Sequence record: DRR378314_2131
Length of the DNA stretch: 53,565 bases
Strand: one strand, 5' to 3'
How positions within the stretch are numbered: the first letter of the stretch is position 1; each line of letters starts with the position of its first letter. The translations under genes and the position numbers were made by a program. The notes below the pieces were generated by a model. It was not told the DNA's origin and made no database searches. It saw only the letters and a list, made by a program, of their open reading frames with translations. Shown here piece by piece: positions 1-53,565 of this stretch.

Positions 1-120
1 ATCCGCAAAGGTCAATTCACGCCCGGACTCCGTCCGTTTCAGCAGTTCATCCAACTGGCGGGATAAACTGCTCGCCAAATCCACTGATGCTTTGCCATCT
101 AAAAAGTTTGCGACAGAACC
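1..120 (+). mobile_element. IS6-family element, 3' end (copy A): transposase C-terminus plus right inverted repeat
   Basis: 1-66 translates IRKGQFTPGLRPFQQFIQLAG*, matching the C-termini of the other two IS6 transposases in the window. TTTGCGACAGAACC at 107-120 is the reverse complement of GGTTCTGTCGCAAA, an IS6/IS26-type IR. Confidence 0.9.
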
Positions 121-733
121 GGTGGACCACACCACGCTGAATCGTTGGGTGGCACGGTACTCTGGCGCCATTGCTGAAGCAGCGCGTAGGCGCAAAGGGC
201 CATGCGACTGCTCCTGGCGAATGGATGAGACTTTCATAAAAGTGAAAGGCGCGTGGGTCTATCTCTACCGGGCCGTCGACAAACACGGCAAGACACTTGA
301 TTTCATGCTCTCGCAGCGCCGAAACAAACCCGCGGCGACAGAGTTCTTCGCCCGGACGCTGGAGACCAATAGCCTTCCGAGAAAGATTGTGATCGACAAA
401 AGCGGCGCCAACACAGTTGGTATCAAGGCCATCAACAAGATGCTCAAGGGCTTTGGTTGTCCGATTCCAATAGAGATGGTCAGGCGGAAATACTTGAACA
501 ACATCGTGGAACAGGATTATCGGTTCATTAAGAGACGCACTCGGCCAATGCTGGGGTTCAAATCCTTCGCTTCAGCGGCAGCGACGCTCGGCGGAATCGA
601 AGTGGCTCATATGATCCGCAAAGGTCAACTCACGCCCGGACTCTGTCCTTTCAAACAATTCGCCGAGTTGGCCACCTAACTCCGAAGCGATCACTGAAAT
701 AGCTCGTCGCCCTCTAAACTCTGCAACAGAACC
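121..733 (+). mobile_element. 5'-truncated IS6-family element (copy B)
   Basis: Starts immediately after the IR of copy A at VDHTTLNRW. IR TCTGCAACAGAACC at 720-733. Confidence 0.9.
122..679 (+). pseudogene. IS6 transposase lacking its first ~41 codons
   Basis: Has WRMDETFIKVKG, IVIDKSGAN and NNIVEQD motifs. Aligns to the transposase at 27040-27720 from residue 42 onward. The first 10 aa of ORF 92..679 come from the end of copy A. Confidence 0.85.
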
Positions 734-734
734 C

Positions 735-1010
735 AGTACCGGTTTTCTTAAGTGGAGTGATTTCTTTGCCGACCCGGTGGCCGAATTGGTCAATCCAGAA
801 CGTCAGCGGCTTTGCGGTGGGATCGTCCGTTGGGGTGGCAGGTCCCACGAGTTTATCGCCTTTGAAGACGGCAGACTGGTTCGGAACGCTGATAGCTTTA
901 GGTCGGCTCGAGTCGGAGATCTGGCAGCGGAATTTGGCCTCAACCGTGCAGAAATCGCCAAACTGGTCGGAGACTCCGGTGATGATGAAGTATGGATCAG
1001 GGATCTATAA
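735..1010 (+). pseudogene. 3' fragment of an unknown gene, cut by IS6
   Basis: The frame of ORF 777..1010 stays open back to the IS6 IR (STGFLKWSDFFADPVAEL...), with no obvious RBS or start codon. Confidence 0.45.
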
Positions 1011-1204
1011 CGGTGCGGATTGCCACAACGAAAATCCGGCGCCCGGTCCAACTGCCGAAACCTGGGCATCAAAAATGCTGCCAGTAGAGTCCATCAAATT
1101 GTAACACCCCGCCATCAATCGGTGCCCACCGCATTAGTCACACTTGCCTTCCCTACCAATCCACTTATGAAAGTGCCGTCAATTGACCTGAGGGAAAGCT
1201 TGCG

Positions 1205-1879
1205 ATGCGCATGCGCGATACCTTCATCAAACCGATGCACCCGGAAGGGATTCGGTTTGTCGCGATCTTTGCCGCCATAACGGTCGGTCTGTTTTTCCTG
1301 TCCGATATTCTAGGCTGGATCGGTGTCGGTCTCACGATTTGGTGCTACTATTTCTTTCGCGATCCGGAACGTGTGCCGCCGATTGGAGAAGGGCTGATCG
1401 TCAGCCCGGCGGACGGGGTGGTCTCGCTGATCGAAACGGCGGCCCCCCCGACGGAGCTTGGGATGCCTGACACGCCTCTCACCCGTGTCAGTGTGTTCAT
1501 GAGTGTCTTCAACTGTCACGTGAACCGGACGCCCATTGAAGGTGAGATTACCGCTGTTGCCTATCGCCCCGGCAAGTTTTTCAACGCATCCCTCGACAAG
1601 GCCAGTGCTGACAACGAGCGCAACAGCCTGCGTATCCGCATGACAAACGGTCAGGACCTGGCCGTTGTCCAGATTGCCGGTTTGGTGGCCAGACGGATCG
1701 TCTGCTTCACGAAACCGGGCGACGCGCTGCATACCGGAGAGCGATTTGGGTTGATCCGGTTCGGGTCTCGGTTGGATGTCTATTTTCCTGATGGGGTGGA
1801 TCCGCAAGTGCGTGTCGGACAGACGATGATTGCCGGCGAAACAATCCTTGCCAGTTTACCCGCGCCCGAAGAATCGTAG
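1205..1879 (+). CDS. psd: Phosphatidylserine decarboxylase proenzyme
   Basis: FFRDPER, SPADG and FNCHVNR motifs, plus the autocleavage motif LIRFGSRLD. Confidence 0.95.
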
Positions 1880-1891
1880 GTAGCTGGATCA

Positions 1892-2638
1892 GTGGCAGAA
1901 CCATCCAAACAGGAAGAGACCGGGTTTACGCTGATCCATTTGCTGCCCAATGCGCTGACCATAACGGCCATATGCGCGGGCCTGTCAGCAATCAGATTTG
2001 GCGTTCAGGGCAACTACGTGCTCGCGGTGCAGCTCATTATTGCCGCCTGTGTGCTGGATGGGCTGGATGGCCGTATTGCGCGCCTTCTCAGCAGTGACAG
2101 CAAACTGGGGGCCGAACTGGACTCGCTTGCAGATTTCTTGAACTTCGGGGTCGCCCCACCGCTCGTTCTCTATTTCTGGGCTTTGCAGGATATACGCAGT
2201 GCGGCTTGGATTGCAGTTCTGTTTTTTGCGGTGTGCTGCGTCATGCGCCTTGCCCGGTTCAATGTGGGTGGCAAATCCGAGACCTGCGATCATGACGGTG
2301 CCTATTTCGAGGGAGTCCCCGCCCCAGCGGGGGCGCTACTTGTCATGTTGCCAATGTATCTGTCCTTCGCCTTCGCGGACGCCCCTTTGCTGCCCAGTAT
2401 ATTGATTTGCCTCTACATGGTGATGATTGGACTTCTGCTTATCAGCCAAATACCAACCTGGTCATTCAAGTCCACGCGGATCTCGCGCGAGAACGCGAAG
2501 TATTTTCTCATCGGTGTCGCTGTTGCGGGGGCCGCGTTGCTGACTTTCGCTTGGGCCACGTTGATAGTGCTTTGTGTCGGATATGTGGGCATGGTCGCCT
2601 GGGCGTGGCTCGACAGGGGAATACCTTCTAACCGTTAA
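1892..2638 (+). CDS. pssA: CDP-diacylglycerol--serine O-phosphatidyltransferase
   Basis: CDP-alcohol phosphotransferase motif DGLDGRIAR...GAELDSLAD, plus RLARFN and FEGVPAP. Follows psd. Confidence 0.92.
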   Translation: MAEPSKQEETGFTLIHLLPNALTITAICAGLSAIRFGVQGNYVLAVQLIIAACVLDGLDGRIARLLSSDSKLGAELDSLADFLNFGVAPPLVLYFWALQDIRSAAWIAVLFFAVCCVMRLARFNVGGKSETCDHDGAYFEGVPAPAGALLVMLPMYLSFAFADAPLLPSILICLYMVMIGLLLISQIPTWSFKSTRISRENAKYFLIGVAVAGAALLTFAWATLIVLCVGYVGMVAWAWLDRGIPSNR

Positions 2639-2647
2639 GGACTCGAT

Positions 2648-3271
2648 ATGGACATCAAAGCCGTTCAAACCTCCTATGCTCGCTGGGCACCCATCTACGA
2701 CAAGACGTTTGGGGCAGTTACCAATGTCGGGCGGCAGCATGCGGTTGATTTTATCAATACACGACCTGGCAAAGTATTGGAGGTTGGCGTAGGCACCGGG
2801 CTGTCACTAGAACACTACGGGCCCGAGACTCAGGTGACCGGCATCGATTTCAGCGAAGACATGCTGCAAAAGGCGCGCGACAAAGTAAGGGATCTATCGC
2901 TGAGCCATGTTGTGGAATTGAAACAAATGGATGCCCGCACGCTTGATTTTCCAGACAACTATTTCGATACGGTTGCAGCAATGCACGTGCTATCCGTCGT
3001 TCCGGAACCGGAAAGGGTGATGGCGGAAATAGCGCGGGTCTGTAAACCGGGTGGAAAAGTGGTGATTATCAACCATTTCCAACGAAATCGGGGGCTGCTC
3101 GCCTCCTTGGAACGCGCGTTTGCTCCGGTCGCAAATACGATTGGCTGGCATTCTGATTTCGATATCGAAACAGTGCTGCAAGAGGATACGCTTGCCGTAG
3201 AGGAGCAAAGACCCCTGCCACCTCTGGGGATGATGACATTTTTGGTACTGAAAAAATCGGTGGTCGCGTAA
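2648..3271 (+). CDS. pmtA: Phospholipid N-methyltransferase (Rhodobacter-type PmtA)
   Basis: YARWAPIYD N-terminus, SAM motif VLEVGVGTG, and operon position after psd-pssA. Confidence 0.85.
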   Translation: MDIKAVQTSYARWAPIYDKTFGAVTNVGRQHAVDFINTRPGKVLEVGVGTGLSLEHYGPETQVTGIDFSEDMLQKARDKVRDLSLSHVVELKQMDARTLDFPDNYFDTVAAMHVLSVVPEPERVMAEIARVCKPGGKVVIINHFQRNRGLLASLERAFAPVANTIGWHSDFDIETVLQEDTLAVEEQRPLPPLGMMTFLVLKKSVVA

Positions 3272-3460
3272 CGGTTCGGTAAAAGAACTTGGTGCGACTA
3301 CAAACAGGAAATTGAGCAGCACCATCATTTCCCAATATTTTAACATAATTTCCCTTACGCCGCTGTGTCGCCGTAGTAGAGCTCGCTCTAATTCCGGTTT
3401 CGAAATCCCCGATTCTGCTGAAAACGCGTCACGTTCAAAGCTTGACTACAGCGCCTTTAT

Positions 3461-3673
3461 TCACCCTTTAGTCTCTTGATCTGACGCCTCGTCGGGCCAA
3501 CCAGAAAGGAAAAACTGCCAGCTCGCGATGGCTCCAATCGCGCCAAACAGAATGGCCCAGAACAAGTTCCCGGTTACAAGCTCCAGGATCGCCCATCCAA
3601 CGCTCAAGAGTGTGACGGCAACCCGCCGCCAGAGCGGAAGAAAGAAGGGTACGCGAAGTTCGAACATGTTCAT
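3461..3673 (-). CDS. Small membrane protein (DUF3329-like)
   Basis: 70 aa. PFFLPLWRR followed by two hydrophobic segments, a pattern typical of this alphaproteobacterial family. Confidence 0.7.
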   Translation of the reverse strand: MNMFELRVPFFLPLWRRVAVTLLSVGWAILELVTGNLFWAILFGAIGAIASWQFFLSGWPDEASDQETKG

Positions 3674-3848
3674 CCGGGGATCACTCCAACGCTATGGAAC
3701 ACGCGATGTTAGACCTCTGGCACGATAGGTGCGCTAGCAAATGTAATCAACCAACGCCCTACCCCACGGTTACACGTCTCAGATGCTGCGCATGCCGTTG
3801 AGCAGTTGCAATTGTCGGCGGCCGCACTGCCAACATTTGATGCCTCGG

Positions 3849-3885
3849 CATCGTGGCGCACAGCTCAGGCAGCGACGCCACGATG
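3849..3885 (-). terminator. Stem-loop downstream of the sugar ABC operon
   Basis: CATCGTGGCG (3849-3858) and CGCCACGATG (3876-3885) form a perfect 10-bp stem 10 nt past the permease stop. No strong U-tract. Confidence 0.5.
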
Positions 3886-3895
3886 TCATTCGCTG

Positions 3896-4897
3896 TCACT
3901 TCACCACGTCTACCTTGCTTCTGTTCAGCGAAATAGCGATGGCAGCAATCAGCAATACACCCAGGGCGACCTGACTCCATGATGGTGGCACGCCCGCGAT
4001 TGTCAGCCCGTTGCGGACGATCGTAAGGGTCAATGCCCCGATGATCGTCTTGACCACACTGCCATAGCCACCTGTCAGCGGCGTACCACCAAGCGCAACT
4101 GCTGCAATTGCGTCGAGCTCAATCATCAGACCCGCCTGTGGCGTCGCCGCCCCTGCCCTTGCCAGGTTGACGCAAGCCGCCAACCCCACCATCAGTCCTG
4201 CAGCGGCAAAGACCTTGATCTTGAACGTCGTAACATTGATCCCGACCAGGCGGAGGACTTTCTCGTTGCCACCTACGGCCCGCAACTGTTGACCAAAAAC
4301 GGTCTTCTCATAAAAGGCCCACATGAACAGCGCGACAATCGCCGCAAGAATGAAGATCGCGGGGAATTTGCCCATCGACAGAAGCCAGGGTGCTGCGACA
4401 GACGAGATGTTGGTGCCGCCTGACACGCTATCGTCCGTTATGTAGATCGCCGTACCGTCTGATGCGATAATCACAACGGCGCGCACGATGATCAGCATTG
4501 CCAAGGTTGTCACAAATGATGGGATCTTGAGCAGTGAAATAATCAGACCGTTGACCATGCCAACAAGACCCCCTGCGACAACACCCAGGATCAAGCCCAC
4601 ATCCCCGAACCAGAGCATTCCAAGTGCCCCCAGAAACGCCGAAAAGGCCAGGCTTGACCCGATGGAGATATCAATTGAACCGGTTGTCACGATCATCAAC
4701 TGTGCAAAAGCCAGCAACATCAAGACAGGCGTTTGCTGCGCGATGAACGTCCAGTTGCGCACCGACATGAAACGGTCGCCGGAAATCGCCCAGAACAACA
4801 AGATCACCAGAACAATGGCAATGAAAGGCACATAGTCTCGCAACATTTCCGCGCGCTTGGGCGTCAGGAAGGGGCCGGAGGCGGTTGTTTCGGTCAT
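3896..4897 (-). CDS. Sugar ABC transporter permease (RbsC/CUT2 type)
   Basis: GSIDISIGS, IPSFVTTLA, AVGGNE and ELDAIAAVALGG motifs. Confidence 0.92.
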   Translation of the reverse strand: MTETTASGPFLTPKRAEMLRDYVPFIAIVLVILLFWAISGDRFMSVRNWTFIAQQTPVLMLLAFAQLMIVTTGSIDISIGSSLAFSAFLGALGMLWFGDVGLILGVVAGGLVGMVNGLIISLLKIPSFVTTLAMLIIVRAVVIIASDGTAIYITDDSVSGGTNISSVAAPWLLSMGKFPAIFILAAIVALFMWAFYEKTVFGQQLRAVGGNEKVLRLVGINVTTFKIKVFAAAGLMVGLAACVNLARAGAATPQAGLMIELDAIAAVALGGTPLTGGYGSVVKTIIGALTLTIVRNGLTIAGVPPSWSQVALGVLLIAAIAISLNRSKVDVVK

Positions 4898-4907
4898 GTC
4901 GTTCTCC

Positions 4908-5663
4908 TCATTCGCCGAGAGTTATGGCCTTCACGAGCCTGTCCGAGGTAATCTCGTCGCGTTTGAATTCGCGCGACGTGACCCCGTGATGGGTCACTAC
5001 GATACGGTCAGCCAGGCGGCGCACCTGATCGAGATTGTGGCTGACCAAAAGGAAGGACGTGCCCTGCTTGTCGCGCACATCCTCAACCAATCGCTCTACC
5101 TCCGCCGTTTCATTCGGTCCAAGTGCAGCAGTCGGTTCGTCAAGGATTACGATGTCGCTCCCCCAGGCAATTGCGCGCCCGATCGCGATACTTTGTTGTT
5201 GTCCTCCGGACATGGAGGAGATCGGCTGCGACAAATCCTGAACGGTGGTGACATTGAGCTGCGCGAGGGCTTCACGGGTTTTTTCGCGCATCTTTCGTTC
5301 ATCCACAAAAATCCCCCATTTGCGGGGGATGCGCCCCAGAAACAGGTTGTAGGGCGCCGTCATATTGGGAACCAGTGCCAGATCCTGATAGACGACTTCG
5401 ATCCCGCATTCCTGCATATGAGAAACGCTGTGCTCAGCCCGGGATACTTCCTTGCCATTGATGATGATCTCTCCGCCGTCCGGAACATGGGCCCCGGCCA
5501 CAACCTTCATCAACGTTGATTTTCCGGCACCATTTCCGCCCACGATCGCGACAACTTCACCGCGATGAAGATCAAAGGAGCCGTCACGCAATGCCTGGAC
5601 ACCACCGAATGACTTCGAAACGTGTTTCACCGAAAGAAGAGGTTGAGCCGTCTGGTCATTCAT
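4908..5663 (-). CDS. Sugar ABC transporter ATP-binding protein (single domain)
   Basis: Walker A GGNGAGKST, signature MSGGQQQ, Walker B ILDEPT. ATG at 5663 has a GAAGGAGA RBS. Confidence 0.92.
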   Translation of the reverse strand: MNDQTAQPLLSVKHVSKSFGGVQALRDGSFDLHRGEVVAIVGGNGAGKSTLMKVVAGAHVPDGGEIIINGKEVSRAEHSVSHMQECGIEVVYQDLALVPNMTAPYNLFLGRIPRKWGIFVDERKMREKTREALAQLNVTTVQDLSQPISSMSGGQQQSIAIGRAIAWGSDIVILDEPTAALGPNETAEVERLVEDVRDKQGTSFLLVSHNLDQVRRLADRIVVTHHGVTSREFKRDEITSDRLVKAITLGE

Positions 5664-5682
5664 AGTGGGTTCTCCTTCATTC

Positions 5683-6915
5683 CTATCCGCTTGCTTCGGC
5701 AACAACGGCTTCTGGCTCGGCTCTGGGAGAACCGAGATAGGTTTGTGCAAGTACGTCCAGAAAGGCTCCGCGCAGAACTGTATCTTCGCTTTGCTGGCTC
5801 AGCTCGATGTCGACCGCATCATAGATGCTTGGCAAAACCGTCGCTCTTACATGGGTCTTGATTTGTTCAAGAAAGTTTTGACCGAACCCGGCATATTCAT
5901 CTCCGATCACCACCAAATCCGGATTGACGAAGTTGATGCAGTTGGTGATGCCTTGCGCCAGATAGCGCGCAACCCTGTGCACCTCTTCGCTGGCAAGCCG
6001 GTCTTCCGCCGCATATGCATCGAGGACCTGAGAAAAATTAGCATCTGAAGTCAAAGTCGTGCCGCTGACGTCCTCCGCGCGCTCCCGAATGGCGCGCAGT
6101 AGGGCAATGCGTGACGTAAAGAGTTCCAGACAGCCTCGATTTCCACATTTGCACTGCTCGCCATCAACGCTGATGGACGTATGCCCCAGCTCACCTGCAA
6201 GTCCTTGCGCCCCGCGGTGCACATGGCCATCCACAACAAGCGCCGAGCCGATCCCCTGACCGGCGGACACGTACAACATGACCCTGGCCCCCAGCGCCCG
6301 GCCATGATGGCGCCATTCAGTCAAGGCTGCTGCCTTGGCGTCGTGTGTGGAGTGAACAGGAATGTCGGGGTAGCGGGAGCGCAGCTCGGGGATCAGATCG
6401 AAGCCCTGCCATTGCGGGCTTTCAGTCATGAGAATGACGCGTTCATCCCGCTCCAGAAACGGGCCAGGAACAGCCACGCCAATGCCATCGACCTGTTTCA
6501 AATTGCCAATCTGGCGATCCAGTGTCTCGGAGATCTCTTTGAAAGTCTGCTTGGCGGACCCGTCTCGTGCGATGGGGAATTCACTGGTCTCCAGCAGGTC
6601 ACCGCGCAGATTGAATGCAGCAATGGAAAAGCTGCGCCGCTGCAGTCGGAGACAGAGGATGTATCGCCCGGAACCGACAAAGCTCAGGTTGATCGACCGC
6701 CGGCCGCGCCCCCCGCGAACAAGCCCCACTTCCTCTACGATGCCATTGTCGATAAGTGGTGCAATTGCACGGGTGACGGTCGCCTGATCCAATCCGGTGG
6801 CCACACTGATTTCCTTGCGCGAGCACTCTCCCATGTCGTGCAAAGCCGCAAGGATGGCGCGCCTGTTGTGGCCTTGAATGCCTTCGATCGACAGGCCTTT
6901 TTGAGCAAGCTTCAT
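5683..6915 (-). CDS. ROK family transcriptional regulator
   Basis: N-terminal HTH (SRKEISVATGLDQATVT...GRGRR), GIGVAVPGP, and GELGH...CKCGNRGCLE. Confidence 0.92.
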   Translation of the reverse strand: MKLAQKGLSIEGIQGHNRRAILAALHDMGECSRKEISVATGLDQATVTRAIAPLIDNGIVEEVGLVRGGRGRRSINLSFVGSGRYILCLRLQRRSFSIAAFNLRGDLLETSEFPIARDGSAKQTFKEISETLDRQIGNLKQVDGIGVAVPGPFLERDERVILMTESPQWQGFDLIPELRSRYPDIPVHSTHDAKAAALTEWRHHGRALGARVMLYVSAGQGIGSALVVDGHVHRGAQGLAGELGHTSISVDGEQCKCGNRGCLELFTSRIALLRAIRERAEDVSGTTLTSDANFSQVLDAYAAEDRLASEEVHRVARYLAQGITNCINFVNPDLVVIGDEYAGFGQNFLEQIKTHVRATVLPSIYDAVDIELSQQSEDTVLRGAFLDVLAQTYLGSPRAEPEAVVAEASG

Positions 6916-6990
6916 GTCCGAACCCCAATTCTTTCAATTTGGCTCAAACATAGCGAGTTTTGCTTGCGACCTGCAATCAACTGTCGGGTG

Positions 6991-7635
6991 CTAGGCATCG
7001 ACGACCTCCTGAAACAGGATGTCGGCGAATGTAGCACTTTGTCGGATCCTCTCCGCGTTGGGCATGTCGGTCTTGGTGATCTTTTCCCGCGTCTCGACTT
7101 CACCTCTGCCGCTACGCTCGTGGCGTTGCATCAAGCGCTGCTTCAGGAGATCGTCCGGCGTATCTACAAAGATACGCAGGTCGAAATGCGATGCCGCTTG
7201 AACCCAGGGCGCTTCATTCATCAGAATGTAGTTGCCCTCGACGATGCAAACGGCTTCGTTTCCTTCGATCCGGGTCCCTTCTGGGACCGGGTCATGTATG
7301 TGCCGGGAATATCGCGGCCACCAGAACGCATCTCCCTTGGACAAACGTTCCACCGCGCGGGCAAACGCGTTGCCATCAAATGTATCGATACGGCCTTTCA
7401 CGCTCCTAAGCCCTTCGGCCTCAAGCTGGGCGTTTGTTTTGTGAAACCCGTCCATTGGGCAGTAGGCAGCGATGTGCCCGGCAGCACGTAAATCCTCGGC
7501 CAGCCGCTCGGACAGCGTAGACTTACCCGTCGCCGGAGGCCCCGCAATTGCGACAATGAGCGGCGGTTGACCTGCACCTATCCGCTTTTCAATTGCGCCC
7601 AGAAGGTTGGGATAGTCGGCGAGCTGCTCAGGCAT
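6991..7635 (-). CDS. P-loop sugar kinase (FrcK/YggC-like)
   Basis: AGPPATGKST, PMDGFH, KGRIDTFD and VEGNY motifs. Overlaps the pfkB stop. Confidence 0.8.
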   Translation of the reverse strand: MPEQLADYPNLLGAIEKRIGAGQPPLIVAIAGPPATGKSTLSERLAEDLRAAGHIAAYCPMDGFHKTNAQLEAEGLRSVKGRIDTFDGNAFARAVERLSKGDAFWWPRYSRHIHDPVPEGTRIEGNEAVCIVEGNYILMNEAPWVQAASHFDLRIFVDTPDDLLKQRLMQRHERSGRGEVETREKITKTDMPNAERIRQSATFADILFQEVVDA

Positions 7636-8479
7636 CCATCCAACTCCGCGTACCCGCATGGGTGCAGGACTTACCCGCGATCTGGTTGGCGATATTCAAC
7701 GCATCTACAAATGAACCGGTCTCGAGATACGCGTGGCAGAAAGCGCCGTGGAAAATGTCTCCTGCGCCCAAGCTATCGACAACGTCCACCTCCAAAGCGG
7801 GTATCTCACCCTGACGTCCCTGATCATGCCAGACGACCCCAGCGTGACCCCGTGTCATCGCCCAGCGATGGATGCCCAGTTCTTCACACATATTGGCAAA
7901 GGCGCGCGGTCCCTCGGGACAAAACACGTCGCTGACAATTGGAATATCGGCCAGCTTTAGAAAGTCCGGGGACCAGTCTTTCCAGCCACCGCCATCCAAA
8001 ATGATTGGCCCATCAAACGCGCGCAAAGCGTCAGCGTGCGCCGCAATAAAATGTCGTTCGTACTGGTCGATCTGAATCAACCCGTATCCTTCCGTCAGGA
8101 TCAGATCCTCTTGAGAGTGCACCTTTTCGCACTCATCCCCTGCGCCATTGACAATCATCCTGGACCCAAGGCTCCGCGTTGAAACAACTGTCGAAAGAGG
8201 GATGCGATAGTCCGGGTCATTACAAATGTCATGCACCGTAACGTTTCTGTCCTTCAGATCGGACGTCAGCATTGTCTTCATTGGGCCCGGCGCGCCCAGC
8301 GATGTGGCCAGCGCCGCCCGTCCGCCAAGATGGGCAAACGTGACGGCAGCGTTCAAGGCCGACCCGCCCGGGATCACATCATTGCTCAATGCCTTGGTCT
8401 TGCCGTCCGGACCCGGAAAATCCTCGACAAGCGCGGTGACATCCATCACCGAGCGGCCTATGAACAGCGCCCGGCTCAC
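7628..8479 (-). CDS. PfkB family carbohydrate kinase
   Basis: GGSALNAA and DSLGAGDIFHG motifs. Confidence 0.9.
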   Translation of the reverse strand: MSRALFIGRSVMDVTALVEDFPGPDGKTKALSNDVIPGGSALNAAVTFAHLGGRAALATSLGAPGPMKTMLTSDLKDRNVTVHDICNDPDYRIPLSTVVSTRSLGSRMIVNGAGDECEKVHSQEDLILTEGYGLIQIDQYERHFIAAHADALRAFDGPIILDGGGWKDWSPDFLKLADIPIVSDVFCPEGPRAFANMCEELGIHRWAMTRGHAGVVWHDQGRQGEIPALEVDVVDSLGAGDIFHGAFCHAYLETGSFVDALNIANQIAGKSCTHAGTRSWMDA

Positions 8480-9549
8480 GCGGCCTTCCGGGATGGATCG
8501 AGCCCGCCGTCAGCATACCGCTTTGCCATTTCGGCAACTGGGATCGGCTTGATTTTACACCCGTGGCCCGCTGCCCCGAACCTCTCGAACCTGTCACGGA
8601 CCAGCGTCTCAAGCTCCGCCATCCCGGCCAGGATAAACGCCCGCGGATCGAAGTTCGACGGGTTGTCCCGGGAGAAGCGCCGCATCGCGCCGGACATGGC
8701 CATGCGGCAATCGGTGTCGATGTTGATTTTTCGAACACCATGCCGGATCCCGCGTTCGATCTCTTCGACGGGGACGCCCCAGGTTTGTGGCATTTCACCG
8801 CCAGAGGCGTTTATCAGGTCCTGCAATCCCTGTGGCACAGAGCTCGATCCATGCATCACAAGATGGGTATTCGGTACGCGACGGTGGATCGCCTCAATCT
8901 GGCTGATGGCCAGGATGTCGCCATCCGGTTCCCGTGTGAACTTATAAGCGCCATGAGATGTCCCACAGGCTATCGCAAGCGCGTCGACCTTGGTTGCAGC
9001 TACAAACTCCGCCGCCTGATCGGGATCGGTCAATAGCTGATCGTGATCCAGTTTGCCTTCTGCCCCGGACCCGTCTTCTTCACCCGCCTCGCCGGTTTCC
9101 AGCGATCCAAGAACACCCAGCTCTCCTTCGATTGAGGCACCCGTCCAATGTGCGATCTGTGCAACGCGGGCCGTGATATCGACGTTGTGGGCATAGCTGG
9201 CGGGTGTCTTGCCGTCGCCCATCAGGGAGCCATCCATCATAGCCGAGGTGAACCCCGCAGCGATGGCGCTGACGCAGGCCTGCTCGTCGTGGCCGTGGTC
9301 CTGATGCAGACAGATTGGGTTGTCGGGATACATGGACGCCAGTGCGTTCACTATGGCGACGATCATCCGATCTCCGGCATAGGCCCTGCGAACATTCAAA
9401 CTGGCTTGCAGGATCACCGGTGCGTCGCAGGCGCGCGCAGCGTTCATGATCGCAAGGCCCTGCTCCATATTGGAGATGTTGAACGCCGGCACACCAAATC
9501 CTTGATCCGCCGCATAATCAAGCAATTGTCTGAGGGTTATGAGGGGCAT
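8476..9549 (-). CDS. fba: Fructose-bisphosphate aldolase class II
   Basis: MPLITLRQLLD start, HQDHG, GTSHGAYKF, HLVMHGSSSVP and KINIDTD motifs. Confidence 0.93.
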   Translation of the reverse strand: MPLITLRQLLDYAADQGFGVPAFNISNMEQGLAIMNAARACDAPVILQASLNVRRAYAGDRMIVAIVNALASMYPDNPICLHQDHGHDEQACVSAIAAGFTSAMMDGSLMGDGKTPASYAHNVDITARVAQIAHWTGASIEGELGVLGSLETGEAGEEDGSGAEGKLDHDQLLTDPDQAAEFVAATKVDALAIACGTSHGAYKFTREPDGDILAISQIEAIHRRVPNTHLVMHGSSSVPQGLQDLINASGGEMPQTWGVPVEEIERGIRHGVRKINIDTDCRMAMSGAMRRFSRDNPSNFDPRAFILAGMAELETLVRDRFERFGAAGHGCKIKPIPVAEMAKRYADGGLDPSRKAA

Positions 9550-9559
9550 GGCGAGGCCT

Positions 9560-11047
9560 TTACTTGCGGAAGTTGAGATTGTGGAATTTCGCCGAGCCTT
9601 CCTGAACGAACAGGCCCCAGGCATCGGTATTGGAGATGTCATAGACCCTGAAGGATGCAACAACCTGCCCGGCCACAAAGCACTCTATGGCCGACCCGTT
9701 GCGCAGGATCTGGACCCGGTAACACCCATCCTTCGGTGTGAAGGCGAGCGGGCGCTCGACCAATGGGCTGTCGATCTCCTGACGGACCTCAATGCCATGC
9801 CGTTCATTGAGCACCAGGCTGTCCCAAAGTGGATCCATCGCAGCTGGCCAGCGATCAAACAGGACGCGCTCCTTCATGGGCTCGATTGAAAGACTGTAAC
9901 CGCTGTCCAGATGATCGCCGCCTCGGGGTTCGATGAGAATACCCACAGCTTCGGTGGCGGGATCAGGTTCAATCACTACATCGAGCAACACGTCATCCCG
10001 GTTCGGACCGTCGATGAACGCGTATCCGTATGATCCTGTCGCATCACACCGAGGGTCTGCATCGCTGGTCCAGTCTCCCAACATGGGGCGCAGCTTGTGG
10101 GGCACGGTCTCTGCGTAACTCTGGTCCACTTTATCGGGCAGTTTACAGGTCAGCGTGCCGTCTGGCAGCGAGACAAGTTCGCGCGGGCTGCCCAGTTCTC
10201 CGCCCCAGACCCAGCTACGTTTGGGGCCGTGATGCTTGCGGAACGGAATCCATGCGAAACTCATGCGGCGGTCGCCATCGCTGGCGGATTTGGCGGCGTA
10301 GAACCGACGCCCGTCAAGACTGTCGAGCTTGCGGCTTTCCCAAGGACCATCCGGGGACTTTGACACCCGATACACGGTTTGCATTCGTTCCGAGTAGCGG
10401 CTTTCAACCAGATACCACCAATCGCCCAGCTTGAAGATTTCCGGGCATTCCGGGCAATGCGTCAGCATCGAGGACGCCAGCGGCGGGCCGACCTCCCAGC
10501 TTTCCAGATTATCGGACGTGGCTACGGCAACACAGCCCCGACGAAACTGCGGACCTTCCTTGAGGCGTGCCGAGATCAGCATCTTGAAGCACCCTGCCTC
10601 TTCGTCGCGGTAGACAAAGGGGTCTCGCCAATCAACGGTTTCGTACCAGCGGGGATCGGGGGAGATCATCGGGTTGGATCCGGATTTCTCCCAGGTCCTG
10701 AGATCGGTCGATGTTGCTTTGCAAATTGACTGTGGCGAGGCCGATTGACGGTTGTAGCCAGTGTAGAAGAAGTGAAAAACGCCCTCGTGCTCAATGACAG
10801 AGCCGGTCCAGATCCCATCGCCGTCGCACTCACCGTGCGCGCCGGGGCCAAAAGCGTCGGGCATCACCTCCCAGTTTACGAGGTCATCTGACCGAAGATA
10901 AGCGGTCGAGACGCGCGCCCGCTCAACATATTCCCACGCGCCCACAGGGGGTTGGGAAAAAAACAGATGCCATGTGCCATCGTGATAGAATGGCATTGTA
11001 TCACCAGCGGCAGCACCGCGCTCCGGAGCGTATCCGAAAAGTCTCAT
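9560..11047 (-). CDS. Glycoside hydrolase family 32 (beta-fructosidase/levanase-like), no signal peptide
   Basis: GDTMPF (nucleophile), WTGS, WRDP and ECP (acid/base) motifs, plus a C-terminal beta-sandwich-length extension. Confidence 0.88.
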   Translation of the reverse strand: MRLFGYAPERGAAAGDTMPFYHDGTWHLFFSQPPVGAWEYVERARVSTAYLRSDDLVNWEVMPDAFGPGAHGECDGDGIWTGSVIEHEGVFHFFYTGYNRQSASPQSICKATSTDLRTWEKSGSNPMISPDPRWYETVDWRDPFVYRDEEAGCFKMLISARLKEGPQFRRGCVAVATSDNLESWEVGPPLASSMLTHCPECPEIFKLGDWWYLVESRYSERMQTVYRVSKSPDGPWESRKLDSLDGRRFYAAKSASDGDRRMSFAWIPFRKHHGPKRSWVWGGELGSPRELVSLPDGTLTCKLPDKVDQSYAETVPHKLRPMLGDWTSDADPRCDATGSYGYAFIDGPNRDDVLLDVVIEPDPATEAVGILIEPRGGDHLDSGYSLSIEPMKERVLFDRWPAAMDPLWDSLVLNERHGIEVRQEIDSPLVERPLAFTPKDGCYRVQILRNGSAIECFVAGQVVASFRVYDISNTDAWGLFVQEGSAKFHNLNFRK

Positions 11048-11081
11048 CTGCGGACCTCGAAAAGGGTTTGATATTTCTGGG

Positions 11082-11106
11082 TCCCCCGGCCCATTGAGCC
11101 GGGGGA
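11082..11106 (-). other. Intra-operonic stem-loop after the binding-protein gene
   Basis: TCCCCCGGC and GCCGGGGGA form a 9-bp stem with a 7-nt loop, between the SBP and GH32 genes. Confidence 0.6.
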
Positions 11107-11129
11107 GGGCATGCTGCGTGCAAGGGGAG

Positions 11130-12206
11130 TTATTGCACGTAGTCTTGCCAGTTTGCCTGCCACGCGTCGATGAAACCGGGCAAATCAGCGTCGGGATTAT
11201 GGACCTTGCTGAGGCTGCGAACGGTTTCCGGTGAAAGAATACATCCGTTCAGAAGACTGTTGGCATAGGTATCCACATTGTCGGCTGTTACCGGAATGAG
11301 GCCGACCCGCGGCTGGGTGTCTTCAATCGGGTGACCGTGCAAGTAGTCATAGAGTTGGATAAGGCCGAACCCGCCAACCATCCAATGGCCACCGATCGAG
11401 AAACTCAGTTTGCCATCCTTGATGAATTGAGCGACCTGCTCGTCAATGTCGGTGGTTATGATGGCGATGTCGTCACGCCCTGCCTGTTCCACCGCAAATT
11501 GACTGCCGAGACCGGCGACCGCGCCAAGCACGATGATCGCGTCAATCTCGCCGGGTCCGAAGCGGGCAATGAACTGCTCGGCATATTTCTGGCCATTCTC
11601 CCGGTTCAGACGATCCCAGGCCTCGGCGATCACCTCGACCCCTGCCGCGTCCAGTTCCGATTGGACACCAGCCCAGATTTCTTCCGCAGAGGTCACACCC
11701 TTCTGGTTCCAGACCATCGCGACTTTCTTGTGCCCCAGATCTGCCGTGGCTTTGCCAATCGCCTGCCCCCAAGTGTCATTGTTCTGGGTCACCTGCGCGA
11801 TGAAATCCTCACCTTCATAGTCATCGTCGTAGCTGGACACCACCAGTCGACCGACAGCAATGCCCGGAATGTCATTTTCTTCCAGAAGACGGGCGACCTG
11901 GATACCCGCCGGCGACGTCAGCGGGTTGAAGATCAGCCCGTCCGGGCCGCTTGCGATGATGGATTCAGCTTGCGCAGCGTGCTGTTCTTCCGAGTTCTGA
12001 TCGTCAAACTCCTTCAGCTCGACACCAAGCGCTTCGGCGACGCAGCGTTCAAAACGATGGCGGTTGATTACCCAAGGGTTTGTTTCCGGCTGGCCAAGGT
12101 CTGCGATTACCAGATCGGTACGAGCTTCGCTTTGAGCCGTTGCCACGCTCGCAAGCGGCAACATGGCTGCTGTCACAAGCAAAGGCTTGAGCATCTTATA
12201 GGTCAT
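11130..12206 (-). CDS. Sugar ABC transporter substrate-binding protein (RbsB-like fold)
   Basis: Signal peptide MTYKMLKPLLVTAAMLPLASVATA, GPDGLIFNP motif, GGAGGAG RBS. Confidence 0.88.
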   Translation of the reverse strand: MTYKMLKPLLVTAAMLPLASVATAQSEARTDLVIADLGQPETNPWVINRHRFERCVAEALGVELKEFDDQNSEEQHAAQAESIIASGPDGLIFNPLTSPAGIQVARLLEENDIPGIAVGRLVVSSYDDDYEGEDFIAQVTQNNDTWGQAIGKATADLGHKKVAMVWNQKGVTSAEEIWAGVQSELDAAGVEVIAEAWDRLNRENGQKYAEQFIARFGPGEIDAIIVLGAVAGLGSQFAVEQAGRDDIAIITTDIDEQVAQFIKDGKLSFSIGGHWMVGGFGLIQLYDYLHGHPIEDTQPRVGLIPVTADNVDTYANSLLNGCILSPETVRSLSKVHNPDADLPGFIDAWQANWQDYVQ

Positions 12207-12257
12207 GATCTCCTCCCTGGAGAGTTTTTCGCGTTGATTGCGGAGAGGTAAACTCCT

Positions 12258-12286
12258 ATTTAATGCGTACTGCAATTAAATGCAGT
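12258..12286. promoter_or_regulatory. Candidate ROK operator upstream of the fructoside operon
   Basis: Two overlapping dyads about 50-80 nt upstream of the first gene: ATTTAATGC..GCAATTAAAT and ACTGCA-N6-TGCAGT. Confidence 0.35.
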
Positions 12287-12723
12287 TTGCAAGTATATAT
12301 CCAATCCGCTGAACCAACCCGGGAACCTTGAGGTCAGGAAGTAGTAAAAATCCAGGCTTTACGGCTCAAGCAGTCAAGGCATCAAGTTCCGCGCGAACCA
12401 CGCGGTACGGCAGGGCACGGTGAGGAACCGGTTGGGCCGATGACCGACGACTGCGGGTCCATCGCACCCAATAGGAGGAAGATGAGCCTTTGGTATGAGC
12501 GCAAATCAAGGAAGTTGAACGTTTAGCCGGCAAAATCTCAAACGATACAAGCTACTTCTTCATTTCTCAGCCTATCTTGAACCGGCTTTGGATCAAGGCT
12601 CTAATCGGCCTCGAACAGTTGGTGATTTTGGCGCTGCTCTTGACGTCATCCGTATCGGAAAGCTGCGCTCCGTTTCGGTTTCAATCAAAAAAGGCGCCAA
12701 ACACTACGATCTGGAGGCTTGTA

Positions 12724-13131
12724 ATGGCGGCGGCAATTTGCACTGGTCAGTGTCTTTGTGGAAAAATTGAGGTTCGTATTTCGGGTTCTCCCGAATTTTC
12801 GGTTTTGTGTTTCTGTCTGGACTGTCAGAAAATTTCCGGTGGCGGCCATCTTCCGCAGTCTGCGTATCTTAGGCAGCATGTGGTAATTAGCGGCGAGCCG
12901 AAGCTCTACAGCTGGGAGTCTGACGCCGGGAACACCGTCAGCCTGGGTAATTGTTCTGACTGTGGTTCGCCGATCTACAAAGCGACGTCGAAGATGCCGG
13001 AGTTTCTATTCGTCGCGGTAAGTGTTTTGGGCGACCACTCTGGTTTCGAGAACCCCCATATGGCTTTCGTCGAAAACTGCCGGGATTGGGACAGGTCACG
13101 CGCTCTCAAACTGAAGGGTTCTCTACAGTGA
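12724..13131 (+). CDS. GFA/CENP-V family protein
   Basis: GQCLCG, CFCLDCQK and CSDCGSP zinc-binding motifs. GGAGG precedes the ATG at 12724. Confidence 0.85.
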   Translation: MAAAICTGQCLCGKIEVRISGSPEFSVLCFCLDCQKISGGGHLPQSAYLRQHVVISGEPKLYSWESDAGNTVSLGNCSDCGSPIYKATSKMPEFLFVAVSVLGDHSGFENPHMAFVENCRDWDRSRALKLKGSLQ

Positions 13132-13366
13132 AGGCTGGTCCAAATTCAATTCGCCAAGACGGTCGCTTCTCTCAACGCGCCCGTAAATGATCAGGCATAT
13201 TTTTTGATCGCCGCAGTTTGATGGCCTCCGGAATTACCAACAGGTGCAGCCTGCCCTGCCTCCTAATGTTCCTGTATTGGGGGACGAGTTCGGCTAGGGG
13301 CATGATCGTATCAAAAAAATGCTTACCTTCGCTGCGCGCTGCATGAACCGTTAAAACGCGGACCTT

Positions 13367-13573
13367 GCCGACATTGGATTTTGGCACTTCGCTGACGCAG
13401 TAACTTCTTGCGGTTGCGGCACGACTGTTGCTGTGGCGTGGAAAATGTCTCCATTCCGGTCATTCGAGGGTACTGATATCGGCCGGATCGAAACCGTACT
13501 TTCGCCGCTGTAGTCCCGAATCAACAGTGACGGTATAGGCCAGACTTTGGGTTTTCGATCTTCGCTGACGCAG
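13367..13573 (+). repeat. Imperfect direct repeat in the intergenic region
   Basis: CTTCGCTGACGCAG occurs exactly at 13387-13400 and 13560-13573. Each copy is preceded by a similar ~20-mer (GCCGACATTGGATTTTGGCA vs GCCAGACTTTGGGTTTTCGAT). Confidence 0.55.
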
Positions 13574-13715
13574 CATTCTTTTGCGCGCGGATCTAACCCA
13601 ACATGGTATGTTGTCGTTGTGGTAGAATTAGTCCTGCGTCCCAACGCGAAAGATAGGCCACCGCGCGGGTATCTTACAAATTGGCCTCACCGGAAGAAGA
13701 CAAACCTTTCAAGGA

Positions 13716-14600
13716 TCAACTCGCTTTGGTGACCGTTGGAATATTCGGATCGTGGTCGCCGCCTTGCAGCCGCGCGGCCGTTGCCAGAACGAGCGCTTGC
13801 GAAATACACATGGGGGCTGCGATGGAACGTGAAAATGTCTGGCGATGCTCCGGCACAACAAAAAAAGGCTTGGCGGATTTGGCGAGAGGCGAGAGGTTGC
13901 TATCTGTGATGGCGATTATCGGGTGTCCAACTTCTTGCACCTGCTCGACAATCTTTACGACTTCGTTTGCGTAATAACGGAAAGACACCGCCACGAGAAC
14001 GTCTCCTGTCTGCATTGTCTGCGCCATATGGGTCGCCAAGCCTCCGCTCGGATCAAGCATCACACATCGCTTACCAATCATAGTCAGCATGTATCTTATG
14101 AAGTCTACCACAGGTGCCGATCGCAGTTGCCCAATCAAGAATACTGTTTCCGCTTTGCTAAGCCGGTCGGCGGCGAGCGCGAGGTCATCGCCTGAAATGT
14201 CCTCAATAAGGGACTGAAGGGACGCAATGTCTCTGACCACCAGATCGCGCAGAAAGCCCATATCGCTGGGATCGTCTCGGTTTCCGAGGTCATCCTCTAG
14301 CGCACGGACGCGTGCTTCAAATCCGGGTGCCGCAGTCTCCAGTCGCTTTTGAAACAGGACTTGCAGATCTTTGAAGCCGGTGTACCCCATCGCTTGGGCA
14401 AATCGGACGAAACTAGAAGCATGAATACCACAGCGATCAGCAATCGCATTGACAGAATGCACCGCAATTTCGTTTGGGTTCTGCGTCAAATAGAGCGCGA
14501 TGGCCTGATGAGACTTGCTCATCTTGTCGTAGCGTTCCTGCACCAGTTGAACAAAGGTTTCAAAGTCCGAGGGACCCGTTGACAAGTTTTGATCGCCCAA
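13716..14600 (-). CDS. RpiR/MurR family regulator (IolR-like)
   Basis: HTH ending VRFAQAMGYTGFKDLQ plus an SIS domain (AITDSNLSPLA). Adjacent to iol genes. Confidence 0.9.
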   Translation of the reverse strand: MGDQNLSTGPSDFETFVQLVQERYDKMSKSHQAIALYLTQNPNEIAVHSVNAIADRCGIHASSFVRFAQAMGYTGFKDLQVLFQKRLETAAPGFEARVRALEDDLGNRDDPSDMGFLRDLVVRDIASLQSLIEDISGDDLALAADRLSKAETVFLIGQLRSAPVVDFIRYMLTMIGKRCVMLDPSGGLATHMAQTMQTGDVLVAVSFRYYANEVVKIVEQVQEVGHPIIAITDSNLSPLAKSAKPFFVVPEHRQTFSRSIAAPMCISQALVLATAARLQGGDHDPNIPTVTKAS

Positions 14601-14738
14601 TCTAGGACCCTCCGAATTACCGTCGTAGCGTCGACAATGCGACCGACTGCTTCCTGGTGTGAACTTCTAACATCAGACTTTCGCAAACCTTTGCATTTTC
14701 TTAGCTCTCCTGATGGGTCTGGACAGTGCAGCGAACCG

Positions 14739-15866
14739 TCACGGGCTCACATCTATCCAAGTGCGATTGTTGGAAGACTCTTGGATCTGCTCCACCAATG
14801 ATTGAATTCGCAAGCCCGCGCGGAAATTGAAGGGCTCTGGGCCATCGCCATTGATGGCGGACATGAACCCCGCCACTTCGATGGCCTTGAGTTCGTTAAA
14901 GCCGATCTGGTGGCCAGGGGCCATGCAAAAGTGACCATATGGCGGATGGTCAAGTGCAGCTTCGATCCGACGAAAACCCTGACGCCCGGCGGGATCATCG
15001 GCAGAAAAAAAATGCAACTCATTGAATCGCTGCTGGCTGAAGGCAAGCGCACCTTTCGAGCCATAGACCTCAAAGTCGTGTTGCATCTTCCGCCCCGTGG
15101 CTATCCAGTTGCCTTCGATCGATCCTGACGCACCATTGGCAAAGCGTAGAATTGCGCGACCTACGTCATCGACGGTGCTTTCATGCGCAATGCCCTCTGA
15201 ATCGGTGCGTGCGCCATGGACTGTCACCAAATCGCCTAAGATTTCAGAGATCGGGCCAAGAAGGAACTCGGCCGTGGCCAAGGCATGGCTTCCCAGATCG
15301 GCAAGCGCCCCACCGCCTTCGGGGTCGATGCGGAACGTCGCCGTGCCTGTCGCAGAGGTCATGTAGTCTTCGGCGTGGAGACCGCGATAGCCATAAATCT
15401 CGCCAAGTTCGCCAGCGGCAATCATCTCGCGCGCCAGCCTAAGCATCGGGTTGCACAAATAGTTGAAACCCACTTGTGTTTTAACACCTGCTGCTTCGGC
15501 GGCCTCGGCCATTTCATTGGCGTCAATGACCTTTGGAGCAAGGGGTTTTTCACAGTAGACGTGTTTCCCAGCCGCAGCCGCTGCGAGCGACATCTCTTTG
15601 TGCAGGGCATTGGGTGCAGTGATCGAGACAATGTCGACCTCGGAATCGGCGATGATGTCGGTCCAATCCGCCGTGTAGTCCGAAAAGCCAAACGCGTGTG
15701 CGGCAGCTTGTGCCGCCTGTTTGTTGACATCAGCGACGGTGTGCAGTTCTGCCTCGATTGGCAAATCGAAAACCCGGGCGGCGTTTACAAAGCCAAAGGC
15801 ATGAGTTTTACCCATGAACCCGGTGCCAATGAGCCCGACCTTAAGCTTAGGCTTGTTGCGGGACAT
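14739..15866 (-). CDS. Gfo/Idh/MocA family oxidoreductase
   Basis: GLIGTGFMG, GKHVYCEKPLA and GGALADLGSH motifs. Confidence 0.92.
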   Translation of the reverse strand: MSRNKPKLKVGLIGTGFMGKTHAFGFVNAARVFDLPIEAELHTVADVNKQAAQAAAHAFGFSDYTADWTDIIADSEVDIVSITAPNALHKEMSLAAAAAGKHVYCEKPLAPKVIDANEMAEAAEAAGVKTQVGFNYLCNPMLRLAREMIAAGELGEIYGYRGLHAEDYMTSATGTATFRIDPEGGGALADLGSHALATAEFLLGPISEILGDLVTVHGARTDSEGIAHESTVDDVGRAILRFANGASGSIEGNWIATGRKMQHDFEVYGSKGALAFSQQRFNELHFFSADDPAGRQGFRRIEAALDHPPYGHFCMAPGHQIGFNELKAIEVAGFMSAINGDGPEPFNFRAGLRIQSLVEQIQESSNNRTWIDVSP

Positions 15867-16821
15867 TGATATGGTCTCTGTTCACAATCAACGTGTGGTC
15901 GATTGTTCCATTGAAGTAGTTCAGAATATTCTCGGCGGAAGAGATTGCCATACGTTCGGCTGCGTCCTGCGTAAGCCCGCCGATATGGGGGGACAGGATG
16001 ACCTGATCAAACTTCTTGAGGGCGCAATTGTCCCGCATCGGTTCAGTTGCAAACACATCAAGTCCTGCCGCACCGACTTTGCCACTTTCAAGCGCTGCGA
16101 CCAGTGCGGTCTCGTCAATCAGCCCGCCTCGGGCGGTGTTCACCAAAACGACCCCATCGCGCATCGAGGTAAATTGCTCTGTTCCGATCAACGGCTCGCC
16201 AGTATGAGGCAGACTGAAGGAAACCACGTCGGCCCAACCCAAGCCATCTTCAAGATTGGCGACGCTTGGCGCTCCGTCGTCGGGCCACCCTGCTTTTCGT
16301 AGATAGGGGTCATAGGCACGCACATTCATGCCAAACGCACCCATCATGCGGCCCGTGTGCCGACCGATGCGCCCGTAGCCCACCAGCAACAGATTCTGCC
16401 CGCGCGCATCACGGGCCTCCAGCCTATTGCGCCACTCCCATGGGCCATTGCGGACTGATGCGTCGCCCCGCAATAGACGCCTGTTGGCCGACAGGATCAA
16501 CATGGCGACATGCTCGGCCACGGTGGTTGAGTTCACATCCCCGCAAACCGCCAGGGCGATGCCGCGCTTATTCAATGCTTCTACATCGACAGCGTCATAG
16601 CCCACGCCATGGCGTGACATGATTTTGACCTTCGGACCAAGGGCGACCGTAGCCTCGCTAACCGGCTGTGTGCGCAAAAGTACCGCATCGGCATCGGCGA
16701 TCTTGGCTGCGAGGCTTTGTTCCGAGGTTTCGTCAATATAGGTGACTGTGATGCCCTTGGCCCCATCCAAACGGGCGCGGCCAGAGGGATGCAAGGGGCC
16801 TGCGACAACGACATGAGGCAT
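15847..16821 (-). CDS. D-isomer-specific 2-hydroxyacid dehydrogenase (SerA-like)
   Basis: RHGVGYDAVD, GYGRIG, VNTARGG, GLDVFATEP and SPHIGG motifs. Confidence 0.9.
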   Translation of the reverse strand: MPHVVVAGPLHPSGRARLDGAKGITVTYIDETSEQSLAAKIADADAVLLRTQPVSEATVALGPKVKIMSRHGVGYDAVDVEALNKRGIALAVCGDVNSTTVAEHVAMLILSANRRLLRGDASVRNGPWEWRNRLEARDARGQNLLLVGYGRIGRHTGRMMGAFGMNVRAYDPYLRKAGWPDDGAPSVANLEDGLGWADVVSFSLPHTGEPLIGTEQFTSMRDGVVLVNTARGGLIDETALVAALESGKVGAAGLDVFATEPMRDNCALKKFDQVILSPHIGGLTQDAAERMAISSAENILNYFNGTIDHTLIVNRDHINVPQQA

Positions 16822-17630
16822 CAATAGCCACCTTTCGTCGTCGCGGCGATTTCGCCGCCGGTGAGATCACGGAAGCGTTTCACGCTGGCCGCAGCCGCGC
16901 CGGCCAACAGGCGGCTATCACCTGAAACTGTGGTCAGGCTATAGCCCCATTCGATCGCGCGGACCGCATATTCCGGTGTGCCGCAATGGAGGCAAGCCTT
17001 GATGCCCGCATCCTTACAAACATTCGCGATGTGCTGGATCAGTTCGATCATCTCGGGCTCTTCGCGGTCGAAACCGGGCGGCAAGCGGCCCTCCTGGGTG
17101 CCCAGAGTCAGATCGGCCGGCCCCACATAAATCCCATCAAGTCCCGGCGTTGCGGCGATTGCCTCGACATTTGCTACACCCTCGGCGGTTTCAATCATGG
17201 CGAGTGCCACGACCTCGTCATTCATCGCAGGACCATAACCTGGCATGGCAATACCCGCGCGTGTTGGCCCGAAGCTGCGCTGACCGTGGGGGGGGTAGCG
17301 TATGTAGCTGACAAATTCCGCGGCTTGCACGGCCGTGTTGATCATCGGGCAGATGATGTTCATTGCCCCTGCATCCAGAGCTTTCATGATGATCGCCGGA
17401 TCAAGCCAGGGAACACGCGCGCCGATGCTTACACCGCTTGCCCGCATCGCCTGGGCCATGGGCAGAAACGCGGAGTAATCCAACGCCCCATGCTGAATAT
17501 CAACCGAGATCGCATCATAGCCTTGCGCGGCCATGATCTCGGCGGTGAACGGGTTGCCGATGGAGCACCAACCGTGGAGCACCGGTTTCCCCGCAGCCCA
17601 CATCTTTTTGACTTTGTTTAGTCCGCTCAT
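16821..17630 (-). CDS. HpcH/HpaI family class II pyruvate aldolase
   Basis: VDIQHG, ALDAGA, YPPHGQRSFG, MIETAEG and YVGPADL motifs. Confidence 0.9.
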   Translation of the reverse strand: MSGLNKVKKMWAAGKPVLHGWCSIGNPFTAEIMAAQGYDAISVDIQHGALDYSAFLPMAQAMRASGVSIGARVPWLDPAIIMKALDAGAMNIICPMINTAVQAAEFVSYIRYPPHGQRSFGPTRAGIAMPGYGPAMNDEVVALAMIETAEGVANVEAIAATPGLDGIYVGPADLTLGTQEGRLPPGFDREEPEMIELIQHIANVCKDAGIKACLHCGTPEYAVRAIEWGYSLTTVSGDSRLLAGAAAASVKRFRDLTGGEIAATTKGGY

Positions 17631-17639
17631 CGTCTCACC

Positions 17640-19070
17640 TCACAACACGATCTGGGCGAGTTTGATGTCGAGGTAGTCCGCGATGCCTTCTAAGCCGCCT
17701 TCGCGCCCCATGCCTGAAAAGTTTGTGCCCCCAAATGGGGCCTCTGACGCGGCCAGCGCAAAAGAATTGATCCCCACCATGCCCGATTTCAACGTTGCAA
17801 CTGCGCGTCGCGCGCGGTCTGGGTCGGAGGTGAAAGCGTAGGCTGACAGGCCCATGGTTGAGTTGTTCGCCCGCGTCAGTACTTCGTCTTCATCCTTGAA
17901 GGTGGTAATGGCAGCCACCGGACCGAAATTCTCTTCGTCGAAGACCCTCATGGAATCTGTCACGTTGGTCAGCACCGTAGGCACATAGAAATGCCCTTCG
18001 TTGAAACCAGCCGCGCGCTTGCCCCCAAGGGCCAGTGTTGCGCCCTCGGCCACGGCCGCTTGCACGATCGCATCGATGGTTTCGAGGCTGTGATCATTGA
18101 TAAGCGGGCCCATCCCCACATCAGGATCAAGCCCGTTGCCCACTTTGATCTTGGACGCTCGTTCGACAAACCCATCGACAAATGCGTCGTGCAAACTTTC
18201 GTGGACAAAGAACCGGTCCGGCGTCACGCAGACCTGGCCGCAGTTGGCGTATTTGGTTGGAACGCTCACATCCAGCGCGGCTGCCAGATCGGCGTCATCA
18301 TAGACGATCAGCGGTGCGTTCCCGCCTAGCTCCATCGAAACCTTCTTTACGGTGTCAGCGGCATCGCGGATCATTTGCTGGCCCACACGGGTTGACCCGG
18401 TCAAGGATACTTTGCGCACTCGTTTATCCGCCATGATTGGCCCATATGTGCTGGCGGTGGAGCCTGTGACGAGATTCACTGCCCCATCAGGAAGGCCACC
18501 AGCGCGCAGGCAATCAACAAGAACCATCGCCACGCCCGGCGTTTGCGAGGAAGGACGCAACACAACAGAACAACCTGCCGCCAGCGCGGGGGCCAATTTG
18601 CGTGCGGGAAGTGCCGCCGGGAAGTTCCATGCGGTAAACGCACCAACGATTCCCACCGCTTCGCAACTGATATCGAACCGTCCGCCTGGTACGCGACTTT
18701 CGACAGTACGGCCGTAAATGCGCCGCGCTTCCTCGGCGTACCAACGGAACTGATCGCAGGCGAGCGTCCATTCGCGACCCGCCTGAGCAATCGGCTTGCC
18801 CGTCTCGGTAGAGATCATCGTCGTCGCCTCATCGGTGCGCCGGATCATCTCATCCGCCACCTTGTGCAGCGCATCAGCGCGGCCAAACCCGCCCATTTCA
18901 CGCAGCGCTCCGAGCGCGCTTTCCGCCGCATCAATGGCCGCTGCGGTATCATCTCGGGTTGCCGCCGCAATCTTACCCAGCGATTTTTCCGTCACCGGAG
19001 AGAACACCTCGGTTGTCTCTCCCCCTTTGACCCATGCGCCAGATAGAAAAAGTCCAAAAGTATCGTACAT
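17640..19070 (-). CDS. NAD(P)-dependent aldehyde dehydrogenase (SSADH-like)
   Basis: AWNFP, LTGSTRVG, MELGGNAP, catalytic GQVC and EENFGP motifs. Confidence 0.92.
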   Translation of the reverse strand: MYDTFGLFLSGAWVKGGETTEVFSPVTEKSLGKIAAATRDDTAAAIDAAESALGALREMGGFGRADALHKVADEMIRRTDEATTMISTETGKPIAQAGREWTLACDQFRWYAEEARRIYGRTVESRVPGGRFDISCEAVGIVGAFTAWNFPAALPARKLAPALAAGCSVVLRPSSQTPGVAMVLVDCLRAGGLPDGAVNLVTGSTASTYGPIMADKRVRKVSLTGSTRVGQQMIRDAADTVKKVSMELGGNAPLIVYDDADLAAALDVSVPTKYANCGQVCVTPDRFFVHESLHDAFVDGFVERASKIKVGNGLDPDVGMGPLINDHSLETIDAIVQAAVAEGATLALGGKRAAGFNEGHFYVPTVLTNVTDSMRVFDEENFGPVAAITTFKDEDEVLTRANNSTMGLSAYAFTSDPDRARRAVATLKSGMVGINSFALAASEAPFGGTNFSGMGREGGLEGIADYLDIKLAQIVL

Positions 19071-19073
19071 AGC

Positions 19074-20081
19074 TCACTCCAACTCGCTGGTTTTCACGAC
19101 GCGGCCTTCAGCCACGGACATAAAACAGGCATCTGCAAGCAGGAGTGCCAAACGGCCATCTTCAAATCCTACGGGGACTGGCGCGCCTGTTTCGATCGCA
19201 TCGACGAAATGGTCGATCTCGATGTTAAAGGCCGCGCCGTAGCGTTCGATGAAGAAATGCTGCAATGCTGCCGACACGTTCGTCTCGGTTGCAGAAAACT
19301 TCCTCATGTTGTGATTATGGTGATTGTCAGAGATCACCATGCCCTTGGATCCTAAGAGCTCGACCCGCTGGTCATAGCCATAGACGGCTTCACGCGAGTT
19401 GGTGATGATAGCCTGCTTACCGCTGGCGGTTTTCATCGTCACGACAACGGTGTCGAAGTCGTCACACTCATCCATCAGTGCCGGGTCCACCAGTCGCGAT
19501 CCGGTGGCAGAGACTTCGGTGACCTCTTCACCCAACATGAAGCGGGCCAGGTCAAGATCATGGATCGTCATGTCGCGGAAGATGCCGCCGGACGTTTTGA
19601 TATAATCATCGGGTGCCATGCCCGGATCGCGGGAGGTGATGGTGACCTGATGCAGCTCGCCAATCTCACCTTCCGCCCGCGCCTTTTGACAGGCCGCATG
19701 GCCGGGATCGAAGCGGCGCACAAAGCCCAGCATGATCGGCACGTCCTTGCCAGCAATTCGTTCCTTAAGGGCGTTTACACGCGGCAAGGACAAATCGATT
19801 GGCTTTTCACATAGAACCGGTTTGCCCGCGTTCACACAGGCCTCGAGCAGATCCACATGGGTCGAAGTTGGCGTTGCGATAAGTACTGCATCGACGTCTT
19901 CGGCAACTATAGCTTCGTCGGCCGAAGCGAATTTGGTAACGCCATGCTTTTGAGAAATTTCCTCAGCAGAGGGGTCGTGCACATCAAAAACACCGGCCAA
20001 ATCTGCTCGCGGATGTGATGCAATGTTGTTGGCGTGCATGCGGCCAATACGTCCGCAGCCGAGCACAGAAATCCTTGGCAA
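19074..20081 (-). CDS. iolG: Inositol 2-dehydrogenase
   Basis: GCGRIG, CEKPIDL, RRFDP, ITSRDP, GGIFRDMTIHD and YGYDQRVE motifs. TTG start at 20081 with a GGGAGA RBS. Confidence 0.88.
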   Translation of the reverse strand: MPRISVLGCGRIGRMHANNIASHPRADLAGVFDVHDPSAEEISQKHGVTKFASADEAIVAEDVDAVLIATPTSTHVDLLEACVNAGKPVLCEKPIDLSLPRVNALKERIAGKDVPIMLGFVRRFDPGHAACQKARAEGEIGELHQVTITSRDPGMAPDDYIKTSGGIFRDMTIHDLDLARFMLGEEVTEVSATGSRLVDPALMDECDDFDTVVVTMKTASGKQAIITNSREAVYGYDQRVELLGSKGMVISDNHHNHNMRKFSATETNVSAALQHFFIERYGAAFNIEIDHFVDAIETGAPVPVGFEDGRLALLLADACFMSVAEGRVVKTSELE

Positions 20082-20100
20082 GTTCGTTCTCCCATTTTTC

Positions 20101-20122
20101 TCTTGCAATGATTGTTGCAAGA
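20101..20122. promoter_or_regulatory. Perfect palindromic operator in the iolG/iolD divergent promoter
   Basis: TCTTGCAA-N6-TTGCAAGA. A second dyad, TATTGA-N3-TCAATA, lies at 20125-20139. Confidence 0.7.
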
Positions 20123-20187
20123 TGTATTGAATGTCAATAATCAATTCAGTGGGTGCTGAACGCAAGCATTCAGGGAGGAAAAGCGAG

Positions 20188-22050
20188 ATGACCGCCAGCA
20201 CAGTACGCCTTACGATGGCGCAGGCTTGTGTCCGGTACTTATGTGCCCAATACACAGAGATTGATGGCGAACGTGTGCCGCTGTTTGCTGGTGTTTTTGG
20301 CATCTTTGGCCATGGCAATGTCACCTGTTTTGCGGAAGCGCTGGAGCGTGTTCAGGATCAGCTGCCGACCTGGCGTGGCCAGAATGAACAATCCATGGCG
20401 CTTGCGGCCATCGCGTTTGCGAAAGCCAAAAAGCGGCGCCAGATCATGATCGCCACCACTTCTGTGGGCCCGGGCGCGACGAATATGGTGACCGCTGCAG
20501 GCGTGGCTCATGCCAACCGATTGCCGGTGCTGTTGATCTCGGGAGACACCTACGTCAACCGTTTGCCGGACCCCGTGCTGCAACAGGTTGAACATTTTGG
20601 CGATCCCTCGAAGACCGTGAATGACAGCTTTAAGGCTGTCTCGCGCTATTGGGACCGGATTGTGCACCCGGCGCAGATCATCCAATCTCTGCCACAGGCG
20701 ATCGCGACGATGCTTGACCCAGCCGATTGCGGCCCCGCTTTCATCGGACTCCCGCAAGATACTCAAGAGCGGGCTTATGACTATCCGGTCGAATTTTTTG
20801 AGGAGAAAACCTGGACGATCCCGCGTCCGCGCCCCTCAGTTGATCAGGTAACTGCGGCGGTCGAGGTGTTGAAGACAGCCAAGAAACCTCTGATCATTTC
20901 TGGCGGAGGTGTTCGTTATTCCGGCGCGGAAGAAGCCGTTGCTGCATTCGCCAAGAGACGTGGCATTCCCATGGCCGAAACCATCGCCGGAAAAGGCGCG
21001 GTTTGCCATGATGACCCCGCATATGTTGGCCCGATGGGTATCGAGGGCACCGAAGCAGCCCGCCAATTGTCGGAATCGGCTGACGTGGTTCTGGCTATTG
21101 GCACAAGGATGCAGGATTTCACCACCGGGTCATGGACGACCTTTCCGAAGGATGCGACGTTCATAAACGTGAACGCCGCACGGTTCGACTCGCTCAAGCA
21201 CCGCGCCGTGCCGTTAGTGGGTGATGCATTGGAATCGATTATCGAGATCGACGCAGCGCTTGGTGATTGGGCCGCCCCTGCAGAGCGGATGGCGCAGGCC
21301 CAGGCCTGGTACAAAGACTGGAACGATCTTCTGGACGAGGGGCAGGCACCCACAAACGCCGAAATTCCAAGCTATGCGCAGGTGATCGGTATCGTGAACA
21401 AGATGGCGAAGCCAGAGGACGTGATGGTCACCGCCGCGGGTGGCTTGCCCGGTGAAACGATCAAGAACTGGCGTTGTAAATCGCCTCACAGTTTTGACTG
21501 TGAGTTTGGTTATTCTTGTATGGGTTATGAAGTTGCAGGGGGCTGGGGCCATGCCATGGCGCTTGAGGGCACTCCGGGCACACCAATCGTTATGGTGGGC
21601 GATGGGTCCTACATGATGATGAACTCGGACATTCATTCGTCGGTCATCGCGGGACACAAGATGATTGTCGTGGTCTGCGACAATGGCGGCTTTGGTGTCA
21701 TCAACCGTTTGCAGACGGGGATGGGCGGCGCAGGGTTCAACAATCTTCTCAAAGACAGCCGCGTCGTTAATCCGGCCAATGTACGCCATGTGGATTTCGC
21801 CAAACATGCAGAAGCAATGGGTGCCGAAGCGCGCCATGTGGAAAGCTTGGCCGATCTCGAAGATGCTCTTGCCTGGGCTCAAACCACGGATCGCACAACG
21901 GTGATCAGCATCGAGTCGGATGCCTATACTTGGACCCCGGGCGGGGCCGATTGGTACGTGGGTGTTCCGGAAGTGTCACCCCGCGAAAGTGTCAATGAGG
22001 CCCGCAAAGGCCAGGAAGAATTCCGCAAGAGACAGCGGATTGGAGTCTGA
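20188..22050 (+). CDS. iolD: 3D-(3,5/4)-trihydroxycyclohexane-1,2-dione acylhydrolase (ThDP)
   Basis: TVRLTMAQA, GIFGHGNV, GQNEQSMA, PDPVLQQ and GDGSYMM motifs. Confidence 0.95.
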   Translation: MTASTVRLTMAQACVRYLCAQYTEIDGERVPLFAGVFGIFGHGNVTCFAEALERVQDQLPTWRGQNEQSMALAAIAFAKAKKRRQIMIATTSVGPGATNMVTAAGVAHANRLPVLLISGDTYVNRLPDPVLQQVEHFGDPSKTVNDSFKAVSRYWDRIVHPAQIIQSLPQAIATMLDPADCGPAFIGLPQDTQERAYDYPVEFFEEKTWTIPRPRPSVDQVTAAVEVLKTAKKPLIISGGGVRYSGAEEAVAAFAKRRGIPMAETIAGKGAVCHDDPAYVGPMGIEGTEAARQLSESADVVLAIGTRMQDFTTGSWTTFPKDATFINVNAARFDSLKHRAVPLVGDALESIIEIDAALGDWAAPAERMAQAQAWYKDWNDLLDEGQAPTNAEIPSYAQVIGIVNKMAKPEDVMVTAAGGLPGETIKNWRCKSPHSFDCEFGYSCMGYEVAGGWGHAMALEGTPGTPIVMVGDGSYMMMNSDIHSSVIAGHKMIVVVCDNGGFGVINRLQTGMGGAGFNNLLKDSRVVNPANVRHVDFAKHAEAMGAEARHVESLADLEDALAWAQTTDRTTVISIESDAYTWTPGGADWYVGVPEVSPRESVNEARKGQEEFRKRQRIGV

Positions 22051-22056
22051 GTCGGA

Positions 22057-22953
22057 ATGCTGAAAGCCAAATTAGGTATAGCCCCCATCGCCTGGTGGAA
22101 CGACGATCTTGAGGAACTCTCGGACGACGTGAGTTTGGACGAATGTTTGCGCCAGGCTGCCGAAGCTGGCCTGACGGGTATGGAAACCGGCCGGCGCTTT
22201 CCCATGAATATGGATGAGCTGGGGCCGGTTCTGGACAAACACGGGATGTCGGTCTGCGGCGGATGGTTTTCGGGTCTTTTGCTTGATGGCGATATTGAGG
22301 TTGAAAAGGACCGAATCGCCGAACAGCACGCCTTCTTCAAAGCCGCGGGCGCGCCTTGCATCGTCTATGGTGAGACCGCGCGCTCGGTTCAGGGTGAGCG
22401 TAACACGCCACTGGCGCAAAAACCAAAACTGACTGAGGCTGAGATGGACGCCTATGGTCGCAAGGTTTCGGATTTTGCCGATTGGTGCGCCAAGGAAGGC
22501 ATGCCGCTAAGCTATCATCACCATATGGCGGCAGCGGTGGAAACCGAGGCGGAACTGGACATGTTCATGAAGCATTCCTCAGTGCCGCTATTGTTTGACG
22601 CCGGACATATGGCCTTTGCAGGCGGGGACAATTTCCGCGTCATTGAAAACCATCACTCCCGGATCAGTCACGTTCACGCAAAAGACATCCGCAAGGATGT
22701 TGTGGACGGGCTGAACCGAGAGCGTGAGAGTTTTCTCGATGCGGTGATCAAGGGTGCGTTTTCCGTGCCGGGTGACGGCTCGCTTGATTTCGAAGCGATT
22801 GCCAAGGCGCTTGCCGCGAAGGGCTATGAAGGTTGGTTCGTGATTGAAGCCGAACAAGACCCGGTCGCTAATCCGCCGCTTGAAATGGCCAAGAAAGGCC
22901 GAGCTGAATTATCCCGTGTCATGAAGGCGGCCGGGTACAAGGTTGTCGCATGA
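22057..22953 (+). CDS. iolE: myo-inosose-2 dehydratase
   Basis: GIAPIAWWNDD, YHHHM, DAGH, HVHAKD and EAEQDP motifs. Confidence 0.95.
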   Translation: MLKAKLGIAPIAWWNDDLEELSDDVSLDECLRQAAEAGLTGMETGRRFPMNMDELGPVLDKHGMSVCGGWFSGLLLDGDIEVEKDRIAEQHAFFKAAGAPCIVYGETARSVQGERNTPLAQKPKLTEAEMDAYGRKVSDFADWCAKEGMPLSYHHHMAAAVETEAELDMFMKHSSVPLLFDAGHMAFAGGDNFRVIENHHSRISHVHAKDIRKDVVDGLNRERESFLDAVIKGAFSVPGDGSLDFEAIAKALAAKGYEGWFVIEAEQDPVANPPLEMAKKGRAELSRVMKAAGYKVVA

Positions 22954-23765
22954 ATCGGATAGATGGAAAAATCGCCCTGATCACAGGCGGAACGCAGGGA
23001 TTGGGTGCGGCCATCGCACGCGTCTTTGCGCAGGCTGGCGCTGCGGGCGTCGCAATTGTGGGTCGCGGCGCGGCCAAAGGTGAGGCTAAGGCCGCAGAAA
23101 TCAGCGTGGCCACCGGTGTGCCAGTGGAAATGATTGCCGCAGATCTTGGGAATGTCGAGGACGTGCAACGCATTGTCCCGGCAGCCGTAGCGCGCTTTGG
23201 CACTATAGATATCTTGGTGAATGCGGCAGGATTGACGGATCGCGGGAACCTTCTAAACACGACACCTGAGCTTTTCGATCAGATGTTCGCGGTCAATGCT
23301 CGCGCGCCATTCTTTCTGATGCAGGACACTGTCAAACAGCTTGAAAAGGATGGCAAAGGCGGACGGATCGTGAATATCGGCTCAACCTCTTCGCATGCCG
23401 GTCAGCCATTCATAGCGCCCTATTGCGCGTCCAAAGCGGCGCTTTCGACGCTGACGCGCAGCTCAGGCTACGCGTTGATGCGCAACGGTATTCACGTAAA
23501 CCAACTCGATATTGGCTGGATGGCCTCCGACCACGAGCGCCAGCTTCAACTTGAAGAATCCGGTGATCCTGACTGGGAGGAAAAGGCGAATGCTGGCCTG
23601 CCCTTCGGTCGATTGCTCGACCCGCAAGAAGTAGCCCGGGCTGTTTTGTTTCTGGCATCGGACGACGCCGGGATGATGACCGGCGCGGTCATTCACTACG
23701 ATCAATCTGTCTGGGGTGGCTATGATGCACAAGCCCCAGGACCAGCAGAAAGGCTGAAGGAGTAA
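22950..23765 (+). CDS. Short-chain dehydrogenase/reductase
   Basis: TGGTQGLG, VNAAG and YCASK motifs. ATGA overlap with iolE. Confidence 0.92.
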   Translation: MNRIDGKIALITGGTQGLGAAIARVFAQAGAAGVAIVGRGAAKGEAKAAEISVATGVPVEMIAADLGNVEDVQRIVPAAVARFGTIDILVNAAGLTDRGNLLNTTPELFDQMFAVNARAPFFLMQDTVKQLEKDGKGGRIVNIGSTSSHAGQPFIAPYCASKAALSTLTRSSGYALMRNGIHVNQLDIGWMASDHERQLQLEESGDPDWEEKANAGLPFGRLLDPQEVARAVLFLASDDAGMMTGAVIHYDQSVWGGYDAQAPGPAERLKE

Positions 23766-23830
23766 TCAACCGAATTTCCGCCGTTCCTGATACGGATCAC
23801 AAGGCAACCGATGACCGTTTGCCAAAATCA

Positions 23831-23874
23831 GTTTCCCTGCCTGACGATCTTGGAGAGTTGGCAGACAGGGAAAC
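23831..23874 (+). other. Long imperfect RNA hairpin upstream of the SBP gene
   Basis: GTTTCCCTG and CAGGGAAAC form a 9-bp outer stem, with further internal pairing (CTG/CAG, TCT/AGA). Confidence 0.55.
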
Positions 23875-23924
23875 CTAGTATGTCGTGCCGCCAGTGGCGG
23901 TAACAAACAGAGGAGGTATACGAC

Positions 23925-24884
23925 ATGACTTTGAAGAAAACCATCGTGGGAGCAGTTGTCGCTTCGATGACGGCAGGCGCTGCCATGGCGGCAGACATTG
24001 CCCTCGTTATTGGCTCTAATCAGGACTCGTTCTGGAATGTCGTCAAGAAGGGTGCCGAAGATGCCGCCATGGCCATTGAGGCACGTGGCGGTTCGGTCAA
24101 TATCCTGCAGACCAACAATTATGACAACTATGGCGCGGACTTGGCTACGCTGATCGAGCAAGCGACAGCTCAGGGCGTAGACGGAATTGCAACCGTTCTG
24201 CCGGAACCCAACGCACAGCTCCCGGCAATCAAAGCTGCTCAGGAAGCCGGCATCGTTGTGACGTTGTTGAACGGCGGCGGTGACTCCCTCGAAGAGTCCG
24301 GTGCTCTAAACTACTTTGGCTCTGATGAATACGTCGCTGGCGTTGCTGGAGGCAAATATTTGGCTGAGCGTGGCTCCACGCACATTCTGTGCCACATCCA
24401 GATCCCTGGAACCGTGAACCTCGAAGCGCGCTGCAAAGGTGTTGAAGACGGTGCGAGTGAATCTGGTGCAAAAGTTACAATTTTGCGTCTTCCAACAACG
24501 TTGGACGGCGATATGGCGGGGACGTCAGCAGCTATCGAATCTGAGCTGAATGGCGATCCAAGCATCGACGGCGTCATTACACTTGCGTCGTGGTCCGCCA
24601 GTGCCGCATTCGCCGCGATCGAACAACTGGGCAAGGTGGAATCTGTTCAGTTGGGTCAGTTCGACCTGAGCCCCGCAACGCTGGACCGCATCAAGGCCGG
24701 GACCCAGGCAATGGCTATTGACCAGACGCCTTATTATCAGGGCTTTCTGTCGGTCTCTACGCTAGCTGCCAACATTGACTTCGGCACCAAGATTGCCACT
24801 GAACCGGTATTGACCGGCCCGGCGATCGTTGACTCATCGAATATCGACGCGACGTTCGCGGGTGTGGAAGCTGGCGCACGCTAA
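23925..24884 (+). CDS. Sugar/inositol ABC transporter substrate-binding protein
   Basis: Signal peptide, DSFWNVVKKGA and IDQTPYYQG motifs, strong GAGGAGG RBS. Confidence 0.9.
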   Translation: MTLKKTIVGAVVASMTAGAAMAADIALVIGSNQDSFWNVVKKGAEDAAMAIEARGGSVNILQTNNYDNYGADLATLIEQATAQGVDGIATVLPEPNAQLPAIKAAQEAGIVVTLLNGGGDSLEESGALNYFGSDEYVAGVAGGKYLAERGSTHILCHIQIPGTVNLEARCKGVEDGASESGAKVTILRLPTTLDGDMAGTSAAIESELNGDPSIDGVITLASWSASAAFAAIEQLGKVESVQLGQFDLSPATLDRIKAGTQAMAIDQTPYYQGFLSVSTLAANIDFGTKIATEPVLTGPAIVDSSNIDATFAGVEAGAR

Positions 24885-24993
24885 GGCCATATGACAAAAT
24901 CCGGTCGCCTCAATCGGAGCGGCCGGACTCCCGTTCAGGCACTCGATGCGTTCGAGCGATCCGTCGGGTGAAGGGAAGAATTGGAGAGACGCT

Positions 24994-26052
24994 TTGTCAA
25001 AAGTAAATACGAAATATGCGGCTGCAGAAAGCTCTGTTTCCGGCGAGGCCAAAAGCACGTTTTCTTTTGGCGAGCTCATGAGAAGCCCGGCCATGGGTGC
25101 CCTTATCGGGATGCTAGTTGTTTTTGTAATCTTCGCAATGTTCGGCTATCACCGGAACTTTCTTTCATTTGCTGGCTTTGCCAATTGGATGAATTTCGCC
25201 AGCACGGTGGGGATCATTGCAATCCCAGTTGCATTCCTGATGATCTCGGGTGAATTGGACATATCAACCGGCGCCGTCATGCCTGCATCAGCGATGATGT
25301 TGGGGATTTCCGTAAATCACTATGACTTCCCGATGTGGCTGGGCATGGTTTCCACCCTGGCCATGGCCGCTGGAGTCGGGCTCATCAACGGGCTGTTGGT
25401 GACACGCACCCAAGTGCCGTCTTTCATTGTTACGCTGGCCACGCTCTTCGCTGTAGGGGGGCTGACACTGGCATTGTCCGACCTCCTCATAAACAACACC
25501 AACGTCTCTCTTAACTCACCGGATTGGGCGAAAGCAGTATTTGGCACACGCTATTTTGGCTTCCGCACATCGGTTTTCTGGTGGTTGGGTCTGATCGTCA
25601 TATTCTGGTTTTTTCTGCACAAGTCACCTTGGGGTAACTGGGTGTTTGCCATGGGCGGGGACCCCGAAAGTGCTCACAATGCCGGTATCCCGGTTAGCAA
25701 AATGAAGATTGGGCTGTTCATTCTCTGTGCGGTGTGCACGTCTTTGGCGGGAATGCTTCAGGTGATCCAGTTCAACTCCGCCCAATCTGCAACCTTCTTC
25801 AACATGATCTTCTTTACGATTATTGCGTGTGTTGTTGGTGGAGTGCTGCTCAACGGTGGTTTTGGCTCGGTCGTTGGAGTGGTCTTCGGGACCATGACTC
25901 TCGGTATCGTACAGCAGGGCATCAACTATACCGAGATTGACCGAAACTATTCGTTGTTAATCATCGGTGTGATGCTGCTAATCGCAGTTCTCATGAACGG
26001 AACCTTCCAAAGGCTGGCGACCAATTGGTCAACTGGCAAGAAAGAGGATTAA
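24994..26052 (+). CDS. Sugar ABC transporter permease
   Basis: [20 protein letters not shown] and AMGGDPESA motifs. TTG at 24994 follows GGAGAG; ATG at 24946 is an alternative start. Confidence 0.9.
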
Positions 26053-26054
26053 GC

Positions 26055-26849
26055 ATGTCTGAAGCAAACACCGTTTTGGAACTTCGCAAAGTCGACAAGT
26101 CCTTTGGGCCAATCGACGTATTGCATGAGATAAGCCTGAAGGTGAATGCTGGCGAAGTGCTTTGCCTTCTCGGCGACAACGGCGCCGGCAAGTCAACACT
26201 GATCAAGACGATGGCCGGGGTGCATGCGCCAACGCGCGGTGAAATCCTCATGGATGGCACCCCCACGTCTTTCACCAGCCCGCGTGACGCGCAGGAGCGC
26301 GGGATCGCCACTGTGCACCAGTTCGGCGGGACTTACCCACTGATGTCAATCGGAAAAAACTTCTTCATTGGGATGGAACCCACCAAGGGGCTCGGGCCGT
26401 TCAAAGTATACGATCGTGAAAAGGCGAACCGTATTGCGGTGGAAGAAGTACAGAAGATGGGCATTACCCGGATCACTGACGGTGATCGTTTTGTGGGCGG
26501 ACTTTCGGGTGGTGAACGCCAGTCACTGGCCATCGCCCGCGCAGTCTATTTCGGGGCACGGGTTCTGATTCTGGATGAGCCGACCGCAGCGCTCGGCGTC
26601 AAACAGGCGGCGCATGTCCTGCGCATCGTCAACGAAGCCAAGCGGCGCGGTCTGGCGGTGATCTTCATCACCCATCAAGTAATGCATGCCCTTTCGGTAG
26701 GCGACCATTTCGCGGTGCTTATTCGGGGCGCCATTGCCGCAGACTTTAAGAGGGGCGAAAAGTCTCGGGAAGAAATCGCGGACCTGATGGCCGGTGGAGA
26801 GAGCATGGCAGATCTTGAAGCCGCCATCGGCGCACCTCAGGCGAGTTGA
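26055..26849 (+). CDS. Sugar ABC transporter ATP-binding protein
   Basis: [16 protein letters not shown] and [10 protein letters not shown] motifs. Confidence 0.92.
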
Positions 26850-26862
26850 GGTTGGTATCAAA

Positions 26863-26985
26863 ATGACAGAACGCGTTGCCATGATCGAATTCGTGATTTT
26901 GGGCGGCGATCATGAAAAGATGGCCGCCCAAAATATATCAGGTGTGTGGCCATCACTGGAAAAGACCGTCAAGTCGTTCGCATAG
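26863..26985 (+). pseudogene. Probable decayed N-terminus of a Gfo/Idh/MocA dehydrogenase
   Basis: GAGG RBS then MTERVAMIEFVILGGDHEKMAAQNISGV, resembling a degenerate 'RIAVIGxGxMGxDH' start. Ends at the IS6 IR. Confidence 0.35.
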
Positions 26986-27805
26986 GGCTTTGTTGCAAAG
27001 TTTTGAGCTTACCGAATTGTCTTGGCGATCAGAACGAAGTTAAGCTGCCAGTTCAGCGAATTGTTTAAACGGACAGAGTCCGGGCGCGAATTGGCCCTTT
27101 CGGATCATGTGCGACACCTCGATTCCAGCAAGTGTTGCTGCAGCTGAGGCAAAGCTCTTGAAACCGAGCATCGGGCGAGTTCGCCTTTTGATGAAACGAT
27201 GGTCTTGTTCTACGATGTTGTTCAGATATTTCCGCCTGACCATCTCGATCGGGATGGGGCAGCCAAAACCCGCAAGCATCTTGTTGATTGCCTTGATGCC
27301 AGCGGTGTTGGCACCGATTTTGTCGATAACGATCTTTCGCGGCAGACCGTTGACCTCCATCATTCGGGCGAAAAACCTTGTGGCGGCCGGCTTGTTTCGA
27401 CGCTCGAACAGCATGAAATCAAGAGTTTTGCCGTGTTTGTCTACGGCACGATAAAGATAAACCCATGTGCCTTTTACTTTGATGTACGTTTCATCCATTC
27501 TCCAGGAGCGGTCGCATGGTCCCTTGCGACGACGCGCTGCATCAGCAATTGCGCCAGAATACCTTGTCACCCAGCGGTTCAGTGTGGTGTGATCCACCGT
27601 GACGCCTCGCTCGAGCATGATTTCTTCCAGATCGCGATAGGACACGCCGAAACGGACATAGAAGAAGACCGCAAACAGGATCACGTCTTTCGGATATTGT
27701 GCGCCTTTGAAAGAGATCATGAACCGACTCTCGAGTTGAAAATAACGATAGCCATTCACTCGCAGCACCGAAGAGCGTCAACAGCTAAAAGTTTGCAACA
27801 GATCC
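26986..27805 (-). mobile_element. Complete IS6-family insertion sequence, 820 bp (copy C)
   Basis: IRs GGCTTTGTTGCAAA (26986-26999) and TTTGCAACAGATCC (27792-27805). The flanks TCGCATAG and AGGAACGC are not a target duplication. Confidence 0.93.
27040..27720 (-). CDS. IS6 family DDE transposase
   Basis: MISFKGAQYPKD start, SYRDLEE, MDETY, IVIDK and VEQDH motifs. 226 aa, apparently intact. Confidence 0.95.
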   Translation of the reverse strand: MISFKGAQYPKDVILFAVFFYVRFGVSYRDLEEIMLERGVTVDHTTLNRWVTRYSGAIADAARRRKGPCDRSWRMDETYIKVKGTWVYLYRAVDKHGKTLDFMLFERRNKPAATRFFARMMEVNGLPRKIVIDKIGANTAGIKAINKMLAGFGCPIPIEMVRRKYLNNIVEQDHRFIKRRTRPMLGFKSFASAAATLAGIEVSHMIRKGQFAPGLCPFKQFAELAA

Positions 27806-27886
27806 AGGAACGCTGAAGCAGTCTGAGCATTTGTCGGCGTTATTTTTCGAACAATAGCGAAAACGAGTTCAGATTCCGTATTGGTC

Positions 27887-28660
27887 CTATGGACTCAACG
27901 TGACTGGACGTTGTTTATTCAACTCTTTCGCAGCAATTGCCATGAAGTTTCGAAGCAAGGCCGCACCATCCTGATCATCCGAATAGTTCTCGACATGCTC
28001 TGGCTCGGTCTGTTCATACATGCAGGACCAGACTGATCGGCGGGATTCCGGATGGAATTGTGTCGTATACCAATGGTTGCCGTGGTCGATACAGATGGCG
28101 TTGCTCTCACCGATGCGGGCCAGTACCTTTGCTTTCTGCGCTTCTGACGGAATCACATGCAGATAGTTGGCAAAGTTGAAACGGGGGAATGTGGACAGGC
28201 CTTCAAAAAGGGGGTGCTGGCGCCCAAGGTCTGTCAGCTCAATCTCATAGGTTCCGGCAAGCGTACCTCCGGTACGGCCATCAAGCACGCCATCCTCGAA
28301 CTGCGTAGACACCAATTGATGTCCACCACAAATGCCAAGCAAAGGTTTCCCGGCATCGCGATACCGGCGCAACCAGGAATAGAGCGCGTGCAGCCAGGGG
28401 CGGTCCTCGGTGACTACATGCATCGTGCCGCCGAGGATGACACAATCGACATCATCCACCGCAGGCAGTGCATCACCGCGACAAATGTCGACGCCGGATA
28501 GTGAAAAACCCGTTTCCTGCGCCACGGGTCCAAACCAGTCCACGATCCAATCTTTTTCCTGGCCGGAAGTACACAAGCCTCCAAAGTGATCGGGGTTGAA
28601 AAGCTCATTCTCACCCAACATGGAAATGAACAGCAAAGAGTTCCCGGCTGTATCGGTCAT
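27887..28660 (-). CDS. Type 1 glutamine amidotransferase-like hydrolase
   Basis: Catalytic triad motifs PLLGICGGHQL and QFHPES. Confidence 0.85.
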   Translation of the reverse strand: MTDTAGNSLLFISMLGENELFNPDHFGGLCTSGQEKDWIVDWFGPVAQETGFSLSGVDICRGDALPAVDDVDCVILGGTMHVVTEDRPWLHALYSWLRRYRDAGKPLLGICGGHQLVSTQFEDGVLDGRTGGTLAGTYEIELTDLGRQHPLFEGLSTFPRFNFANYLHVIPSEAQKAKVLARIGESNAICIDHGNHWYTTQFHPESRRSVWSCMYEQTEPEHVENYSDDQDGAALLRNFMAIAAKELNKQRPVTLSP

Positions 28661-28738
28661 GGTATTTCTTTCGCGATCTTGGGCGGGCAGACGCTGCGGC
28701 CGCCCCGATGTTCAATGATTGAAGAAATCTAGCTCAAA

Positions 28739-28750
28739 TTGTATACCAAT
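28739..28750. promoter_or_regulatory. GntR/FadR-type operator, copy 1
   Basis: TTGTATACCAAT (reverse complement ATTGGTATACAA), upstream of the GATase gene. Confidence 0.65.
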
Positions 28751-28798
28751 TCAATGATTTTAACTGGATAATCTACCAAAATGTGCCCCAATGAAGAT

Positions 28799-28812
28799 AT
28801 AGGTATACCTAT
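28799..28812. promoter_or_regulatory. GntR/FadR-type operator, copy 2
   Basis: Perfect 14-bp palindrome ATAGGTATACCTAT. Confidence 0.7.
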
Positions 28813-28818
28813 GAAGGA

Positions 28819-29481
28819 TCACTCTGCTTCAAAAAGAACACCGCCTTCCTCTTGGATGGCATCCAGACGCGACACGACCACTCTGAGATAGGTTTTGTGG
28901 ATCGAGGCCGTCAACTTGATATCGCCGATCTCCAGACTGCGGCGCAATATTCGGATCTCATCCTTCAAATCCTCGACTTGGACGCGCATCTCGACGCGAT
29001 CCAGCAACAAGAACCAAAAGCGCGCGGACTGATAGAATAATGTGTCGTTGATATCCTCCAGCACCGCGTTGGTGGTCAACCCATGCAGGATTTTGTGCAA
29101 GCGCAGAAGCACGCGCGCGAATTCGCGTTTGTCGTGACTATCCAGCATCGCATCGCACCGCGCTTCCAACTCGCGCATCTCGTCCAGTATGGCCGGATTC
29201 CGAGGGGACGGAGCGGAATCACCCAGCGCATCCATGAGCCTCATGCGCACGATATAGACATCGCGCATGGATTTCAGATCGATTGAGGTAACGATGGTGC
29301 CATGCCCGTGCTGGCTGGAGATCAGACCGATGTGTTCAAGCTTTTGCAGCACGGCCCGCATCGGCGTGCGGCTGACGCCAAATTCCGTTGCCAATTCCCG
29401 CTCGTTCAGGCGCGTTCCCGGCTGATAGTCAAGAAGGCAGATACGCCGGCGCATCTCGAGATAGATATCGTTCTTCGTCAT
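28819..29481 (-). CDS. GntR family regulator (FCD domain)
   Basis: PGTRLNERELATEFGVSRTPMR wHTH with a helical C-terminal domain. Confidence 0.92.
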   Translation of the reverse strand: MTKNDIYLEMRRRICLLDYQPGTRLNERELATEFGVSRTPMRAVLQKLEHIGLISSQHGHGTIVTSIDLKSMRDVYIVRMRLMDALGDSAPSPRNPAILDEMRELEARCDAMLDSHDKREFARVLLRLHKILHGLTTNAVLEDINDTLFYQSARFWFLLLDRVEMRVQVEDLKDEIRILRRSLEIGDIKLTASIHKTYLRVVVSRLDAIQEEGGVLFEAE

Positions 29482-29516
29482 GCGTTGCTCACTATCGATA
29501 ACGGGTATTCGCCAAC

Positions 29517-30482
29517 TTATGCCATCCACGTGAGAAAACTGTCCATATCAACGTTGCCGCCCGTCACCAGAGCAACGACGGTCTGCCCTTGCAAGGCGCG
29601 TTTGTTTGACACGGCTGCGGCCACTGAAACTGCGCCGCCGGGTTCGGCAACAACCTTGAGCTCTGTGAACAAAGTCCGCATTGCGGCAACAACATCTAGC
29701 TCGTTGACGGAATAGCCACCCGACAGGGTCTTCAGGTTGATTGGAAAGGTTAGCTGTCCGGGTCGCGCGGTCACGATCGAGTCGCAAATCGAGCTGTGAC
29801 CCGGCTCAATCGACAGGGCAGTTCCCGCTTCTAGAGAGCGCTTGGTATCATCAAAATTCCGGGGTTCAGCCGCCCAGATTTCAGTGTCCTCATGGCGCGC
29901 GAGCATGGCAGTAGACAGCCCGGCGATTAGCCCGCCACCTCCGGCAGGGCAAATGACTCTGTCCGCCCTTACGCCAAGCGCGTCCAATTGCTCAGCTATT
30001 TCCAGCCCAGTTGTACCTTGCCCGGCCATCAGGTCGTAATCGTCATAGGGCGGCACCAGCGTTGCGCCGGTTTTTTCGGCGATGTCCTGGGCTATTTTGG
30101 CCCGGTCACCCGTCTGTCGGTCATAGGTGATAACCTCGGCCCCCCACTGGGCGGTGTTGTCCAGCTTTATGCGGGGCGCATCTGCTGGCATCACTATCTT
30201 AGCCGAAACCCCCATCGCGTTTGCGGCAGCCGCAACGCCTTGTGCGTGGTTGCCGGATGAATATGCCACGACCCCTGCCTTGCGCTGGCCTTCGCCAAGC
30301 GACGCAATCTTGTTGTAAGCACCACGTATTTTGAACGAGCCGGTCTTTTGCAGGCAATCCGATTTGATCAGCAACCGGAACCCAAGCGCGTTGTTGAGCA
30401 GTGGAGATTCCAACAACGGGGTTCGGATCACGACATCCTGTAACCGCTCGGCAGCCTGAGTGATCATTTCAATGGTCAACAC
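29517..30482 (-). CDS. PLP-dependent threonine/serine dehydratase-like enzyme (EutB-like)
   Basis: GSFKIRGA, SSGNHAQG, GGGGL, EPGGA and TGGNVD motifs. No ACT domain. Confidence 0.88.
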   Translation of the reverse strand: MLTIEMITQAAERLQDVVIRTPLLESPLLNNALGFRLLIKSDCLQKTGSFKIRGAYNKIASLGEGQRKAGVVAYSSGNHAQGVAAAANAMGVSAKIVMPADAPRIKLDNTAQWGAEVITYDRQTGDRAKIAQDIAEKTGATLVPPYDDYDLMAGQGTTGLEIAEQLDALGVRADRVICPAGGGGLIAGLSTAMLARHEDTEIWAAEPRNFDDTKRSLEAGTALSIEPGHSSICDSIVTARPGQLTFPINLKTLSGGYSVNELDVVAAMRTLFTELKVVAEPGGAVSVAAAVSNKRALQGQTVVALVTGGNVDMDSFLTWMA

Positions 30483-30486
30483 TGCG

Positions 30487-31290
30487 TCACGTCCCCACCT
30501 GCAAAGTTGAATGAAAGCGGCGTAGAAGGGCGATCACGCTTCGGGCGGTGATGATGCCGGTAGCCGGGTTTTCAGAGCTCGGCCGGTTCTGAATAGACAT
30601 TGTGAAATCCGAGCTGTCGGAAGTTACCTCTACCGAATGTGTGTTTCGCGTCAGGGATGGATCAGCCCAGACCTCCATGCGGGTCTTGTCTGGACCAAGC
30701 CCGGCCATGCTGATCGCTGCCGCGACATTCACGTTGGCGGGGAATTCGCGTGCCACTTCGGTGACACTGCCTGCGATCACTTGTTTTGGCCCTTGAAGCG
30801 CGGTTAGATCCATGCCCAACCGCGCGACAAAAGGTGCCCTGATAAGGCTTTCGACCGGTTTGCGGGTCACTATTGTGACCGAATGAATCTGGCCGACATT
30901 CACTGCATTCAACGCGTCCAGACCCAGCATCGCACCTGATGCGACCATAATGCGGCTACCGTTTTTCGCCGCAAGAGAGATTAGGTCGTCCCGGGCAAGC
31001 AACTGGCTGGCCGAAAGCACAACCAGTTGCTTGCCTGCCCGCAAAACCGGGTCAGCCAGATCGCCGAACAATGCGGGGGGGAGAGCTTCGATCACACAAT
31101 CACAGGTCAAGGCCAACGTTCCGAAATCCACTACATGCGCCGGATGTTTCAGAGTATCATTCAGGGCAGCCGCCTTTTCGCTGGTTCGCGCCGCCAGACC
31201 ACCCAGCGCACATCCTGGAACTTCACCGTTGTCCAATGCGCGTGCAACCGCCGCACCGACAGCTCCGATACCGGCAACTCCAATTCTCAT
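30487..31290 (-). CDS. Aspartate dehydrogenase-like protein (NadX family)
   Basis: GIGAVG, SGAMLGLD, FPANVNVAAA and NTHSVEV motifs. Confidence 0.85.
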   Translation of the reverse strand: MRIGVAGIGAVGAAVARALDNGEVPGCALGGLAARTSEKAAALNDTLKHPAHVVDFGTLALTCDCVIEALPPALFGDLADPVLRAGKQLVVLSASQLLARDDLISLAAKNGSRIMVASGAMLGLDALNAVNVGQIHSVTIVTRKPVESLIRAPFVARLGMDLTALQGPKQVIAGSVTEVAREFPANVNVAAAISMAGLGPDKTRMEVWADPSLTRNTHSVEVTSDSSDFTMSIQNRPSSENPATGIITARSVIALLRRFHSTLQVGT

Positions 31291-31350
31291 AACAGGTCTT
31301 TCTTTGGTGGCGGTTCCTCGGGAACCGTATCATGACGTCAGGTGCAAGGC

Positions 31351-32166
31351 TCAATCCGCCGCTTTTACTGCTGACAGGAATTGCTGTGTGCGTTCGCGTT
31401 TGGGATTGCCGAACAGATCCTCCGGAGGACCCTGTTCTTCGATCTTCCCTTGGTAGAAGAAACAAACGCGATCTGAAATGTCACGCGCAAAGCCCATCTG
31501 GTGTGTCACCATCAACATGGTGAGGTTGTGCTCGGCCACCAGTTTGCGGATGACGCCGGTCACTTCACCGATTACCTCGGGGTCAAGCGCCGAGGTGACT
31601 TCATCAAACAGCATCACCTTTGGGCGCATGGCCAACGCCCGGGCGATAGCAACACGTTGTTGCTGACCACCCGACAGGCGCGAAGGATGCTGGTCCTTCT
31701 TGTCGATCATACCGACCATCGACAACAATTCTTCGGACCGTTCTCGGGCCTCAGCCGTTGGCAAACCCAGCACCTGCACAGGCCCTTCCATGCAGTTCTG
31801 TAGGGCGGTCATATGTGGAAACAGGTTGAAATGCTGGAAACACATGCCGATTGAGGACCGGGCCCGGCGCAGGTATTTCGCGTCCGCCGGCACCAGAACC
31901 CCGTTCTTTTCCATATGGGTAAGCGGTTTGCCGTCGACATAGATCACACCACCATTGATGGTTTCCAAAGTCATCAGCATGCGCAGAACGGTGGTTTTGC
32001 CCGATCCGGACGGGCCGATCACGGTGACCATCTCACCCTCCGACACGTCCAGATGCAGACTGTCCAGTACGGTCAGGGCACCATAGCTTTTGGTTACGTT
32101 CATGAACCGCACCATTGGCACATCGGGCCCACTTAACTCAGTTGGGTATTGAGACATATCTTCCAT
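31351..32166 (-). CDS. ehuA: Ectoine/hydroxyectoine-type ABC transporter ATP-binding protein
   Basis: GPSGSGKTTVLRMLMTLE, LSGGQQQ and MLFDEVTSALDPE motifs. Confidence 0.88.
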   Translation of the reverse strand: MEDMSQYPTELSGPDVPMVRFMNVTKSYGALTVLDSLHLDVSEGEMVTVIGPSGSGKTTVLRMLMTLETINGGVIYVDGKPLTHMEKNGVLVPADAKYLRRARSSIGMCFQHFNLFPHMTALQNCMEGPVQVLGLPTAEARERSEELLSMVGMIDKKDQHPSRLSGGQQQRVAIARALAMRPKVMLFDEVTSALDPEVIGEVTGVIRKLVAEHNLTMLMVTHQMGFARDISDRVCFFYQGKIEEQGPPEDLFGNPKRERTQQFLSAVKAAD

Positions 32167-32834
32167 CAGTTCATTCCCAGTTTCTTGCGCACCCAGGCCT
32201 CAAAGAGTTTGATCAACCCGGCTGCGGGCAGTGAAATCGCCAGGAAGATGATCCCGACCATGGTATAGGGTTCCAAATACCTGTAAGTTGACCCACCAAT
32301 GGCATTCGCCGCCTGCATCAGCTCGGCCACGCCGATAACCGACAGCATCGGTGTGTCCTTGAATATCCCAACCAGGTAATTGCCCATCCCAGCCATTGAG
32401 GGCGGCAGGGCTTGGGGGATGATAACGCGAAAATAGGTCTTGGTCGTGCTCAGGTTCAGTGCGGTGCAAGCCTCCCACTGTCCTTTCGGCACCGACTCGA
32501 GGCCGCCGCGATAAACCTCGGACAGGTAGGCCGAATAATGCAGCCCGATGGCGATCATCCCTGCCACCCAGGGGCTGAGGCGTATCCCGAATTGCGGGCC
32601 GACAAAGAACACAAAGAAAATCTGCAGCACCAGCGGCGTCGATCGGATGAATTCGACACATTCCCGCACCACCATTGTGACGATGCGCGACGGTGTGCGT
32701 TGCGCCAGTGCAAAAACCAGCCCCAGTACCACTGCGATCCCATAGCCGATTCCGGCAGCGGCCAGCGTGTTCAGCGTGGCCTGTAAAAGCCGGGGAAGAA
32801 TTTCAAAGGTAAAATCCCAACGCCAGTCAAACAT
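32166..32834 (-). CDS. ehuD: Ectoine-type ABC transporter permease
   Basis: WRWDFTFEILP, IRSTPL, GLHYSAYLSEVYR and FKDTP motifs. Confidence 0.85.
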   Translation of the reverse strand: MFDWRWDFTFEILPRLLQATLNTLAAAGIGYGIAVVLGLVFALAQRTPSRIVTMVVRECVEFIRSTPLVLQIFFVFFVGPQFGIRLSPWVAGMIAIGLHYSAYLSEVYRGGLESVPKGQWEACTALNLSTTKTYFRVIIPQALPPSMAGMGNYLVGIFKDTPMLSVIGVAELMQAANAIGGSTYRYLEPYTMVGIIFLAISLPAAGLIKLFEAWVRKKLGMN

Positions 32835-32837
32835 AGC

Positions 32838-33503
32838 TTACGCCCTCCCCAATTTGCGTGCCATGAAGCGTTCGAGCCACCGCATGAACGGCGTCACGAT
32901 CAGCCGCGCAAGAATGTAGTAAATTATCAGTGCTGTCCCGAAAGCCTGCGCTGACAGGAAGGTGGAGCCGTTTATTTGCTTGGCTTCGAACATCAGGTCA
33001 GTAACCGAAATCAACGACACCAGCGCGGTCGCCTTCAGCAGTTCGATCATCAGGTTGCCCCAAGGCGGCAGCATGTTCAAAAACGCCTGTGGCAGGATGA
33101 TCCGATACATCCGTTTGGCCGGAGACATCGAGATCGCATAAGCCGCTTCCCACTGCCCTTTGGGCACCGACTGAATGCCGCCACGCACGAGTTCGGCACC
33201 ATAGGCCCCGAGGTTCAGCCCGACCGCAATGAAACCGGCAAAGAACTTGTCCAGCGTCAATCCGAACAGCGGCAGGACAAAGAAAATCCAATAAAGCTGC
33301 ACTAAAAGAGACGTGCCCCGGAAGATTTCAATGTAAACGCCGGCCGTCCAGCGCACCGCAATATTCCGTGACAGTTTCATCAACCCTGCGGTCAGAGCGA
33401 GCACAATGGCAAGCGCTGCCGACAGAAAAAACTGCGCGATTGTGACCAGCGTTCCGTCCAGAAAACGCGGCGCGTTTTCGGCGAGAAATTCCCAATATGA
33501 CAT
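32838..33503 (-). CDS. ehuC: Ectoine-type ABC transporter permease
   Basis: FRGTSLLVQL, GLNLGAYGAELVRG and IELLKATALVS motifs. Confidence 0.85.
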   Translation of the reverse strand: MSYWEFLAENAPRFLDGTLVTIAQFFLSAALAIVLALTAGLMKLSRNIAVRWTAGVYIEIFRGTSLLVQLYWIFFVLPLFGLTLDKFFAGFIAVGLNLGAYGAELVRGGIQSVPKGQWEAAYAISMSPAKRMYRIILPQAFLNMLPPWGNLMIELLKATALVSLISVTDLMFEAKQINGSTFLSAQAFGTALIIYYILARLIVTPFMRWLERFMARKLGRA

Positions 33504-33568
33504 GACGTATCCCGGATGGCGGACGTAAAAGGCGGGCCGAACCTGACCCGCCTGCTAAAGCAATGCCG

Positions 33569-34414
33569 TCAACGGTTCTGGCAAATCCATTCGGTTTTCA
33601 CGCTTGGATCCGGAACCTGAAATTCAGTGTATTCGTATGGCGCAACGGCGGCCAACATCTCTTCTGAACCCAAGTACTCTGCCTGCGCGGCATTGAAGGC
33701 CTCAAGAAAGTCGCTGTCTTCCGGGCGGAAACCGATACCAACCCAGTTCTGGGTCCATTCGGGCAACGCGTTAGGATCGGTGACCTCAAGCTCGCCATCG
33801 GATTGGGCCGCCAGGTTTTGCGCCGTGAAGAACGTCATAGCACCTGCGTCAGCACGACCAACACGCATTGCGGCTAGCACCTCAGTTGGCCCGGGCACTT
33901 CGAGGATCTGCTCGGCTGCCACGCCTTCGCGTTTGGCGGCATCAACCGTGTTGTAACCGGCGCCAGTGACCATCGTGGCCCCCTGATCTTTGATGTCAGC
34001 ATAAGAGGTGATGTTCTTCGGGTTGCCAGCGGGAACCACAAAGGCATCGCCAAAAATCCCCATCGGCTCGGAGAAATCAATGCTCTCACAACGCGCTTCA
34101 AGAATGTACATGCCACCCGTGATGATATCAAAGCGATTGGCTTTGAGGCCCGGGATCAATCCACCCCAATCTGTCACGACGGGCTCGATGTTGTCGTAGC
34201 CCATTGCCTTCAGGACACCCAGCGTGTGTACGTTTGCAAATCCAAGTGGTGCGTCGTTGTCGCCGGGGTAAGACCACGGCACTTCATTGGAGAAACCAAT
34301 CCGAATGGTCTCACCACTTTCGATACGATCCATGAGTGGACCCGCCAGCGCCGATGTCGCGACACCCACAATGGTTGTCGCGGCGATAATAGTGGTTCTT
34401 AGTATTTGGCTCAT
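33569..34414 (-). CDS. ehuB: Ectoine-type ABC transporter substrate-binding protein
   Basis: Signal peptide, IGFSNEVPW, WGGLIPGL, GGMYI and GNPKNI motifs. Gene order ehuB-C-D-A. Confidence 0.8.
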   Translation of the reverse strand: MSQILRTTIIAATTIVGVATSALAGPLMDRIESGETIRIGFSNEVPWSYPGDNDAPLGFANVHTLGVLKAMGYDNIEPVVTDWGGLIPGLKANRFDIITGGMYILEARCESIDFSEPMGIFGDAFVVPAGNPKNITSYADIKDQGATMVTGAGYNTVDAAKREGVAAEQILEVPGPTEVLAAMRVGRADAGAMTFFTAQNLAAQSDGELEVTDPNALPEWTQNWVGIGFRPEDSDFLEAFNAAQAEYLGSEEMLAAVAPYEYTEFQVPDPSVKTEWICQNR

Positions 34415-34450
34415 TGGTCTCTCCCTGATTGATTCTCTGATCTACGGCGT

Positions 34451-34463
34451 ATTGGTATACCTT
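34451..34463. promoter_or_regulatory. GntR/FadR-type operator, copy 3
   Basis: ATTGGTATACCTT, 36 nt upstream of ehuB. Confidence 0.7.
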
Positions 34464-34546
34464 TTTGGGAAGCTCCTCAACATAAATTTGCAATTTCGCA
34501 AAAATATCCCAATAATTAGGGGCCTATCATGAACAGCGCCAGCCTC

Positions 34547-34575
34547 TTGACTTATCATTGGTATACCTTAACAGT
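34547..34575 (+). promoter_or_regulatory. Probable sigma70 promoter containing GntR operator copy 4
   Basis: TTGACT (-35, 34547-34552) followed by ATTGGTATACCTT (34557-34569) in the spacer. Confidence 0.65.
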
Positions 34576-34612
34576 CGACGCAGTGGAATCAATCTCAGTT
34601 AGGAGACACCGA

Positions 34613-35770
34613 ATGATCGAACACGCCCCGTTCCCAAAAGAGGAGCTGGACCACCGACTCAACCGTGTAAAAACCGTCCTGTCCGAGCAGAATCTGGACG
34701 GGATCGTTATCTCGGTGCCCGAAAACATCTATTATCTGACCGGTTTGGACCACTGGGGGTTCTTTGCTGCCCATGTTCTCGTTGTGAACCGAGATGGCGA
34801 GATGGCGCTGATCTGCCGGGCCATGGAAAAGATCACGTTTGACAATCAGGTGAGAAACGCCCGGTTCTATGGTCATCAGGATCACGAAGAGCTTTCTGAC
34901 TACGTGGTACAGGCGATGAAGGACCTAGGCCTGTCCGGTGGTCGCGTCGCGCTCGAAAGGCGCAGCCTGTTCTTGCACCTGCATCATGCCGAAGGGATAT
35001 TGGCAAAGGCGGAGGGCGTCGAATGGGCGGACGGATCCGGTCTGGTCGACAACCTGCGACAGGCAAAATCCCCGCTGGAAATCGAATACACACGCAAGGC
35101 CGCCAAGGCCGCAGATGTCGGCATGAGCGCTTGCATTGACCTGATCCGCGACGGCGCGACAGATTATGAGATTGCCGCGGAGTACATGCGCGCCTCGACT
35201 CTGGCGGGTAGTGAGCCGACCGGCTTTGGCCCGTTCATTCGTCCAGCCACACGCTCGGGCGAAGAGCATACGACCTGGCGTGGCGAAACCTTCCGAACTG
35301 GTGACGCGGTGTTTCTGGAAAATGCCGCATCCTATCGCAAATATCACGCGCCTATGGGCCGGTTGGTCTTTGTGGGCAGCGCGCCGGAGGGGGCTGAGAA
35401 ATCGGCAGAGCTGGCCATGGACGGCATGAAGGCAATCTGCAGTGCATTGAAAGTAGGCGGCAAGGCCGGGGAGGCATACGCCGCCTGGCGCGAGGTAGCC
35501 GCAAGCGGCGGCTTGGCAGACTACGAACGGCATCATTGCGGTTATATGGTGGGCATCGGATTCTCACCCAGTTGGACAGGTGGGTCCATGGTAACCAGCC
35601 TCTTCCCCGGGTCAGAACGCACGCTGGAGGTCGGCATGGTGTTCCACGCCCACAGCTGGTTCACAGACACCGACGTCGTCGACTACTTCATCTCGAACAC
35701 GGTCATTCTCACCGAAGATGGTGCCGAAGTGCTGACCGCCACAACACCTGAAAGCCTTGTCATAAAGTGA
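34613..35770 (+). CDS. M24-fold hydrolase, DoeA/EutD (ectoine hydrolase)-like
   Basis: ENIYYLTG, KSPLEI, FLENAASYRKYHAPMGR and GMVFH motifs. Lacks the prolidase metal ligands, as DoeA does. AGGAG RBS. Confidence 0.75.
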   Translation: MIEHAPFPKEELDHRLNRVKTVLSEQNLDGIVISVPENIYYLTGLDHWGFFAAHVLVVNRDGEMALICRAMEKITFDNQVRNARFYGHQDHEELSDYVVQAMKDLGLSGGRVALERRSLFLHLHHAEGILAKAEGVEWADGSGLVDNLRQAKSPLEIEYTRKAAKAADVGMSACIDLIRDGATDYEIAAEYMRASTLAGSEPTGFGPFIRPATRSGEEHTTWRGETFRTGDAVFLENAASYRKYHAPMGRLVFVGSAPEGAEKSAELAMDGMKAICSALKVGGKAGEAYAAWREVAASGGLADYERHHCGYMVGIGFSPSWTGGSMVTSLFPGSERTLEVGMVFHAHSWFTDTDVVDYFISNTVILTEDGAEVLTATTPESLVIK

Positions 35771-36600
35771 TGACACGCACCGAAAGGCACACAATGCTGA
35801 CGCAAGAACACATGACCGCTTATCGAAACGATGGCGTGGTTCAGATCAAAAACGCATTTTCGCAGGAATGGTTGGACGAAGTGCGAAGTTCGATTGAATT
35901 TGGTCGCGCCAATCCGGGGCCGATGTATCTGGACTATTCCAAAGACACCAATCCGGGCACCTACTGCACAGACATGTGGATCTGGCGCGAAAATGCCCAC
36001 ATGAAGAATTTCATTTTCAATTCTCCAGCGGCAGAACTTGCAGGCGAAGCGATGGAGGCCAGTTCCGTTGCACTCGTGACTGACAATTGGCTGGTGCGCG
36101 AGGCCGGCGCGGTCAACAGAGCGCCCTGGCACCATGACAACCCCTATTTCGATGTCAGCGGCGAATGGTGTGTACTGTGGATGGGACTTGAACCCGTTCG
36201 TCAGGGTGAGGGCGTGGTCTTCCTCAAGGGTTCGCACAAATGGGGGCGCAGATTCATGCCTCTCAGCTTTGCCGGCACCGGACAAAAGGCAGCACTACAG
36301 GAACCCTATGAGCCCACACCGGACTTCACTGAAAATCTGGATGATTATGACGTGCTGGAATTTGATCTGGACCCCGGTGATTGCCTGATCTTCGATTCCC
36401 ATACATTGCATGGCGCCCCCAACCCTGTACCGCCTGAACGTACCGTCAACCGTCTGACAATGCGCTTCGCCCACGGGAATGCAGCGTTTGAAAAACGAGG
36501 CAGTTGGACCGACGCGCAGACAGAATACTGGCAGGCTCATGGAATGAAGGAAGGTGAACCCATTGTAGGCGAACTGCTGCCGCTTGTGTGGAGCCGGTAG
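35770..36600 (+). CDS. PhyH-family Fe(II)/2-oxoglutarate dioxygenase
   Basis: PWHHD (HxD), GSHKWG, PGDCLIF and TLHGA motifs. ATG 35794 is an alternative start. Confidence 0.88.
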   Translation: MTRTERHTMLTQEHMTAYRNDGVVQIKNAFSQEWLDEVRSSIEFGRANPGPMYLDYSKDTNPGTYCTDMWIWRENAHMKNFIFNSPAAELAGEAMEASSVALVTDNWLVREAGAVNRAPWHHDNPYFDVSGEWCVLWMGLEPVRQGEGVVFLKGSHKWGRRFMPLSFAGTGQKAALQEPYEPTPDFTENLDDYDVLEFDLDPGDCLIFDSHTLHGAPNPVPPERTVNRLTMRFAHGNAAFEKRGSWTDAQTEYWQAHGMKEGEPIVGELLPLVWSR

Positions 36601-36705
36601 CTGTATTTGAACGAACATCAGTCGCAAAGGTTTCGATGGTTGAATATGCCACTGAGCTAGTAGCCAACGAAACGGCACAACTCCAGCTCTAGAAGGTCTC
36701 TCCTC

Positions 36706-37944
36706 ATGGTCCTGGCGCTACTCAAATACGGTCTCTCTCGACGCTATCCGGTGCGTGAGGAGATTCCCCGAACCCCTGATCTGAAAAAACACTACGACGT
36801 CGTGATCATAGGTGGCGGCGGTCACGGAGTGTCGCTTGCCTATCATCTGGCGACGAAACACGGCATAACAAATATTGCCATTCTGGAAAAAGGCTACCTG
36901 GGCGGCGGCAACACAGCGCGCAATACCACGGTGATCCGCTCCAACTACATCACCTCGCAGTCAATCAAGTTCTATGCCGCTTCTATGCGGCTCTATGAAA
37001 GCCTGGCCAACGAGCTGGACTACAACCTGATGTACTCCCGCCGGGGTCAGCTGACCCTGTCTCATTCCGATGGCGTTTCGCAGGCGCTGCGCCTACGGGC
37101 GGACAGTGGCACATTTCTGGGTGAACGCAACGAAATCCTGGATCGTCAGCAGATCAAAGAGCTGGTGCCCAGTCTAAACCTGGATATTGAAGGTCGCCCA
37201 ATCCTCAAAGGTTTGTGGCACCCGGATGCTGCCACCGCGCGGCACGACGCGGTTGCTTGGGGATATGCCATCCGTGCTTGTGACCGCGGTGTGGAATTGC
37301 ACCAGAAAACTCAGGTGACTGGTCTGACAGTGGACAGGAATAAGGTCACAGAAGTGCAGACCAATCGTGGCAATGTCTCGGCTGGGGCTGTGGTGCAATG
37401 TGTGGCCGGGCATTCCTCGGTTGTGGCTGCCATGGCCGGGCTACGCTTGCCGATCCGCAGCTTCCCGCTGCAGGCCATGGTGACCCACCCGGTGAAACCC
37501 TTCCTAAACCCGATGGTCTCCTCCACTGCGCTGCATTGCTATATTTCGCAATCCGCCCGTGGCGAGCTGGTGATTGGCGGGGGTTCTGATCCTTATGAGC
37601 TCTACAACACTCGCTCAACGCTGGACATGAAGGAAAGTCTGGCGGCCTCCGCGCTGGAGATGTTTCCCTTCATTGGGGATCTGAAAATTCTGCGTCAATG
37701 GGCGGGTATCACCGACATGACGCCGGATTACAGCCCGGTCATGGGACGTTCGCCATTGGACAACTACTGGCTGGATGCGGGCTGGGGCACATGGGGATTC
37801 AAGTCGACCCCCGCCAGCGGTTTCTATCTGGCACAGGCAATTGCTGAAGACCGGGTGCCGGAAATGATCCATCCCTTCCGCCTTGATCGTTTCGACACTT
37901 TTGACCTGGTTAATGAAATGGGTGCCACAGCGGCCAGCCACTAA
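36706..37944 (+). CDS. soxB: Heterotetrameric sarcosine oxidase / N-methylglutamate dehydrogenase-type beta subunit
   Basis: GGGGHG, GNTARNTTVIRSNY, ARHDAVAWG and GWGTWGFK motifs. Confidence 0.88.
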   Translation: MVLALLKYGLSRRYPVREEIPRTPDLKKHYDVVIIGGGGHGVSLAYHLATKHGITNIAILEKGYLGGGNTARNTTVIRSNYITSQSIKFYAASMRLYESLANELDYNLMYSRRGQLTLSHSDGVSQALRLRADSGTFLGERNEILDRQQIKELVPSLNLDIEGRPILKGLWHPDAATARHDAVAWGYAIRACDRGVELHQKTQVTGLTVDRNKVTEVQTNRGNVSAGAVVQCVAGHSSVVAAMAGLRLPIRSFPLQAMVTHPVKPFLNPMVSSTALHCYISQSARGELVIGGGSDPYELYNTRSTLDMKESLAASALEMFPFIGDLKILRQWAGITDMTPDYSPVMGRSPLDNYWLDAGWGTWGFKSTPASGFYLAQAIAEDRVPEMIHPFRLDRFDTFDLVNEMGATAASH

Positions 37945-37956
37945 GGGACAACGCAA

Positions 37957-38235
37957 TTGAAAATCATGCACTGTCCGTTGAACGGACCCCGCAACATTTC
38001 CGAATTCATTTGTTACGGCGAATTCCACAACCATCCCGACCCGGACAAGACTTCCGACAAGGATTGGGCCGAGTACGTCTGGCTCGCCAATAACGCCGCT
38101 GGCGTAGTGCGCGAATGGTGGTGCCATACGCCGACCAACTACTGGTTCATTGCCGAACGTAACACCGTGACAGACGAAATCCTTCGAACCTATCCATCCG
38201 AGGACCTTCGCCCATCCGAGGAACTCCGATCATGA
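37957..38235 (+). CDS. soxD: Sarcosine oxidase/Mgd-type delta subunit
   Basis: CPLNGPRNISEF, EWWCH and ERNTVTDEI motifs. Confidence 0.88.
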   Translation: MKIMHCPLNGPRNISEFICYGEFHNHPDPDKTSDKDWAEYVWLANNAAGVVREWWCHTPTNYWFIAERNTVTDEILRTYPSEDLRPSEELRS

Positions 38236-41099
38236 CTCAAATCACTCGAACCGGCGCGCTGATCGACAGCACGAAACCGATCACTTTTTTCTTTGAGGGA
38301 AAACGCTACTCCGGTGTTCAGGGCGACACCATTGCCTCGGCCCTGGCGGCCAATGGGCAATGGGTTCTGTCGCGCAGCTTCAAATACCATCGCCCGCGCG
38401 GGGTGCTGACCATGGCCGGTCAGGACGCCAATACATTGGTGCAGATCGGCAATGAGGTCAGCGTTTTTGCCGACCGTCACCCGATTTCTGAAGGGCTAGA
38501 GATCAAGGCTCAAAACGTCAACGGTTCCTTGGAGAAAGATCGCGACTTCTTCATGAACCGTATGGGGCGTTTCATGCCTGTGGGGTTCTATTATCGCACT
38601 TTCTATAAGCCTAAAGGCATCTGGGAGAAAATCTGGGAACCGCTGATCCGTGCCAAGGCGGGTCTGGGCACTATGGATATCAATGCGCCCGAAGACGGTT
38701 ATCACGACAAAGCTTATGGCTGGTATGATGTGGTTGTGGTGGGTGCCGGTCCTGCTGGTCTGGCTGCGGCGCTAGAGGCGGCCAAGTTGGGTGGGTCTGT
38801 TCTGCTGGTTGATGAAAATCCACAGCTGGGCGGCGCGGCGACCTATGCACGCGGCATGAATTTGCAAGACCTGATCGATCATGTCGAGGCGATGGAAAAC
38901 ATCGAGACTTGGACTGACGCCGTCTGTAATGGCTGGTTTGCCGACAATTGGCTGGCGGTGATCCAGGGTAACCGATTGCACAAAATCCGGGCGCGTCAGT
39001 TGGTGCTTGCCACAGGACTGATCGAACAACCCGCGCAATTCCGCAACAACGATCTGCCTGGGATTATGCAGGGTTCCGCTGCGCAGCGTTTGATAAAATC
39101 TTACGGTGTCACACCGGGGCAGACGGCAGTTGTTCTGGCGGGCAACGATGACGCCTATGGTGTGGCTCTTGACTTGGTGGATGCAGGTGTTTCCGTCACT
39201 GTCTGCGAACTGCGCAAGGAGGCGGAAGGGCCATTGCGGGCACAGGTTCAGACAGTGGGGCTTACCATCCACGATGGCTGCTGCATCTATGAGGCCTTGC
39301 CCGGGCCAGGCCACAAGCATGTGCGGGGCGTCTCCATTGCCGAATTGGACGACGCGGGTGCAGCGACTGGTAAGCAGCGGATGCTACCGTGCGATCTGGT
39401 CTGCATGTCGGTGGGCTACACACCAACCTATCAGCTCGCTGTGCAAGCTGGCGGCAAAGTTGGGTATGACGATAAAACGGCCATGTTCTCGATCACTGGG
39501 CACAACGCCGACGTTGGTCTCGCTGGATCAATGGATGGCCGATACGCGCTGGAGCGCTGTGTAGCTCATGGCACGGCCATGGGTGCGCGGGCTGCGGCCC
39601 GGCTGTCGGAGGCTGATGCCCCGGAAGCGCCAGACAAATGCGCCACTTCGCCCAATTACCCCTGGCCGATTTTCCCACATCCTAAAGGCAAGGATTTTGT
39701 GGATTTCGACGAAGATCTGCAAATCAAGGACATCAAGAATGCGGTTGCCGAGGGCTACCGCGAACTGGAATTGGTTAAACGCTTCTCCACCGTTGGCATG
39801 GGGCCTAGCCAAGGTCGGCACGCGGCGCTGCCGACCGCACGCCTGGTCGCCAAACACTCCGACCGCTCTGTTGCGGAAGTGGGGGTCACCACCGCGCGAC
39901 CACCTTTTACAACGGAAAAGATTGCCACGCTGGCGGGACGTAAGTTCACGCCGATGCGCCGCACGCCGATGCATTCCCGGCATGAGTCAGCCGGAGCAGA
40001 ATGGTTGCTGGCAGGGAATTGGCAACGTCCGGCTTATTATGGGCGGGGCAATGCTAAGAAGACCATTGCGCTCGAAGTCAGTAATGCGCGCACCAACGTC
40101 GGTATGATCGATGTTTCAACGCTTGGTGGGTTGGATGTGCGCGGTCCTGATGCGGCAGAATTCCTCAATCGGATGTACACATTTGCCTATGCCAAACTGC
40201 CCATCGGCAAAACACGTTACCTGCTGATGACCAATGAGGCGGGTACAGTGATTGACGACGGTGTGGCTTGCCGCATTGCCGAGGATTACTTCTACATCAC
40301 CGCAACCACCACCGGCGTCGACAATATCTACCGTAATATGCTGTGGTGGAACGCCCAATGGCGGTTGGACGTGGATATTGCCAATGTGACCGCAGCCTAT
40401 GCCGGCGTGAACCTTGCCGGACAAAATGCCCGTACGGTGCTTAACAAGCTGACAGATGATATCGCCACTGGCGCTGAGGATTTCCCGTATCTCGCTTATC
40501 GCGAGGGGCATGTGGCAGGCATTCCCGCTCGGGCTTTCCGGGTCGGTTTCATTGGTGAGTTGGGCTACGAAATCCATGTGCCCGCGCGTTATGGCGGGGC
40601 GCTTTGGGATGCTATTGCAGAAGCGGGTGCCGAGTTTGGCATTCGCCCCTTCGGGCTGGAAGCACAACGCGTCATGCGACTGGAAAAGGGCCATGTGATT
40701 GTTGGCCAGGACACCGACGGTATGACCACGCCGGAAGAGCTGGACATGATCTGGGCGGTGGCCAATAAGAAACCATTCTTCGTCGGCAAACGCAGTCTGG
40801 AATTGCGCAACAAGACGCTTAGGGATCGTAAATTGGTCGGCTTCTCCCTGGATGAGATGCCTACGGCTGGATTGGAAGAAAGCAATCTGGTGATCAAAAA
40901 TGGTGAGATCGCGGGCTTTGTGACGTCGATCTGTCAGTCGCCTTCGGTGGGCAAGGTCATTGGTCTGGCCTATGCGGCCCGCTCTGACAGCGAGACCGGT
41001 GCGAAGATCACCTTGCGTGCCAGTGACGGAAGCCTGCATCAGGCAACCGTTTGCTCCCCCCATTTCTACGACCCCGACAACCAGCGGCAGGAGATGTGA
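38232..41099 (+). CDS. soxA: Sarcosine oxidase/Mgd-type alpha subunit
   Basis: RSFKYHRPRG, GAGPAG and GMGPSQG motifs, plus a GcvT-like folate domain (DVSTLG, RLEKGH). Confidence 0.9.
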   Translation: MTQITRTGALIDSTKPITFFFEGKRYSGVQGDTIASALAANGQWVLSRSFKYHRPRGVLTMAGQDANTLVQIGNEVSVFADRHPISEGLEIKAQNVNGSLEKDRDFFMNRMGRFMPVGFYYRTFYKPKGIWEKIWEPLIRAKAGLGTMDINAPEDGYHDKAYGWYDVVVVGAGPAGLAAALEAAKLGGSVLLVDENPQLGGAATYARGMNLQDLIDHVEAMENIETWTDAVCNGWFADNWLAVIQGNRLHKIRARQLVLATGLIEQPAQFRNNDLPGIMQGSAAQRLIKSYGVTPGQTAVVLAGNDDAYGVALDLVDAGVSVTVCELRKEAEGPLRAQVQTVGLTIHDGCCIYEALPGPGHKHVRGVSIAELDDAGAATGKQRMLPCDLVCMSVGYTPTYQLAVQAGGKVGYDDKTAMFSITGHNADVGLAGSMDGRYALERCVAHGTAMGARAAARLSEADAPEAPDKCATSPNYPWPIFPHPKGKDFVDFDEDLQIKDIKNAVAEGYRELELVKRFSTVGMGPSQGRHAALPTARLVAKHSDRSVAEVGVTTARPPFTTEKIATLAGRKFTPMRRTPMHSRHESAGAEWLLAGNWQRPAYYGRGNAKKTIALEVSNARTNVGMIDVSTLGGLDVRGPDAAEFLNRMYTFAYAKLPIGKTRYLLMTNEAGTVIDDGVACRIAEDYFYITATTTGVDNIYRNMLWWNAQWRLDVDIANVTAAYAGVNLAGQNARTVLNKLTDDIATGAEDFPYLAYREGHVAGIPARAFRVGFIGELGYEIHVPARYGGALWDAIAEAGAEFGIRPFGLEAQRVMRLEKGHVIVGQDTDGMTTPEELDMIWAVANKKPFFVGKRSLELRNKTLRDRKLVGFSLDEMPTAGLEESNLVIKNGEIAGFVTSICQSPSVGKVIGLAYAARSDSETGAKITLRASDGSLHQATVCSPHFYDPDNQRQEM

Positions 41100-41101
41100 T
41101 C

Positions 41102-41710
41102 ATGGACAATCCAATCGCACAAAGCCCCTTTGCTCATCGTTTGCGCGACACTCGCCCGACAGTCAGCGGCGGTGTGAAGATTACCGACCTTTCCGCCTTG
41201 CCGCGCACCGGCTTCAAAGGCCGAGGCACCCGCGACTGGCTGGCATCTCAAGTTGGCACCATGCCAGACGCCCCCAACCAAGCCGCCTTTCAAGACGATG
41301 GCACAGTCATCGCCTGGCTAGGCGGGCAGGAATACCTGGCACTGCCTGATCCAGAGGGTCGTTCCACCTTCTGCGCAAATCTGACGAAGGCCTGGGATAC
41401 AGCGCGGTCCACTAGCACTCAGGGCATCGGCTTTCCGCTGCCTCGGGAAGACAGCCATAGTTGGCTGTGGATCACCGGCGCAGATGTACCGTCGATGATG
41501 GCCAAGATTTGTGGTGTGGATCTGCGGCCTGACGTCTTTGCGGAAGGGGACGTGGCGCAAACCGTAGTTGCGCGGCTCGGTGCCATCCTGCTGCGCCAGG
41601 ATCGCAACGGCGAGTTCGGGCTTTATATGCTGAGCGATTTTGCTTCCGGCCATTACCTGTGGGATGTCCTACAAGATGCGGCGGCGGAATATGGCGGAGG
41701 ATTTGTCTGA
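41102..41710 (+). CDS. soxG: Sarcosine oxidase/Mgd-type gamma subunit
   Basis: Position after soxA; RTGFKG, KICGVDL and YLWDVL motifs. Confidence 0.82.
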   Translation: MDNPIAQSPFAHRLRDTRPTVSGGVKITDLSALPRTGFKGRGTRDWLASQVGTMPDAPNQAAFQDDGTVIAWLGGQEYLALPDPEGRSTFCANLTKAWDTARSTSTQGIGFPLPREDSHSWLWITGADVPSMMAKICGVDLRPDVFAEGDVAQTVVARLGAILLRQDRNGEFGLYMLSDFASGHYLWDVLQDAAAEYGGGFV

Positions 41711-41711
41711 G

Positions 41712-42767
41712 ATGCCAAGCTACCAGTTTAACTCGGACAATGGTGCACCGGTTTGTGACGAGGTGATGCAGGCTTTGATCGCCTGCAACACTGGCGTTGA
41801 GACAGCTTATGGCGCGGATCAGTGGACCGAGCGTTTGAACCCGGCATTTTCCGAGTTCTTCGAGCGTGAAGCCTTTGTCTTTCCCGTGCCCACGGGTACA
41901 GCAGGCAACGGTTTGGCTCTGGGCGCGATCACGCCACCCTATGGCACTATCTTTTGCCACCGCCTAGCTCATGTGGTCACCACCGAATGTGGCGCGCCGG
42001 AGTTTTACTCTGGTGGTGGGCGCATGACTTTACTGAGCGGGGCGCACAATAAGATCACGCCGCAGGCCTTGCGTCAGGCGCTCTCCGATCATGGCATCGG
42101 CAACGCCCATCATATGCAGGCCAGCGCGCTTTGTCTGACCCAGGCCACCGAATGCGGTGTCACCTATGGGTTGGAGGAATTAGCTGAACTGAATGCCATC
42201 GCTCACGGTACGGGCATGAAGACCCATCTGGATGGGGCGCGGTTTTCCAATGCGCTCGTCCACCTGGGCTGTTCCCCTGCGGAAATGACTTGGAAGGCGG
42301 GTGTTGATCTGCTGACCTACGGCACCACCAAAAATGGCACGATGAACGCTGAAGCCGTGATCACATTTGATCCGGCCATCGGCGCGGCGCTGCGCTTCAT
42401 GCATAAACGAGCAGGGCACCTTTCGTCGAAGATGCGCTACATGTCCGCCCAGCTCCTTGCCCATTTGGAGGATGATCTGTGGCGGACAAATGCGGCCCGC
42501 GCCAATGGCAATGCCACACGTATCCTCGCTGCCTTGCACGCCTGCCCAGGGGTCGAAGTTGTCCATCCGGTGCATATCAACGAAGTCTTTGTTCAGTTGC
42601 CGCTTGCGCTAGAGGCAGCGCTAGTAAAGGTAGGATTGTCCCTGCGTCCCTGGGTTTGTGACGGGCAAGGCAATGGAGTGCGCATGGTGATGTCCTATGC
42701 GGATGAGGAATCCCACTTGGAAATTTTTGAACATACCTGTCGTAATTTTTCGAAAAACTGCAATTAG
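41712..42767 (+). CDS. Low-specificity L-threonine aldolase-like PLP enzyme
   Basis: FNSDN, AYGAD, TGTAGN, ECGAPEF, HLDGARF and GTTKNG motifs. Confidence 0.88.
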   Translation: MPSYQFNSDNGAPVCDEVMQALIACNTGVETAYGADQWTERLNPAFSEFFEREAFVFPVPTGTAGNGLALGAITPPYGTIFCHRLAHVVTTECGAPEFYSGGGRMTLLSGAHNKITPQALRQALSDHGIGNAHHMQASALCLTQATECGVTYGLEELAELNAIAHGTGMKTHLDGARFSNALVHLGCSPAEMTWKAGVDLLTYGTTKNGTMNAEAVITFDPAIGAALRFMHKRAGHLSSKMRYMSAQLLAHLEDDLWRTNAARANGNATRILAALHACPGVEVVHPVHINEVFVQLPLALEAALVKVGLSLRPWVCDGQGNGVRMVMSYADEESHLEIFEHTCRNFSKNCN

Positions 42768-42878
42768 GGCGCTTATCCGAGGCTTTTTCACGCACCGCTG
42801 CAGATTTGATGCCGGGAGATAACAAATGCTTTGAGCGTAGACTTTTAGAATTTTGTCAATGCAACAAACTGGAGGAGA

Positions 42879-43613
42879 GTGAGTTCTACCATGAGAATCG
42901 GAATTGTTGGAACAGGTACCATAGCCGCCGCCGTTGTCGATGGGATTGCTGAGGACGGCCACCAAATCACCGTTTCACACCGCGGAGAGGCGCACTCCTC
43001 CCGGCTCGCTGGAAAATATGAAAATGTGACTGTTGCTGACAATCAAGAGGTCCTTGATGCGAGTGACATCGTGTTCCTGGGTCTGGTGGCTGAACAAGCA
43101 AGGCCCGTTCTCTCTTCCCTGACATTCAGGCCAGACCAAAAGATCATATCACTCATGTCCGGCCCGACGCTCTCAGATTTGCGAGAAATGGTTGCGCCGG
43201 CGACTGCTGTCGCAAATATGATCCCTTTTCCTGGAATCGCCACAGGCGGATCTCCGATCTTGATACTGGGCGATGCTGCAATCGCCAATGCGCTTTTTGG
43301 GGCTCGCAATTCTATCTTCCAACTAGCGGATCAAAGTGAACTTGCCGCCTATCTCGCCGCTCAGGCTGTGCTTTCACCGGCAACAGTCATGGTGCAGAAA
43401 GCCGGAGAATGGCTGGGAGAAAATGTTAAAGATGCTGCGCAGGGCGAAGCGTTTTTACGTGCTTTGGTCGGCTCTAGCCTGCAAGCCACTCCGGATTGCC
43501 AGCACCTGATCCGGGCACTGAACACACCCGGAGGATATAACCAGCGCCTGCGGAATTATATGGAAACTTCGGGCTTCACGGAGCAGCTTAAACAGGGGCT
43601 TTCCAAGTTATGA
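42879..43613 (+). CDS. Pyrroline-5-carboxylate reductase-like NAD(P) oxidoreductase
   Basis: RIGIVGTGTIA and TPGGYN motifs. ATG 42891 is an alternative start. Confidence 0.75.
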   Translation: MSSTMRIGIVGTGTIAAAVVDGIAEDGHQITVSHRGEAHSSRLAGKYENVTVADNQEVLDASDIVFLGLVAEQARPVLSSLTFRPDQKIISLMSGPTLSDLREMVAPATAVANMIPFPGIATGGSPILILGDAAIANALFGARNSIFQLADQSELAAYLAAQAVLSPATVMVQKAGEWLGENVKDAAQGEAFLRALVGSSLQATPDCQHLIRALNTPGGYNQRLRNYMETSGFTEQLKQGLSKL

Positions 43614-43899
43614 GCAGCTGTAGAGCATGATCCATAAGGGCAGAACAGACGACAGTGGCTGGCGAAACCAAAGTGGCCCGAACGCCAATGAGCGGCCTCC
43701 ATTCTTTAGTTTTTCGGCAGTGCAGCGGAGCGGCGCGCTGCGTGCGCATGCAGCACGATGCCGCCTAAGCATACATTGAAACTCGCTAAAATTGCGCGTA
43801 CCGCAATGCACGGATTAGCTATATTGCCAAGTTAGCCAAGCCGGTCTCTGAATTCGCTGGGTCGTCTCATAGCCGAACCGCTATCGACACGTACTCAAA

Positions 43900-44313
43900 T
43901 CAGTATCTTTTTTCGAAAATTCCACGACGTTCATAAACCGTTGCGGCTTCTTCAATGAACTTCGCCAAAAGCTCTGCCTTATAGATGGACCGGAGAACAT
44001 CGGCCTGCGCGTGAAGCATTTCCAAATCGGCCCGTCCCGGACGCAGCATTTCATAGGTTTCCATGATAACGTCTTGAGGGATCGCAACGAGTTCGGCCGC
44101 ACGGTGAAAATTCTCGGCAAGGGTGCGGCGGCCCCCGGCAAGTGCTATTTCTGCCTGCAAATGCAGAGCTTCAGGAGTGATTGCGAGGTCAGCCGCTGTC
44201 ACCTCCCCAGCCAGAACTGCATCCAGCGTGATGTCTGACAGAAGTTTGCCGGTTGGTGTTTTGACCCGATCAGGCGCATTCTCGGCAAGTGGGTAAAGGT
44301 CTTTAACCGACAT
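43900..44313 (-). CDS. pduE: B12-dependent diol/glycerol dehydratase small (gamma) subunit
   Basis: YPLAE, KTPTGK, LAENFHRAAEL, LRPGR and FIEEAATVYE motifs. Confidence 0.92.
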   Translation of the reverse strand: MSVKDLYPLAENAPDRVKTPTGKLLSDITLDAVLAGEVTAADLAITPEALHLQAEIALAGGRRTLAENFHRAAELVAIPQDVIMETYEMLRPGRADLEMLHAQADVLRSIYKAELLAKFIEEAATVYERRGIFEKRY

Positions 44314-44317
44314 GGCA

Positions 44318-46582
44318 CTACGCTCCTTTGGGCGATAACGTGAGTTGAATGGGTTTTGCCTTGGGGTCGGTCATCTCAGTTTCCAATGCGAAGAGGATAG
44401 CAACACGCGCATGGAAACGGGCCGAGAGTGCCTCGCCCCGGAAGGGGACAACAACCGGCTCCGGTGCCTCTCCGAAGGTGTGGCGGGCCGCATTCCTGCC
44501 AAGTAGCTTGTAATGATCGAGCAGAACCAACGGCGCGTTCGAAAACAACTCAAGGTTCAAATGCGGCAAGCGATCGGAACGGTGCAGGACGGCGGTGCCT
44601 TTCGATTGAATGCCAATGCCAATCCCTGAACCAGACAGCTTAGCCGCCGATAAACCAACAAAAGATGTATCGGCCGTATGCATGATCCGCACCAGCCTTG
44701 CATTGCCGCCAGCGTCTTCAATGCCCGATACAATAGCGTTGACAACATCGGGCAGGCCATGGCCCGCAGACGTTCTGTGCATCTCTGTCCCGAAAGCCGG
44801 ACTGACGCCAATGACAACCTCATGTCGGTCCTCACCGGGCTCCGCGGTTCCCGCGTCAAAAAGCCAATCCGGGAATTTCTCCTTTCCCAGAGCTTCCGTT
44901 GCAAGAACGCTTTCCTTCGTCAGGGTTCCCCGGACGGATTTTACATCTGCCCAGCGTTTTTCGTCCATACGATAGCCGCTTGCCGGGCCGCTATAATCGT
45001 TGGGGTCATTCAGTGCGCTGATGATCTTGCCACCGCGGAAGATCGCAGAGGTTTGCAGGTAGTCGCCGGTCACGCGCTGCTTCAGCATGAAAAGGAGGTT
45101 CTCGGCCTCCTCGCGGAAGCCACGTTTGGCCAGGGCGCGAACAACGTCCACGGCGGTGATTTTCCGGCTCTTGATGGCTTCGCTAATCGGAGTGACCTCA
45201 CCGGCAGTGAAACTTTTCGTGTCATCTGAGCCCGAGGCAAAGACCACAGATTGAATCATTGATGTTGTAACATCGGCCAGACCGAGCTCTTCGAACACCG
45301 CAGTCAAAGCCTCTACAGCGCGAATTCGCACTCCAAGTGCGCGCTCTTCGTCAAGTGGTGTCAATCCGCCATCGACTTCGAAGTCTCGTTGCAGCGTCAG
45401 GTATTCCTCGATCTCTTCACCGTTGAATAAAGAGGCATTAAATGTGTTGTCGTATTTATTGATCGATCCCTGCCCACTGGTGATCAGGTCGGAACCTGCC
45501 AGCAGAAGTGGCGTGATCTTGGCGCCAACACGTATTTCAGATTCACTGGTGCGGGCATCGTTGCCAGATGCACATTCCAAACCAAGCCAAACAGCGATCA
45601 GGTTCTCGGCCATAAGTTCTCTGACCCCGCCCGGCATCGATGCGGTCAAAGCCGCGCCATCCACGCCGCCATTTTGCGTGCCCTGAATGCCCATTGCGCG
45701 CTGCACGCAAAGGCACCGGGCTTCGAGATAGAGTACAGACTTCTTTTCGTGAAACCCCATAAGAAGCTCGGCACCCGCCCCCGACGTGCATCGCGCCTTA
45801 ATTCCGCGCGACGCGTAAGCCGCCGTGAGGAACGCTTTGGACCAAGGCGTGTCGTCACCATCAATAAAAGCATTTTCTGTTCCGTATACAGAGATGGTCT
45901 CTGCATAGGTTGCCAGGCCGGCCATTCCGATCTGCAATTCTTCCGCCTCTTCAATAGAGCACTGAAACAGGGCGTCTCCGCGACCGACGGCGGCTCCGAC
46001 CGTACAAGCAAGCGCGTTGGCCCAAGAATTCGAAGAAACGCGCATCGTTGTCTCGAGTTCGTCAAAACCCAATTCCGCAGCAGTTGCCGCGTCCGCGGCC
46101 AATTGCAGCGGATCGTCCTTGGCATTAGTGACATGCGCCTGATTGCCTGGGGTCTTACGCTGTCGCATTTTTGAATATGCAAACGCGACCTCAAGCGACG
46201 AAAGATGCGCGACAACGTTGGCAAGTTTTGCCGGTGTCATGCCGCGCGCCAGCCGCTCCAGCTTTTCTCTGGGAACATTGATATCCACCAGCATCCTAGC
46301 AATTTCACCATCATCAATGGCCATGGCCTCTTCAACCAGGTCCGGATCCAAATGATGGCGTGCGATAAATTCGTCCAGAATGTCGAAGTCCTTTTCAGAC
46401 TTGCCATCCAGACTGACAACACGTCCGCCTTTGATCGTAACGGCAGGCGTGGGATCATAAGGGCTTTTGAAAACCGAAAACCCAGCCTCGGGCTCTTCTT
46501 CTGCGAAGAGATCAAGGCGGAGCATTCTATCGTCCCAATCGGAAAAGCGCCGCCAGCGATTGGTGTCAGAGGTGTTGGCCAT
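44318..46582 (-). CDS. Fused large (alpha) + medium (beta) subunit of an adenosylcobalamin-dependent diol dehydratase-family enzyme
   Basis: Alpha motifs QAHVTN, YAETISVYGT, DGDDTPWSK and QRDFEVDGGL. In the same frame, beta motifs EVVIGVSPAFG, SGSGIGIGIQSKGT and NLELFSNAPL. Confidence 0.92.
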   Translation of the reverse strand: MANTSDTNRWRRFSDWDDRMLRLDLFAEEEPEAGFSVFKSPYDPTPAVTIKGGRVVSLDGKSEKDFDILDEFIARHHLDPDLVEEAMAIDDGEIARMLVDINVPREKLERLARGMTPAKLANVVAHLSSLEVAFAYSKMRQRKTPGNQAHVTNAKDDPLQLAADAATAAELGFDELETTMRVSSNSWANALACTVGAAVGRGDALFQCSIEEAEELQIGMAGLATYAETISVYGTENAFIDGDDTPWSKAFLTAAYASRGIKARCTSGAGAELLMGFHEKKSVLYLEARCLCVQRAMGIQGTQNGGVDGAALTASMPGGVRELMAENLIAVWLGLECASGNDARTSESEIRVGAKITPLLLAGSDLITSGQGSINKYDNTFNASLFNGEEIEEYLTLQRDFEVDGGLTPLDEERALGVRIRAVEALTAVFEELGLADVTTSMIQSVVFASGSDDTKSFTAGEVTPISEAIKSRKITAVDVVRALAKRGFREEAENLLFMLKQRVTGDYLQTSAIFRGGKIISALNDPNDYSGPASGYRMDEKRWADVKSVRGTLTKESVLATEALGKEKFPDWLFDAGTAEPGEDRHEVVIGVSPAFGTEMHRTSAGHGLPDVVNAIVSGIEDAGGNARLVRIMHTADTSFVGLSAAKLSGSGIGIGIQSKGTAVLHRSDRLPHLNLELFSNAPLVLLDHYKLLGRNAARHTFGEAPEPVVVPFRGEALSARFHARVAILFALETEMTDPKAKPIQLTLSPKGA

Positions 46583-46675
46583 GGCTTATCTCCTTGTTGC
46601 AATGCCGCTCCGATTGAGCAGCGCGGCCGATGTATTCTGGCGAATTGCGCTACTGTTACGCGTTTGATTTCAGAA

Positions 46676-47482
46676 CTAGATGCATTCCCCGCCATCTACG
46701 ACCAGCGCATGACCCGTCATGAACGAAGACATATCGGAGGCAAGAAATACAATAGCATCTGAGATTTCACTACATGTCGCCCACCGACCCATTGGAATGT
46801 TGTCCTTAACATACTGTTCCAACGCACCTCGCCCTCCCATCTGAACCTCGAAGCCGGCATTGAACGGTGTGTCCACAAAGCCCGGGCAAAGAGAGTTGAA
46901 ACGGATGTTGAGATTGGCATAGTCAGCCGCCATCTGTCGCGTCATCGCAACAACCGCGTGCTTTGTCGTCGCATAAGCAATCATGCCTCGATCATATTGG
47001 ATGCCAGAATTGGATGCTGTGATAATAATGCTGCCGCCGCCCTGTCGTTTCATAGGTTGAATTGCGGCTCGGGCAGCAATGAAATGGGCTCGTACATTTA
47101 TTGCCCAGCTCGCATCCATCCCCTCCGGGGCAACCTCTTCGAGCGACCCTTCGACTTGAATTCCTGCATGGGAATGAAGAATATCAAGGCGGCCATGTTC
47201 TTCCGCCGTTTCAAGAACCGCTGCTTCCAACGCCGCGTCCTCGCCGACATCCAGCTGGCGTGACGAGCCATGGAAGCCTTTGGCCACGATCTCGTTCTGA
47301 ACAGCCGCGGCCAAATCTCCATCACGATCTGACACGACAACATGTGCGCCACACCGCGCCATTGCGAGCGCCCCGGCCCGCCCAATCCCTGAGCCCGCAC
47401 CAGTTACCAGGGCAATTCGACCGTTCAGCGAGACCATGTCCGCGGGAGATTTTGACATAGTTTGCGTTGCAATTCCGTTCAC
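46676..47482 (-). CDS. Short-chain dehydrogenase/reductase
   Basis: TGAGSGIG, TASNSG, YATTK and CPGFVDT motifs. Start uncertain (47482 or 47458). Confidence 0.9.
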   Translation of the reverse strand: MNGIATQTMSKSPADMVSLNGRIALVTGAGSGIGRAGALAMARCGAHVVVSDRDGDLAAAVQNEIVAKGFHGSSRQLDVGEDAALEAAVLETAEEHGRLDILHSHAGIQVEGSLEEVAPEGMDASWAINVRAHFIAARAAIQPMKRQGGGSIIITASNSGIQYDRGMIAYATTKHAVVAMTRQMAADYANLNIRFNSLCPGFVDTPFNAGFEVQMGGRGALEQYVKDNIPMGRWATCSEISDAIVFLASDMSSFMTGHALVVDGGECI

Positions 47483-47749
47483 GTTTCCAGCATCCTTCCA
47501 ACCCTCAGAGGAACGGCCACCGCCGCAATTTGGGTCATTGACAAACTTTCAATCAACAATCGGGGCGGCGCTCTCCTCACTTGTATGATCTTACTGCCTT
47601 CCCTCATCAGCAACCGGAGCTGGCATTAAGCTCAACCATGAGATACCGCTGATATTTAAAAAATTGTATAAAAATAGCGCATTGATGTATATATCTCAAA
47701 ATGGGTATGCACAATGCAATACGTGGCACGATGAAGTGGAGCACCGTCT

Positions 47750-48541
47750 ATGAAATTTGACTTTGATCCCACAGGGCAGTTGATCGGTGATATCGGAAAA
47801 ACTGCGTTCGGAGCCAGTTTGTCAGCTGCGCTTCAGGAGATCGTCCCTTTCGACTACACCGTAGTATTCGGTTATCACGGATCGGCACGGCCGCTTGATC
47901 TCTACGATGATTTCCCACGCAAAAAGAGAAAGATCTTTGTCGAAGACTACCAGGAAGGGCCATACCTTCTGGATCCCTTTTTCCTTGCCACGACCAATCC
48001 CAACGAGTCGGGACTTTACCGCCTGCGTGACCTGGCTCCGGACCGGTTTTATCAGGGTGAATATTTTCGCAACTACTACGTGCAGACCGACCTCGCGGAG
48101 GAGATCGCATTTTTTGTGAACTTGCCCGACGCTGCAGTTGTGGTTGTGTCACTGATGCGTGCCCAAAAGGCATTCACCGTCAAAGAATGTCGTGACCTGA
48201 ACAGATACGCTCCCATCGTTCTGGCCGCGTGTGAACAGCATTGGTCTGATCTGGCGCAAAAGTTTGGCGCTCCGGGTGCAGATAAGAAGGCTGATAGTGG
48301 CGAGGGAAGCCTGGAACTTGCATTTCAGCAATTCGGCCTTGGACTGCTCACGCCCCGGGAAAAGGAAGTGGCCGAATTCACGCTTAAAGGTCATTCCGCT
48401 GCTGCCGTTGGACGAATTTTGGAAATCTCACCCGGCACCGTGCGCATACATCGTCGAAATATCTATTCCAAACTGCGAATCCGATCTCAGGGCGAACTGT
48501 TTTCCGAGTTTATTGACACTCTGCTGGAAAACTCTCCCTGA
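47750..48541 (+). CDS. LuxR-type HTH regulator with an N-terminal sensor domain
   Basis: C-terminal LTPREKEVA...GTVRIHRRNIYSKL. N-terminal GPYLLDPF motif; not an AHL-binding or receiver domain. Confidence 0.9.
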   Translation: MKFDFDPTGQLIGDIGKTAFGASLSAALQEIVPFDYTVVFGYHGSARPLDLYDDFPRKKRKIFVEDYQEGPYLLDPFFLATTNPNESGLYRLRDLAPDRFYQGEYFRNYYVQTDLAEEIAFFVNLPDAAVVVVSLMRAQKAFTVKECRDLNRYAPIVLAACEQHWSDLAQKFGAPGADKKADSGEGSLELAFQQFGLGLLTPREKEVAEFTLKGHSAAAVGRILEISPGTVRIHRRNIYSKLRIRSQGELFSEFIDTLLENSP

Positions 48542-48593
48542 TCAAGCAATTCCAAAGGCGGTCACTGCGTGACGGTTGGCAATAGAACATCAG

Positions 48594-48625
48594 AAAAAAC
48601 GGCGGCGGTAAAACCACCAACCGCC
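48594..48625 (-). terminator. Rho-independent terminator of the CUT1 ABC operon
   Basis: Minus strand reads GGCGGTTGGTGGTTTTACCGCCGCC followed by GTTTTTT. Confidence 0.65.
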
Positions 48626-48709
48626 AGTTCAGGGAGATATTTCTTGATTGTGTTTCATATCCGCTTCGAGTTTGCGTAACAGAAGAACGGTCATTTCATC
48701 AAAGTTCAG

Positions 48710-48874
48710 CTAAAACCAGATCAGCCAGATCAGGAAGACAAGAATCAGGATGATGACATCCCAGAAGATGATCTCACCGATCCGAAACCAGCCCTTACGA
48801 CGGTTGAGTGCGTTGAGCAAACACCAGAAAAAAGCAGCGACAACGATCGGGACAATATGGACTATAGAGCTCAT
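48710..48874 (-). CDS. Unannotated 54-aa two-helix membrane protein
   Basis: MSSIVHIVPIVVAAFFWCLLNALNRRKGWFRIGEIIFWDVIILILVFLIWLIWF*. ATGA overlap with the ATPase stop. Shorter than any ORF in the supplied track. Confidence 0.7.
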   Translation of the reverse strand: MSSIVHIVPIVVAAFFWCLLNALNRRKGWFRIGEIIFWDVIILILVFLIWLIWF

Positions 48875-49926
48875 GACCTACGCCGCCCGTCACTGATTTC
48901 GAAGAAATGGCGAGTATGTTCCGGAAACTCCAGATGAATTTGGGAGCTGCGATCAAGACCGGTAGTGTCATGCATGACGCGTACAACCAGAGAGGTGTTG
49001 TCTTTCTTGACGAACATCAAAGCGTCGGGTTCGACCAGTTCCAAAACGTCTAGATCAAAGCTGACAGTTTGATCTGTAGGTGCTTCCTGAAGCAATATCT
49101 GTTCAGGTCGGACGCCAAGGGCTACCGGCCCGTTCGGTTGTCCCGTGACCGGTAATTCGAACGTTCCCGACCTGAACACGCCACCCGCAACTTCGCCGTC
49201 CAGAACGTTCATCGCAGGTCGCCCGATAAATTCCGCGACGAACCGTGTCGCCGGTTCATGGTATACGCGTCGCGGCGTGTCGAACTGTGCCAGCTTCCCA
49301 CCGTTCAGAACCGCTATTCGGGTGCCAAGAGTCATTGCCTCTTCTTGGTCGTGGGTCACGAAGACAAAGGTCTGGCCCAGATCGCCATGCAGGCGTTTCA
49401 ACTCTGTTCTGGTTTCTAGCCGAAGCAGCGCATCCAGATTGCTCAGCGGTTCATCCATCAGGCAAATTTCCGGATTCCAGACGAGTGCACGGGCAACTGC
49501 AACGCGCTGTGCCTGCCCGCCTGAAAGCTGGCTTGGCCGTCTGTCCAGATAGCTTTCAATTTGCAGAACTTTCGCAATCGCACGGACGCGACTGTCGATG
49601 TTGCCGTTGTCGATTTTTCGTATGCGAAGCGGGTAAGCAATGTTTTCGTAAACTGTTTTGTGCCCATAAAGAGCATAGTTCTGAAACACCATTCCCATGT
49701 TTCGTTCTCGCGGCGGCAAACTCGTAACCTCAAGGTCGTCTACGGTCACGGAACCGCCCGTTGCTTCTTCGAGACCGGCGAGGATTCGGCATGCCGTTGT
49801 TTTACCGCTGCCCGATGGGCCCAGCAGAACGATGAACTCACCCTTCTCGAATTCCAAATTGAGATTGTCCAGCGCAACGGTGCCATCACCGAAAACCTTG
49901 CTGATCTGGTTATAGGAAACAGCCAT
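48871..49926 (-). CDS. Carbohydrate ABC transporter ATP-binding protein (MalK-like)
   Basis: GPSGSGKTT, VFQNYALY, LSGGQAQ, MDEPLSNLD and VTHDQEEA motifs. Confidence 0.93.
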   Translation of the reverse strand: MAVSYNQISKVFGDGTVALDNLNLEFEKGEFIVLLGPSGSGKTTACRILAGLEEATGGSVTVDDLEVTSLPPRERNMGMVFQNYALYGHKTVYENIAYPLRIRKIDNGNIDSRVRAIAKVLQIESYLDRRPSQLSGGQAQRVAVARALVWNPEICLMDEPLSNLDALLRLETRTELKRLHGDLGQTFVFVTHDQEEAMTLGTRIAVLNGGKLAQFDTPRRVYHEPATRFVAEFIGRPAMNVLDGEVAGGVFRSGTFELPVTGQPNGPVALGVRPEQILLQEAPTDQTVSFDLDVLELVEPDALMFVKKDNTSLVVRVMHDTTGLDRSSQIHLEFPEHTRHFFEISDGRRRS

Positions 49927-49930
49927 AGTC

Positions 49931-50752
49931 TTATCCTTTTACTGCGCCGAAGGTGAGGCCTCGAACGAGGTGTTTTTGCACCAGGAATGTGAAGAAGATG
50001 ATCGGCAGAGTTGCAACGACTGCAACTGCGGCTACCTGCCCCCAAAGCGTACCATGTGGCGTAACCAGACCGGGGATGCCAACCGTCAGTGTCCGCCCTT
50101 CAAAGGCGACCAGAATGAACGCATAGAGGAATTCATTCCAGCTGAGGATGAAGCACAGAACTGCGGTTGCCGCGAGTCCGGGCGCCGCCAGGGGGAGCAA
50201 GACCCTCAGGAATGTACCACCACGCGTGTGGCCATCCATCATCGCAGCTTCGTCGATCTCTCTGGGAATATCGGCGAAAAAACCGCGCATCATCCAGACC
50301 ACTAAAGAGACATTGAAGGTCGTATGCGCAAGAATGACGGCAATCGGCTTGTCCGTTAGCCCCAGCACCGAAAACAACAGGAACATCGGCACGACGATGG
50401 AAATCGGGGGGGCCATGCGTGTGGTCAGAAAGAAGAAGAACAGGTCTTCTTTTCCGGGAAAATCATACCGGGCAAACACGTAGGCGGCCGGTGTGCCAAA
50501 CGCCAGCGACAATATTGTGCTGAACGAAGCCACAATCATGGAGTTCCAGACCAGTGGCAGGTAATTCTTGTCGATGAAAATCGTTGGGTAGTTCTCCGAG
50601 GTCGGTGTGAAGAACCAAAGGGGTGCGTCTGACAATATATCAAGACGTGTTTTGAAGGATGTCATGACAATCCAGAGATAGGGCGTCAGGAACAAGATCA
50701 GAATAGCGATCAGCGTTGCCACCATCGCCATTTTCCAGCCTCGGCTTATCAT
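49931..50752 (-). CDS. Carbohydrate ABC transporter permease (MalG-like)
   Basis: EAA loop IPREIDEAAMMDG, SWNEFLYA and GLTFGAVKG motifs. Confidence 0.93.
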   Translation of the reverse strand: MISRGWKMAMVATLIAILILFLTPYLWIVMTSFKTRLDILSDAPLWFFTPTSENYPTIFIDKNYLPLVWNSMIVASFSTILSLAFGTPAAYVFARYDFPGKEDLFFFFLTTRMAPPISIVVPMFLLFSVLGLTDKPIAVILAHTTFNVSLVVWMMRGFFADIPREIDEAAMMDGHTRGGTFLRVLLPLAAPGLAATAVLCFILSWNEFLYAFILVAFEGRTLTVGIPGLVTPHGTLWGQVAAVAVVATLPIIFFTFLVQKHLVRGLTFGAVKG

Positions 50753-51681
50753 GATGCTGCCTTTCCGACCGTTTTCGAGCGGCCTTCATTCCAGTACACG
50801 GCCTTGTAGAAAACCGAGCACATGATCAGGACGACGAGATACACCATGAAGGCACACACCGCCCCATAGCCAAGATCCCAGTCCCTGAAGTTGATTCGAT
50901 AGGTGTAAATCGACAGCATTTCCGTAGAGATGCCGGGACCTCCGCCGGTCAGGATGAATACCTTATCGAACTCTTTGAACGCATCAATTCCGCGTAGTAA
51001 AAGGACAAGCGCGATGATTGGGCGCAGAAGAGGAAGCGTGACATCTCTGAAAATCTGCAAAGGCCGTGCACCATCCATTATGGCGGCTTCAAATGGTTCC
51101 TTTGGCAAGCTGAGCAGACCAGCAAGGATGACCAAGGTTACAAACGGTGTCCATTGCCAGACATCGATCAGCATGATTGCCGGCATGACCAGTGACGGAT
51201 TGCCCAGAATGGACGTTTGCTGATCGGCAAGGCCGAAGTACCGCAAATAGTAAGTGAACATCCCGAAATCGCCCGAAAGCAAAAGCTTCCAGATCAGTCC
51301 GACTGCAATCGGTGCCAGCATCATGGGGACGAGCAGCAGAGTCAGGATGAAGCGATGCTGCTTGATGTAGTGGAAAAGCAGCAACGCCAAGCCCAGACCA
51401 AACATGAATTCGACCAAGACGACCCCAAAGACAAACTTCATGGTCAACCAGAAACTATGCCAGAAAATGGGGTCGTCCTGCATCAGTCTCCGGAAATTTG
51501 CGAACCCTACAAATGCGCCATCCCGGTTTGGCAGCGCATAGTGGAGATCCGTAAAGCCGGTCCAGACCATGTAGAGGAACGGTCCCAGAAGAATGACGAA
51601 GAGCAGGATAACGGAGGGAACCAGCAACAGAGGTGCTACTCCGTGATCCAGCACCCTCTCAATTATCCTGTTTGTTCGCAT
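50749..51681 (-). CDS. Carbohydrate ABC transporter permease (MalF-like)
   Basis: DVWQWTPF, EAAIMDGA and LTGGGPG motifs. Confidence 0.93.
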   Translation of the reverse strand: MRTNRIIERVLDHGVAPLLLVPSVILLFVILLGPFLYMVWTGFTDLHYALPNRDGAFVGFANFRRLMQDDPIFWHSFWLTMKFVFGVVLVEFMFGLGLALLLFHYIKQHRFILTLLLVPMMLAPIAVGLIWKLLLSGDFGMFTYYLRYFGLADQQTSILGNPSLVMPAIMLIDVWQWTPFVTLVILAGLLSLPKEPFEAAIMDGARPLQIFRDVTLPLLRPIIALVLLLRGIDAFKEFDKVFILTGGGPGISTEMLSIYTYRINFRDWDLGYGAVCAFMVYLVVLIMCSVFYKAVYWNEGRSKTVGKAAS

Positions 51682-51732
51682 TTCGGTTCCAGCCTCTACT
51701 AGGTTTCAACAGTTCGCAGTTCTATGAACACA

Positions 51733-53127
51733 CTATTCCACCGGATACTTGAGCGGTGCGCAGTCCCCGAGAAGCTCGGACATTTCCACTGCCGCATCAT
51801 CCAGGGCCTCTTTGGCATTCTTCGCGTCAGACAGGTAACTGCTCAGCTCACGCACCAGAATATCGGTGATCTGCGGCGATTCCGGGATCGTCGGCTTTGG
51901 CCGCGCTGCCGCGTTGGTGTCCATCGACGCCTGAGAGTAGCTGATGGCCTGCACATCAGGGTGTGCGTAGACGTCTGGTCGGGCCGTTGCGCCACCGTTC
52001 AGATGCTGATTGAGCTGCTGGGTTTCCTCCATCATCCACTGGATGAACAGATAGGCGGCTTCCTGGTTCTTCGAACCCGCCGGGATAAGGTAGGTCCAAC
52101 CTTCAACCTGGCCCACAGGCTCTCCATTCGCTTGTGGCGGAACAATGTCAAACCCCATCTTTCCTGCAACGGTGCTGGCCTCGTGATCTTCGGCGACGGC
52201 ATAAGTCGCGTCATTCCACATGATCATCTGATACACCTTGCCCTGCTGCATCAACGCCATGACCTCATCCCAGGTGTAGTTGAGGGAATCCGCGGGCGAA
52301 TAGGCCAACAGGCTCTTGTAGTATTCAAGTGATGCAATCGCTTCAGGGCTGTTGACGACAACCGGGCCGCACTCACTTCCGGAATTCGTTTCCAGCATGT
52401 CGCCACCGAAGCTGTAGAGGAAGTTCAGCCATTCGTACCACAGCGCTTCGTGGCGCTTGCCTTGCAGGGCCGTACCGTAAAAGCCTTCATCCGGTCGATG
52501 AAACCACTCGGCGATATCGGTGTATTCCTGCCAGGTGGTCGCCGGCTTCAGCTCATAGCCGTATTTTTCTTTGAACCCGGCTCTCTCATTCGGATCATTG
52601 AGCAGATCATCTCGGTACCACATGTACATGTTAAGTGCAGTGAACGGGAACCCATAGACCTGACCTTCATACCAAGAGATTTCATGCCACAAGCCCTGAT
52701 AAAGCTGTTCCTCTGGCATAAAAGAAGGATCGCGCAGGCTTGGGTCATTCATGAATCTTTCGACCGGCTCGAGATGGCCATTGGCGACAAAACGGCCTAG
52801 TTCGCGGTGCGGCTGCAGAATGAAATCGTAGCGTCCGCGGCGCGAGTTCAGGTCCAGCATGACCTTGTTGACCGCCTCGGAATGCTCATACATCTCGATC
52901 TCGACGGTGATGCCGGTCCGGCTCTCGAATTCACTTTTCAGCTTGGCCATAGCCTCCAGCGGTGGAAGCGCTTCGCCCACAGTCCGAATCGTAGTTCCCT
53001 CATATGGCGCGGCGGCCTCTTCTAGCGACCAGGCCATGGCCTCCGTTCCCTGAAGCGCCAGCAGCCCGCAGACTGCCAAGGAGGCGCTTGATCGAACAAA
53101 TCGACCCACTAAACTTCTACCAATCAT
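51733..53127 (-). CDS. Carbohydrate/polyol ABC transporter substrate-binding protein (CUT1)
   Basis: Signal peptide, FESRTGITVE, YRDDL and PATTWQEY motifs, GGGAGA RBS. Confidence 0.9.
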   Translation of the reverse strand: MIGRSLVGRFVRSSASLAVCGLLALQGTEAMAWSLEEAAAPYEGTTIRTVGEALPPLEAMAKLKSEFESRTGITVEIEMYEHSEAVNKVMLDLNSRRGRYDFILQPHRELGRFVANGHLEPVERFMNDPSLRDPSFMPEEQLYQGLWHEISWYEGQVYGFPFTALNMYMWYRDDLLNDPNERAGFKEKYGYELKPATTWQEYTDIAEWFHRPDEGFYGTALQGKRHEALWYEWLNFLYSFGGDMLETNSGSECGPVVVNSPEAIASLEYYKSLLAYSPADSLNYTWDEVMALMQQGKVYQMIMWNDATYAVAEDHEASTVAGKMGFDIVPPQANGEPVGQVEGWTYLIPAGSKNQEAAYLFIQWMMEETQQLNQHLNGGATARPDVYAHPDVQAISYSQASMDTNAAARPKPTIPESPQITDILVRELSSYLSDAKNAKEALDDAAVEMSELLGDCAPLKYPVE

Positions 53128-53565
53128 GATTTTCTCCCTTTGGTTAAATGGTGTGTTGCCTCCCGTTTCGAGGCGTTTTGTGAGTGTTGTGCCCGATGCC
53201 TTCCCTGCTCAATCCTCTAGCCCGTAATTCTCCTCTGCTTCCCGCAAACACAGATTGATGCGATACCATATTAACTAAAGAAATATTATTAAATTTTTGT
53301 TTTACTGCATATATCGCATATGAGGTACTTCATTTGTTATACGTGTAAATTGGTTGCCGGCTCATGACGCTCATCATCAACTGAAAGTCGATGATGATTT
53401 TCCCACTGCCACGCAGCGTTCAAATTTGCACAGATGCAGCAAATTTCATGCTGTGAGTACGCGCAGCGAAAAAACCAAACTGACAGGTTAGGCTCGATCC
53501 GACCCACCGCTGCAGTGCGAATGTAGGTCCGCTCAGGATTGGCGAACGGCAAGTGCCGCCCGCCA

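Follow-up and report, generated by a model that had tools for sequence, protein, structure and literature searches.

In the myo-inositol degradation pathway of B. subtilis the canonical steps run IolG-E-D-B-C-J-A, and the canonical proteobacterial genes comprise iolCDEB with idhA and iolA, IolC being fused to a DUF2090 aldolase, as set out in PMC9007349. The locus described here lies in a window (the whole stretch of DNA analyzed, 53.5 kb long) and occupies an accessory island that resembles the canonical system in its IolG, IolE and IolD, which pass the NCBIfam equivalog cut-offs, in its RpiR-type regulator and CUT2 ABC uptake genes, and in the expected common product, malonate semialdehyde. 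Unlike the canonical system, the island lacks IolB, IolC, IolJ/DUF2090 and IolA, and adds an aldehyde dehydrogenase (ALDH), an HpcH aldolase, a 2-hydroxyacid dehydrogenase (2HADH), a second Gfo/Idh dehydrogenase and an SDR; its IolD also belongs to a separate clade.

The added enzymes recall several other routes. GarL of E. coli, in D-glucarate/galactarate degradation, splits 5-keto-4-deoxyglucarate into pyruvate plus tartronate semialdehyde, and GarR and GarK follow. The island likewise has an HpcH-family aldolase that would act, as proposed here, on a C6 2-oxo-dicarboxylate, but it has no dehydratase for a 3-deoxy 2-oxo acid and carries the 2HADH instead, so that the nucleophile half would be hydroxypyruvate; its aldolase also misses the GarL cut-off (138 vs 393 bits), although GarL is its best-scoring NCBIfam model. 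In the lower homoprotocatechuate pathway HpaI/HpcH yields pyruvate and succinate semialdehyde, followed by SSADH. The pairing of an HpcH-type aldolase with an SSADH-like ALDH recurs in the island, where the predicted malonate semialdehyde is one carbon shorter; the substrate, however, would come from a cyclitol and not from an aromatic ring, and the HpaI cut-off is missed as well (133 vs 369 bits). The Weimberg and Dahms pentose routes and the sulfo-Entner-Doudoroff route (with SDR, aldolase and GabD-like ALDH) are non-phosphorylative oxidative sugar routes that share with our proposal the logic of C1 oxidation, 2-oxo acid, aldolase and aldehyde oxidation, with no kinase acting on the C6/C5 skeleton; they make the 2-oxo group by a dehydratase, whereas the island offers no candidate for this step but a dehydrogenase. 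An alternative inositol route in Thermotoga maritima runs through IolM, IolN and IolO. It is similar to the one proposed here in giving inosose a fate that avoids IolB and IolC, but it uses different enzymes and intermediates, without IolE or IolD, and the IolO model scores only 22 bits on the island IolE.

All ORFs of the module are intact and lie where the first-pass annotation had placed them. The features of the island and its border are:

13252..26985, no strand: accessory island of ~13.7 kb carrying the whole module, delimited by comparison with genome G001
13716..14600, minus: RpiR/MurR-family regulator (Pfam HTH_6 and SIS), probably an IolR-type repressor of the module
14739..15866, minus: Gfo/Idh/MocA dehydrogenase ("Gfo1"; family and PDB scores)
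15847..16824, minus: D-isomer-specific 2-hydroxyacid dehydrogenase, 2HADH (Pfam 2-Hacid_dh and 2-Hacid_dh_C)
16821..17630, minus: HpcH/HpaI-family class II (metal-dependent) 2-oxoacid aldolase (PF03328, 103 bits)
17640..19070, minus: NAD(P)-dependent aldehyde dehydrogenase, SSADH-like, ALDH (PF00171, 501 bits)
19074..~20081, minus: iolG, inositol 2-dehydrogenase (TIGR04380)
20131..22050, plus: iolD, ThDP-dependent ring-opening hydrolase of the HpcH-linked lineage (TIGR04377)
22057..22953, plus: iolE, inosose dehydratase (TIGR04379)
22950..23765, plus: SDR oxidoreductase (PRK06198 subfamily)
23925-24884, plus: ABC binding protein, CUT2-type (Pfam)
24946-26052, plus: ABC permease (Pfam)
26025-26849, plus: single-domain ABC ATPase (Pfam)
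26986..27805, minus: IS6-family insertion sequence, island border (NF033587, 252 bits)

The plus-strand genes iolD-iolE-SDR-ABC diverge from the minus-strand operon Gfo1-2HADH-HpcH-ALDH-iolG. By the ORF calls, the latter genes are as tightly coupled as the first-pass annotation had claimed, with gaps of no more than 9 nt or overlaps (an overlap of 20 nt, one of 4 nt that shrinks to 1 nt with the ATG at the second codon as start, then gaps of 9 and 3 nt), and the SDR gene is translationally coupled to iolE. The iolG ORF extends to 20324, the TIGR04380 alignment beginning only at residue 84. The stated absence of iolB, iolC, iolJ and iolA (mmsA) was confirmed for the whole window by tblastn (E<=1e-5) with MmsA, IolB, both the short and the fused form of IolC, and an IolJ-like aldolase as queries: the only matches were paralogous, namely the ALDH itself and a class II FBA at 8476-9678 (a TIGR01521 equivalog).

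IolG (402 bits vs cut-off 355), IolE (386 vs 290) and IolD (811 vs 715) pass their equivalog cut-offs, and would oxidize inositol to inosose, dehydrate the inosose, and open the ring, giving 5-deoxy-D-glucuronate or one of its stereoisomers, respectively. The ALDH is SSADH-like, below cut-off (464 vs 646 bits, TIGR01780), and only 27% identical to true MmsA. SSADHs act on aldehydes with a distal carboxylate, and we propose that this enzyme oxidizes C1 of 5-deoxyglucuronate to give the diacid 5-deoxyglucarate, the alternative being oxidation of malonate semialdehyde. The C1 oxidation would replace isomerization by IolB, phosphorylation by IolC and phosphate-dependent cleavage (IolJ or DUF2090). 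The 2HADH, which scores 235 bits with the PGDH model (cut-off 454) and in the PDB matches PGDH (181 bits) and glyoxylate reductases (~150 bits), could then oxidize the C2 hydroxyl of 5-deoxyglucarate to the 2-oxo acid, or alternatively reduce hydroxypyruvate. The resulting 2-oxo-4-hydroxy C6 diacid is the proposed substrate of HpcH, whose cleavage between C3 and C4 would release hydroxypyruvate and malonate semialdehyde; housekeeping enzymes would take over the products, MmsA leading to acetyl-CoA and the glycerate route consuming hydroxypyruvate. The best PDB match of HpcH is a hydroxyketoacid aldolase (6r62, 168 bits over residues 5-249), ahead of GarL (1dxe, 123 bits). This nearest solved structure, a distant relative and not an orthologue, is SwHKA from Sphingomonas wittichii, crystallized with hydroxypyruvate bound as a substrate, according to PMC10099721, in which we saw no natural substrate named. 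The metal-site Ser116 of SwHKA aligns with a Ser in the island HpcH, while Phe210, which contacts C3 of hydroxypyruvate, aligns with His215, so that hydroxypyruvate is only a putative nucleophile here.

Among the remaining enzymes, Gfo1 falls below the cut-off of the NCBIfam levoglucosan dehydrogenase (267 vs 650 bits) and matches PDB entries 4fb5 (275 bits) and 5ya8 (253 bits), the latter entitled [quoted passage not shown]; by these similarities it likely acts as a dehydrogenase of an inositol isomer or of a lactol at C1. The SDR passes the PRK06198 subfamily cut-off (383 vs 240 bits), and its PDB match, 4nim (318 bits), has an uninformative deposited name. The chemistry suggested in the first-pass annotation agrees with the enzyme families (an SSADH-like ALDH, a PGDH-like 2HADH, and an HpcH whose nearest structure binds hydroxypyruvate), and our literature search found no published description of an oxidative lower branch of the inositol pathway. 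We tentatively favor, with a confidence slightly under even, the reading of the module as a self-contained second cyclitol (inositol) set with such a branch.

Comparison of genomes shows the island as one representative of a second inositol-degradation gene set that is widespread. The genome collection contains 392 relatives of HpcH, and orthologues with 67-87% identity and the same arrangement are found in no fewer than 80 alphaproteobacterial and a few betaproteobacterial genomes. Among the 63 HpcH loci with enough flanking sequence to count partner genes, HpcH is accompanied most tightly by 2HADH (60 loci), then by ALDH and iolD (55 each), SDR (54), iolE (52), iolG (50) and Gfo1 (49); 39 of the 63 loci have 2HADH, ALDH, iolG, iolD, iolE and SDR together, and an orthologue of the RpiR/MurR regulator adjoins the cluster in 48. 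The association of ALDH, HpcH and 2HADH with inositol operons holds across many genomes, and since dozens of them keep the same gene order, the cluster is more than a chance assembly. ALDH is missing from 8 of the 63 clusters (2HADH from 3), which makes its placement at the first step uncertain; in such clusters Gfo1 or the SDR may oxidize the lactol. Two further observations weigh against the reading we favor: scanning of 83 stretches revealed cluster-linked glycerate kinase in one and MmsA in two, and a streamlined 1.41-Mb genome keeps only iolG-HpcH and iolE-SDR, alongside a kinase route. In a Paracoccus-type variant (21/63 loci) two genes come after the SDR, one isomerase-like and the other again of the Gfo/Idh family, and on the two annotated Paracoccus plasmids iolC and iolB come next, in the same operon as iolD-iolE-SDR, so the oxidative genes do not simply substitute for iolB and iolC.

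This bears on a somewhat unlikely alternative, in which the module feeds the ordinary kinase route and genes elsewhere in the genome provide IolB, IolC and an aldolase, ALDH, HpcH and 2HADH being accessory enzymes for products or side-products (malonate semialdehyde for ALDH, say, and glyoxylate or hydroxypyruvate for 2HADH) or forming an IolB-dependent oxidative shunt from 2-deoxy-5-keto-gluconate. Besides the Paracoccus operons, it would account for the clusters without ALDH, as expected if MmsA can replace that enzyme, and for the fact that IolB, IolC or both are retained in 77 of the 80 genomes with the cluster (in one of them only as a partial IolB, truncated where the contig stops). True IolB is found in 66 of the 80, and nine more have a divergent IolB' with a short IolC, adjoining in most of the nine, although G039 has them on two different small contigs; in the two annotated loci (G001 and G106) this pair is flanked by a class II aldolase. 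In G106 the kinase-isomerase-aldolase operon is headed by a 43% identical SSADH-like ALDH, just as iolA holds the first position in the Bacillus iol operon, which supports the kinase-feeding alternative. The first-pass annotation had implied that the host lacks iolB and iolC. This is not supported by G001, the nearest genome in the collection, from which we infer the content of the source organism: G001 has a separate canonical iol cluster with iolG, iolD, iolB, iolC and an IolJ-like aldolase.

On the other side, neither IolB nor IolC was found in the cluster-bearing genomes G229 (99% complete, full cluster at L128), G172 (94% complete) and G005 (a MAG with a single 2.3-Mb chromosome and all eight genes intact at L044), nor in the MAGs G008 and G041. 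The gene set hence does occur in genomes without iolB and iolC, as had been suggested, but as an exception: only 3 of the 80 carriers lack both, all of them MAGs with no completeness figure. MmsA is present in all genomes tested (G005, G008, G041, G056, and also G001), in G041 directly beside the cluster. Further arguments against the kinase-feeding alternative are that the ALDH falls outside the MmsA type, and that an HpcH-type aldolase requires a 2-oxo acid, a class of compound to which no kinase-route intermediate is known to belong. Finally, the island duplicates iolG, iolE and iolD and not iolB or iolC, which argues for a unit independent of host IolB/IolC; G003 and G004, with two IolD each, show the same pattern. 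Because a canonical iol set accompanies the module in most genomes that carry it, the oxidative branch would run parallel to the kinase route; that role, or the handling of an isomer or derivative poorly accepted by IolB/IolC, is more likely than replacement. Of the non-phosphorylative lower pathway originally suggested, the conserved oxidative genes and fitting families stand, while the supposed absence of iolB/iolC from the host and their loss through IS6 are not supported.

Because the cluster is in most cases an additional iol set, another idea from the first-pass annotation becomes more credible, namely that it serves a different cyclitol (another stereoisomer, or an inositol that is methylated, C-methylated or deoxy), whose ring-opened product IolB/IolC would refuse, hence the oxidative enzymes. 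The mechanism overlaps with the one we favor and only the substrate differs. Two or more IolD copies are present in 38 of 49 cluster-bearing genomes. The HpcH-linked IolDs form a deep separate clade (support 0.88), within which the window IolD is 66-86% identical to those of other HpcH-linked clusters, as against 45-53% to canonical and IolJ-type IolDs; this distinct lineage also speaks for the reading we favor. The island binding protein is unlike that of the G001 canonical cluster (167 vs 335 bits with the rhizopine-SBP model, the former below the cut-off of 420), and each cluster has two to four Gfo/Idh-type dehydrogenases. We nevertheless consider a different cyclitol unlikely: IolG, IolE and IolD all pass myo-inositol equivalog cut-offs, the module is the only iol set in the single-IolD genomes G002, G005, G041 and G229, the transporter differs from cluster to cluster, and the loci compared share no conserved demethylase, aminotransferase or other enzyme that would strip a group from the ring.

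The borders of the island are defined by contig C22 of G001, which matches the window at 3339-13251 (97%) and 27000-46999 (99%) but not between, where ~0.8 kb of unrelated DNA takes the place of the absent island. The right border is the IS6 element, with 19-nt imperfect inverted repeats (26986-27004 and 27787-27805) and a transposase at 27040-27768. It abuts the cluster, and relatives of the source genome carry numerous IS6 copies; in run X4 its depth is 49.6 vs ~7, which indicates many copies. Such a setting might suggest a non-working, decaying remnant of a canonical cluster that lost iolB and iolC through IS6 activity (a loss that the first-pass annotation had considered), yet this is very improbable and already contradicted by the intact ORFs, including an ATPase beside the IS that is full length when set against its 265-aa counterpart in L041. 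In the nearest relatives, L041-L043, the order is likewise free of iolB/C, with the SDR-binding protein-permease-ATPase layout, at 69-92% protein identity (69-86% for the three ABC genes) and without this IS.

The island is also nearly unchanged in other samples: near-identical copies were found in two other studies, a metagenome contig of 13,792 nt spans 13297-27088 with 10 differences, and in a second organism the DNA to the left of 13358 differs from the window. It is quite possible, if short of probable, that the island is a horizontally mobile unit with its regulator, ABC uptake, upper pathway and own lower pathway. Fragments of most cluster genes are present in contigs from two metatranscriptome libraries of one study, a weak hint of transcription.

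The gene calls of the first-pass annotation were borne out by the ORF list and by family scans, in which a tightly packed minus-strand operon (iolG, ALDH, HpcH, 2HADH and a Gfo/Idh gene) diverges from iolD, iolE and an SDR gene.

Genes of the inositol cluster (coordinates, strand, assignment)
13716-14600, RpiR-type regulator, after the Gfo/Idh gene of the minus-strand operon
14739-15866, minus, Gfo/Idh oxidoreductase (Gfo1), from the ORF list and family scans
15847-16824, minus, 2-hydroxyacid dehydrogenase (2HADH), PGDH-like (235 bits, cut-off 454)
16821-17630, minus, HpcH/HpaI-family aldolase (HpcH), PF03328 (103 bits, cut-off 25)
17640-19070, minus, ALDH, SSADH-like (TIGR01780, 464 bits, cut-off 646)
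19074-about 20081, minus, iolG, inositol 2-dehydrogenase (TIGR04380, 402 bits, cut-off 355)
20131-22050, plus, iolD, ring-opening hydrolase (TIGR04377, 811 bits, cut-off 715)
22057-22953, plus, iolE, inosose dehydratase (TIGR04379, 386 bits, cut-off 290)
22950-23765, plus, SDR, divergent from the minus-strand operon with iolD and iolE
23925-26849, plus, ABC binding protein, permease and ATPase, after a 159-nt gap following SDR

IolG, IolD and IolE each score above their NCBIfam equivalog cut-off, as expected of the canonical iol upper pathway. The absence of iolB, iolC, iolJ and mmsA from the window also holds: tblastn against the whole window gave no match to the isomerase IolB at E<=1e-5 and none to either form of the kinase IolC, and the queries, which also included an IolJ-like aldolase, otherwise returned only paralogue cross-hits. 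The sole class II aldolase of the window (8476-9678) is a fructose-bisphosphate aldolase equivalog (TIGR01521). IolA/MmsA, the CoA-acylating malonate semialdehyde dehydrogenase, was not found in the window by tblastn either, the cluster ALDH being 27% identical to true MmsA.

Judging by family scores, the ALDH, the aldolase and 2HADH are members of their superfamilies and of no named equivalog. HpcH, in which the PF03328 family domain is full length, fails the GarL/HpaI equivalog cut-offs (138, 134 and 133 bits against 393, 407 and 369, respectively); its best solved relative is SwHKA (6R62, 168 bits, aligned over residues 5-249), a hydroxyketoacid aldolase crystallised with hydroxypyruvate, followed by GarL (1dxe, 123 bits). 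Ser116 of SwHKA aligns with a Ser in the HpcH of the window, and the aromatic contact to C3 of hydroxypyruvate (SwHKA Phe210) is not kept there, His215 being aligned at this position. The ALDH stays below the succinate-semialdehyde dehydrogenase cut-offs (TIGR01780, 464 bits against 646; GabD, 416 against 828), as does 2HADH below those of PGDH (235 against 454), glyoxylate reductase (186 against 455) and GhrB (156 against 492), with PGDHs (181 bits) and glyoxylate reductases as its solved relatives. Among solved structures Gfo1 comes closest to an unnamed oxidoreductase (275 bits), followed by the scyllo-inositol/L-glucose dehydrogenase 5ya8; at 253 bits Gfo1 is not an orthologue of the latter, and we rejected the LgdA identity for it and likewise for Gfo2 of Paracoccus, whose best match is 3v5n. 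The sole solved relative of the SDR comes from structural genomics and is uninformative as to function, and the sole structure matching the ABC binding protein (4ru1) has a title that names no ligand.

By the known chemistry of the two enzyme families, a 2-hydroxyacid dehydrogenase needs a 2-hydroxy acid, which 5-deoxyglucuronate offers only after oxidation of C1, and the substrate of an HpcH-type aldolase must be a 2-oxo-4-hydroxy acid; we know of no intermediate of the kinase route (canonical IolB, IolC, then IolJ or a DUF2090 aldolase) that qualifies as the latter. The simplest use of the conserved genes would be a three-step oxidative scheme, in which 5-deoxyglucuronate would be converted to 5-deoxyglucarate, this to 2-oxo-3,4-dihydroxyadipate, and the 2-oxo acid would undergo aldol cleavage to putative hydroxypyruvate and malonate semialdehyde. 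We infer this scheme in its entirety, and tentatively judge it the most likely.

To survey the distribution of the cluster, one genome per species was scanned with the HpcH protein, which yielded 392 relatives; the best 80 of these (67-87% identity), mostly from Rhodobacterales and Hyphomicrobiales with a few from Burkholderiales, were fetched with 10-kb flanks. After 17 loci with short flanks had been dropped, 63 remained with at least 8 kb upstream and at least 3.5 kb downstream. A neighbour was counted if it reached the identity threshold set for its gene (45-60%) and covered at least 50% of the query, and since HpcH was the query, clusters lacking it are outside the view of these counts. 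2HADH lies beside HpcH in 60 of the 63 loci, ALDH and iolD in 55 each, SDR in 54, iolE in 52, iolG in 50, Gfo1 in 49 and the RpiR regulator in 48; 2HADH, ALDH, iolG, iolD, iolE and SDR are all present in 39/63. The same gene order occurs on two annotated Paracoccus plasmids, and records from Brucella/Ochrobactrum also name HpcH orthologues. Two layouts can be distinguished: the ABC system comes after SDR in the window and in L041-L043, its nearest relatives (69-92% protein identity), and in the Paracoccus type (21/63 loci) SDR precedes an isomerase-like gene and then another Gfo/Idh gene, beyond which the two annotated plasmids carry a fused iolC, a small ORF and iolB. Of 83 stretches scanned for downstream enzymes (80 genome loci, two plasmid loci and the window), two have MmsA beside the cluster and one has a DUF4147 glycerate kinase there, so that neither enzyme is consistently linked to it. 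A third Gfo/Idh gene, absent from the window, follows Gfo1 in L041-L043, L045, L046, L048, L050, L053, L054 and ten further loci; its product resembles the D-xylose 1-dehydrogenase Gfo6 (239 bits, below 350). Plasmid pFER4 of Paracoccus ferrooxidans (L040) has a pyruvate carboxylase gene (4046-7492) interposed between Gfo1 and the RpiR regulator.

Several variants deviate from these layouts. ALDH is truly missing between iolG and HpcH in L054, L055, L056, L088 and L107, and also in L047 and in genome G180; L088 lacks 2HADH as well. In Nioella the ALDH-HpcH-2HADH-Gfo1 operon is separate from iolG/E/D. The streamlined genome G106 (a single contig of 1.41 Mb, 35-36% G+C) retains only iolG-HpcH and iolE-SDR, with an ABC system (L125/L131) and with no ALDH or 2HADH at this site; its iolD is about 100 kb away, and an operon 20 kb away comprises an ALDH (43% identical), Gfo, short IolC, a divergent IolB-like protein (IolB') and a class II aldolase. 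From these variants it follows that HpcH-2HADH is the core pair. Two places are conceivable for the ALDH, an initial one in which it would turn 5-deoxyglucuronate into the diacid and a final one in which it would act on malonate semialdehyde; where it is missing, C1 may be oxidised by Gfo1 or the SDR. In the sole annotated Nioella locus (L059) the ALDH-HpcH-2HADH-Gfo1 operon is divergent from a gene at 6047-8224 for a phytase-like protein of 725 aa (PF13449).

Among the 80 genomes with fetched loci, 66 (38/50 + 28/30) have an IolB match over the family cut-off. Nine others (G006, G007, G009, G010, G011, G014, G039, G042, G047) have IolB' (130-158 bits) together with a short IolC at or over its cut-off, the two genes being adjacent in most of them and on separate small contigs in G039; one has only a fused IolC (G056), one an IolB fragment at a contig end (G063), and three have neither IolB nor IolC (G005, G008, G041). 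The last three are MAGs without a completeness figure; in G005, which consists of one 2.3-Mb chromosome, all eight genes of the cluster are intact. We also drew an even class sample of 401 genomes, thinly spread, 397 of them with a completeness of 90% or more and a contamination of 5% or less. It contains HpcH orthologues at 57% identity or more in four cases and at 51-53% in three, the other 52 matches (41-49%) being paralogues that were excluded from the counts. Among the four, G152 and G180 have both IolB and IolC, while in G229 (99% complete, with the whole cluster at L128) neither IolB (E<=1e-10) nor IolC (E<=1e-45) was found, and G172 (94% complete) likewise has neither. Thus the cluster can exist in the absence of the kinase route, though it usually does not. 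Genomes that carry the gene set and lack iolB/iolC are G229, G172, G005, G008 and G041, against 66/80 genomes with a true IolB. The same figures bear on the reading that ALDH, HpcH and 2HADH are accessory and the kinase route is supplied in trans: the frequent co-occurrence is compatible with it, the genomes without IolB and IolC are hard to accommodate, and we regard it as rather unlikely.

A class II aldolase lies beside the IolB'/short-IolC pair in G001, the nearest genome available for comparison (L121), and in G106 (L131), which points to an IolJ-type lower pathway; the set is like the one that the GapMind paper reports for Phaeobacter from fitness data (PMC9007349). The module is probably the Roseobacter-type IolJ lower pathway. 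It recurs in L121 (G001), L123 (G007) and L131 (G106), and its IolB', at 130-158 bits, falls below the cut-off of 205 and is left unnamed by NCBIfam. In G007 it adjoins its own IolD and an IolE-like gene (173 bits, below cut-off); IolD in genomes with this module scores 761-789 bits.

The iolB/iolC status of the window's organism was read by proxy from G001, which shares 56% of the window's sampled words. On another contig G001 carries a separate canonical cluster with iolG, an inositol-type binding protein, iolD (897 bits), iolB (345 bits), a class II aldolase, a divergent IolB-like gene (142 bits), a short iolC (309 bits) and Gfo/Idh; the short IolC adjoins an IolJ-like aldolase, and MmsA (621 bits) lies elsewhere in G001, on another contig. 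By this proxy the organism is not devoid of iolB and iolC, and the island in the window is therefore a second iol-like set. Likewise, at least two IolD matches were found in 38 of 49 cluster-bearing genomes (2/5 + 36/44), including Paracoccus genomes with iolC and iolB inside the cluster. The IolD of the window is 66-86% identical to HpcH-adjacent IolDs and 45-53% to IolDs elsewhere. In a midpoint-rooted maximum likelihood tree of 90 IolDs, with groups set by genomic context, the 67 HpcH-linked sequences are monophyletic (support 0.88), as are the 16 canonical ones (1.0), and the seven IolJ-type IolDs join the HpcH-linked clade (0.97). That the cluster shares genomes with canonical sets points to either a route running in parallel or another cyclitol as its substrate. 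That the cluster serves another cyclitol, a reading that overlaps with the oxidative branch, would suit the separate IolD lineage, and is to be set beside the canonical scores of IolG, IolD and IolE; we think it improbable.

The suggestion that iolB and iolC were removed by an IS6 element is unsupported because the ATPase gene beside the element is full length; moreover, L041-L043 have the same SDR-ABC layout. A decaying remnant of a canonical cluster is on these grounds most improbable.

The flanks of the island match a single contig of G001 (3339-13251 at 97%, 27000-46999 at 99%), and nothing in G001 resembles 13252-26985; unrelated DNA of about 0.8 kb occupies the island position there (contig C22, about 54406-55213, L023). 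On its right the island is bounded by an IS6-family element (26986-27805), whose 19-nt inverted repeats span 820 bp from end to end and whose DDE transposase scores 252 bits with NF033587 (cut-off 125). No IS6 inverted repeat was found at the left edge, so the island is not a simple two-IS unit and this candidate was rejected. Elements 1-733 and 26986-27805 are two different members of the IS6 family, 78-80% alike, the left one, which has an inverted-repeat match at 717-733, being truncated where the window begins; many IS6 copies lie at contig ends in G001. In public runs the island was seen as a unit on a 13,792-nt metagenome contig that spans 13297-27088 with 10 differences, and a second organism has it as pieces on its contigs, the DNA left of 13358 being different there. 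Two metatranscriptome libraries of one study contain contigs with pieces of most cluster genes, in both runs with none over 13314-14855 (the regulator) and with patchy coverage elsewhere; as contigs cannot show transcription or operon structure, they hint only weakly at expression.

The breakdown of inositol is textbook biochemistry and serves as a marker of rhizosphere, gut and marine competence. The four core genes of a large inositol genome survey are reportedly iolB, C, D and E. In the excerpted text of that survey (PMC9430895) inositol clusters are defined by four core genes and the HpcH-linked variant is unmentioned, and the excerpts of the GapMind paper give the pathway no aldolases other than IolJ and IolC-DUF2090 (PMC9007349). 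Full-text searches, whose coverage excludes subscription journals, retrieved no paper in which iol genes are connected with HpcH, with hydroxypyruvate or with an oxidative branch, nor any occurrence of 5-deoxyglucarate, 5-deoxyglucaric acid or trihydroxyadipate. It is conceivable, with somewhat greater reserve than for the three steps themselves, that many Alphaproteobacteria possess an undescribed oxidative lower inositol branch with no kinase acting on the C6 skeleton, borne on a mobile module with its own IolG/E/D lineage. If so, class II "hydroxyketoacid" aldolases, a family now known only as biocatalysts, would gain a first natural pathway role and a physiological substrate; inositol use by genomes without IolB/IolC would be explained; two routes, or two cyclitol substrate ranges, would be commonly kept by bacteria; and a short enzymatic route from inositol to C3 acids would be at hand, with no kinase step on the C6 skeleton. 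If the second module ends differently, some inositol users would be overlooked or misinterpreted by surveys and automated pathway tools.

Two further regions of the window flank the island. The stretch 8476-13131, common to G001 at 97%, encodes the class II fructose-bisphosphate aldolase (TIGR01521), a GH32 hydrolase, a sugar-binding protein and a GFA-family protein. The stretch 28819-32166 is probably an ectoine/hydroxyectoine utilisation region: it comprises a GntR regulator, a PLP enzyme resembling threo-3-hydroxyaspartate ammonia-lyase/EutB (306 bits, below 452), aspartate dehydrogenase (309 bits, above 253) and the ectoine ABC ATPase EhuA (406 bits, above 345).

Follow-up and report, generated by a model that had tools for sequence, protein, structure and literature searches.

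A candidate mobile island for catabolism of an ectoine- or creatine-like zwitterion, probably distinct from both

Ectoine and hydroxyectoine are imported by EhuABCD and catabolised by the EutABCDE/DoeABCD enzymes, with EnuR as regulator. What is the substrate of a gene cluster that has an ectoine-type importer and hydrolase at its front end and genes of sarcosine oxidase (Sox) and aldolase type at its back end, and do these genes constitute a single pathway? An ORF and profile scan of the window (the whole stretch of DNA that was analysed, 53,565 nucleotides) recovers the gene order and families listed in a first-pass annotation. On balance, the region appears to be a horizontally mobile island that catabolises an ectoine-/creatine-like zwitterion, not ectoine, by a five-step route. 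The imported compound is probably small and nitrogen-rich, resembling ectoine or creatine and yet neither. The left boundary of the island is an IS6-family (DDE_Tnp_IS240) transposase gene (27040..27768, minus strand; Pfam E 8e-40); the segment of the window beside it, 13256-26985, is missing from the nearly identical strain G001.

The ectoine-like front end

The ATPase EhuA and the permeases EhuD and EhuC of a polar-amino-acid-type ABC importer are encoded at 31351..33503 on the minus strand. All three exceed the NCBI ectoine equivalog cut-offs (EhuA, TIGR03005, 406 against 345; EhuD, TIGR03003, 275 against 205; EhuC, TIGR03004, 243 against 197), so that uptake of ectoine is possible. The EhuB-like periplasmic binding protein (33569..34414, minus strand) falls just below its cut-off (TIGR02995, 186.8 against 190.9) and aligns to solved EhuB (2q88) with E 2e-23. 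Its candidate pocket, defined by what we take to be the ligand-contact residues of EhuB, is E44/W47/W83/Y103/R108; the aligned residues of solved EhuB are E, F, Y, F and R. The Glu and Arg of EhuB are retained, and the cage is Trp/Trp/Tyr instead of Phe/Tyr/Phe. All five pocket residues are found in 11 of 12 orthologous rows, from marine and rhizobial versions of the cluster alike; the binding protein of one locus (L005) retains only E44, W83 and R108. This conservation suggests one type of ligand for the marine and rhizobial versions.

Divergently oriented to ehuB is the gene of a 'pita-bread' M24 hydrolase of DoeA/creatinase kind (Creatinase_N + Peptidase_M24; 34613..35770, plus strand; the most likely start, 34613, gives a protein of 385 residues, matching all 385-residue relatives). 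The prolidase metal ligands D, D, H, E and E are replaced by E, P, Y, H and S, and the protein is therefore not a metallopeptidase. DoeA is its nearest solved relative (E 2e-41; creatinase 1chm, E 2.5e-6). Its scores are far below the cut-offs of both DoeA models (210 against 575 and 147 against 613), and a tree gives it a clade to itself and sets it apart from a near-canonical EutD (584 bits in the sister strain) encoded elsewhere in the genome. The pocket segment to which the first-pass annotation drew attention is real: the window has RHHCGYMVGIGFSPSWTGG and solved DoeA has ARCGYPIGISYPPDW--GE, the changes being R to H and PPDW-GE to SPSWTGG.

Might the cluster nevertheless serve ectoine or 5-hydroxyectoine by an alternative route? 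The M24 protein would open the ring, a GATase or amidase would deacylate the product, PhyH or Sox would remove the gamma-amine oxidatively, and a dehydratase and an aspartate dehydrogenase (AspDH) would play an EutB/EutC-like role for the hydroxylated form. The importer scores and the kinship to DoeA favour this, as do the divergence of an Ehu-type importer from a Creatinase_N/M24 hydrolase without metal ligands, the succession of hydrolase and amide hydrolase (the logic of DoeA, then DoeB), and the combination of a PALP dehydratase with an NAD(P) enzyme, which parallels EutB and EutC. The known pathway also ends in aspartate, according to the available text of PMC5924519. Even so, this route is improbable. 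The binding-protein cage residues all differ from those of EhuB, and the M24 pocket segment departs from DoeA. The amidohydrolases (a Cys-GATase in the window, an AtzE/GatA-type amidase in rhizobia) are of primary-amide (glutaminase/AtzE) kind and replace the EutE/DoeB deacetylase; the regulator is of GntR/FCD and not of MocR (EnuR) type; PhyH does not resemble EctD, structures of which are missing from its solved matches at E < 0.01; and SoxBDAG-type genes, PhyH, aldolase and AspDH are added. Among the 49 ORFs scanned across the window none belongs to the DoeB/EutE, DoeD, EutA, EutC or MocR-type families, in agreement with the earlier observation that the canonical lower pathway is gone. The cluster has no transaminase and no semialdehyde dehydrogenase; the sole aldehyde dehydrogenase of the window (17640-19070) lies within an inositol-type cluster. 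The genome that has the near-canonical EutD also has a second Ehu cluster, which includes EutE-like and MocR-like genes. Finally, ectoine has no N-methyl group, yet folate-linked Sox and purU are conserved in rhizobia. With its M24 protein so far under the DoeA cut-offs and the ectoine lower-pathway families missing from the window, the cluster does not belong to the canonical ectoine type.

Amide hydrolysis and N-dealkylation

The stand-alone class-I glutamine-amidotransferase (GATase)-type amidohydrolase (27887..28660, minus strand; PF00117, E 1e-11) has a Cys-His-Glu triad (C111, H203, E205) that is conserved in all seven orthologues, and it adjoins the cluster in six other loci (L001, L003, L004, L007, L099 and L100). 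L005 and the rhizobia have an amidase instead, one that scores highest against AtzE (352 bits) and GatA (328 bits). PhyH plus class-I GATase in marine versions and a 71-residue protein plus AtzE/GatA-like amidase in rhizobia thus occupy interchangeable slots. A predicted primary-amide hydrolase step, by GATase or amidase, is always present; the steps originally listed for the pathway did not include it.

The PhyH-family, MysH-like Fe(II)/2-oxoglutarate dioxygenase (35767..36600, plus strand; PF05721) has H122-x-D124, H215 and R233 invariant across 17 sequences. Among solved proteins only MysH, from palythine biosynthesis, is close (PDB 9c9n, E 2.6e-25; the runner-up has E 6.5e-6); the two share the H-x-D...H triad and the Arg at ~30% identity. 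N-dealkylation by alpha-hydroxylation is proposed for MysH in the available text of PMC10666671; alpha-hydroxylation beside an amidinium nitrogen, then C-N cleavage, would suit a catabolic N-dealkylase. The context of the window gene is catabolic, not biosynthetic, and contains no mys genes.

The kinship with MysH raises the possibility of mycosporine-like amino acids (MAAs) being catabolised, or stripped of nitrogen. M24 would hydrolyse the vinylogous amidine, PhyH would take off the glycine carboxymethyl group like MysH, the Cys hydrolase would cleave the enaminone, and the Thr, Ser and Gly set free would go to aldolase and dehydratase. In favour of this, MAAs are zwitterionic and their cation is delocalised, the Gly, Ser and Thr that they carry fit the aldolase and dehydratase, and a limited literature search gave no paper on MAA catabolic genes. 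The proposal is very unlikely to be right, given the low identity to MysH, the rhizobial version that is without PhyH and retains everything else, a cyclohexenone core for which there is no enzyme here, and the N-methyl group to which folate-linked Sox and purU point. Moreover, PhyH homologues of 30-40% identity occur in unrelated surroundings, no neighbour family being found in more than 7 of 73 loci.

The Sox-type genes, all on the plus strand, encode a SoxB-type FAD subunit of a divergent subfamily (36706..37944; TIGR01373, 466 against 529), a SoxD-type delta subunit (corrected coordinates 37966..38235; PF04267, E 2e-27), a SoxA-type alpha subunit (38232..41099; Fer2_4, SO_alpha_A3 and GCV_T; TIGR01372, 845 against 1164) and, as a weak match, a SoxG-type gamma subunit (41051..41710; TIGR01375, 39 against 144). 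SoxB is 40-44% identical to the three other SoxB paralogues of G001. The folate-binding GCV_T domain is retained in SoxA, and purU ends the rhizobial operon, after the dehydratase gene, in four of five inspected loci (those extending that far), which makes the N-demethylation suggested in the first-pass annotation plausible.

The same annotation had the substrate ring-opened, hydroxylated, N-demethylated and cleaved in fixed order. That order is not supported, since rhizobia are without PhyH and most marine versions without Sox. None of the seven genome loci and five metagenome loci with a PhyH orthologue has Sox, and no SoxB of >54% identity was found in four searched genomes of those with such loci. 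Plasmids yielded no PhyH orthologue (best match, 35%). Marine versions without Sox retain PhyH, rhizobial versions without PhyH retain Sox, and the window carries both. Because of this complementary distribution, which rests on few independent lineages, PhyH and Sox look like alternative N-dealkylases and not successive steps. Other FAD amine-oxidase-type genes lie within a few kb in L002 and L006.

Amino acid-processing enzymes and control of the island

The PLP (fold type II) enzyme of Ser/Thr/3-hydroxyaspartate dehydratase or serine-racemase type (29517..30482, minus strand; PF00291, E 8e-76) has threonine deaminase 1ve5 as its best solved match (E 1e-65). Its best NCBIfam model is threo-3-hydroxy-L-aspartate ammonia-lyase (NF005454, 305 bits against 452); the EutB score is 205 against 413, and the earlier label 'eutB-like' is accordingly a weaker one than threonine/3-hydroxyaspartate dehydratase-like. 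The NAD(P)-dependent AspDH-family protein (30487..31290, minus strand; NF009825, 309 bits against a cut-off of 253) is encoded next to ehuA in the window, in L003 and L099 and on all five inspected rhizobial plasmids. Beyond the sox genes lie those of a PLP fold type I (Beta_elim_lyase) enzyme of L-threonine/phenylserine aldolase type (41640..42767, plus strand; PF01212, E 1e-50; solved L-threonine aldolases 7yvr, E 4e-90, and 1v72, E 1e-87) and of a ProC-like (pyrroline-5-carboxylate-reductase-like) NAD(P) oxidoreductase (42879..43613, plus strand; PF03807; PRK06476, 147 against 254). The ProC-like gene belongs with the aldolase and follows it also in L002, where the aldolase (81% identical) comes directly after PhyH; rhizobial clusters have a 26%-identical analogue beside GntR.

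The beta-hydroxyaspartate cycle, BhcABCD, comprises the BhcA transaminase, the BhcC aldolase and the OCD-type BhcD, and its reaction trio (beta-hydroxy amino acid aldolase, PALP dehydratase, iminoaspartate/aspartate NAD(P) enzyme) is formally that of the cluster. On the other hand, the window has an L-threonine aldolase and not BhcC, AspDH and not an OCD-type BhcD, and no BhcA transaminase, and its dehydratase scores 257 against a BhcB cut-off of 550.

The operators that had been said to link the two arms are real. Three copies of the palindrome GGTATACC are present in the window where 0.12 would be expected (a count of three is reached in 0 of 100 shuffles), each in a cluster spacer: at 34454 and 34560 in the ehuB/M24 divergent region and at 28802 upstream of the GATase gene, with a near copy at 28738. 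The divergent control region (34415..34612) has two exact TTGGTATACCTT sites (34452-34463 and 34558-34569); the two operator-like sites upstream of the GATase gene (28738..28811) are TTGGTATACAAT and TAGGTATACCTA, of which the latter contains GGTATACC. In the rhizobial loci L122 and L123, too, the palindrome lies between ehuB and M24, and it is present somewhere in L001, L003, L005, L099 and L100. Copy excess and recurrence in relatives suggest that the putative operators constitute one regulon. The GntR/FCD-family regulator (28819..29529, minus strand; PF00392 + PF07729) is probably the repressor of the island.

No operator was found ahead of soxB or the aldolase gene in the window, so that co-regulation of those genes would depend on read-through. 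RNA-library contigs from one marine sample, which may include DNA, run across the junction of PhyH and soxB (36366-36935 and 36289-36815); further contigs cover sox, aldolase and ProC-like genes. In a further run (organism B), PhyH, SoxB and SoxD are together on one contig. The contigs across PhyH-soxB fall short of proving a single transcript.

Conservation of the gene set and a proposed route

Do the two arms share a pathway, or did chance insertion on a plastic replicon bring a sox/aldolase module beside an Ehu/M24/PhyH module to which it is unrelated? Such a mosaic would account for the absence of Sox from the PhyH-orthologue loci, the aldolase directly after PhyH in L002, the IS element at the island flank, the lack of an operator ahead of soxB, and the SoxB orthologues (~60% identity) in MttB-type clusters of four other Rhodobacteraceae whose context was inspected. 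Rhizobial plasmids make it highly improbable. A 69-71% identical M24 is encoded in 9 of the 16 plasmid records having an M24 match, and five plasmids were inspected (Mesorhizobium 131-3-5, M. amorphae, Mesorhizobium AR07, Rhizobium CB3171 and Rhizobium CCGE531). All five have one arm with an NAD(P)-binding protein, GntR, AspDH and EhuADCB, and another with M24, the 71-residue ORF, amidase, SoxB-D-A-G type, aldolase and dehydratase. Overall protein identity to the window is 53-85%. For two of the clusters it is 84-85% for EhuA, 58-63% for EhuB, 70% for M24, 82% for SoxB, 71-72% for SoxA, 53-54% for SoxG, 66-69% for the aldolase, 62-64% for the dehydratase, 61-65% for GntR and 56-58% for AspDH; these SoxB proteins are the closest Sox orthologues known. 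A Shinella plasmid again joins a related M24 (46%) to SoxBDAG in a minimal GntR-EhuADCB, M24-M24-SoxBDAG cluster, and RNA-library contigs bridge PhyH and soxB. The first-pass annotation had staked its proposal on the set being conserved in other genomes, and its recurrence on all five inspected plasmids indicates that the Sox/aldolase genes at the back belong with the ectoine-like front end. Of its interpretation, the non-ectoine character of the cluster, the joined arms and a plausible N-demethylation stand; the fixed step order is unsupported in that form, and the eutB-like label is weak by comparison.

Creatine is degraded by creatinase and heterotetrameric sarcosine oxidase, via sarcosine, to glycine; actinobacterial sox operons carry purU, glyA and sdaA. 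Here, likewise, a metal-free M24 amidino-type hydrolase adjoins a four-subunit, folate-linked Sox, accompanied in rhizobia by purU, a serine-dehydratase type gene and the aldolase. If creatine, or creatinine/N-carbamoylsarcosine, were the substrate, M24 would attack the N-methylguanidino carbon, the amidohydrolase would release the ureido nitrogen, Sox or PhyH would convert sarcosine to glycine and C1, and aldolase and dehydratase would lead via serine to pyruvate. The Creatinase_N + M24 architecture seen here has creatinase as its founding member, the metal ligands are lost, the Shinella pairing is in keeping, and an AtzE/allophanate-hydrolase-like amidase suits a small anionic ureido substrate. 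In one coral Ruegeria population, strains having additional 'cre' and soxABDG copies showed better growth on creatine and sarcosine, according to the available text of 10.1101/2020.12.31.424895, with no link to the present cluster established. This substrate is possible but rather doubtful. M24 is only distantly similar to solved creatinases and much nearer DoeA, and Sox is of a divergent subfamily under the TIGRFAM cut-offs; two canonical soxB genes that do exceed the cut-off are present already in the sister strain (40-44% identical to the window copy). The ever-adjacent AspDH and the ProC-like gene are left unexplained. A urea-releasing creatinase would need no amidohydrolase, which is obligatory here; PhyH is an optional addition, and a threonine-aldolase type enzyme replaces SHMT.

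A further parallel is homarine catabolism by homABCDER and N-methylglutamate dehydrogenase (Nat Microbiol 2026, PMC13236597), found, according to the available text, in Rhodobacterales and non-marine genomes. As described there, an N-methylated heterocyclic zwitterion yields an N-methyl amino acid that is demethylated by a sox-like four-subunit enzyme into the folate pool. The hom flavin-dependent pair, peptidase and aldehyde-dehydrogenase-like enzyme named in that text are all missing here, with M24, GATase and PhyH in their place.

The best reading is catabolism of an N-methylated amidino- or guanidino-carboxylate, with a step order and substrates that we infer from membership in families whose characterised enzymes are 25-45% identical to those of the cluster. 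The substrate would likely carry an N-alkyl group (N-methyl being the likeliest) together with a carboxylate and a delocalised amidinium-/guanidinium-type cation. It would enter through the Ehu-type importer and its Trp/Trp/Tyr-caged binding protein, and the metal-free DoeA-clade M24 hydrolase would add water at the amidine/guanidine carbon. A glutaminase-type amidohydrolase (class-I GATase in the window; AtzE/GatA-like amidase with its 71-residue partner in rhizobia) would then release, as ammonia, the nitrogen of the primary amide or ureido group so formed. Oxidative N-alkyl removal by the folate-linked SoxBDAG-type enzyme or the MysH-like dioxygenase would follow, and the L-threonine-aldolase type enzyme, Ser/Thr/3-hydroxyaspartate dehydratase, AspDH and ProC-like reductase would convert the freed amino acid(s) to pyruvate or oxaloacetate and ammonia. 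The leading specific guess, a tentative one, is a sarcosine-yielding N-methylguanidino compound of creatine/creatinine type, which leaves AspDH and the ProC-like reductase without an assigned substrate; an N-methylated heterocycle yielding N-methyl-Asn/Asp comes second and is unlikely. The pathway appears to be uncharacterised so far. Conservation across rhizobial plasmids is the decisive result for the unity of the cluster: the gene set is mobile, probably self-regulated, and common to marine bacteria and plant-nodule rhizobia.

The two arms, their boundaries and their operators

The cluster occupies 14.9 kb in two divergent arms, as assigned by an ORF and family scan of the window, and the gene layout listed in the first-pass annotation is present. 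The leftward arm starts with the gene for an EhuB-like binding protein (33569-34414) and continues through EhuC, EhuD, EhuA, an aspartate-dehydrogenase family protein (AspDH; 30487-31290), a PLP fold-II dehydratase (29517-30482), a GntR/FCD regulator (28819-29529) and a stand-alone class-I glutamine-amidotransferase-type protein (GATase; 27887-28660). The rightward arm encodes a Creatinase_N/M24 hydrolase (M24), then a PhyH-family dioxygenase (PhyH), SoxB-, SoxD-, SoxA- and SoxG-type proteins (Sox) and a threonine-aldolase-type PLP enzyme; a ProC-like reductase (42879-43613) follows just beyond the interval originally delimited (27887..42767). The start of M24 is probably 34613, since its close relatives are all 385 aa long and each covers that query in full; this start makes both TTGGTATACCTT copies intergenic.

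An IS6-family transposase (27040-27768) adjoins the GATase gene. The island is shared, at 99.1-99.7% identity, with the nearly identical sister strain G001. Absent from the G001 contig, which is elsewhere 97-99.7% identical to the window, is a 13.7-kb block (13256-26985) comprising an RpiR-type regulator, an inositol-type cluster and a sugar ABC transporter; the transposase at the right edge of this block implies a strain-level indel. A lone GFA (glutathione-dependent formaldehyde-activating enzyme) family gene, at 12577-13131, has a sugar-utilisation cluster on one side and the RpiR regulator on the other.

Three copies of the palindrome GGTATACC are present in the window, where 0.12 would be expected (0 of 100 shuffles reach three). 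All lie in spacers of the cluster, two in the one that separates ehuB from M24 and the third ahead of GATase; there is a near copy at 28738. The palindrome is also found in the ehuB-M24 spacer of two rhizobial plasmid clusters (L122 and L123). The proposal that shared operators join both arms stands for the ehuB/M24 spacer and GATase and does not extend to soxB or the aldolase gene, in front of which the window scan finds no copy. On the plus strand, the 105-bp gap between PhyH and soxB contains no terminator-like site, and the junction is bridged by two RNA-library contigs of ~93% identity (these leave a single transcript unproven and may stem from DNA contamination). Three metatranscriptome runs of one marine sample contain 11-18% of the window's sampled words, and RNA-library contigs from that sample cover parts of M24, PhyH, the Sox genes, the aldolase and the ProC-like gene; parts of the window without such cover are uninformative on expression. 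The cluster is expressed, then, in at least one marine metatranscriptome sample, with the proviso that RNA libraries may contain DNA.

Hydrolase and binding protein set against ectoine catabolism

M24 scores far below the cut-offs of the DoeA models (147 bits against 613 for TIGR02993; 210 against 575 for NF038259), and in a maximum-likelihood tree it forms with its orthologues a clade of its own, apart from a EutD-like protein of G001. The motif that the first-pass annotation had quoted as setting it off from DoeA is present, and alignment with the solved DoeA bears out the difference. At the metal-ligand positions of Pyrococcus furiosus prolidase (1pv9), which we take to be Asp, Asp, His, Glu and Glu, the aligned M24 has Glu, Pro, Tyr, His and Ser, which argues that it is of the metal-free DoeA/creatinase kind and not a peptidase. 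Like creatinase, it has the Creatinase_N + M24 fold but no dinuclear metal site; close kinship, in contrast, is missing (E 2.5e-6 to creatinase 1chm versus E 9e-42 to DoeA). A look at two other M24 genes of G001 for a canonical creatinase shows both to be peptidase-like.

EhuA, EhuC and EhuD exceed their equivalog cut-offs, and EhuB comes close (186.8 against 190.9). These models are not substrate-specific, since a G001 cluster with other partner genes passes them too: one genome thus contains at least two clusters, with different partners, that pass the NCBI Ehu 'equivalog' models. Compared with solved EhuB of the EhuABCD importer, whose Phe/Tyr/Phe, Glu and Arg we take to be the ligand-cage residues (Hanekop et al. 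2007), the window protein keeps Glu and Arg and has Trp, Trp and Tyr in place of the aromatic cage, so that its Glu, Trp, Trp, Tyr, Arg set does not match. All five residues are kept in 11 of 12 orthologous binding-protein rows, the exception (L005) keeping 3 of 5.

The lower pathway of ectoine catabolism is missing from the window, as had been claimed: none of the DoeB/EutE, DoeD, DoeC, EutA, EutC or MocR families is found among 49 ORFs of the window (ORFs below 100-150 aa being partly covered). Doe/Eut clusters have a MocR-type regulator (EnuR/EhuR), whereas the regulator here is GntR + FCD with no aminotransferase domain. Judged from these sequences, ectoine is probably not the substrate, and degradation of ectoines by an alternative route is quite unlikely.

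G001 holds a near-canonical EutD elsewhere (584 bits against 613; L094, G001:C11:9000-28999), beside an ArgE-like deacetylase and DMT-type transporters and flanked by IS1182- and IS3-type transposases; the 20 kb covered there contain no EutE, EutABC or EnuR. Its further Ehu cluster, the third of that type (L095, G001:C2:3000-22999), comprises a GbdR-like regulator, a EutE-like deacetylase (229 against 403), a MocR-like protein, a peptidase-like M24, EhuB (194.8, above the cut-off), EhuC, EhuD, EhuA and an amidase, and looks as if it serves yet another substrate.

Recurrence and apparent exchange of parts in rhizobial and marine clusters

A search of 72,556 plasmids with the M24 protein yields 16 records, of which 9 have an M24 that is 69-71% identical. 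Five plasmids were inspected (Mesorhizobium sp. 131-3-5, M. amorphae, Mesorhizobium sp. AR07, Rhizobium sp. CB3171 and Rhizobium sp. CCGE531), and all five have a common layout: one arm with an NAD(P)-binding protein, GntR, AspDH and EhuADCB, the other with M24, a 71-aa ORF, an amidase, SoxB-D-A-G types, the aldolase and a Thr/Ser dehydratase. In the four rhizobial loci that reach that far, purU comes next; the CCGE531 operon is split upstream of soxB by an IS630 element and a GlxA-type regulator. Identities to two of the rhizobial clusters are 84-85% for EhuA, 82% for SoxB, 71-72% for SoxA, 70% for M24, 66-69% for the aldolase, 62-64% for the dehydratase, 61-65% for GntR, 58-63% for EhuB, 56-58% for AspDH and 53-54% for SoxG. 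This recurrence, together with the operator and the pocket residues, implies that the Sox/aldolase tail and the Ehu/M24 head form a conserved unit. The first-pass reading depended on these genes keeping company in other genomes, and the set is present on every plasmid inspected. On a Shinella plasmid, an M24 of a more distant clade (46%) is likewise found alongside EhuADCB, SoxBDAG and a second M24.

That Shinella locus (L125, NZ_OZ000531.1, 285654-306766) is a minimal cluster, with GntR-EhuADCB divergent from two tandem M24 genes, after which come SoxB, D, A and a gamma-like ORF. Marine locus L007 likewise has paired M24 genes, and the tree places the extra copies with the EutD-like protein. 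In the Mesorhizobium sp. 131-3-5 plasmid (L123, 87-3726) the cluster is adjoined by MocD/E/F-type genes (a sterol-desaturase family protein, a MocE ferredoxin and an FAD oxidoreductase), as in rhizopine catabolism; the inositol-type cluster of the window is on the same side, which may be coincidence.

On the marine side, PhyH orthologues (56-96% identity) were found at 7 of the 80 genome loci kept and at 5 of 7 metagenome loci, synteny being counted only where contigs are of sufficient length. PhyH, M24 and EhuBCDA occur together in L003 (Shimia abyssi), L099, L004 (Arenicellales), L005, L007 and L100. A GntR match accompanies PhyH in all of these except L007, and GATase in all except L005, which has an amidase instead; AspDH and the dehydratase are found in L001, L003, L099 and L004. 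L002 has PhyH directly followed by the aldolase and ProC-like genes. No Sox genes were found in the marine PhyH-orthologue loci examined, as judged from the Sox subunits other than SoxD. In a metagenome-assembled contig (L001, 2881-5052) AspDH is directly followed by M24, the four Ehu transporter genes being missing between them. In Shimia abyssi, VirB/Trb-type type-IV secretion genes start ~700 bp downstream of PhyH (L003, 11547-20151), which suggests that the island there rides on a plasmid or integrative element. The cluster is rare among species representatives (a PhyH orthologue in 1 of 401 family genomes, an M24 orthologue in 2 of 401 class genomes), and these genome samples add nothing further on synteny; M24 and PhyH nevertheless have many metagenomic relatives. 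For the wider PhyH family, 73 loci with 29-41% homologues have no recurrent neighbour (the commonest neighbour family is present in 7), and an ESM Atlas look-up returned only 'phytanoyl-CoA dioxygenase family' clusters.

Two positions in the cluster are filled by different enzymes. The first calls for a primary-amide hydrolase. In marine loci this is the class-I GATase, in which Cys111, His203 and Glu205 are retained by all 7 orthologues compared. Rhizobia and L005 have an amidase-signature enzyme instead (best models AtzE, 352 bits, and GatA, 328 bits), preceded in rhizobia by the overlapping 71-aa ORF, an arrangement known from AtzG-AtzE and GatC-GatA. Hydrolysis by either kind of enzyme typically targets a terminal carboxamide or ureido group. 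The second position, oxidative C-N cleavage, is taken by folate-linked Sox in rhizobia and by PhyH in most marine loci; the window, G001 and a further organism (PhyH-SoxB-SoxD together on contigs) have both. Four PhyH-only genomes searched contain no SoxB above 54% identity, and the plasmids searched contain no PhyH orthologue (best match 35%). GATase and amidase, and Sox and PhyH, thus appear to be interchangeable, as seen in few independent lineages.

A candidate pathway and its possible substrates

PhyH residues H122, D124, H215 and R233 (the 2-His-1-carboxylate triad and the 2OG-binding Arg) are invariant in 17 sequences. The sole close solved relative is MysH (E 2.6e-25; the next is at E 6.5e-6), which is proposed to hydroxylate the carbon beside an amidinium nitrogen with release of glyoxylate (PMC10666671). 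This kinship and the proposed chemistry make a role of PhyH as a catabolic N-dealkylase plausible. MysH works on mycosporine-like amino acids in a mys cluster; near PhyH there are no mys genes and the context is catabolic. Mycosporine-like amino acids are a very unlikely substrate here.

The Sox-type genes are arranged beta-delta-alpha-gamma, their alpha subunit contains a folate-binding GCV_T domain, and they score below the cut-offs of their models (466 against 529 for TIGR01373, 845 against 1164 for TIGR01372, 39 against 144 for TIGR01375). The GCV_T domain of SoxA, and purU at the end of the rhizobial operon, make a C1 unit the likely leaving group. Of the four SoxB-family genes in G001, two exceed the TIGR01373 cut-off and two are divergent; the island SoxB shares 40-44% identity with each of the remaining three. 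With copies from five further genera of Rhodobacteraceae it shares ~60%; in the four contexts inspected (L116-L119, in G237, G383, G167 and G193) these recur with an MttB-family methyltransferase, a PrpD/MmgE-like protein, a LysR regulator, a 2-hydroxyacid dehydrogenase, an Amdase/racemase-like protein and aminotransferases, and in 3 of the 4 with a DMGDH-like protein. This setting looks like betaine demethylation, by what looks like an uncharacterised route. The fourth SoxB-family operon of G001 (L130, G001:C27:24000-43999; 495 bits, below the cut-off) adjoins a polar-amino-acid-type ABC transporter, with a second EutE-like gene ~8 kb off. Sox-like and N-methylglutamate dehydrogenase genes get confused, and sox-like genes can be N-methylglutamate dehydrogenases, according to a study in which an N-methyl heterocycle is degraded to an N-methyl amino acid (PMC13236597). 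Homarine, the compound of that work, is rejected as the substrate that defines this cluster, the hom operon described there having a different gene set (PMC13236597).

The aldolase resembles solved L-threonine aldolases (E 4e-90) and the dehydratase solved threonine deaminase (E 1e-65), the latter also with 3-hydroxyaspartate-lyase and BhcB-like matches below cut-off. With a BhcB score of 257 against 550, with an aldolase and a reductase of other families and with no transaminase, the window differs from the beta-hydroxyaspartate cycle (BhcA-D).

A general class of mechanism can be put forward with somewhat better than even confidence. An amidinium- or guanidinium-carboxylate zwitterion would be imported; M24 would attack the amidine or guanidine carbon hydrolytically; GATase or amidase would deamidate the product; Sox and/or PhyH would carry out oxidative N-dealkylation; and the resulting amino acid(s) would be disposed of by the aldolase, dehydratase, AspDH and ProC-like reductase. 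Family membership and conservation are observed; step order and all substrates we infer.

For the substrate itself, a sarcosine-yielding compound of the creatine/creatinine type is a possibility to be held tentatively: it would account for M24, amidase, Sox, purU, dehydratase and perhaps aldolase, but leaves AspDH unaccounted for. AspDH, along with amidase and Sox, would be explained by an N-methylated heterocycle yielding N-methyl-Asn/Asp; we know of no such natural product, and this origin is unlikely. Rhizolotine is a tetrahydropyrimidine opine of Lotus nodules; a literature search for it gave no match. The fullest version of the proposed import-to-disposal scheme is speculative, at about the standing of the creatine-type compound: a complete undescribed pathway for an N-methylated cyclic amidine/guanidine carboxylate from legume nodules/soil and marine algae/invertebrates, a natural product so far unrecognised as a bacterial nutrient. 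SoxBDAG and a MysH-like Fe/2OG dioxygenase, and GATase and amidase, would be swappable in it, and its aldolase-dehydratase-AspDH tail would be a non-orthologous beta-hydroxyaspartate shunt taking glycine- or glyoxylate-level fragments to aspartate.

The cluster can be placed among catabolic islands of the osmolyte type, a known kind. Its enzyme families are all known; what would be new is their combination (no description of the gene set was found in the literature searched), the apparent interchangeability of parts, and the substrate. Public labels assigned by the NCBI annotation pipeline, 'ectoine/hydroxyectoine ABC transporter' for the transporter genes and 'Xaa-Pro peptidase family protein' for the hydrolase, are probably both wrong for this cluster, so that metagenomic surveys of osmolyte cycling would misinterpret it. 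The exchanges at the two variable positions (Sox/PhyH and GATase/amidase) can be thought of as a natural experiment in which different enzyme classes fill the same pathway slot, and the Rhizobium and Mesorhizobium carriers are genetically tractable hosts for finding the substrate. That conjugative rhizobial plasmids carry the cluster suggests a role for this compound in the rhizosphere or nodules as well, and its marine expression, together with the many metagenomic relatives of M24 and PhyH, makes the cluster a probable marker of a real flux of nitrogen-rich dissolved organic matter.

Follow-up and report, generated by a model that had tools for sequence, protein, structure and literature searches.

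The B12-dependent dehydratases of diols and glycerol, textbook examples of radical enzymes that also serve as industrial catalysts, undergo suicide inactivation, which makes them dependent on a reactivase. PddABC of Klebsiella oxytoca and PduCDE of Salmonella (EC 4.2.1.28; PDB 1dio) have the same three domains and the same Ca-binding and catalytic residues as the enzyme described here, which is encoded by a marine Ruegeria in a 53,565-nucleotide stretch of DNA (record DRR378314_2131, hereafter the window). The alpha domain is 46% identical to theirs, and the radical 1,2-OH shift is presumably common to both. The window enzyme differs in having its alpha and beta subunits fused, in the substitutions S301D, Q336A, T337R, A174R, S299G, and C302G, and in lacking the PduD N-terminal extension; its locus has no reactivase, shell, or pdu genes and carries an ABC importer and an SDR instead. 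Identity to the alpha domain of Klebsiella DhaB123/GldABC (EC 4.2.1.30; PDB 1iwp) is 48%. A reactivase, 1,3-propanediol dehydrogenase, and adenosyltransferase adjoin that enzyme in the Klebsiella dha locus, whereas none of them is present at the window locus, and its pocket motifs QNGAVSC and NDQT contrast with QNGGVDG and NDAR in the window protein. EutBC, an AdoCbl radical eliminase acting on a vicinal amino alcohol, resembles the fused enzyme only in how it works: the two showed no sequence relation in any of our searches, and substrate binding in EutBC does not involve the Ca2+-diol site, which the fused protein retains in full.

Natural DhaB1-DhaB2 fusions have been described for Mesorhizobium loti, Mycobacterium smegmatis, and Hyphomicrobium (Liu et al. 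2010, as cited in PMC7674605 and PMC4777399). In the cited parts of those two articles, they consist of a single alpha-beta gene plus gamma, without reactivase genes, in aerobic hosts and with an active site that is "slightly different"; they are treated there as glycerol dehydratases, with no substrate test named in those parts. The window gene shows no essential difference from the M. loti-type fusions and belongs to that group, having large and medium subunits in one ORF, a separate gamma gene, and no reactivase. A further comparison is with the RMM2 or aminoacetone-utilisation (AAUM) microcompartment loci that contain diol dehydratase homologues (Axen 2014). In related loci of the same clade (80 from genomes and 10 from metagenomes, 90 in total), relatives of the window enzyme likewise have an SDR, an APH-type kinase, a class-III enzyme, and a permease as neighbours. 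BMC shell genes were present in 8/80 genome loci and 3/10 metagenome loci, with PF00936 confirmed in one of them (L076). The window has none of these genes except an SDR of another subfamily, 31% identical to the AAUM-type SDR. In the relevant section of Axen 2014 (PMC4207490), the view taken is that the RMM2 compartment does not use the dehydratase.

The fused gene occupies positions 44318..46582 on the minus strand and encodes 754 residues; the plus strand of this interval has stops throughout, so that the ORF is found only on the minus strand, and an AGGAG ribosome-binding site lies 8 nt 5' of the ATG. The preliminary description had read this ORF as an alpha-beta fusion, and the Pfam matches agree, with Dehydratase_LU (PF02286; 706 bits, residues 9-555, profile positions 2-549 of 552) and Dehydratase_MU (PF02288; 79.6 bits, residues 594-706) in one frame. 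The alpha domain spans residues 9-555 (nt 44918-46558, minus strand) and the beta domain residues 561-748 (nt 44339-44902, minus strand). The NCBIfam large-subunit model NF011979 scored 801.5 bits against a cut-off of 788, and the medium-subunit model NF011616 gave 176 bits, below its cut-off of 248, over profile positions 30-216 of 219; because this match begins at position 30, the PduD-type N-terminal extension is missing. In the PDB, 1dio_A and 1iwp_A matched with 535.9 and 546.5 bits, and the best matches were engineered alpha-beta fusions (9vi2), also of 754 residues, with 687.8 bits. The gamma (small) subunit of 137 residues (43900..44313, minus strand) starts 4 nt after the alpha-beta stop and matches PF02287 with 152.3 bits, all NCBIfam small-subunit models remaining below cut-off (best, 168 versus 196 bits). 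Of the 80 related genome loci, 72 have a gamma gene on the same strand and no further than 100 nt away. Membership in the PduCDE/DhaB123 family is indicated by the full-length large-subunit domain, by the medium and small domains (PF02288 in the ORF and PF02287 in the next gene), and by the presence of all Ca2+ ligands and catalytic residues, including the F374 equivalent. Two family features are lacking: the C3-pocket residues Ser301 and Gln336 are Asp308 and Ala343 here, and a partner reactivase was not found. The fused ORF and the gamma gene would encode a working AdoCbl diol dehydratase of the PduCDE/DhaB type.

To compare the active sites, the fused protein was aligned with Salmonella PduC (554 aa) and K. 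oxytoca DhaB1 (alignment A2). The alignment is gapless from residue 9 to about 515, so that the offset relative to PduC is a constant +7, the value that the preliminary description had given for the K. oxytoca alpha subunit, and the residues previously listed as retained (Q148, H150, E177, E228, Q303, D342, S369, and F381) all fall in invariant columns. A mutant table for diol dehydratase in the cited part of PMC7674605 names Q141, H143, E170, Q296, and S362. The three pocket replacements noted earlier were likewise recovered: PduC Q296-N-G-S-V-S301-C corresponds to Q303-N-G-G-V-D308-G, N334-D335-Q336-T337 to N341-D342-A343-R344, and E170-T-T-V-A-V to E177-T-T-M-R-V. Asp308 (GAT, 45659..45661) is therefore the equivalent of Ser301 of PduC/PddA, as had been claimed; Ala343 (GCC, 45554-45556) and Arg344, together at 45551..45556, replace Gln336 and Thr337, and Met180 and Arg181 (46040..46045) replace Val173 and Ala174, all on the minus strand. 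According to the cited part of PMC7674605, the glycerol C3-OH is directed at Ser301, and the S301A and Q336A substitutions alter glycerol inactivation, in keeping with the role in glycerol contact and inactivation that the preliminary description had assigned to these two residues. An AF2 model of the whole protein (from alignment A1) had a mean pLDDT of 60.1, with values below 50 in the pocket segments 140-155, 179-183, 298-317, and 335-408.

The conservation of these residues was examined in the query and the best 120 of 7998 homologue matches, in all 120 of which both the large and medium domains are present. The motif QNGG[IV]DG, with Asp, was found in 121/121 of these sequences, so the Asp pocket change is not due to chance. 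Position 344 was Arg in 115/121, Lys in 2, and Gln in 1 (3 being off-target or without a match), and the third motif read ETTMRV in 114/121, ETTTRV in 3, and ETTFAY in 4. Position 343 was more variable, with Thr in 80, Ala in 28, and Gln, Val, or Cys in 7 of the 115/121 clean SGNDxR matches; the Gln336-to-Ala replacement thus holds for the window protein but is not a feature of the clade. Arg344 and Arg181 are confined to the alphaproteobacterial clade; the corresponding residues are Leu and Pro in an actinobacterial Asp-type sister clade (clade b).

The earlier view that such fusions are limited to a few bacteria did not hold, as 521 DNA stretches in a one-genome-per-species collection encode a relative. 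The clade is mostly alphaproteobacterial, with Mesorhizobium homologues ∼70% identical to the fused protein. A quick tree built from 46 hand-picked rows and rooted at its midpoint gave the clade a long stem (0.94 changes per column), and Asp, being found in two of the three main lineages, may be the ancestral state. We conclude that the alphaproteobacterial Asp clade is a very common, biochemically uncharacterised branch present in >500 species genomes, and that the window gene is not unusual in itself, Asp being clade-wide and the fusion in print since 2010. The literature searched contained no characterised amino-diol B12 dehydratase, although the clade's dehydratases may be listed in Dataset S1 of Axen 2014 or in more recent BMC catalogues; nor did it contain anything on a fused dehydratase in Ruegeria or roseobacters, or any activity report for 1,2-propanediol or glycerol dehydration by clade enzymes.

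The neighbourhood of the fused gene was annotated with Pfam and NCBIfam. Directly upstream in the same operon, after a 93-nt gap, lies an SDR oxidoreductase of 268 residues (46676..47482, minus strand), for which the best NCBIfam scores, 229.9 bits for NF004791 and 197.5 bits for a BudC-like model, were both below cut-off. Homologues of this SDR with at least 40% identity occur in 41/80 genome loci, and it is 55% identical to an SDR lying between an ABC ATPase and a kinase in a related locus (L003). A LuxR-type regulator (47750..48541, plus strand) is divergent from the SDR-dehydratase operon; its GerE HTH covers residues 200-250, its N-terminal part matched no Pfam family at E 0.05, and homologues with at least 40% identity were found in 17/80 genome loci. 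Beyond it, a CUT1-type ABC importer (48871..53127, minus strand) comprises a binding protein (51733-53127), two permeases (50749-51681 and 49931-50752), and a UgpC/MalK-like ATPase (48871-49926). The nearest PDB entry to the binding protein was 5iai, "Sugar ABC transporter" (2e-34); the sorbitol-binding protein 4rya was also matched, and the sulfoquinovosyl-glycerol binder SmoF was matched weakly (7e-10). Its ESM Atlas matches were generic "sugar ABC" clusters only. Of the 16 loci with a homologue at 40% identity or more, L001 itself included, the best 11 related ones listed show 71-74% identity; identity to the counterpart in kinase-bearing operons is only 24%.

Searches of the 53.6-kb window by tblastn (E 1e-3) found no kinase, class-III enzyme, isochorismatase-type hydrolase, shell gene, or APC permease. 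DdrA had no match in the window, and no cobalamin riboswitch is present there, since no Rfam family reached gathering score anywhere. Two other gene groups of the window were considered as pathway parts and set aside: an inositol-like set at 14.7-23 kb recurs near the dehydratase in 1/79 other genome loci (L076) and is regarded as a coincidence, and the genes of a neighbouring sarcosine-oxidase-like island recur only in L001, which is of the same species. A few near-identical contigs of 150-250 nt from oligo-dT metatranscriptomes map to the gamma/alpha-beta junction and the alpha-beta start; as DNA carry-over is possible, they are no evidence of expression.

Of the 48 clade loci flanked by 8 kb or more in each direction, 46 have a gamma gene, 44 an SDR, and 42 an ABC ATPase. 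Reactivase genes were found in 0/90 clade loci compared with 28/37 classical Ser-type loci. The nearest genome (G001), which carries an identical protein and was used for genome-level searches, gave a best PF08841 match of 19.3 bits, below the cut-off of 24.6; it encodes PduO-type and CobO-type adenosyltransferases, and its kinase and lyase genes sit in unrelated operons. An amino-alcohol kinase and/or a phospho-lyase-type class-III enzyme was encoded in 34/80 clade genome loci versus 0/37 classical Ser-type loci (Fisher p = 1.5e-7, for loci that are not phylogenetically independent), and the kinase/phospho-lyase pair has been recruited at least twice in the clade. The enzymes in these operons are 66-78% identical to the window protein and have the same Asp. 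The class-III protein of the Shinella-type operon matched PDB 5g4i with 367 bits and human ethanolamine-phosphate phospho-lyase (6tor) with 343 bits, the next PDB match being a GABA aminotransferase at 187 bits. In Aestuariivirga-type loci the kinase matched PDB 6ef6 (285 bits), which we take to be the M. smegmatis aminopropanol kinase. The importers differ by locus type (CUT1 sugar/polyol, Pot-like polyamine, or APC amino-acid permease), and the amine types, APC permease and Pot-like ABC, also occur in the kinase/lyase-bearing relatives. FGGY kinase and DeoR/GlpR genes adjoin some related operons, and two short conserved proteins (184 and 130 aa) encoded near related dehydratases matched no Pfam family at E 0.05. 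An actinobacterial Asp-type locus (L119) includes a class-III enzyme (61% identity), a BMC shell gene (69%), and a permease. Within clade b, kinase or lyase matches occurred in 1/28 loci and reactivase matches in 7/28, and the two long loci examined in full contained a Zn-ADH, a reactivase, and an AldDH. Asp alone is therefore no proof of an amine substrate, as clade b combines it with genes for a reactivase, an ADH, and an AldDH and has hardly any amine genes.

The enzyme probably acts on a polar, possibly nitrogen-bearing diol and not on plain propanediol. Our tentative choice of substrate is a small imported 1,2-diol with a cationic or strongly hydrogen-bond-donating group on the C3 side, the best single candidate being an amino-diol that resembles 3-amino-1,2-propanediol or a small amino-polyol. 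By analogy with the family, its two vicinal OH groups would bind the active-site Ca2+, the adenosyl radical would take H from C1, the C2-OH would shift to C1, and the gem-diol would shed water to give an aldehyde, while Asp308 may pair with the group on the C3 side. The carbonyl product would be passed to the co-operonic SDR, and in many relatives the onward route might lead through an amino-alcohol kinase and then a phospho-lyase. The CUT1, Pot-like, and APC importers of the different locus types would all suit a compound that is both polyol-like and amine-like. The suggestion in the preliminary description of an amino-diol, rather than propanediol or glycerol, is consistent with the kinase/lyase operons of the relatives and their absence from Ser-type loci, but the window itself has neither gene, its binding protein is of the sugar/polyol kind, and clade b has Asp among ordinary neighbours. 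The chemistry also raises difficulties for an amino-diol: with normal regiochemistry, 3-amino-1,2-propanediol would be converted to 3-aminopropanal, a compound of no use to the kinase/phospho-lyase pair, and formation of aminoacetone would require reversed binding, which would leave Asp308 facing away from the amine. The presence of two conserved Arg residues close to pocket positions is odd for a cationic substrate, and 3-amino-1,2-propanediol is not known as an abundant natural compound.

A somewhat unlikely alternative is a neutral polyol or glycerol-type dehydratase, in which the ABC system would import a small polyol (glycerol, a tetritol, or similar) for conversion to a deoxy-hydroxy-aldehyde, Asp308 would accept a hydrogen bond from the C3-OH, and the SDR would oxidise or reduce the product; the amine genes of relatives would then serve other substrates of a non-isofunctional clade. 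The kinship of the binding protein to sugar and sorbitol binders, the UgpC-like ATPase, and the lack of amine genes in the window all point this way, as do the FGGY kinase and DeoR/GlpR genes beside some related operons and the ordinary ADH, AldDH, and reactivase neighbours of clade b. The retention of the binding protein at 71-74% in the best-matching loci argues for one well-defined ligand, and the SDR resembles butanediol, acetoin, and glucose 1-dehydrogenases, albeit below cut-offs. Such a substrate is harder to reconcile with the 66-78% identical enzymes, with the same Asp and Arg, that occur in kinase/lyase operons with amine-type importers, or with the 55% identity of the window SDR to an SDR inside a kinase-bearing operon; moreover, glycerol inactivates classical enzymes, as stated in the cited part of PMC7674605, and no reactivase was found in the clade loci or the nearest genome.

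A further alternative, which we consider unlikely, is an ordinary dehydratase of 1,2-propanediol (or ethylene glycol or 1,2-butanediol), with the changes at 301 and 336 guarding a reactivase-less enzyme from glycerol inactivation. It is favoured by the lack of a reactivase in the clade loci and the nearest genome; moreover, S301A and Q336A slow that inactivation in the K. oxytoca diol dehydratase, according to the cited part of PMC7674605. The enzyme would act alongside amino-alcohol catabolism or downstream of it: propanal might be the end product of both routes, or an amino-diol such as serinol might pass through the kinase and phospho-lyase to hydroxyacetone, which the SDR would reduce to 1,2-propanediol for dehydration to propanal. 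The serinol route would be orthodox chemistry at each step, the BudC/acetoin-reductase-like SDR resembles a maker of vicinal diols, and a bifunctional RMM2 compartment is considered in the cited section of Axen 2014 (PMC4207490). On the other hand, a charged Asp facing a methyl group would be an odd route to resistance when Ala suffices in mutants, propanediol needs no ABC importer, the operon has no aldehyde dehydrogenase, and the clade, besides its long stem, has acquired additional conserved Arg residues. An anionic diol (2,3-dihydroxypropanesulfonate, glycerate, or glycerol phosphate), whose acid group Arg181 and Arg344 would bind, is very improbable. DHPS is a common marine and soil metabolite, SDRs act in its known catabolism, both Arg residues are specific to the alphaproteobacterial clade, and the binding protein has its weak match to SmoF, but an anion would be repelled by the invariant Asp that contacts C3. 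In addition, 4/121 sequences (query and best 120 of 7998) have ETTFAY and thus lack Arg181, the two such loci examined (L047 and L049) keeping their operon context unchanged; no sulfite or sulfonate genes were seen, and amine-type importers and kinase/lyase partners do not fit.

The clade is set apart by the lack of a reactivase combined with an invariant acidic residue exactly at the position of the substrate side chain. If its members proved to be inactivation-resistant propanediol or glycerol enzymes of aerobes, they would be of direct use for the production of 3-hydroxypropanal and 1,3-propanediol. A broader proposal, which we regard as rather doubtful, is that the Asp-pocket clade represents a new B12 radical activity, a reactivase-less dehydratase of amino-diols or small amino-polyols. 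Compounds of the 3-amino-1,2-propanediol type would be converted to amino-carbonyls and passed to the kinase and phospho-lyase of an aminoacetone/aminopropanol route. The activity would then occur in hundreds of Alphaproteobacteria from soil and sea as well as in RMM2 compartments of actinobacteria, and would hint at a natural pool of amino-diols that has gone unrecognised. Should an amino-diol indeed be the substrate, a new reaction would be added to those of B12, and the dehydratase genes beside amino-alcohol microcompartments, a point left open in the BMC literature, would be accounted for.

The fused alpha-beta dehydratase gene of the preliminary description was located by ORF check, Pfam, and NCBIfam as a single 754-aa ORF on the minus strand (44318-46582), with a good AGGAG ribosome-binding site 8 nt 5' of its ATG; the plus strand over the same interval was closed by stops. 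Both subunit domains claimed for this ORF were present, with the Pfam large-subunit domain at residues 9-555 (706 bits) and the medium-subunit domain at residues 594-706 (79.6 bits). The NCBIfam large-subunit model was passed (801.5 bits, cut-off 788), and the medium-subunit model scored under its cut-off (176 vs 248) while matching profile positions 30-216 of 219; because this match starts at position 30, the N-terminal extension of PduD is absent from the fusion. The gamma (small) subunit gene (43900-44313, minus strand; PF02287, 152.3 bits) starts 4 nt past the alpha-beta stop. The top solved structures were 9vi2 (687.8 bits), 1iwp_A (546.5 bits), and 1dio_A (535.9 bits), the closest, 9vi2, being an engineered alpha-beta fusion of glycerol dehydratase.

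An alignment was built of the alpha part with PduC of Salmonella (554 aa, taken from a named plasmid record), DhaB1 of K. oxytoca, and three relatives. The alignment was gap-free from residue 9 to about residue 515, so the constant offset of +7 previously assigned was right, and the eight residues expected to be retained for catalysis and cation binding (Gln148, His150, Glu177, Glu228, Gln303, Asp342, Ser369, and Phe381) all fell in invariant columns. In comparison to PduC, the anticipated replacements of QNGSVSC by QNGGVDG, NDQT by NDAR, and ETTVAV by ETTMRV were each observed, and a codon read together with the alignment placed Asp308 at the GAT codon 45661-45659 (minus strand). In the sections of PMC7674605 that treat the pocket, Ser301 is the residue faced by the C3-OH of glycerol in its pro-S conformation, and the S301A and Q336A variants are tabulated with altered inactivation. 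The pocket observation as a whole is thus confirmed, and the changed residues are the relevant ones. The AF2 model (mean pLDDT about 60, pocket below 50) yielded no pocket geometry. The ORF encodes a B12 diol dehydratase that is intact and lacks none of the catalytic residues.

The alpha-beta protein is 100% identical to that of Ruegeria lacuscaerulensis HKCCD5857, and the nearest genome (G001) also carries it. The best 120 of 7998 homologues were all fused (743-795 aa), were 67-97% identical to the window protein, and came from Ruegeria, Mesorhizobium, Bradyrhizobium, Ancylobacter, Shinella, Parvibaculaceae, and others. In the query plus these best 120, QNGG[IV]DG occurred in 121/121 and ETTMRV in 114/121, with position 343 being Thr in 80 and Ala in 28. 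Contrary to the preliminary description, the fusion is not limited to a few bacteria: 521 stretches encoding a relative were recovered when a single genome of each species was scanned. For the 50%-identity cluster representatives, 55 of 151 rows with a gap at the pocket site were dropped, and the 96 covering it had Asp in 41 cases and Ser in 38. An actinobacterial Asp-type sister clade (clade b; Thermoleophilia, Gaiellales, and other Actinomycetota) carried QNGGIDG, NDTL, and ETTVP in 119/119 sequences. In a quick, midpoint-rooted tree of 46 hand-picked rows, the alphaproteobacterial clade had a long stem (0.94 changes per column, SH-aLRT 100), and the Asp state spanned two of the three main lineages. 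At the C3 contact, Asp is constant throughout the clade, and its spread across clades and lineages makes Asp308 a family-level state and no peculiarity of the window gene.

Upstream on the minus strand, Pfam and NCBIfam identified a CUT1 ABC importer (53127-48871; binding protein, two permeases, and a UgpC/MalK-like ATPase), followed by a plus-strand LuxR-type regulator and then the SDR, alpha-beta, and gamma genes in that order (47482-43900, minus strand). The closest structure to the binding protein was 5iai, a 'sugar ABC transporter' (2e-34), and the sorbitol binder 4rya was also matched. By tblastn, the 53.6-kb window held no amino-alcohol kinase, class-III (aminotransferase- or phospho-lyase-type) enzyme, isochorismatase-type hydrolase, BMC shell protein, APC permease, or reactivase. 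Genome G001 has adenosyltransferases of both types and no reactivase above cut-off (best 19.3 vs 24.6 bits), and its kinase and class-III genes sit in operons unrelated to the dehydratase, one being TctCBA-AldDH-class-III-APH. On contig 14 of this genome (L090, 7696-10773), a 1025-aa fusion of APH kinase, peptidase-M23, and class-III aminotransferase domains adjoins a 3-hydroxyisobutyrate-dehydrogenase-like gene.

Several other features of the window were recorded. Two IS6-family transposase genes (DDE_Tnp_IS240; 2-679, plus strand, 130.5 bits, and 27040-27768, minus strand, 136.6 bits) flank a block of catabolic operons, and the DNA looks like a plasmid, chromid, or island. Directly convergent on the dehydratase operon is a plus-strand set (34529-43613) encoding a creatinase/ectoine-hydrolase-like M24 protein, a PhyH dioxygenase, sarcosine-oxidase-family beta, alpha, and gamma subunits, a threonine-aldolase-like PLP lyase, and a P5C-reductase-like protein, a gene content resembling that of an island for breakdown of an N-methylated or cyclic amino compound; the lyase and P5C-reductase-like genes, the sole two searched, lay beside the dehydratase elsewhere only in L001, a locus of the same species. 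A set at 14739-23765 (HpcH aldolase, 2-hydroxyacid dehydrogenase, IolD-like TPP enzyme, IolE-like TIM barrel, and GFO/MocA oxidoreductase) has a counterpart (48-66% identity) in an Aestuariivirga MAG, located 3 kb upstream of the dehydratase (L076, 1537-7334), and was absent from the other 78 genome loci. The tandem phosphatidylserine decarboxylase, CDP-alcohol phosphatidyltransferase, and SAM methyltransferase genes at 1205-3271 (plus strand) are probably a phospholipid head-group synthesis operon.

All ORFs of 80 genome loci encoding relatives were clustered, the clusters were named by Pfam, and partners were counted in the 48 loci flanked by 8 kb or more on each side. Gamma was present in 46/48, and the SDR (44/48) and ABC ATPase (42/48) counts are upper bounds because these clusters are broad. 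An APH kinase or class-III enzyme occurred in 22/48 (both in 16/48), an isochorismatase-type hydrolase in 10/48, LuxR in 17/48, and GntR in 15/48. Across all 80 loci, tblastn detected the window SDR subfamily (at least 40% identity) in 42 and a second SDR subfamily in 24; a same-strand SDR lay within 3.5 kb of the dehydratase in 48. Four layouts were distinguished. Layout I, that of the window and common in Mesorhizobium-like genomes, comprises LuxR, a CUT1 importer, and alpha-beta, gamma, and SDR. Layout II is one operon of CUT1 importer, alpha-beta, gamma, ATPase, SDR, kinase, class-III enzyme, and GntR, an order borne out by the RefSeq annotation of a Shinella plasmid. Layout III has alpha-beta, gamma, isochorismatase-type hydrolase, APC permease, and SDR, with kinase and class-III enzyme convergent, and layout IV is the same with a Pot-like ABC importer, plus BMC shell genes in Aestuariivirga. 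The window SDR is 55% identical to that within the layout-II operon and 31% to that of layout IV, and the window and layout-II binding proteins share only 24% identity.

The layout-II class-III enzyme matched PDB entry 5g4i (367 bits) and human ethanolamine-phosphate phospho-lyase (343 bits) ahead of a GABA aminotransferase (187 bits) and is thus related to phospho-lyases. In layouts III and IV, the kinase matched 6ef6 (285 bits), which we take to be the M. smegmatis (S)-1-amino-2-propanol kinase, and its class-III partner was nearest to putrescine aminotransferases (178 bits). Since the pairs match different enzymes, this dehydratase clade has gained neighboring kinase/class-III pairs of two non-orthologous kinds. 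As side observations, an isochorismatase-family hydrolase (top NCBIfam matches biuret hydrolase and RutB, both far under cut-off) lies directly 3' of gamma in 22/80 genome loci (e.g., L076, 12685-13383), and BMC shell genes (PF00936; e.g., L076, 20906-21505, minus strand) occur in 8/80, from Aestuariivirga and other Alphaproteobacteria, where they adjoin the fused dehydratase and a gene resembling aminopropanol kinase in an RMM/AAUM-like locus outside Actinobacteria.

For comparison of pocket classes, a metagenome scan seeded with clade b supplied 80 loci of all classes, many of them short, and all 160 loci were scored by tblastn with one common set of eleven queries. Classical Ser-type loci had a kinase or class-III match in 0/37 and a reactivase in 28/37, whereas the alphaproteobacterial Asp clade had such a match in 34/80 genome loci and 1/10 metagenome loci and a reactivase in 0/90. 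The Fisher p of 1.5e-7 for 34/80 vs 0/37 does not count independent events because the loci are related. Clade b had a kinase or class-III match in 1/28 and a reactivase in 7/28, with only 9/28 loci reaching 12 kb. By Pfam, two long clade-b loci held Zn-ADH, alpha-beta, gamma, a full reactivase (175 bits), AldDH, and GntR, or SDRs, with an amine oxidase upstream in one and the kinase/lyase pair in neither. The clade-b reactivase (L098, 13101-15097; L155, 12617-14305; PF08841 at about 175 bits together with the swiveling domain) shares just 31-33% identity with DdrA; none occurs in the alphaproteobacterial clade. In the small GID[SAT] group, the single match (1/5, L119) was accompanied by a permease and a shell gene, which is the pattern of RMM2 loci. 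In the portions of Axen 2014 (PMC4207490) that concern RMM2, these microcompartment loci are defined by the presence of diol dehydratase homologues, which the compartment probably does not use. We conclude that the alphaproteobacterial clade has lost its reactivase partner and fixed a linkage to importer and SDR, and that nearly half of it, the window not included, is linked to amino-alcohol catabolism and amine-type importers.

The substrate would, we infer, be an imported polar diol. Within that range, an N-bearing diol is tentatively the single likeliest class, at somewhat under an even chance. It is favored because same-pocket enzymes, 66-78% identical, lie in operons that share only a polyol-like and amine-like small-molecule theme, because kinase/lyase pairs were recruited twice beside the clade, and because Asp is a natural partner of an ammonium group. 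However, the context of the window itself resembles polyol uptake, Asp-type clade b resembles ordinary diol catabolism, the two conserved Arg residues (Arg181 and Arg344) are left without explanation, and the simplest chemistry (3-amino-1,2-propanediol to 3-aminopropanal) would not feed the kinase/phospho-lyase pair. The earlier proposal of a substrate other than propanediol or glycerol, possibly an amino- or ammonium-diol, is partly supported: the amino-alcohol genes beside relatives speak for it, and the polyol-like window and ordinary clade b speak against it.

Possible routes would include a ketone-forming dehydration to aminoacetone, or conversion of a C4 amino-triol to 4-amino-3-hydroxybutanal and on to a GABOB-type kinase/lyase step, alongside which we cite the SSADH-type AldDH of one layout-III locus (TIGR01780, 710 bits vs cut-off 646). 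In a possible orthodox order, kinase and lyase might act first (e.g., serinol to hydroxyacetone), with the SDR forming 1,2-propanediol and the dehydratase acting last. This order belongs with a possible rival explanation, in which an enzyme without a reactivase would owe resistance against inactivation by glycerol to its pocket changes.

Our literature searches nowhere found the activity of a fused or Asp-type dehydratase characterized, and found no report tying AdoCbl dehydratases to 3-amino-1,2-propanediol. Naturally occurring alpha-beta fusions of Mesorhizobium loti and Mycobacterium smegmatis are credited to Liu et al. 2010 in PMC7674605 and in PMC4777399, the latter also naming Hyphomicrobium; the passages concerned describe an active site that is 'slightly different' and reactivase genes that are absent. 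Within a known enzyme family, the window gene is an unexceptional representative of a branch that is very common and has been noticed before but is biochemically uncharacterized.
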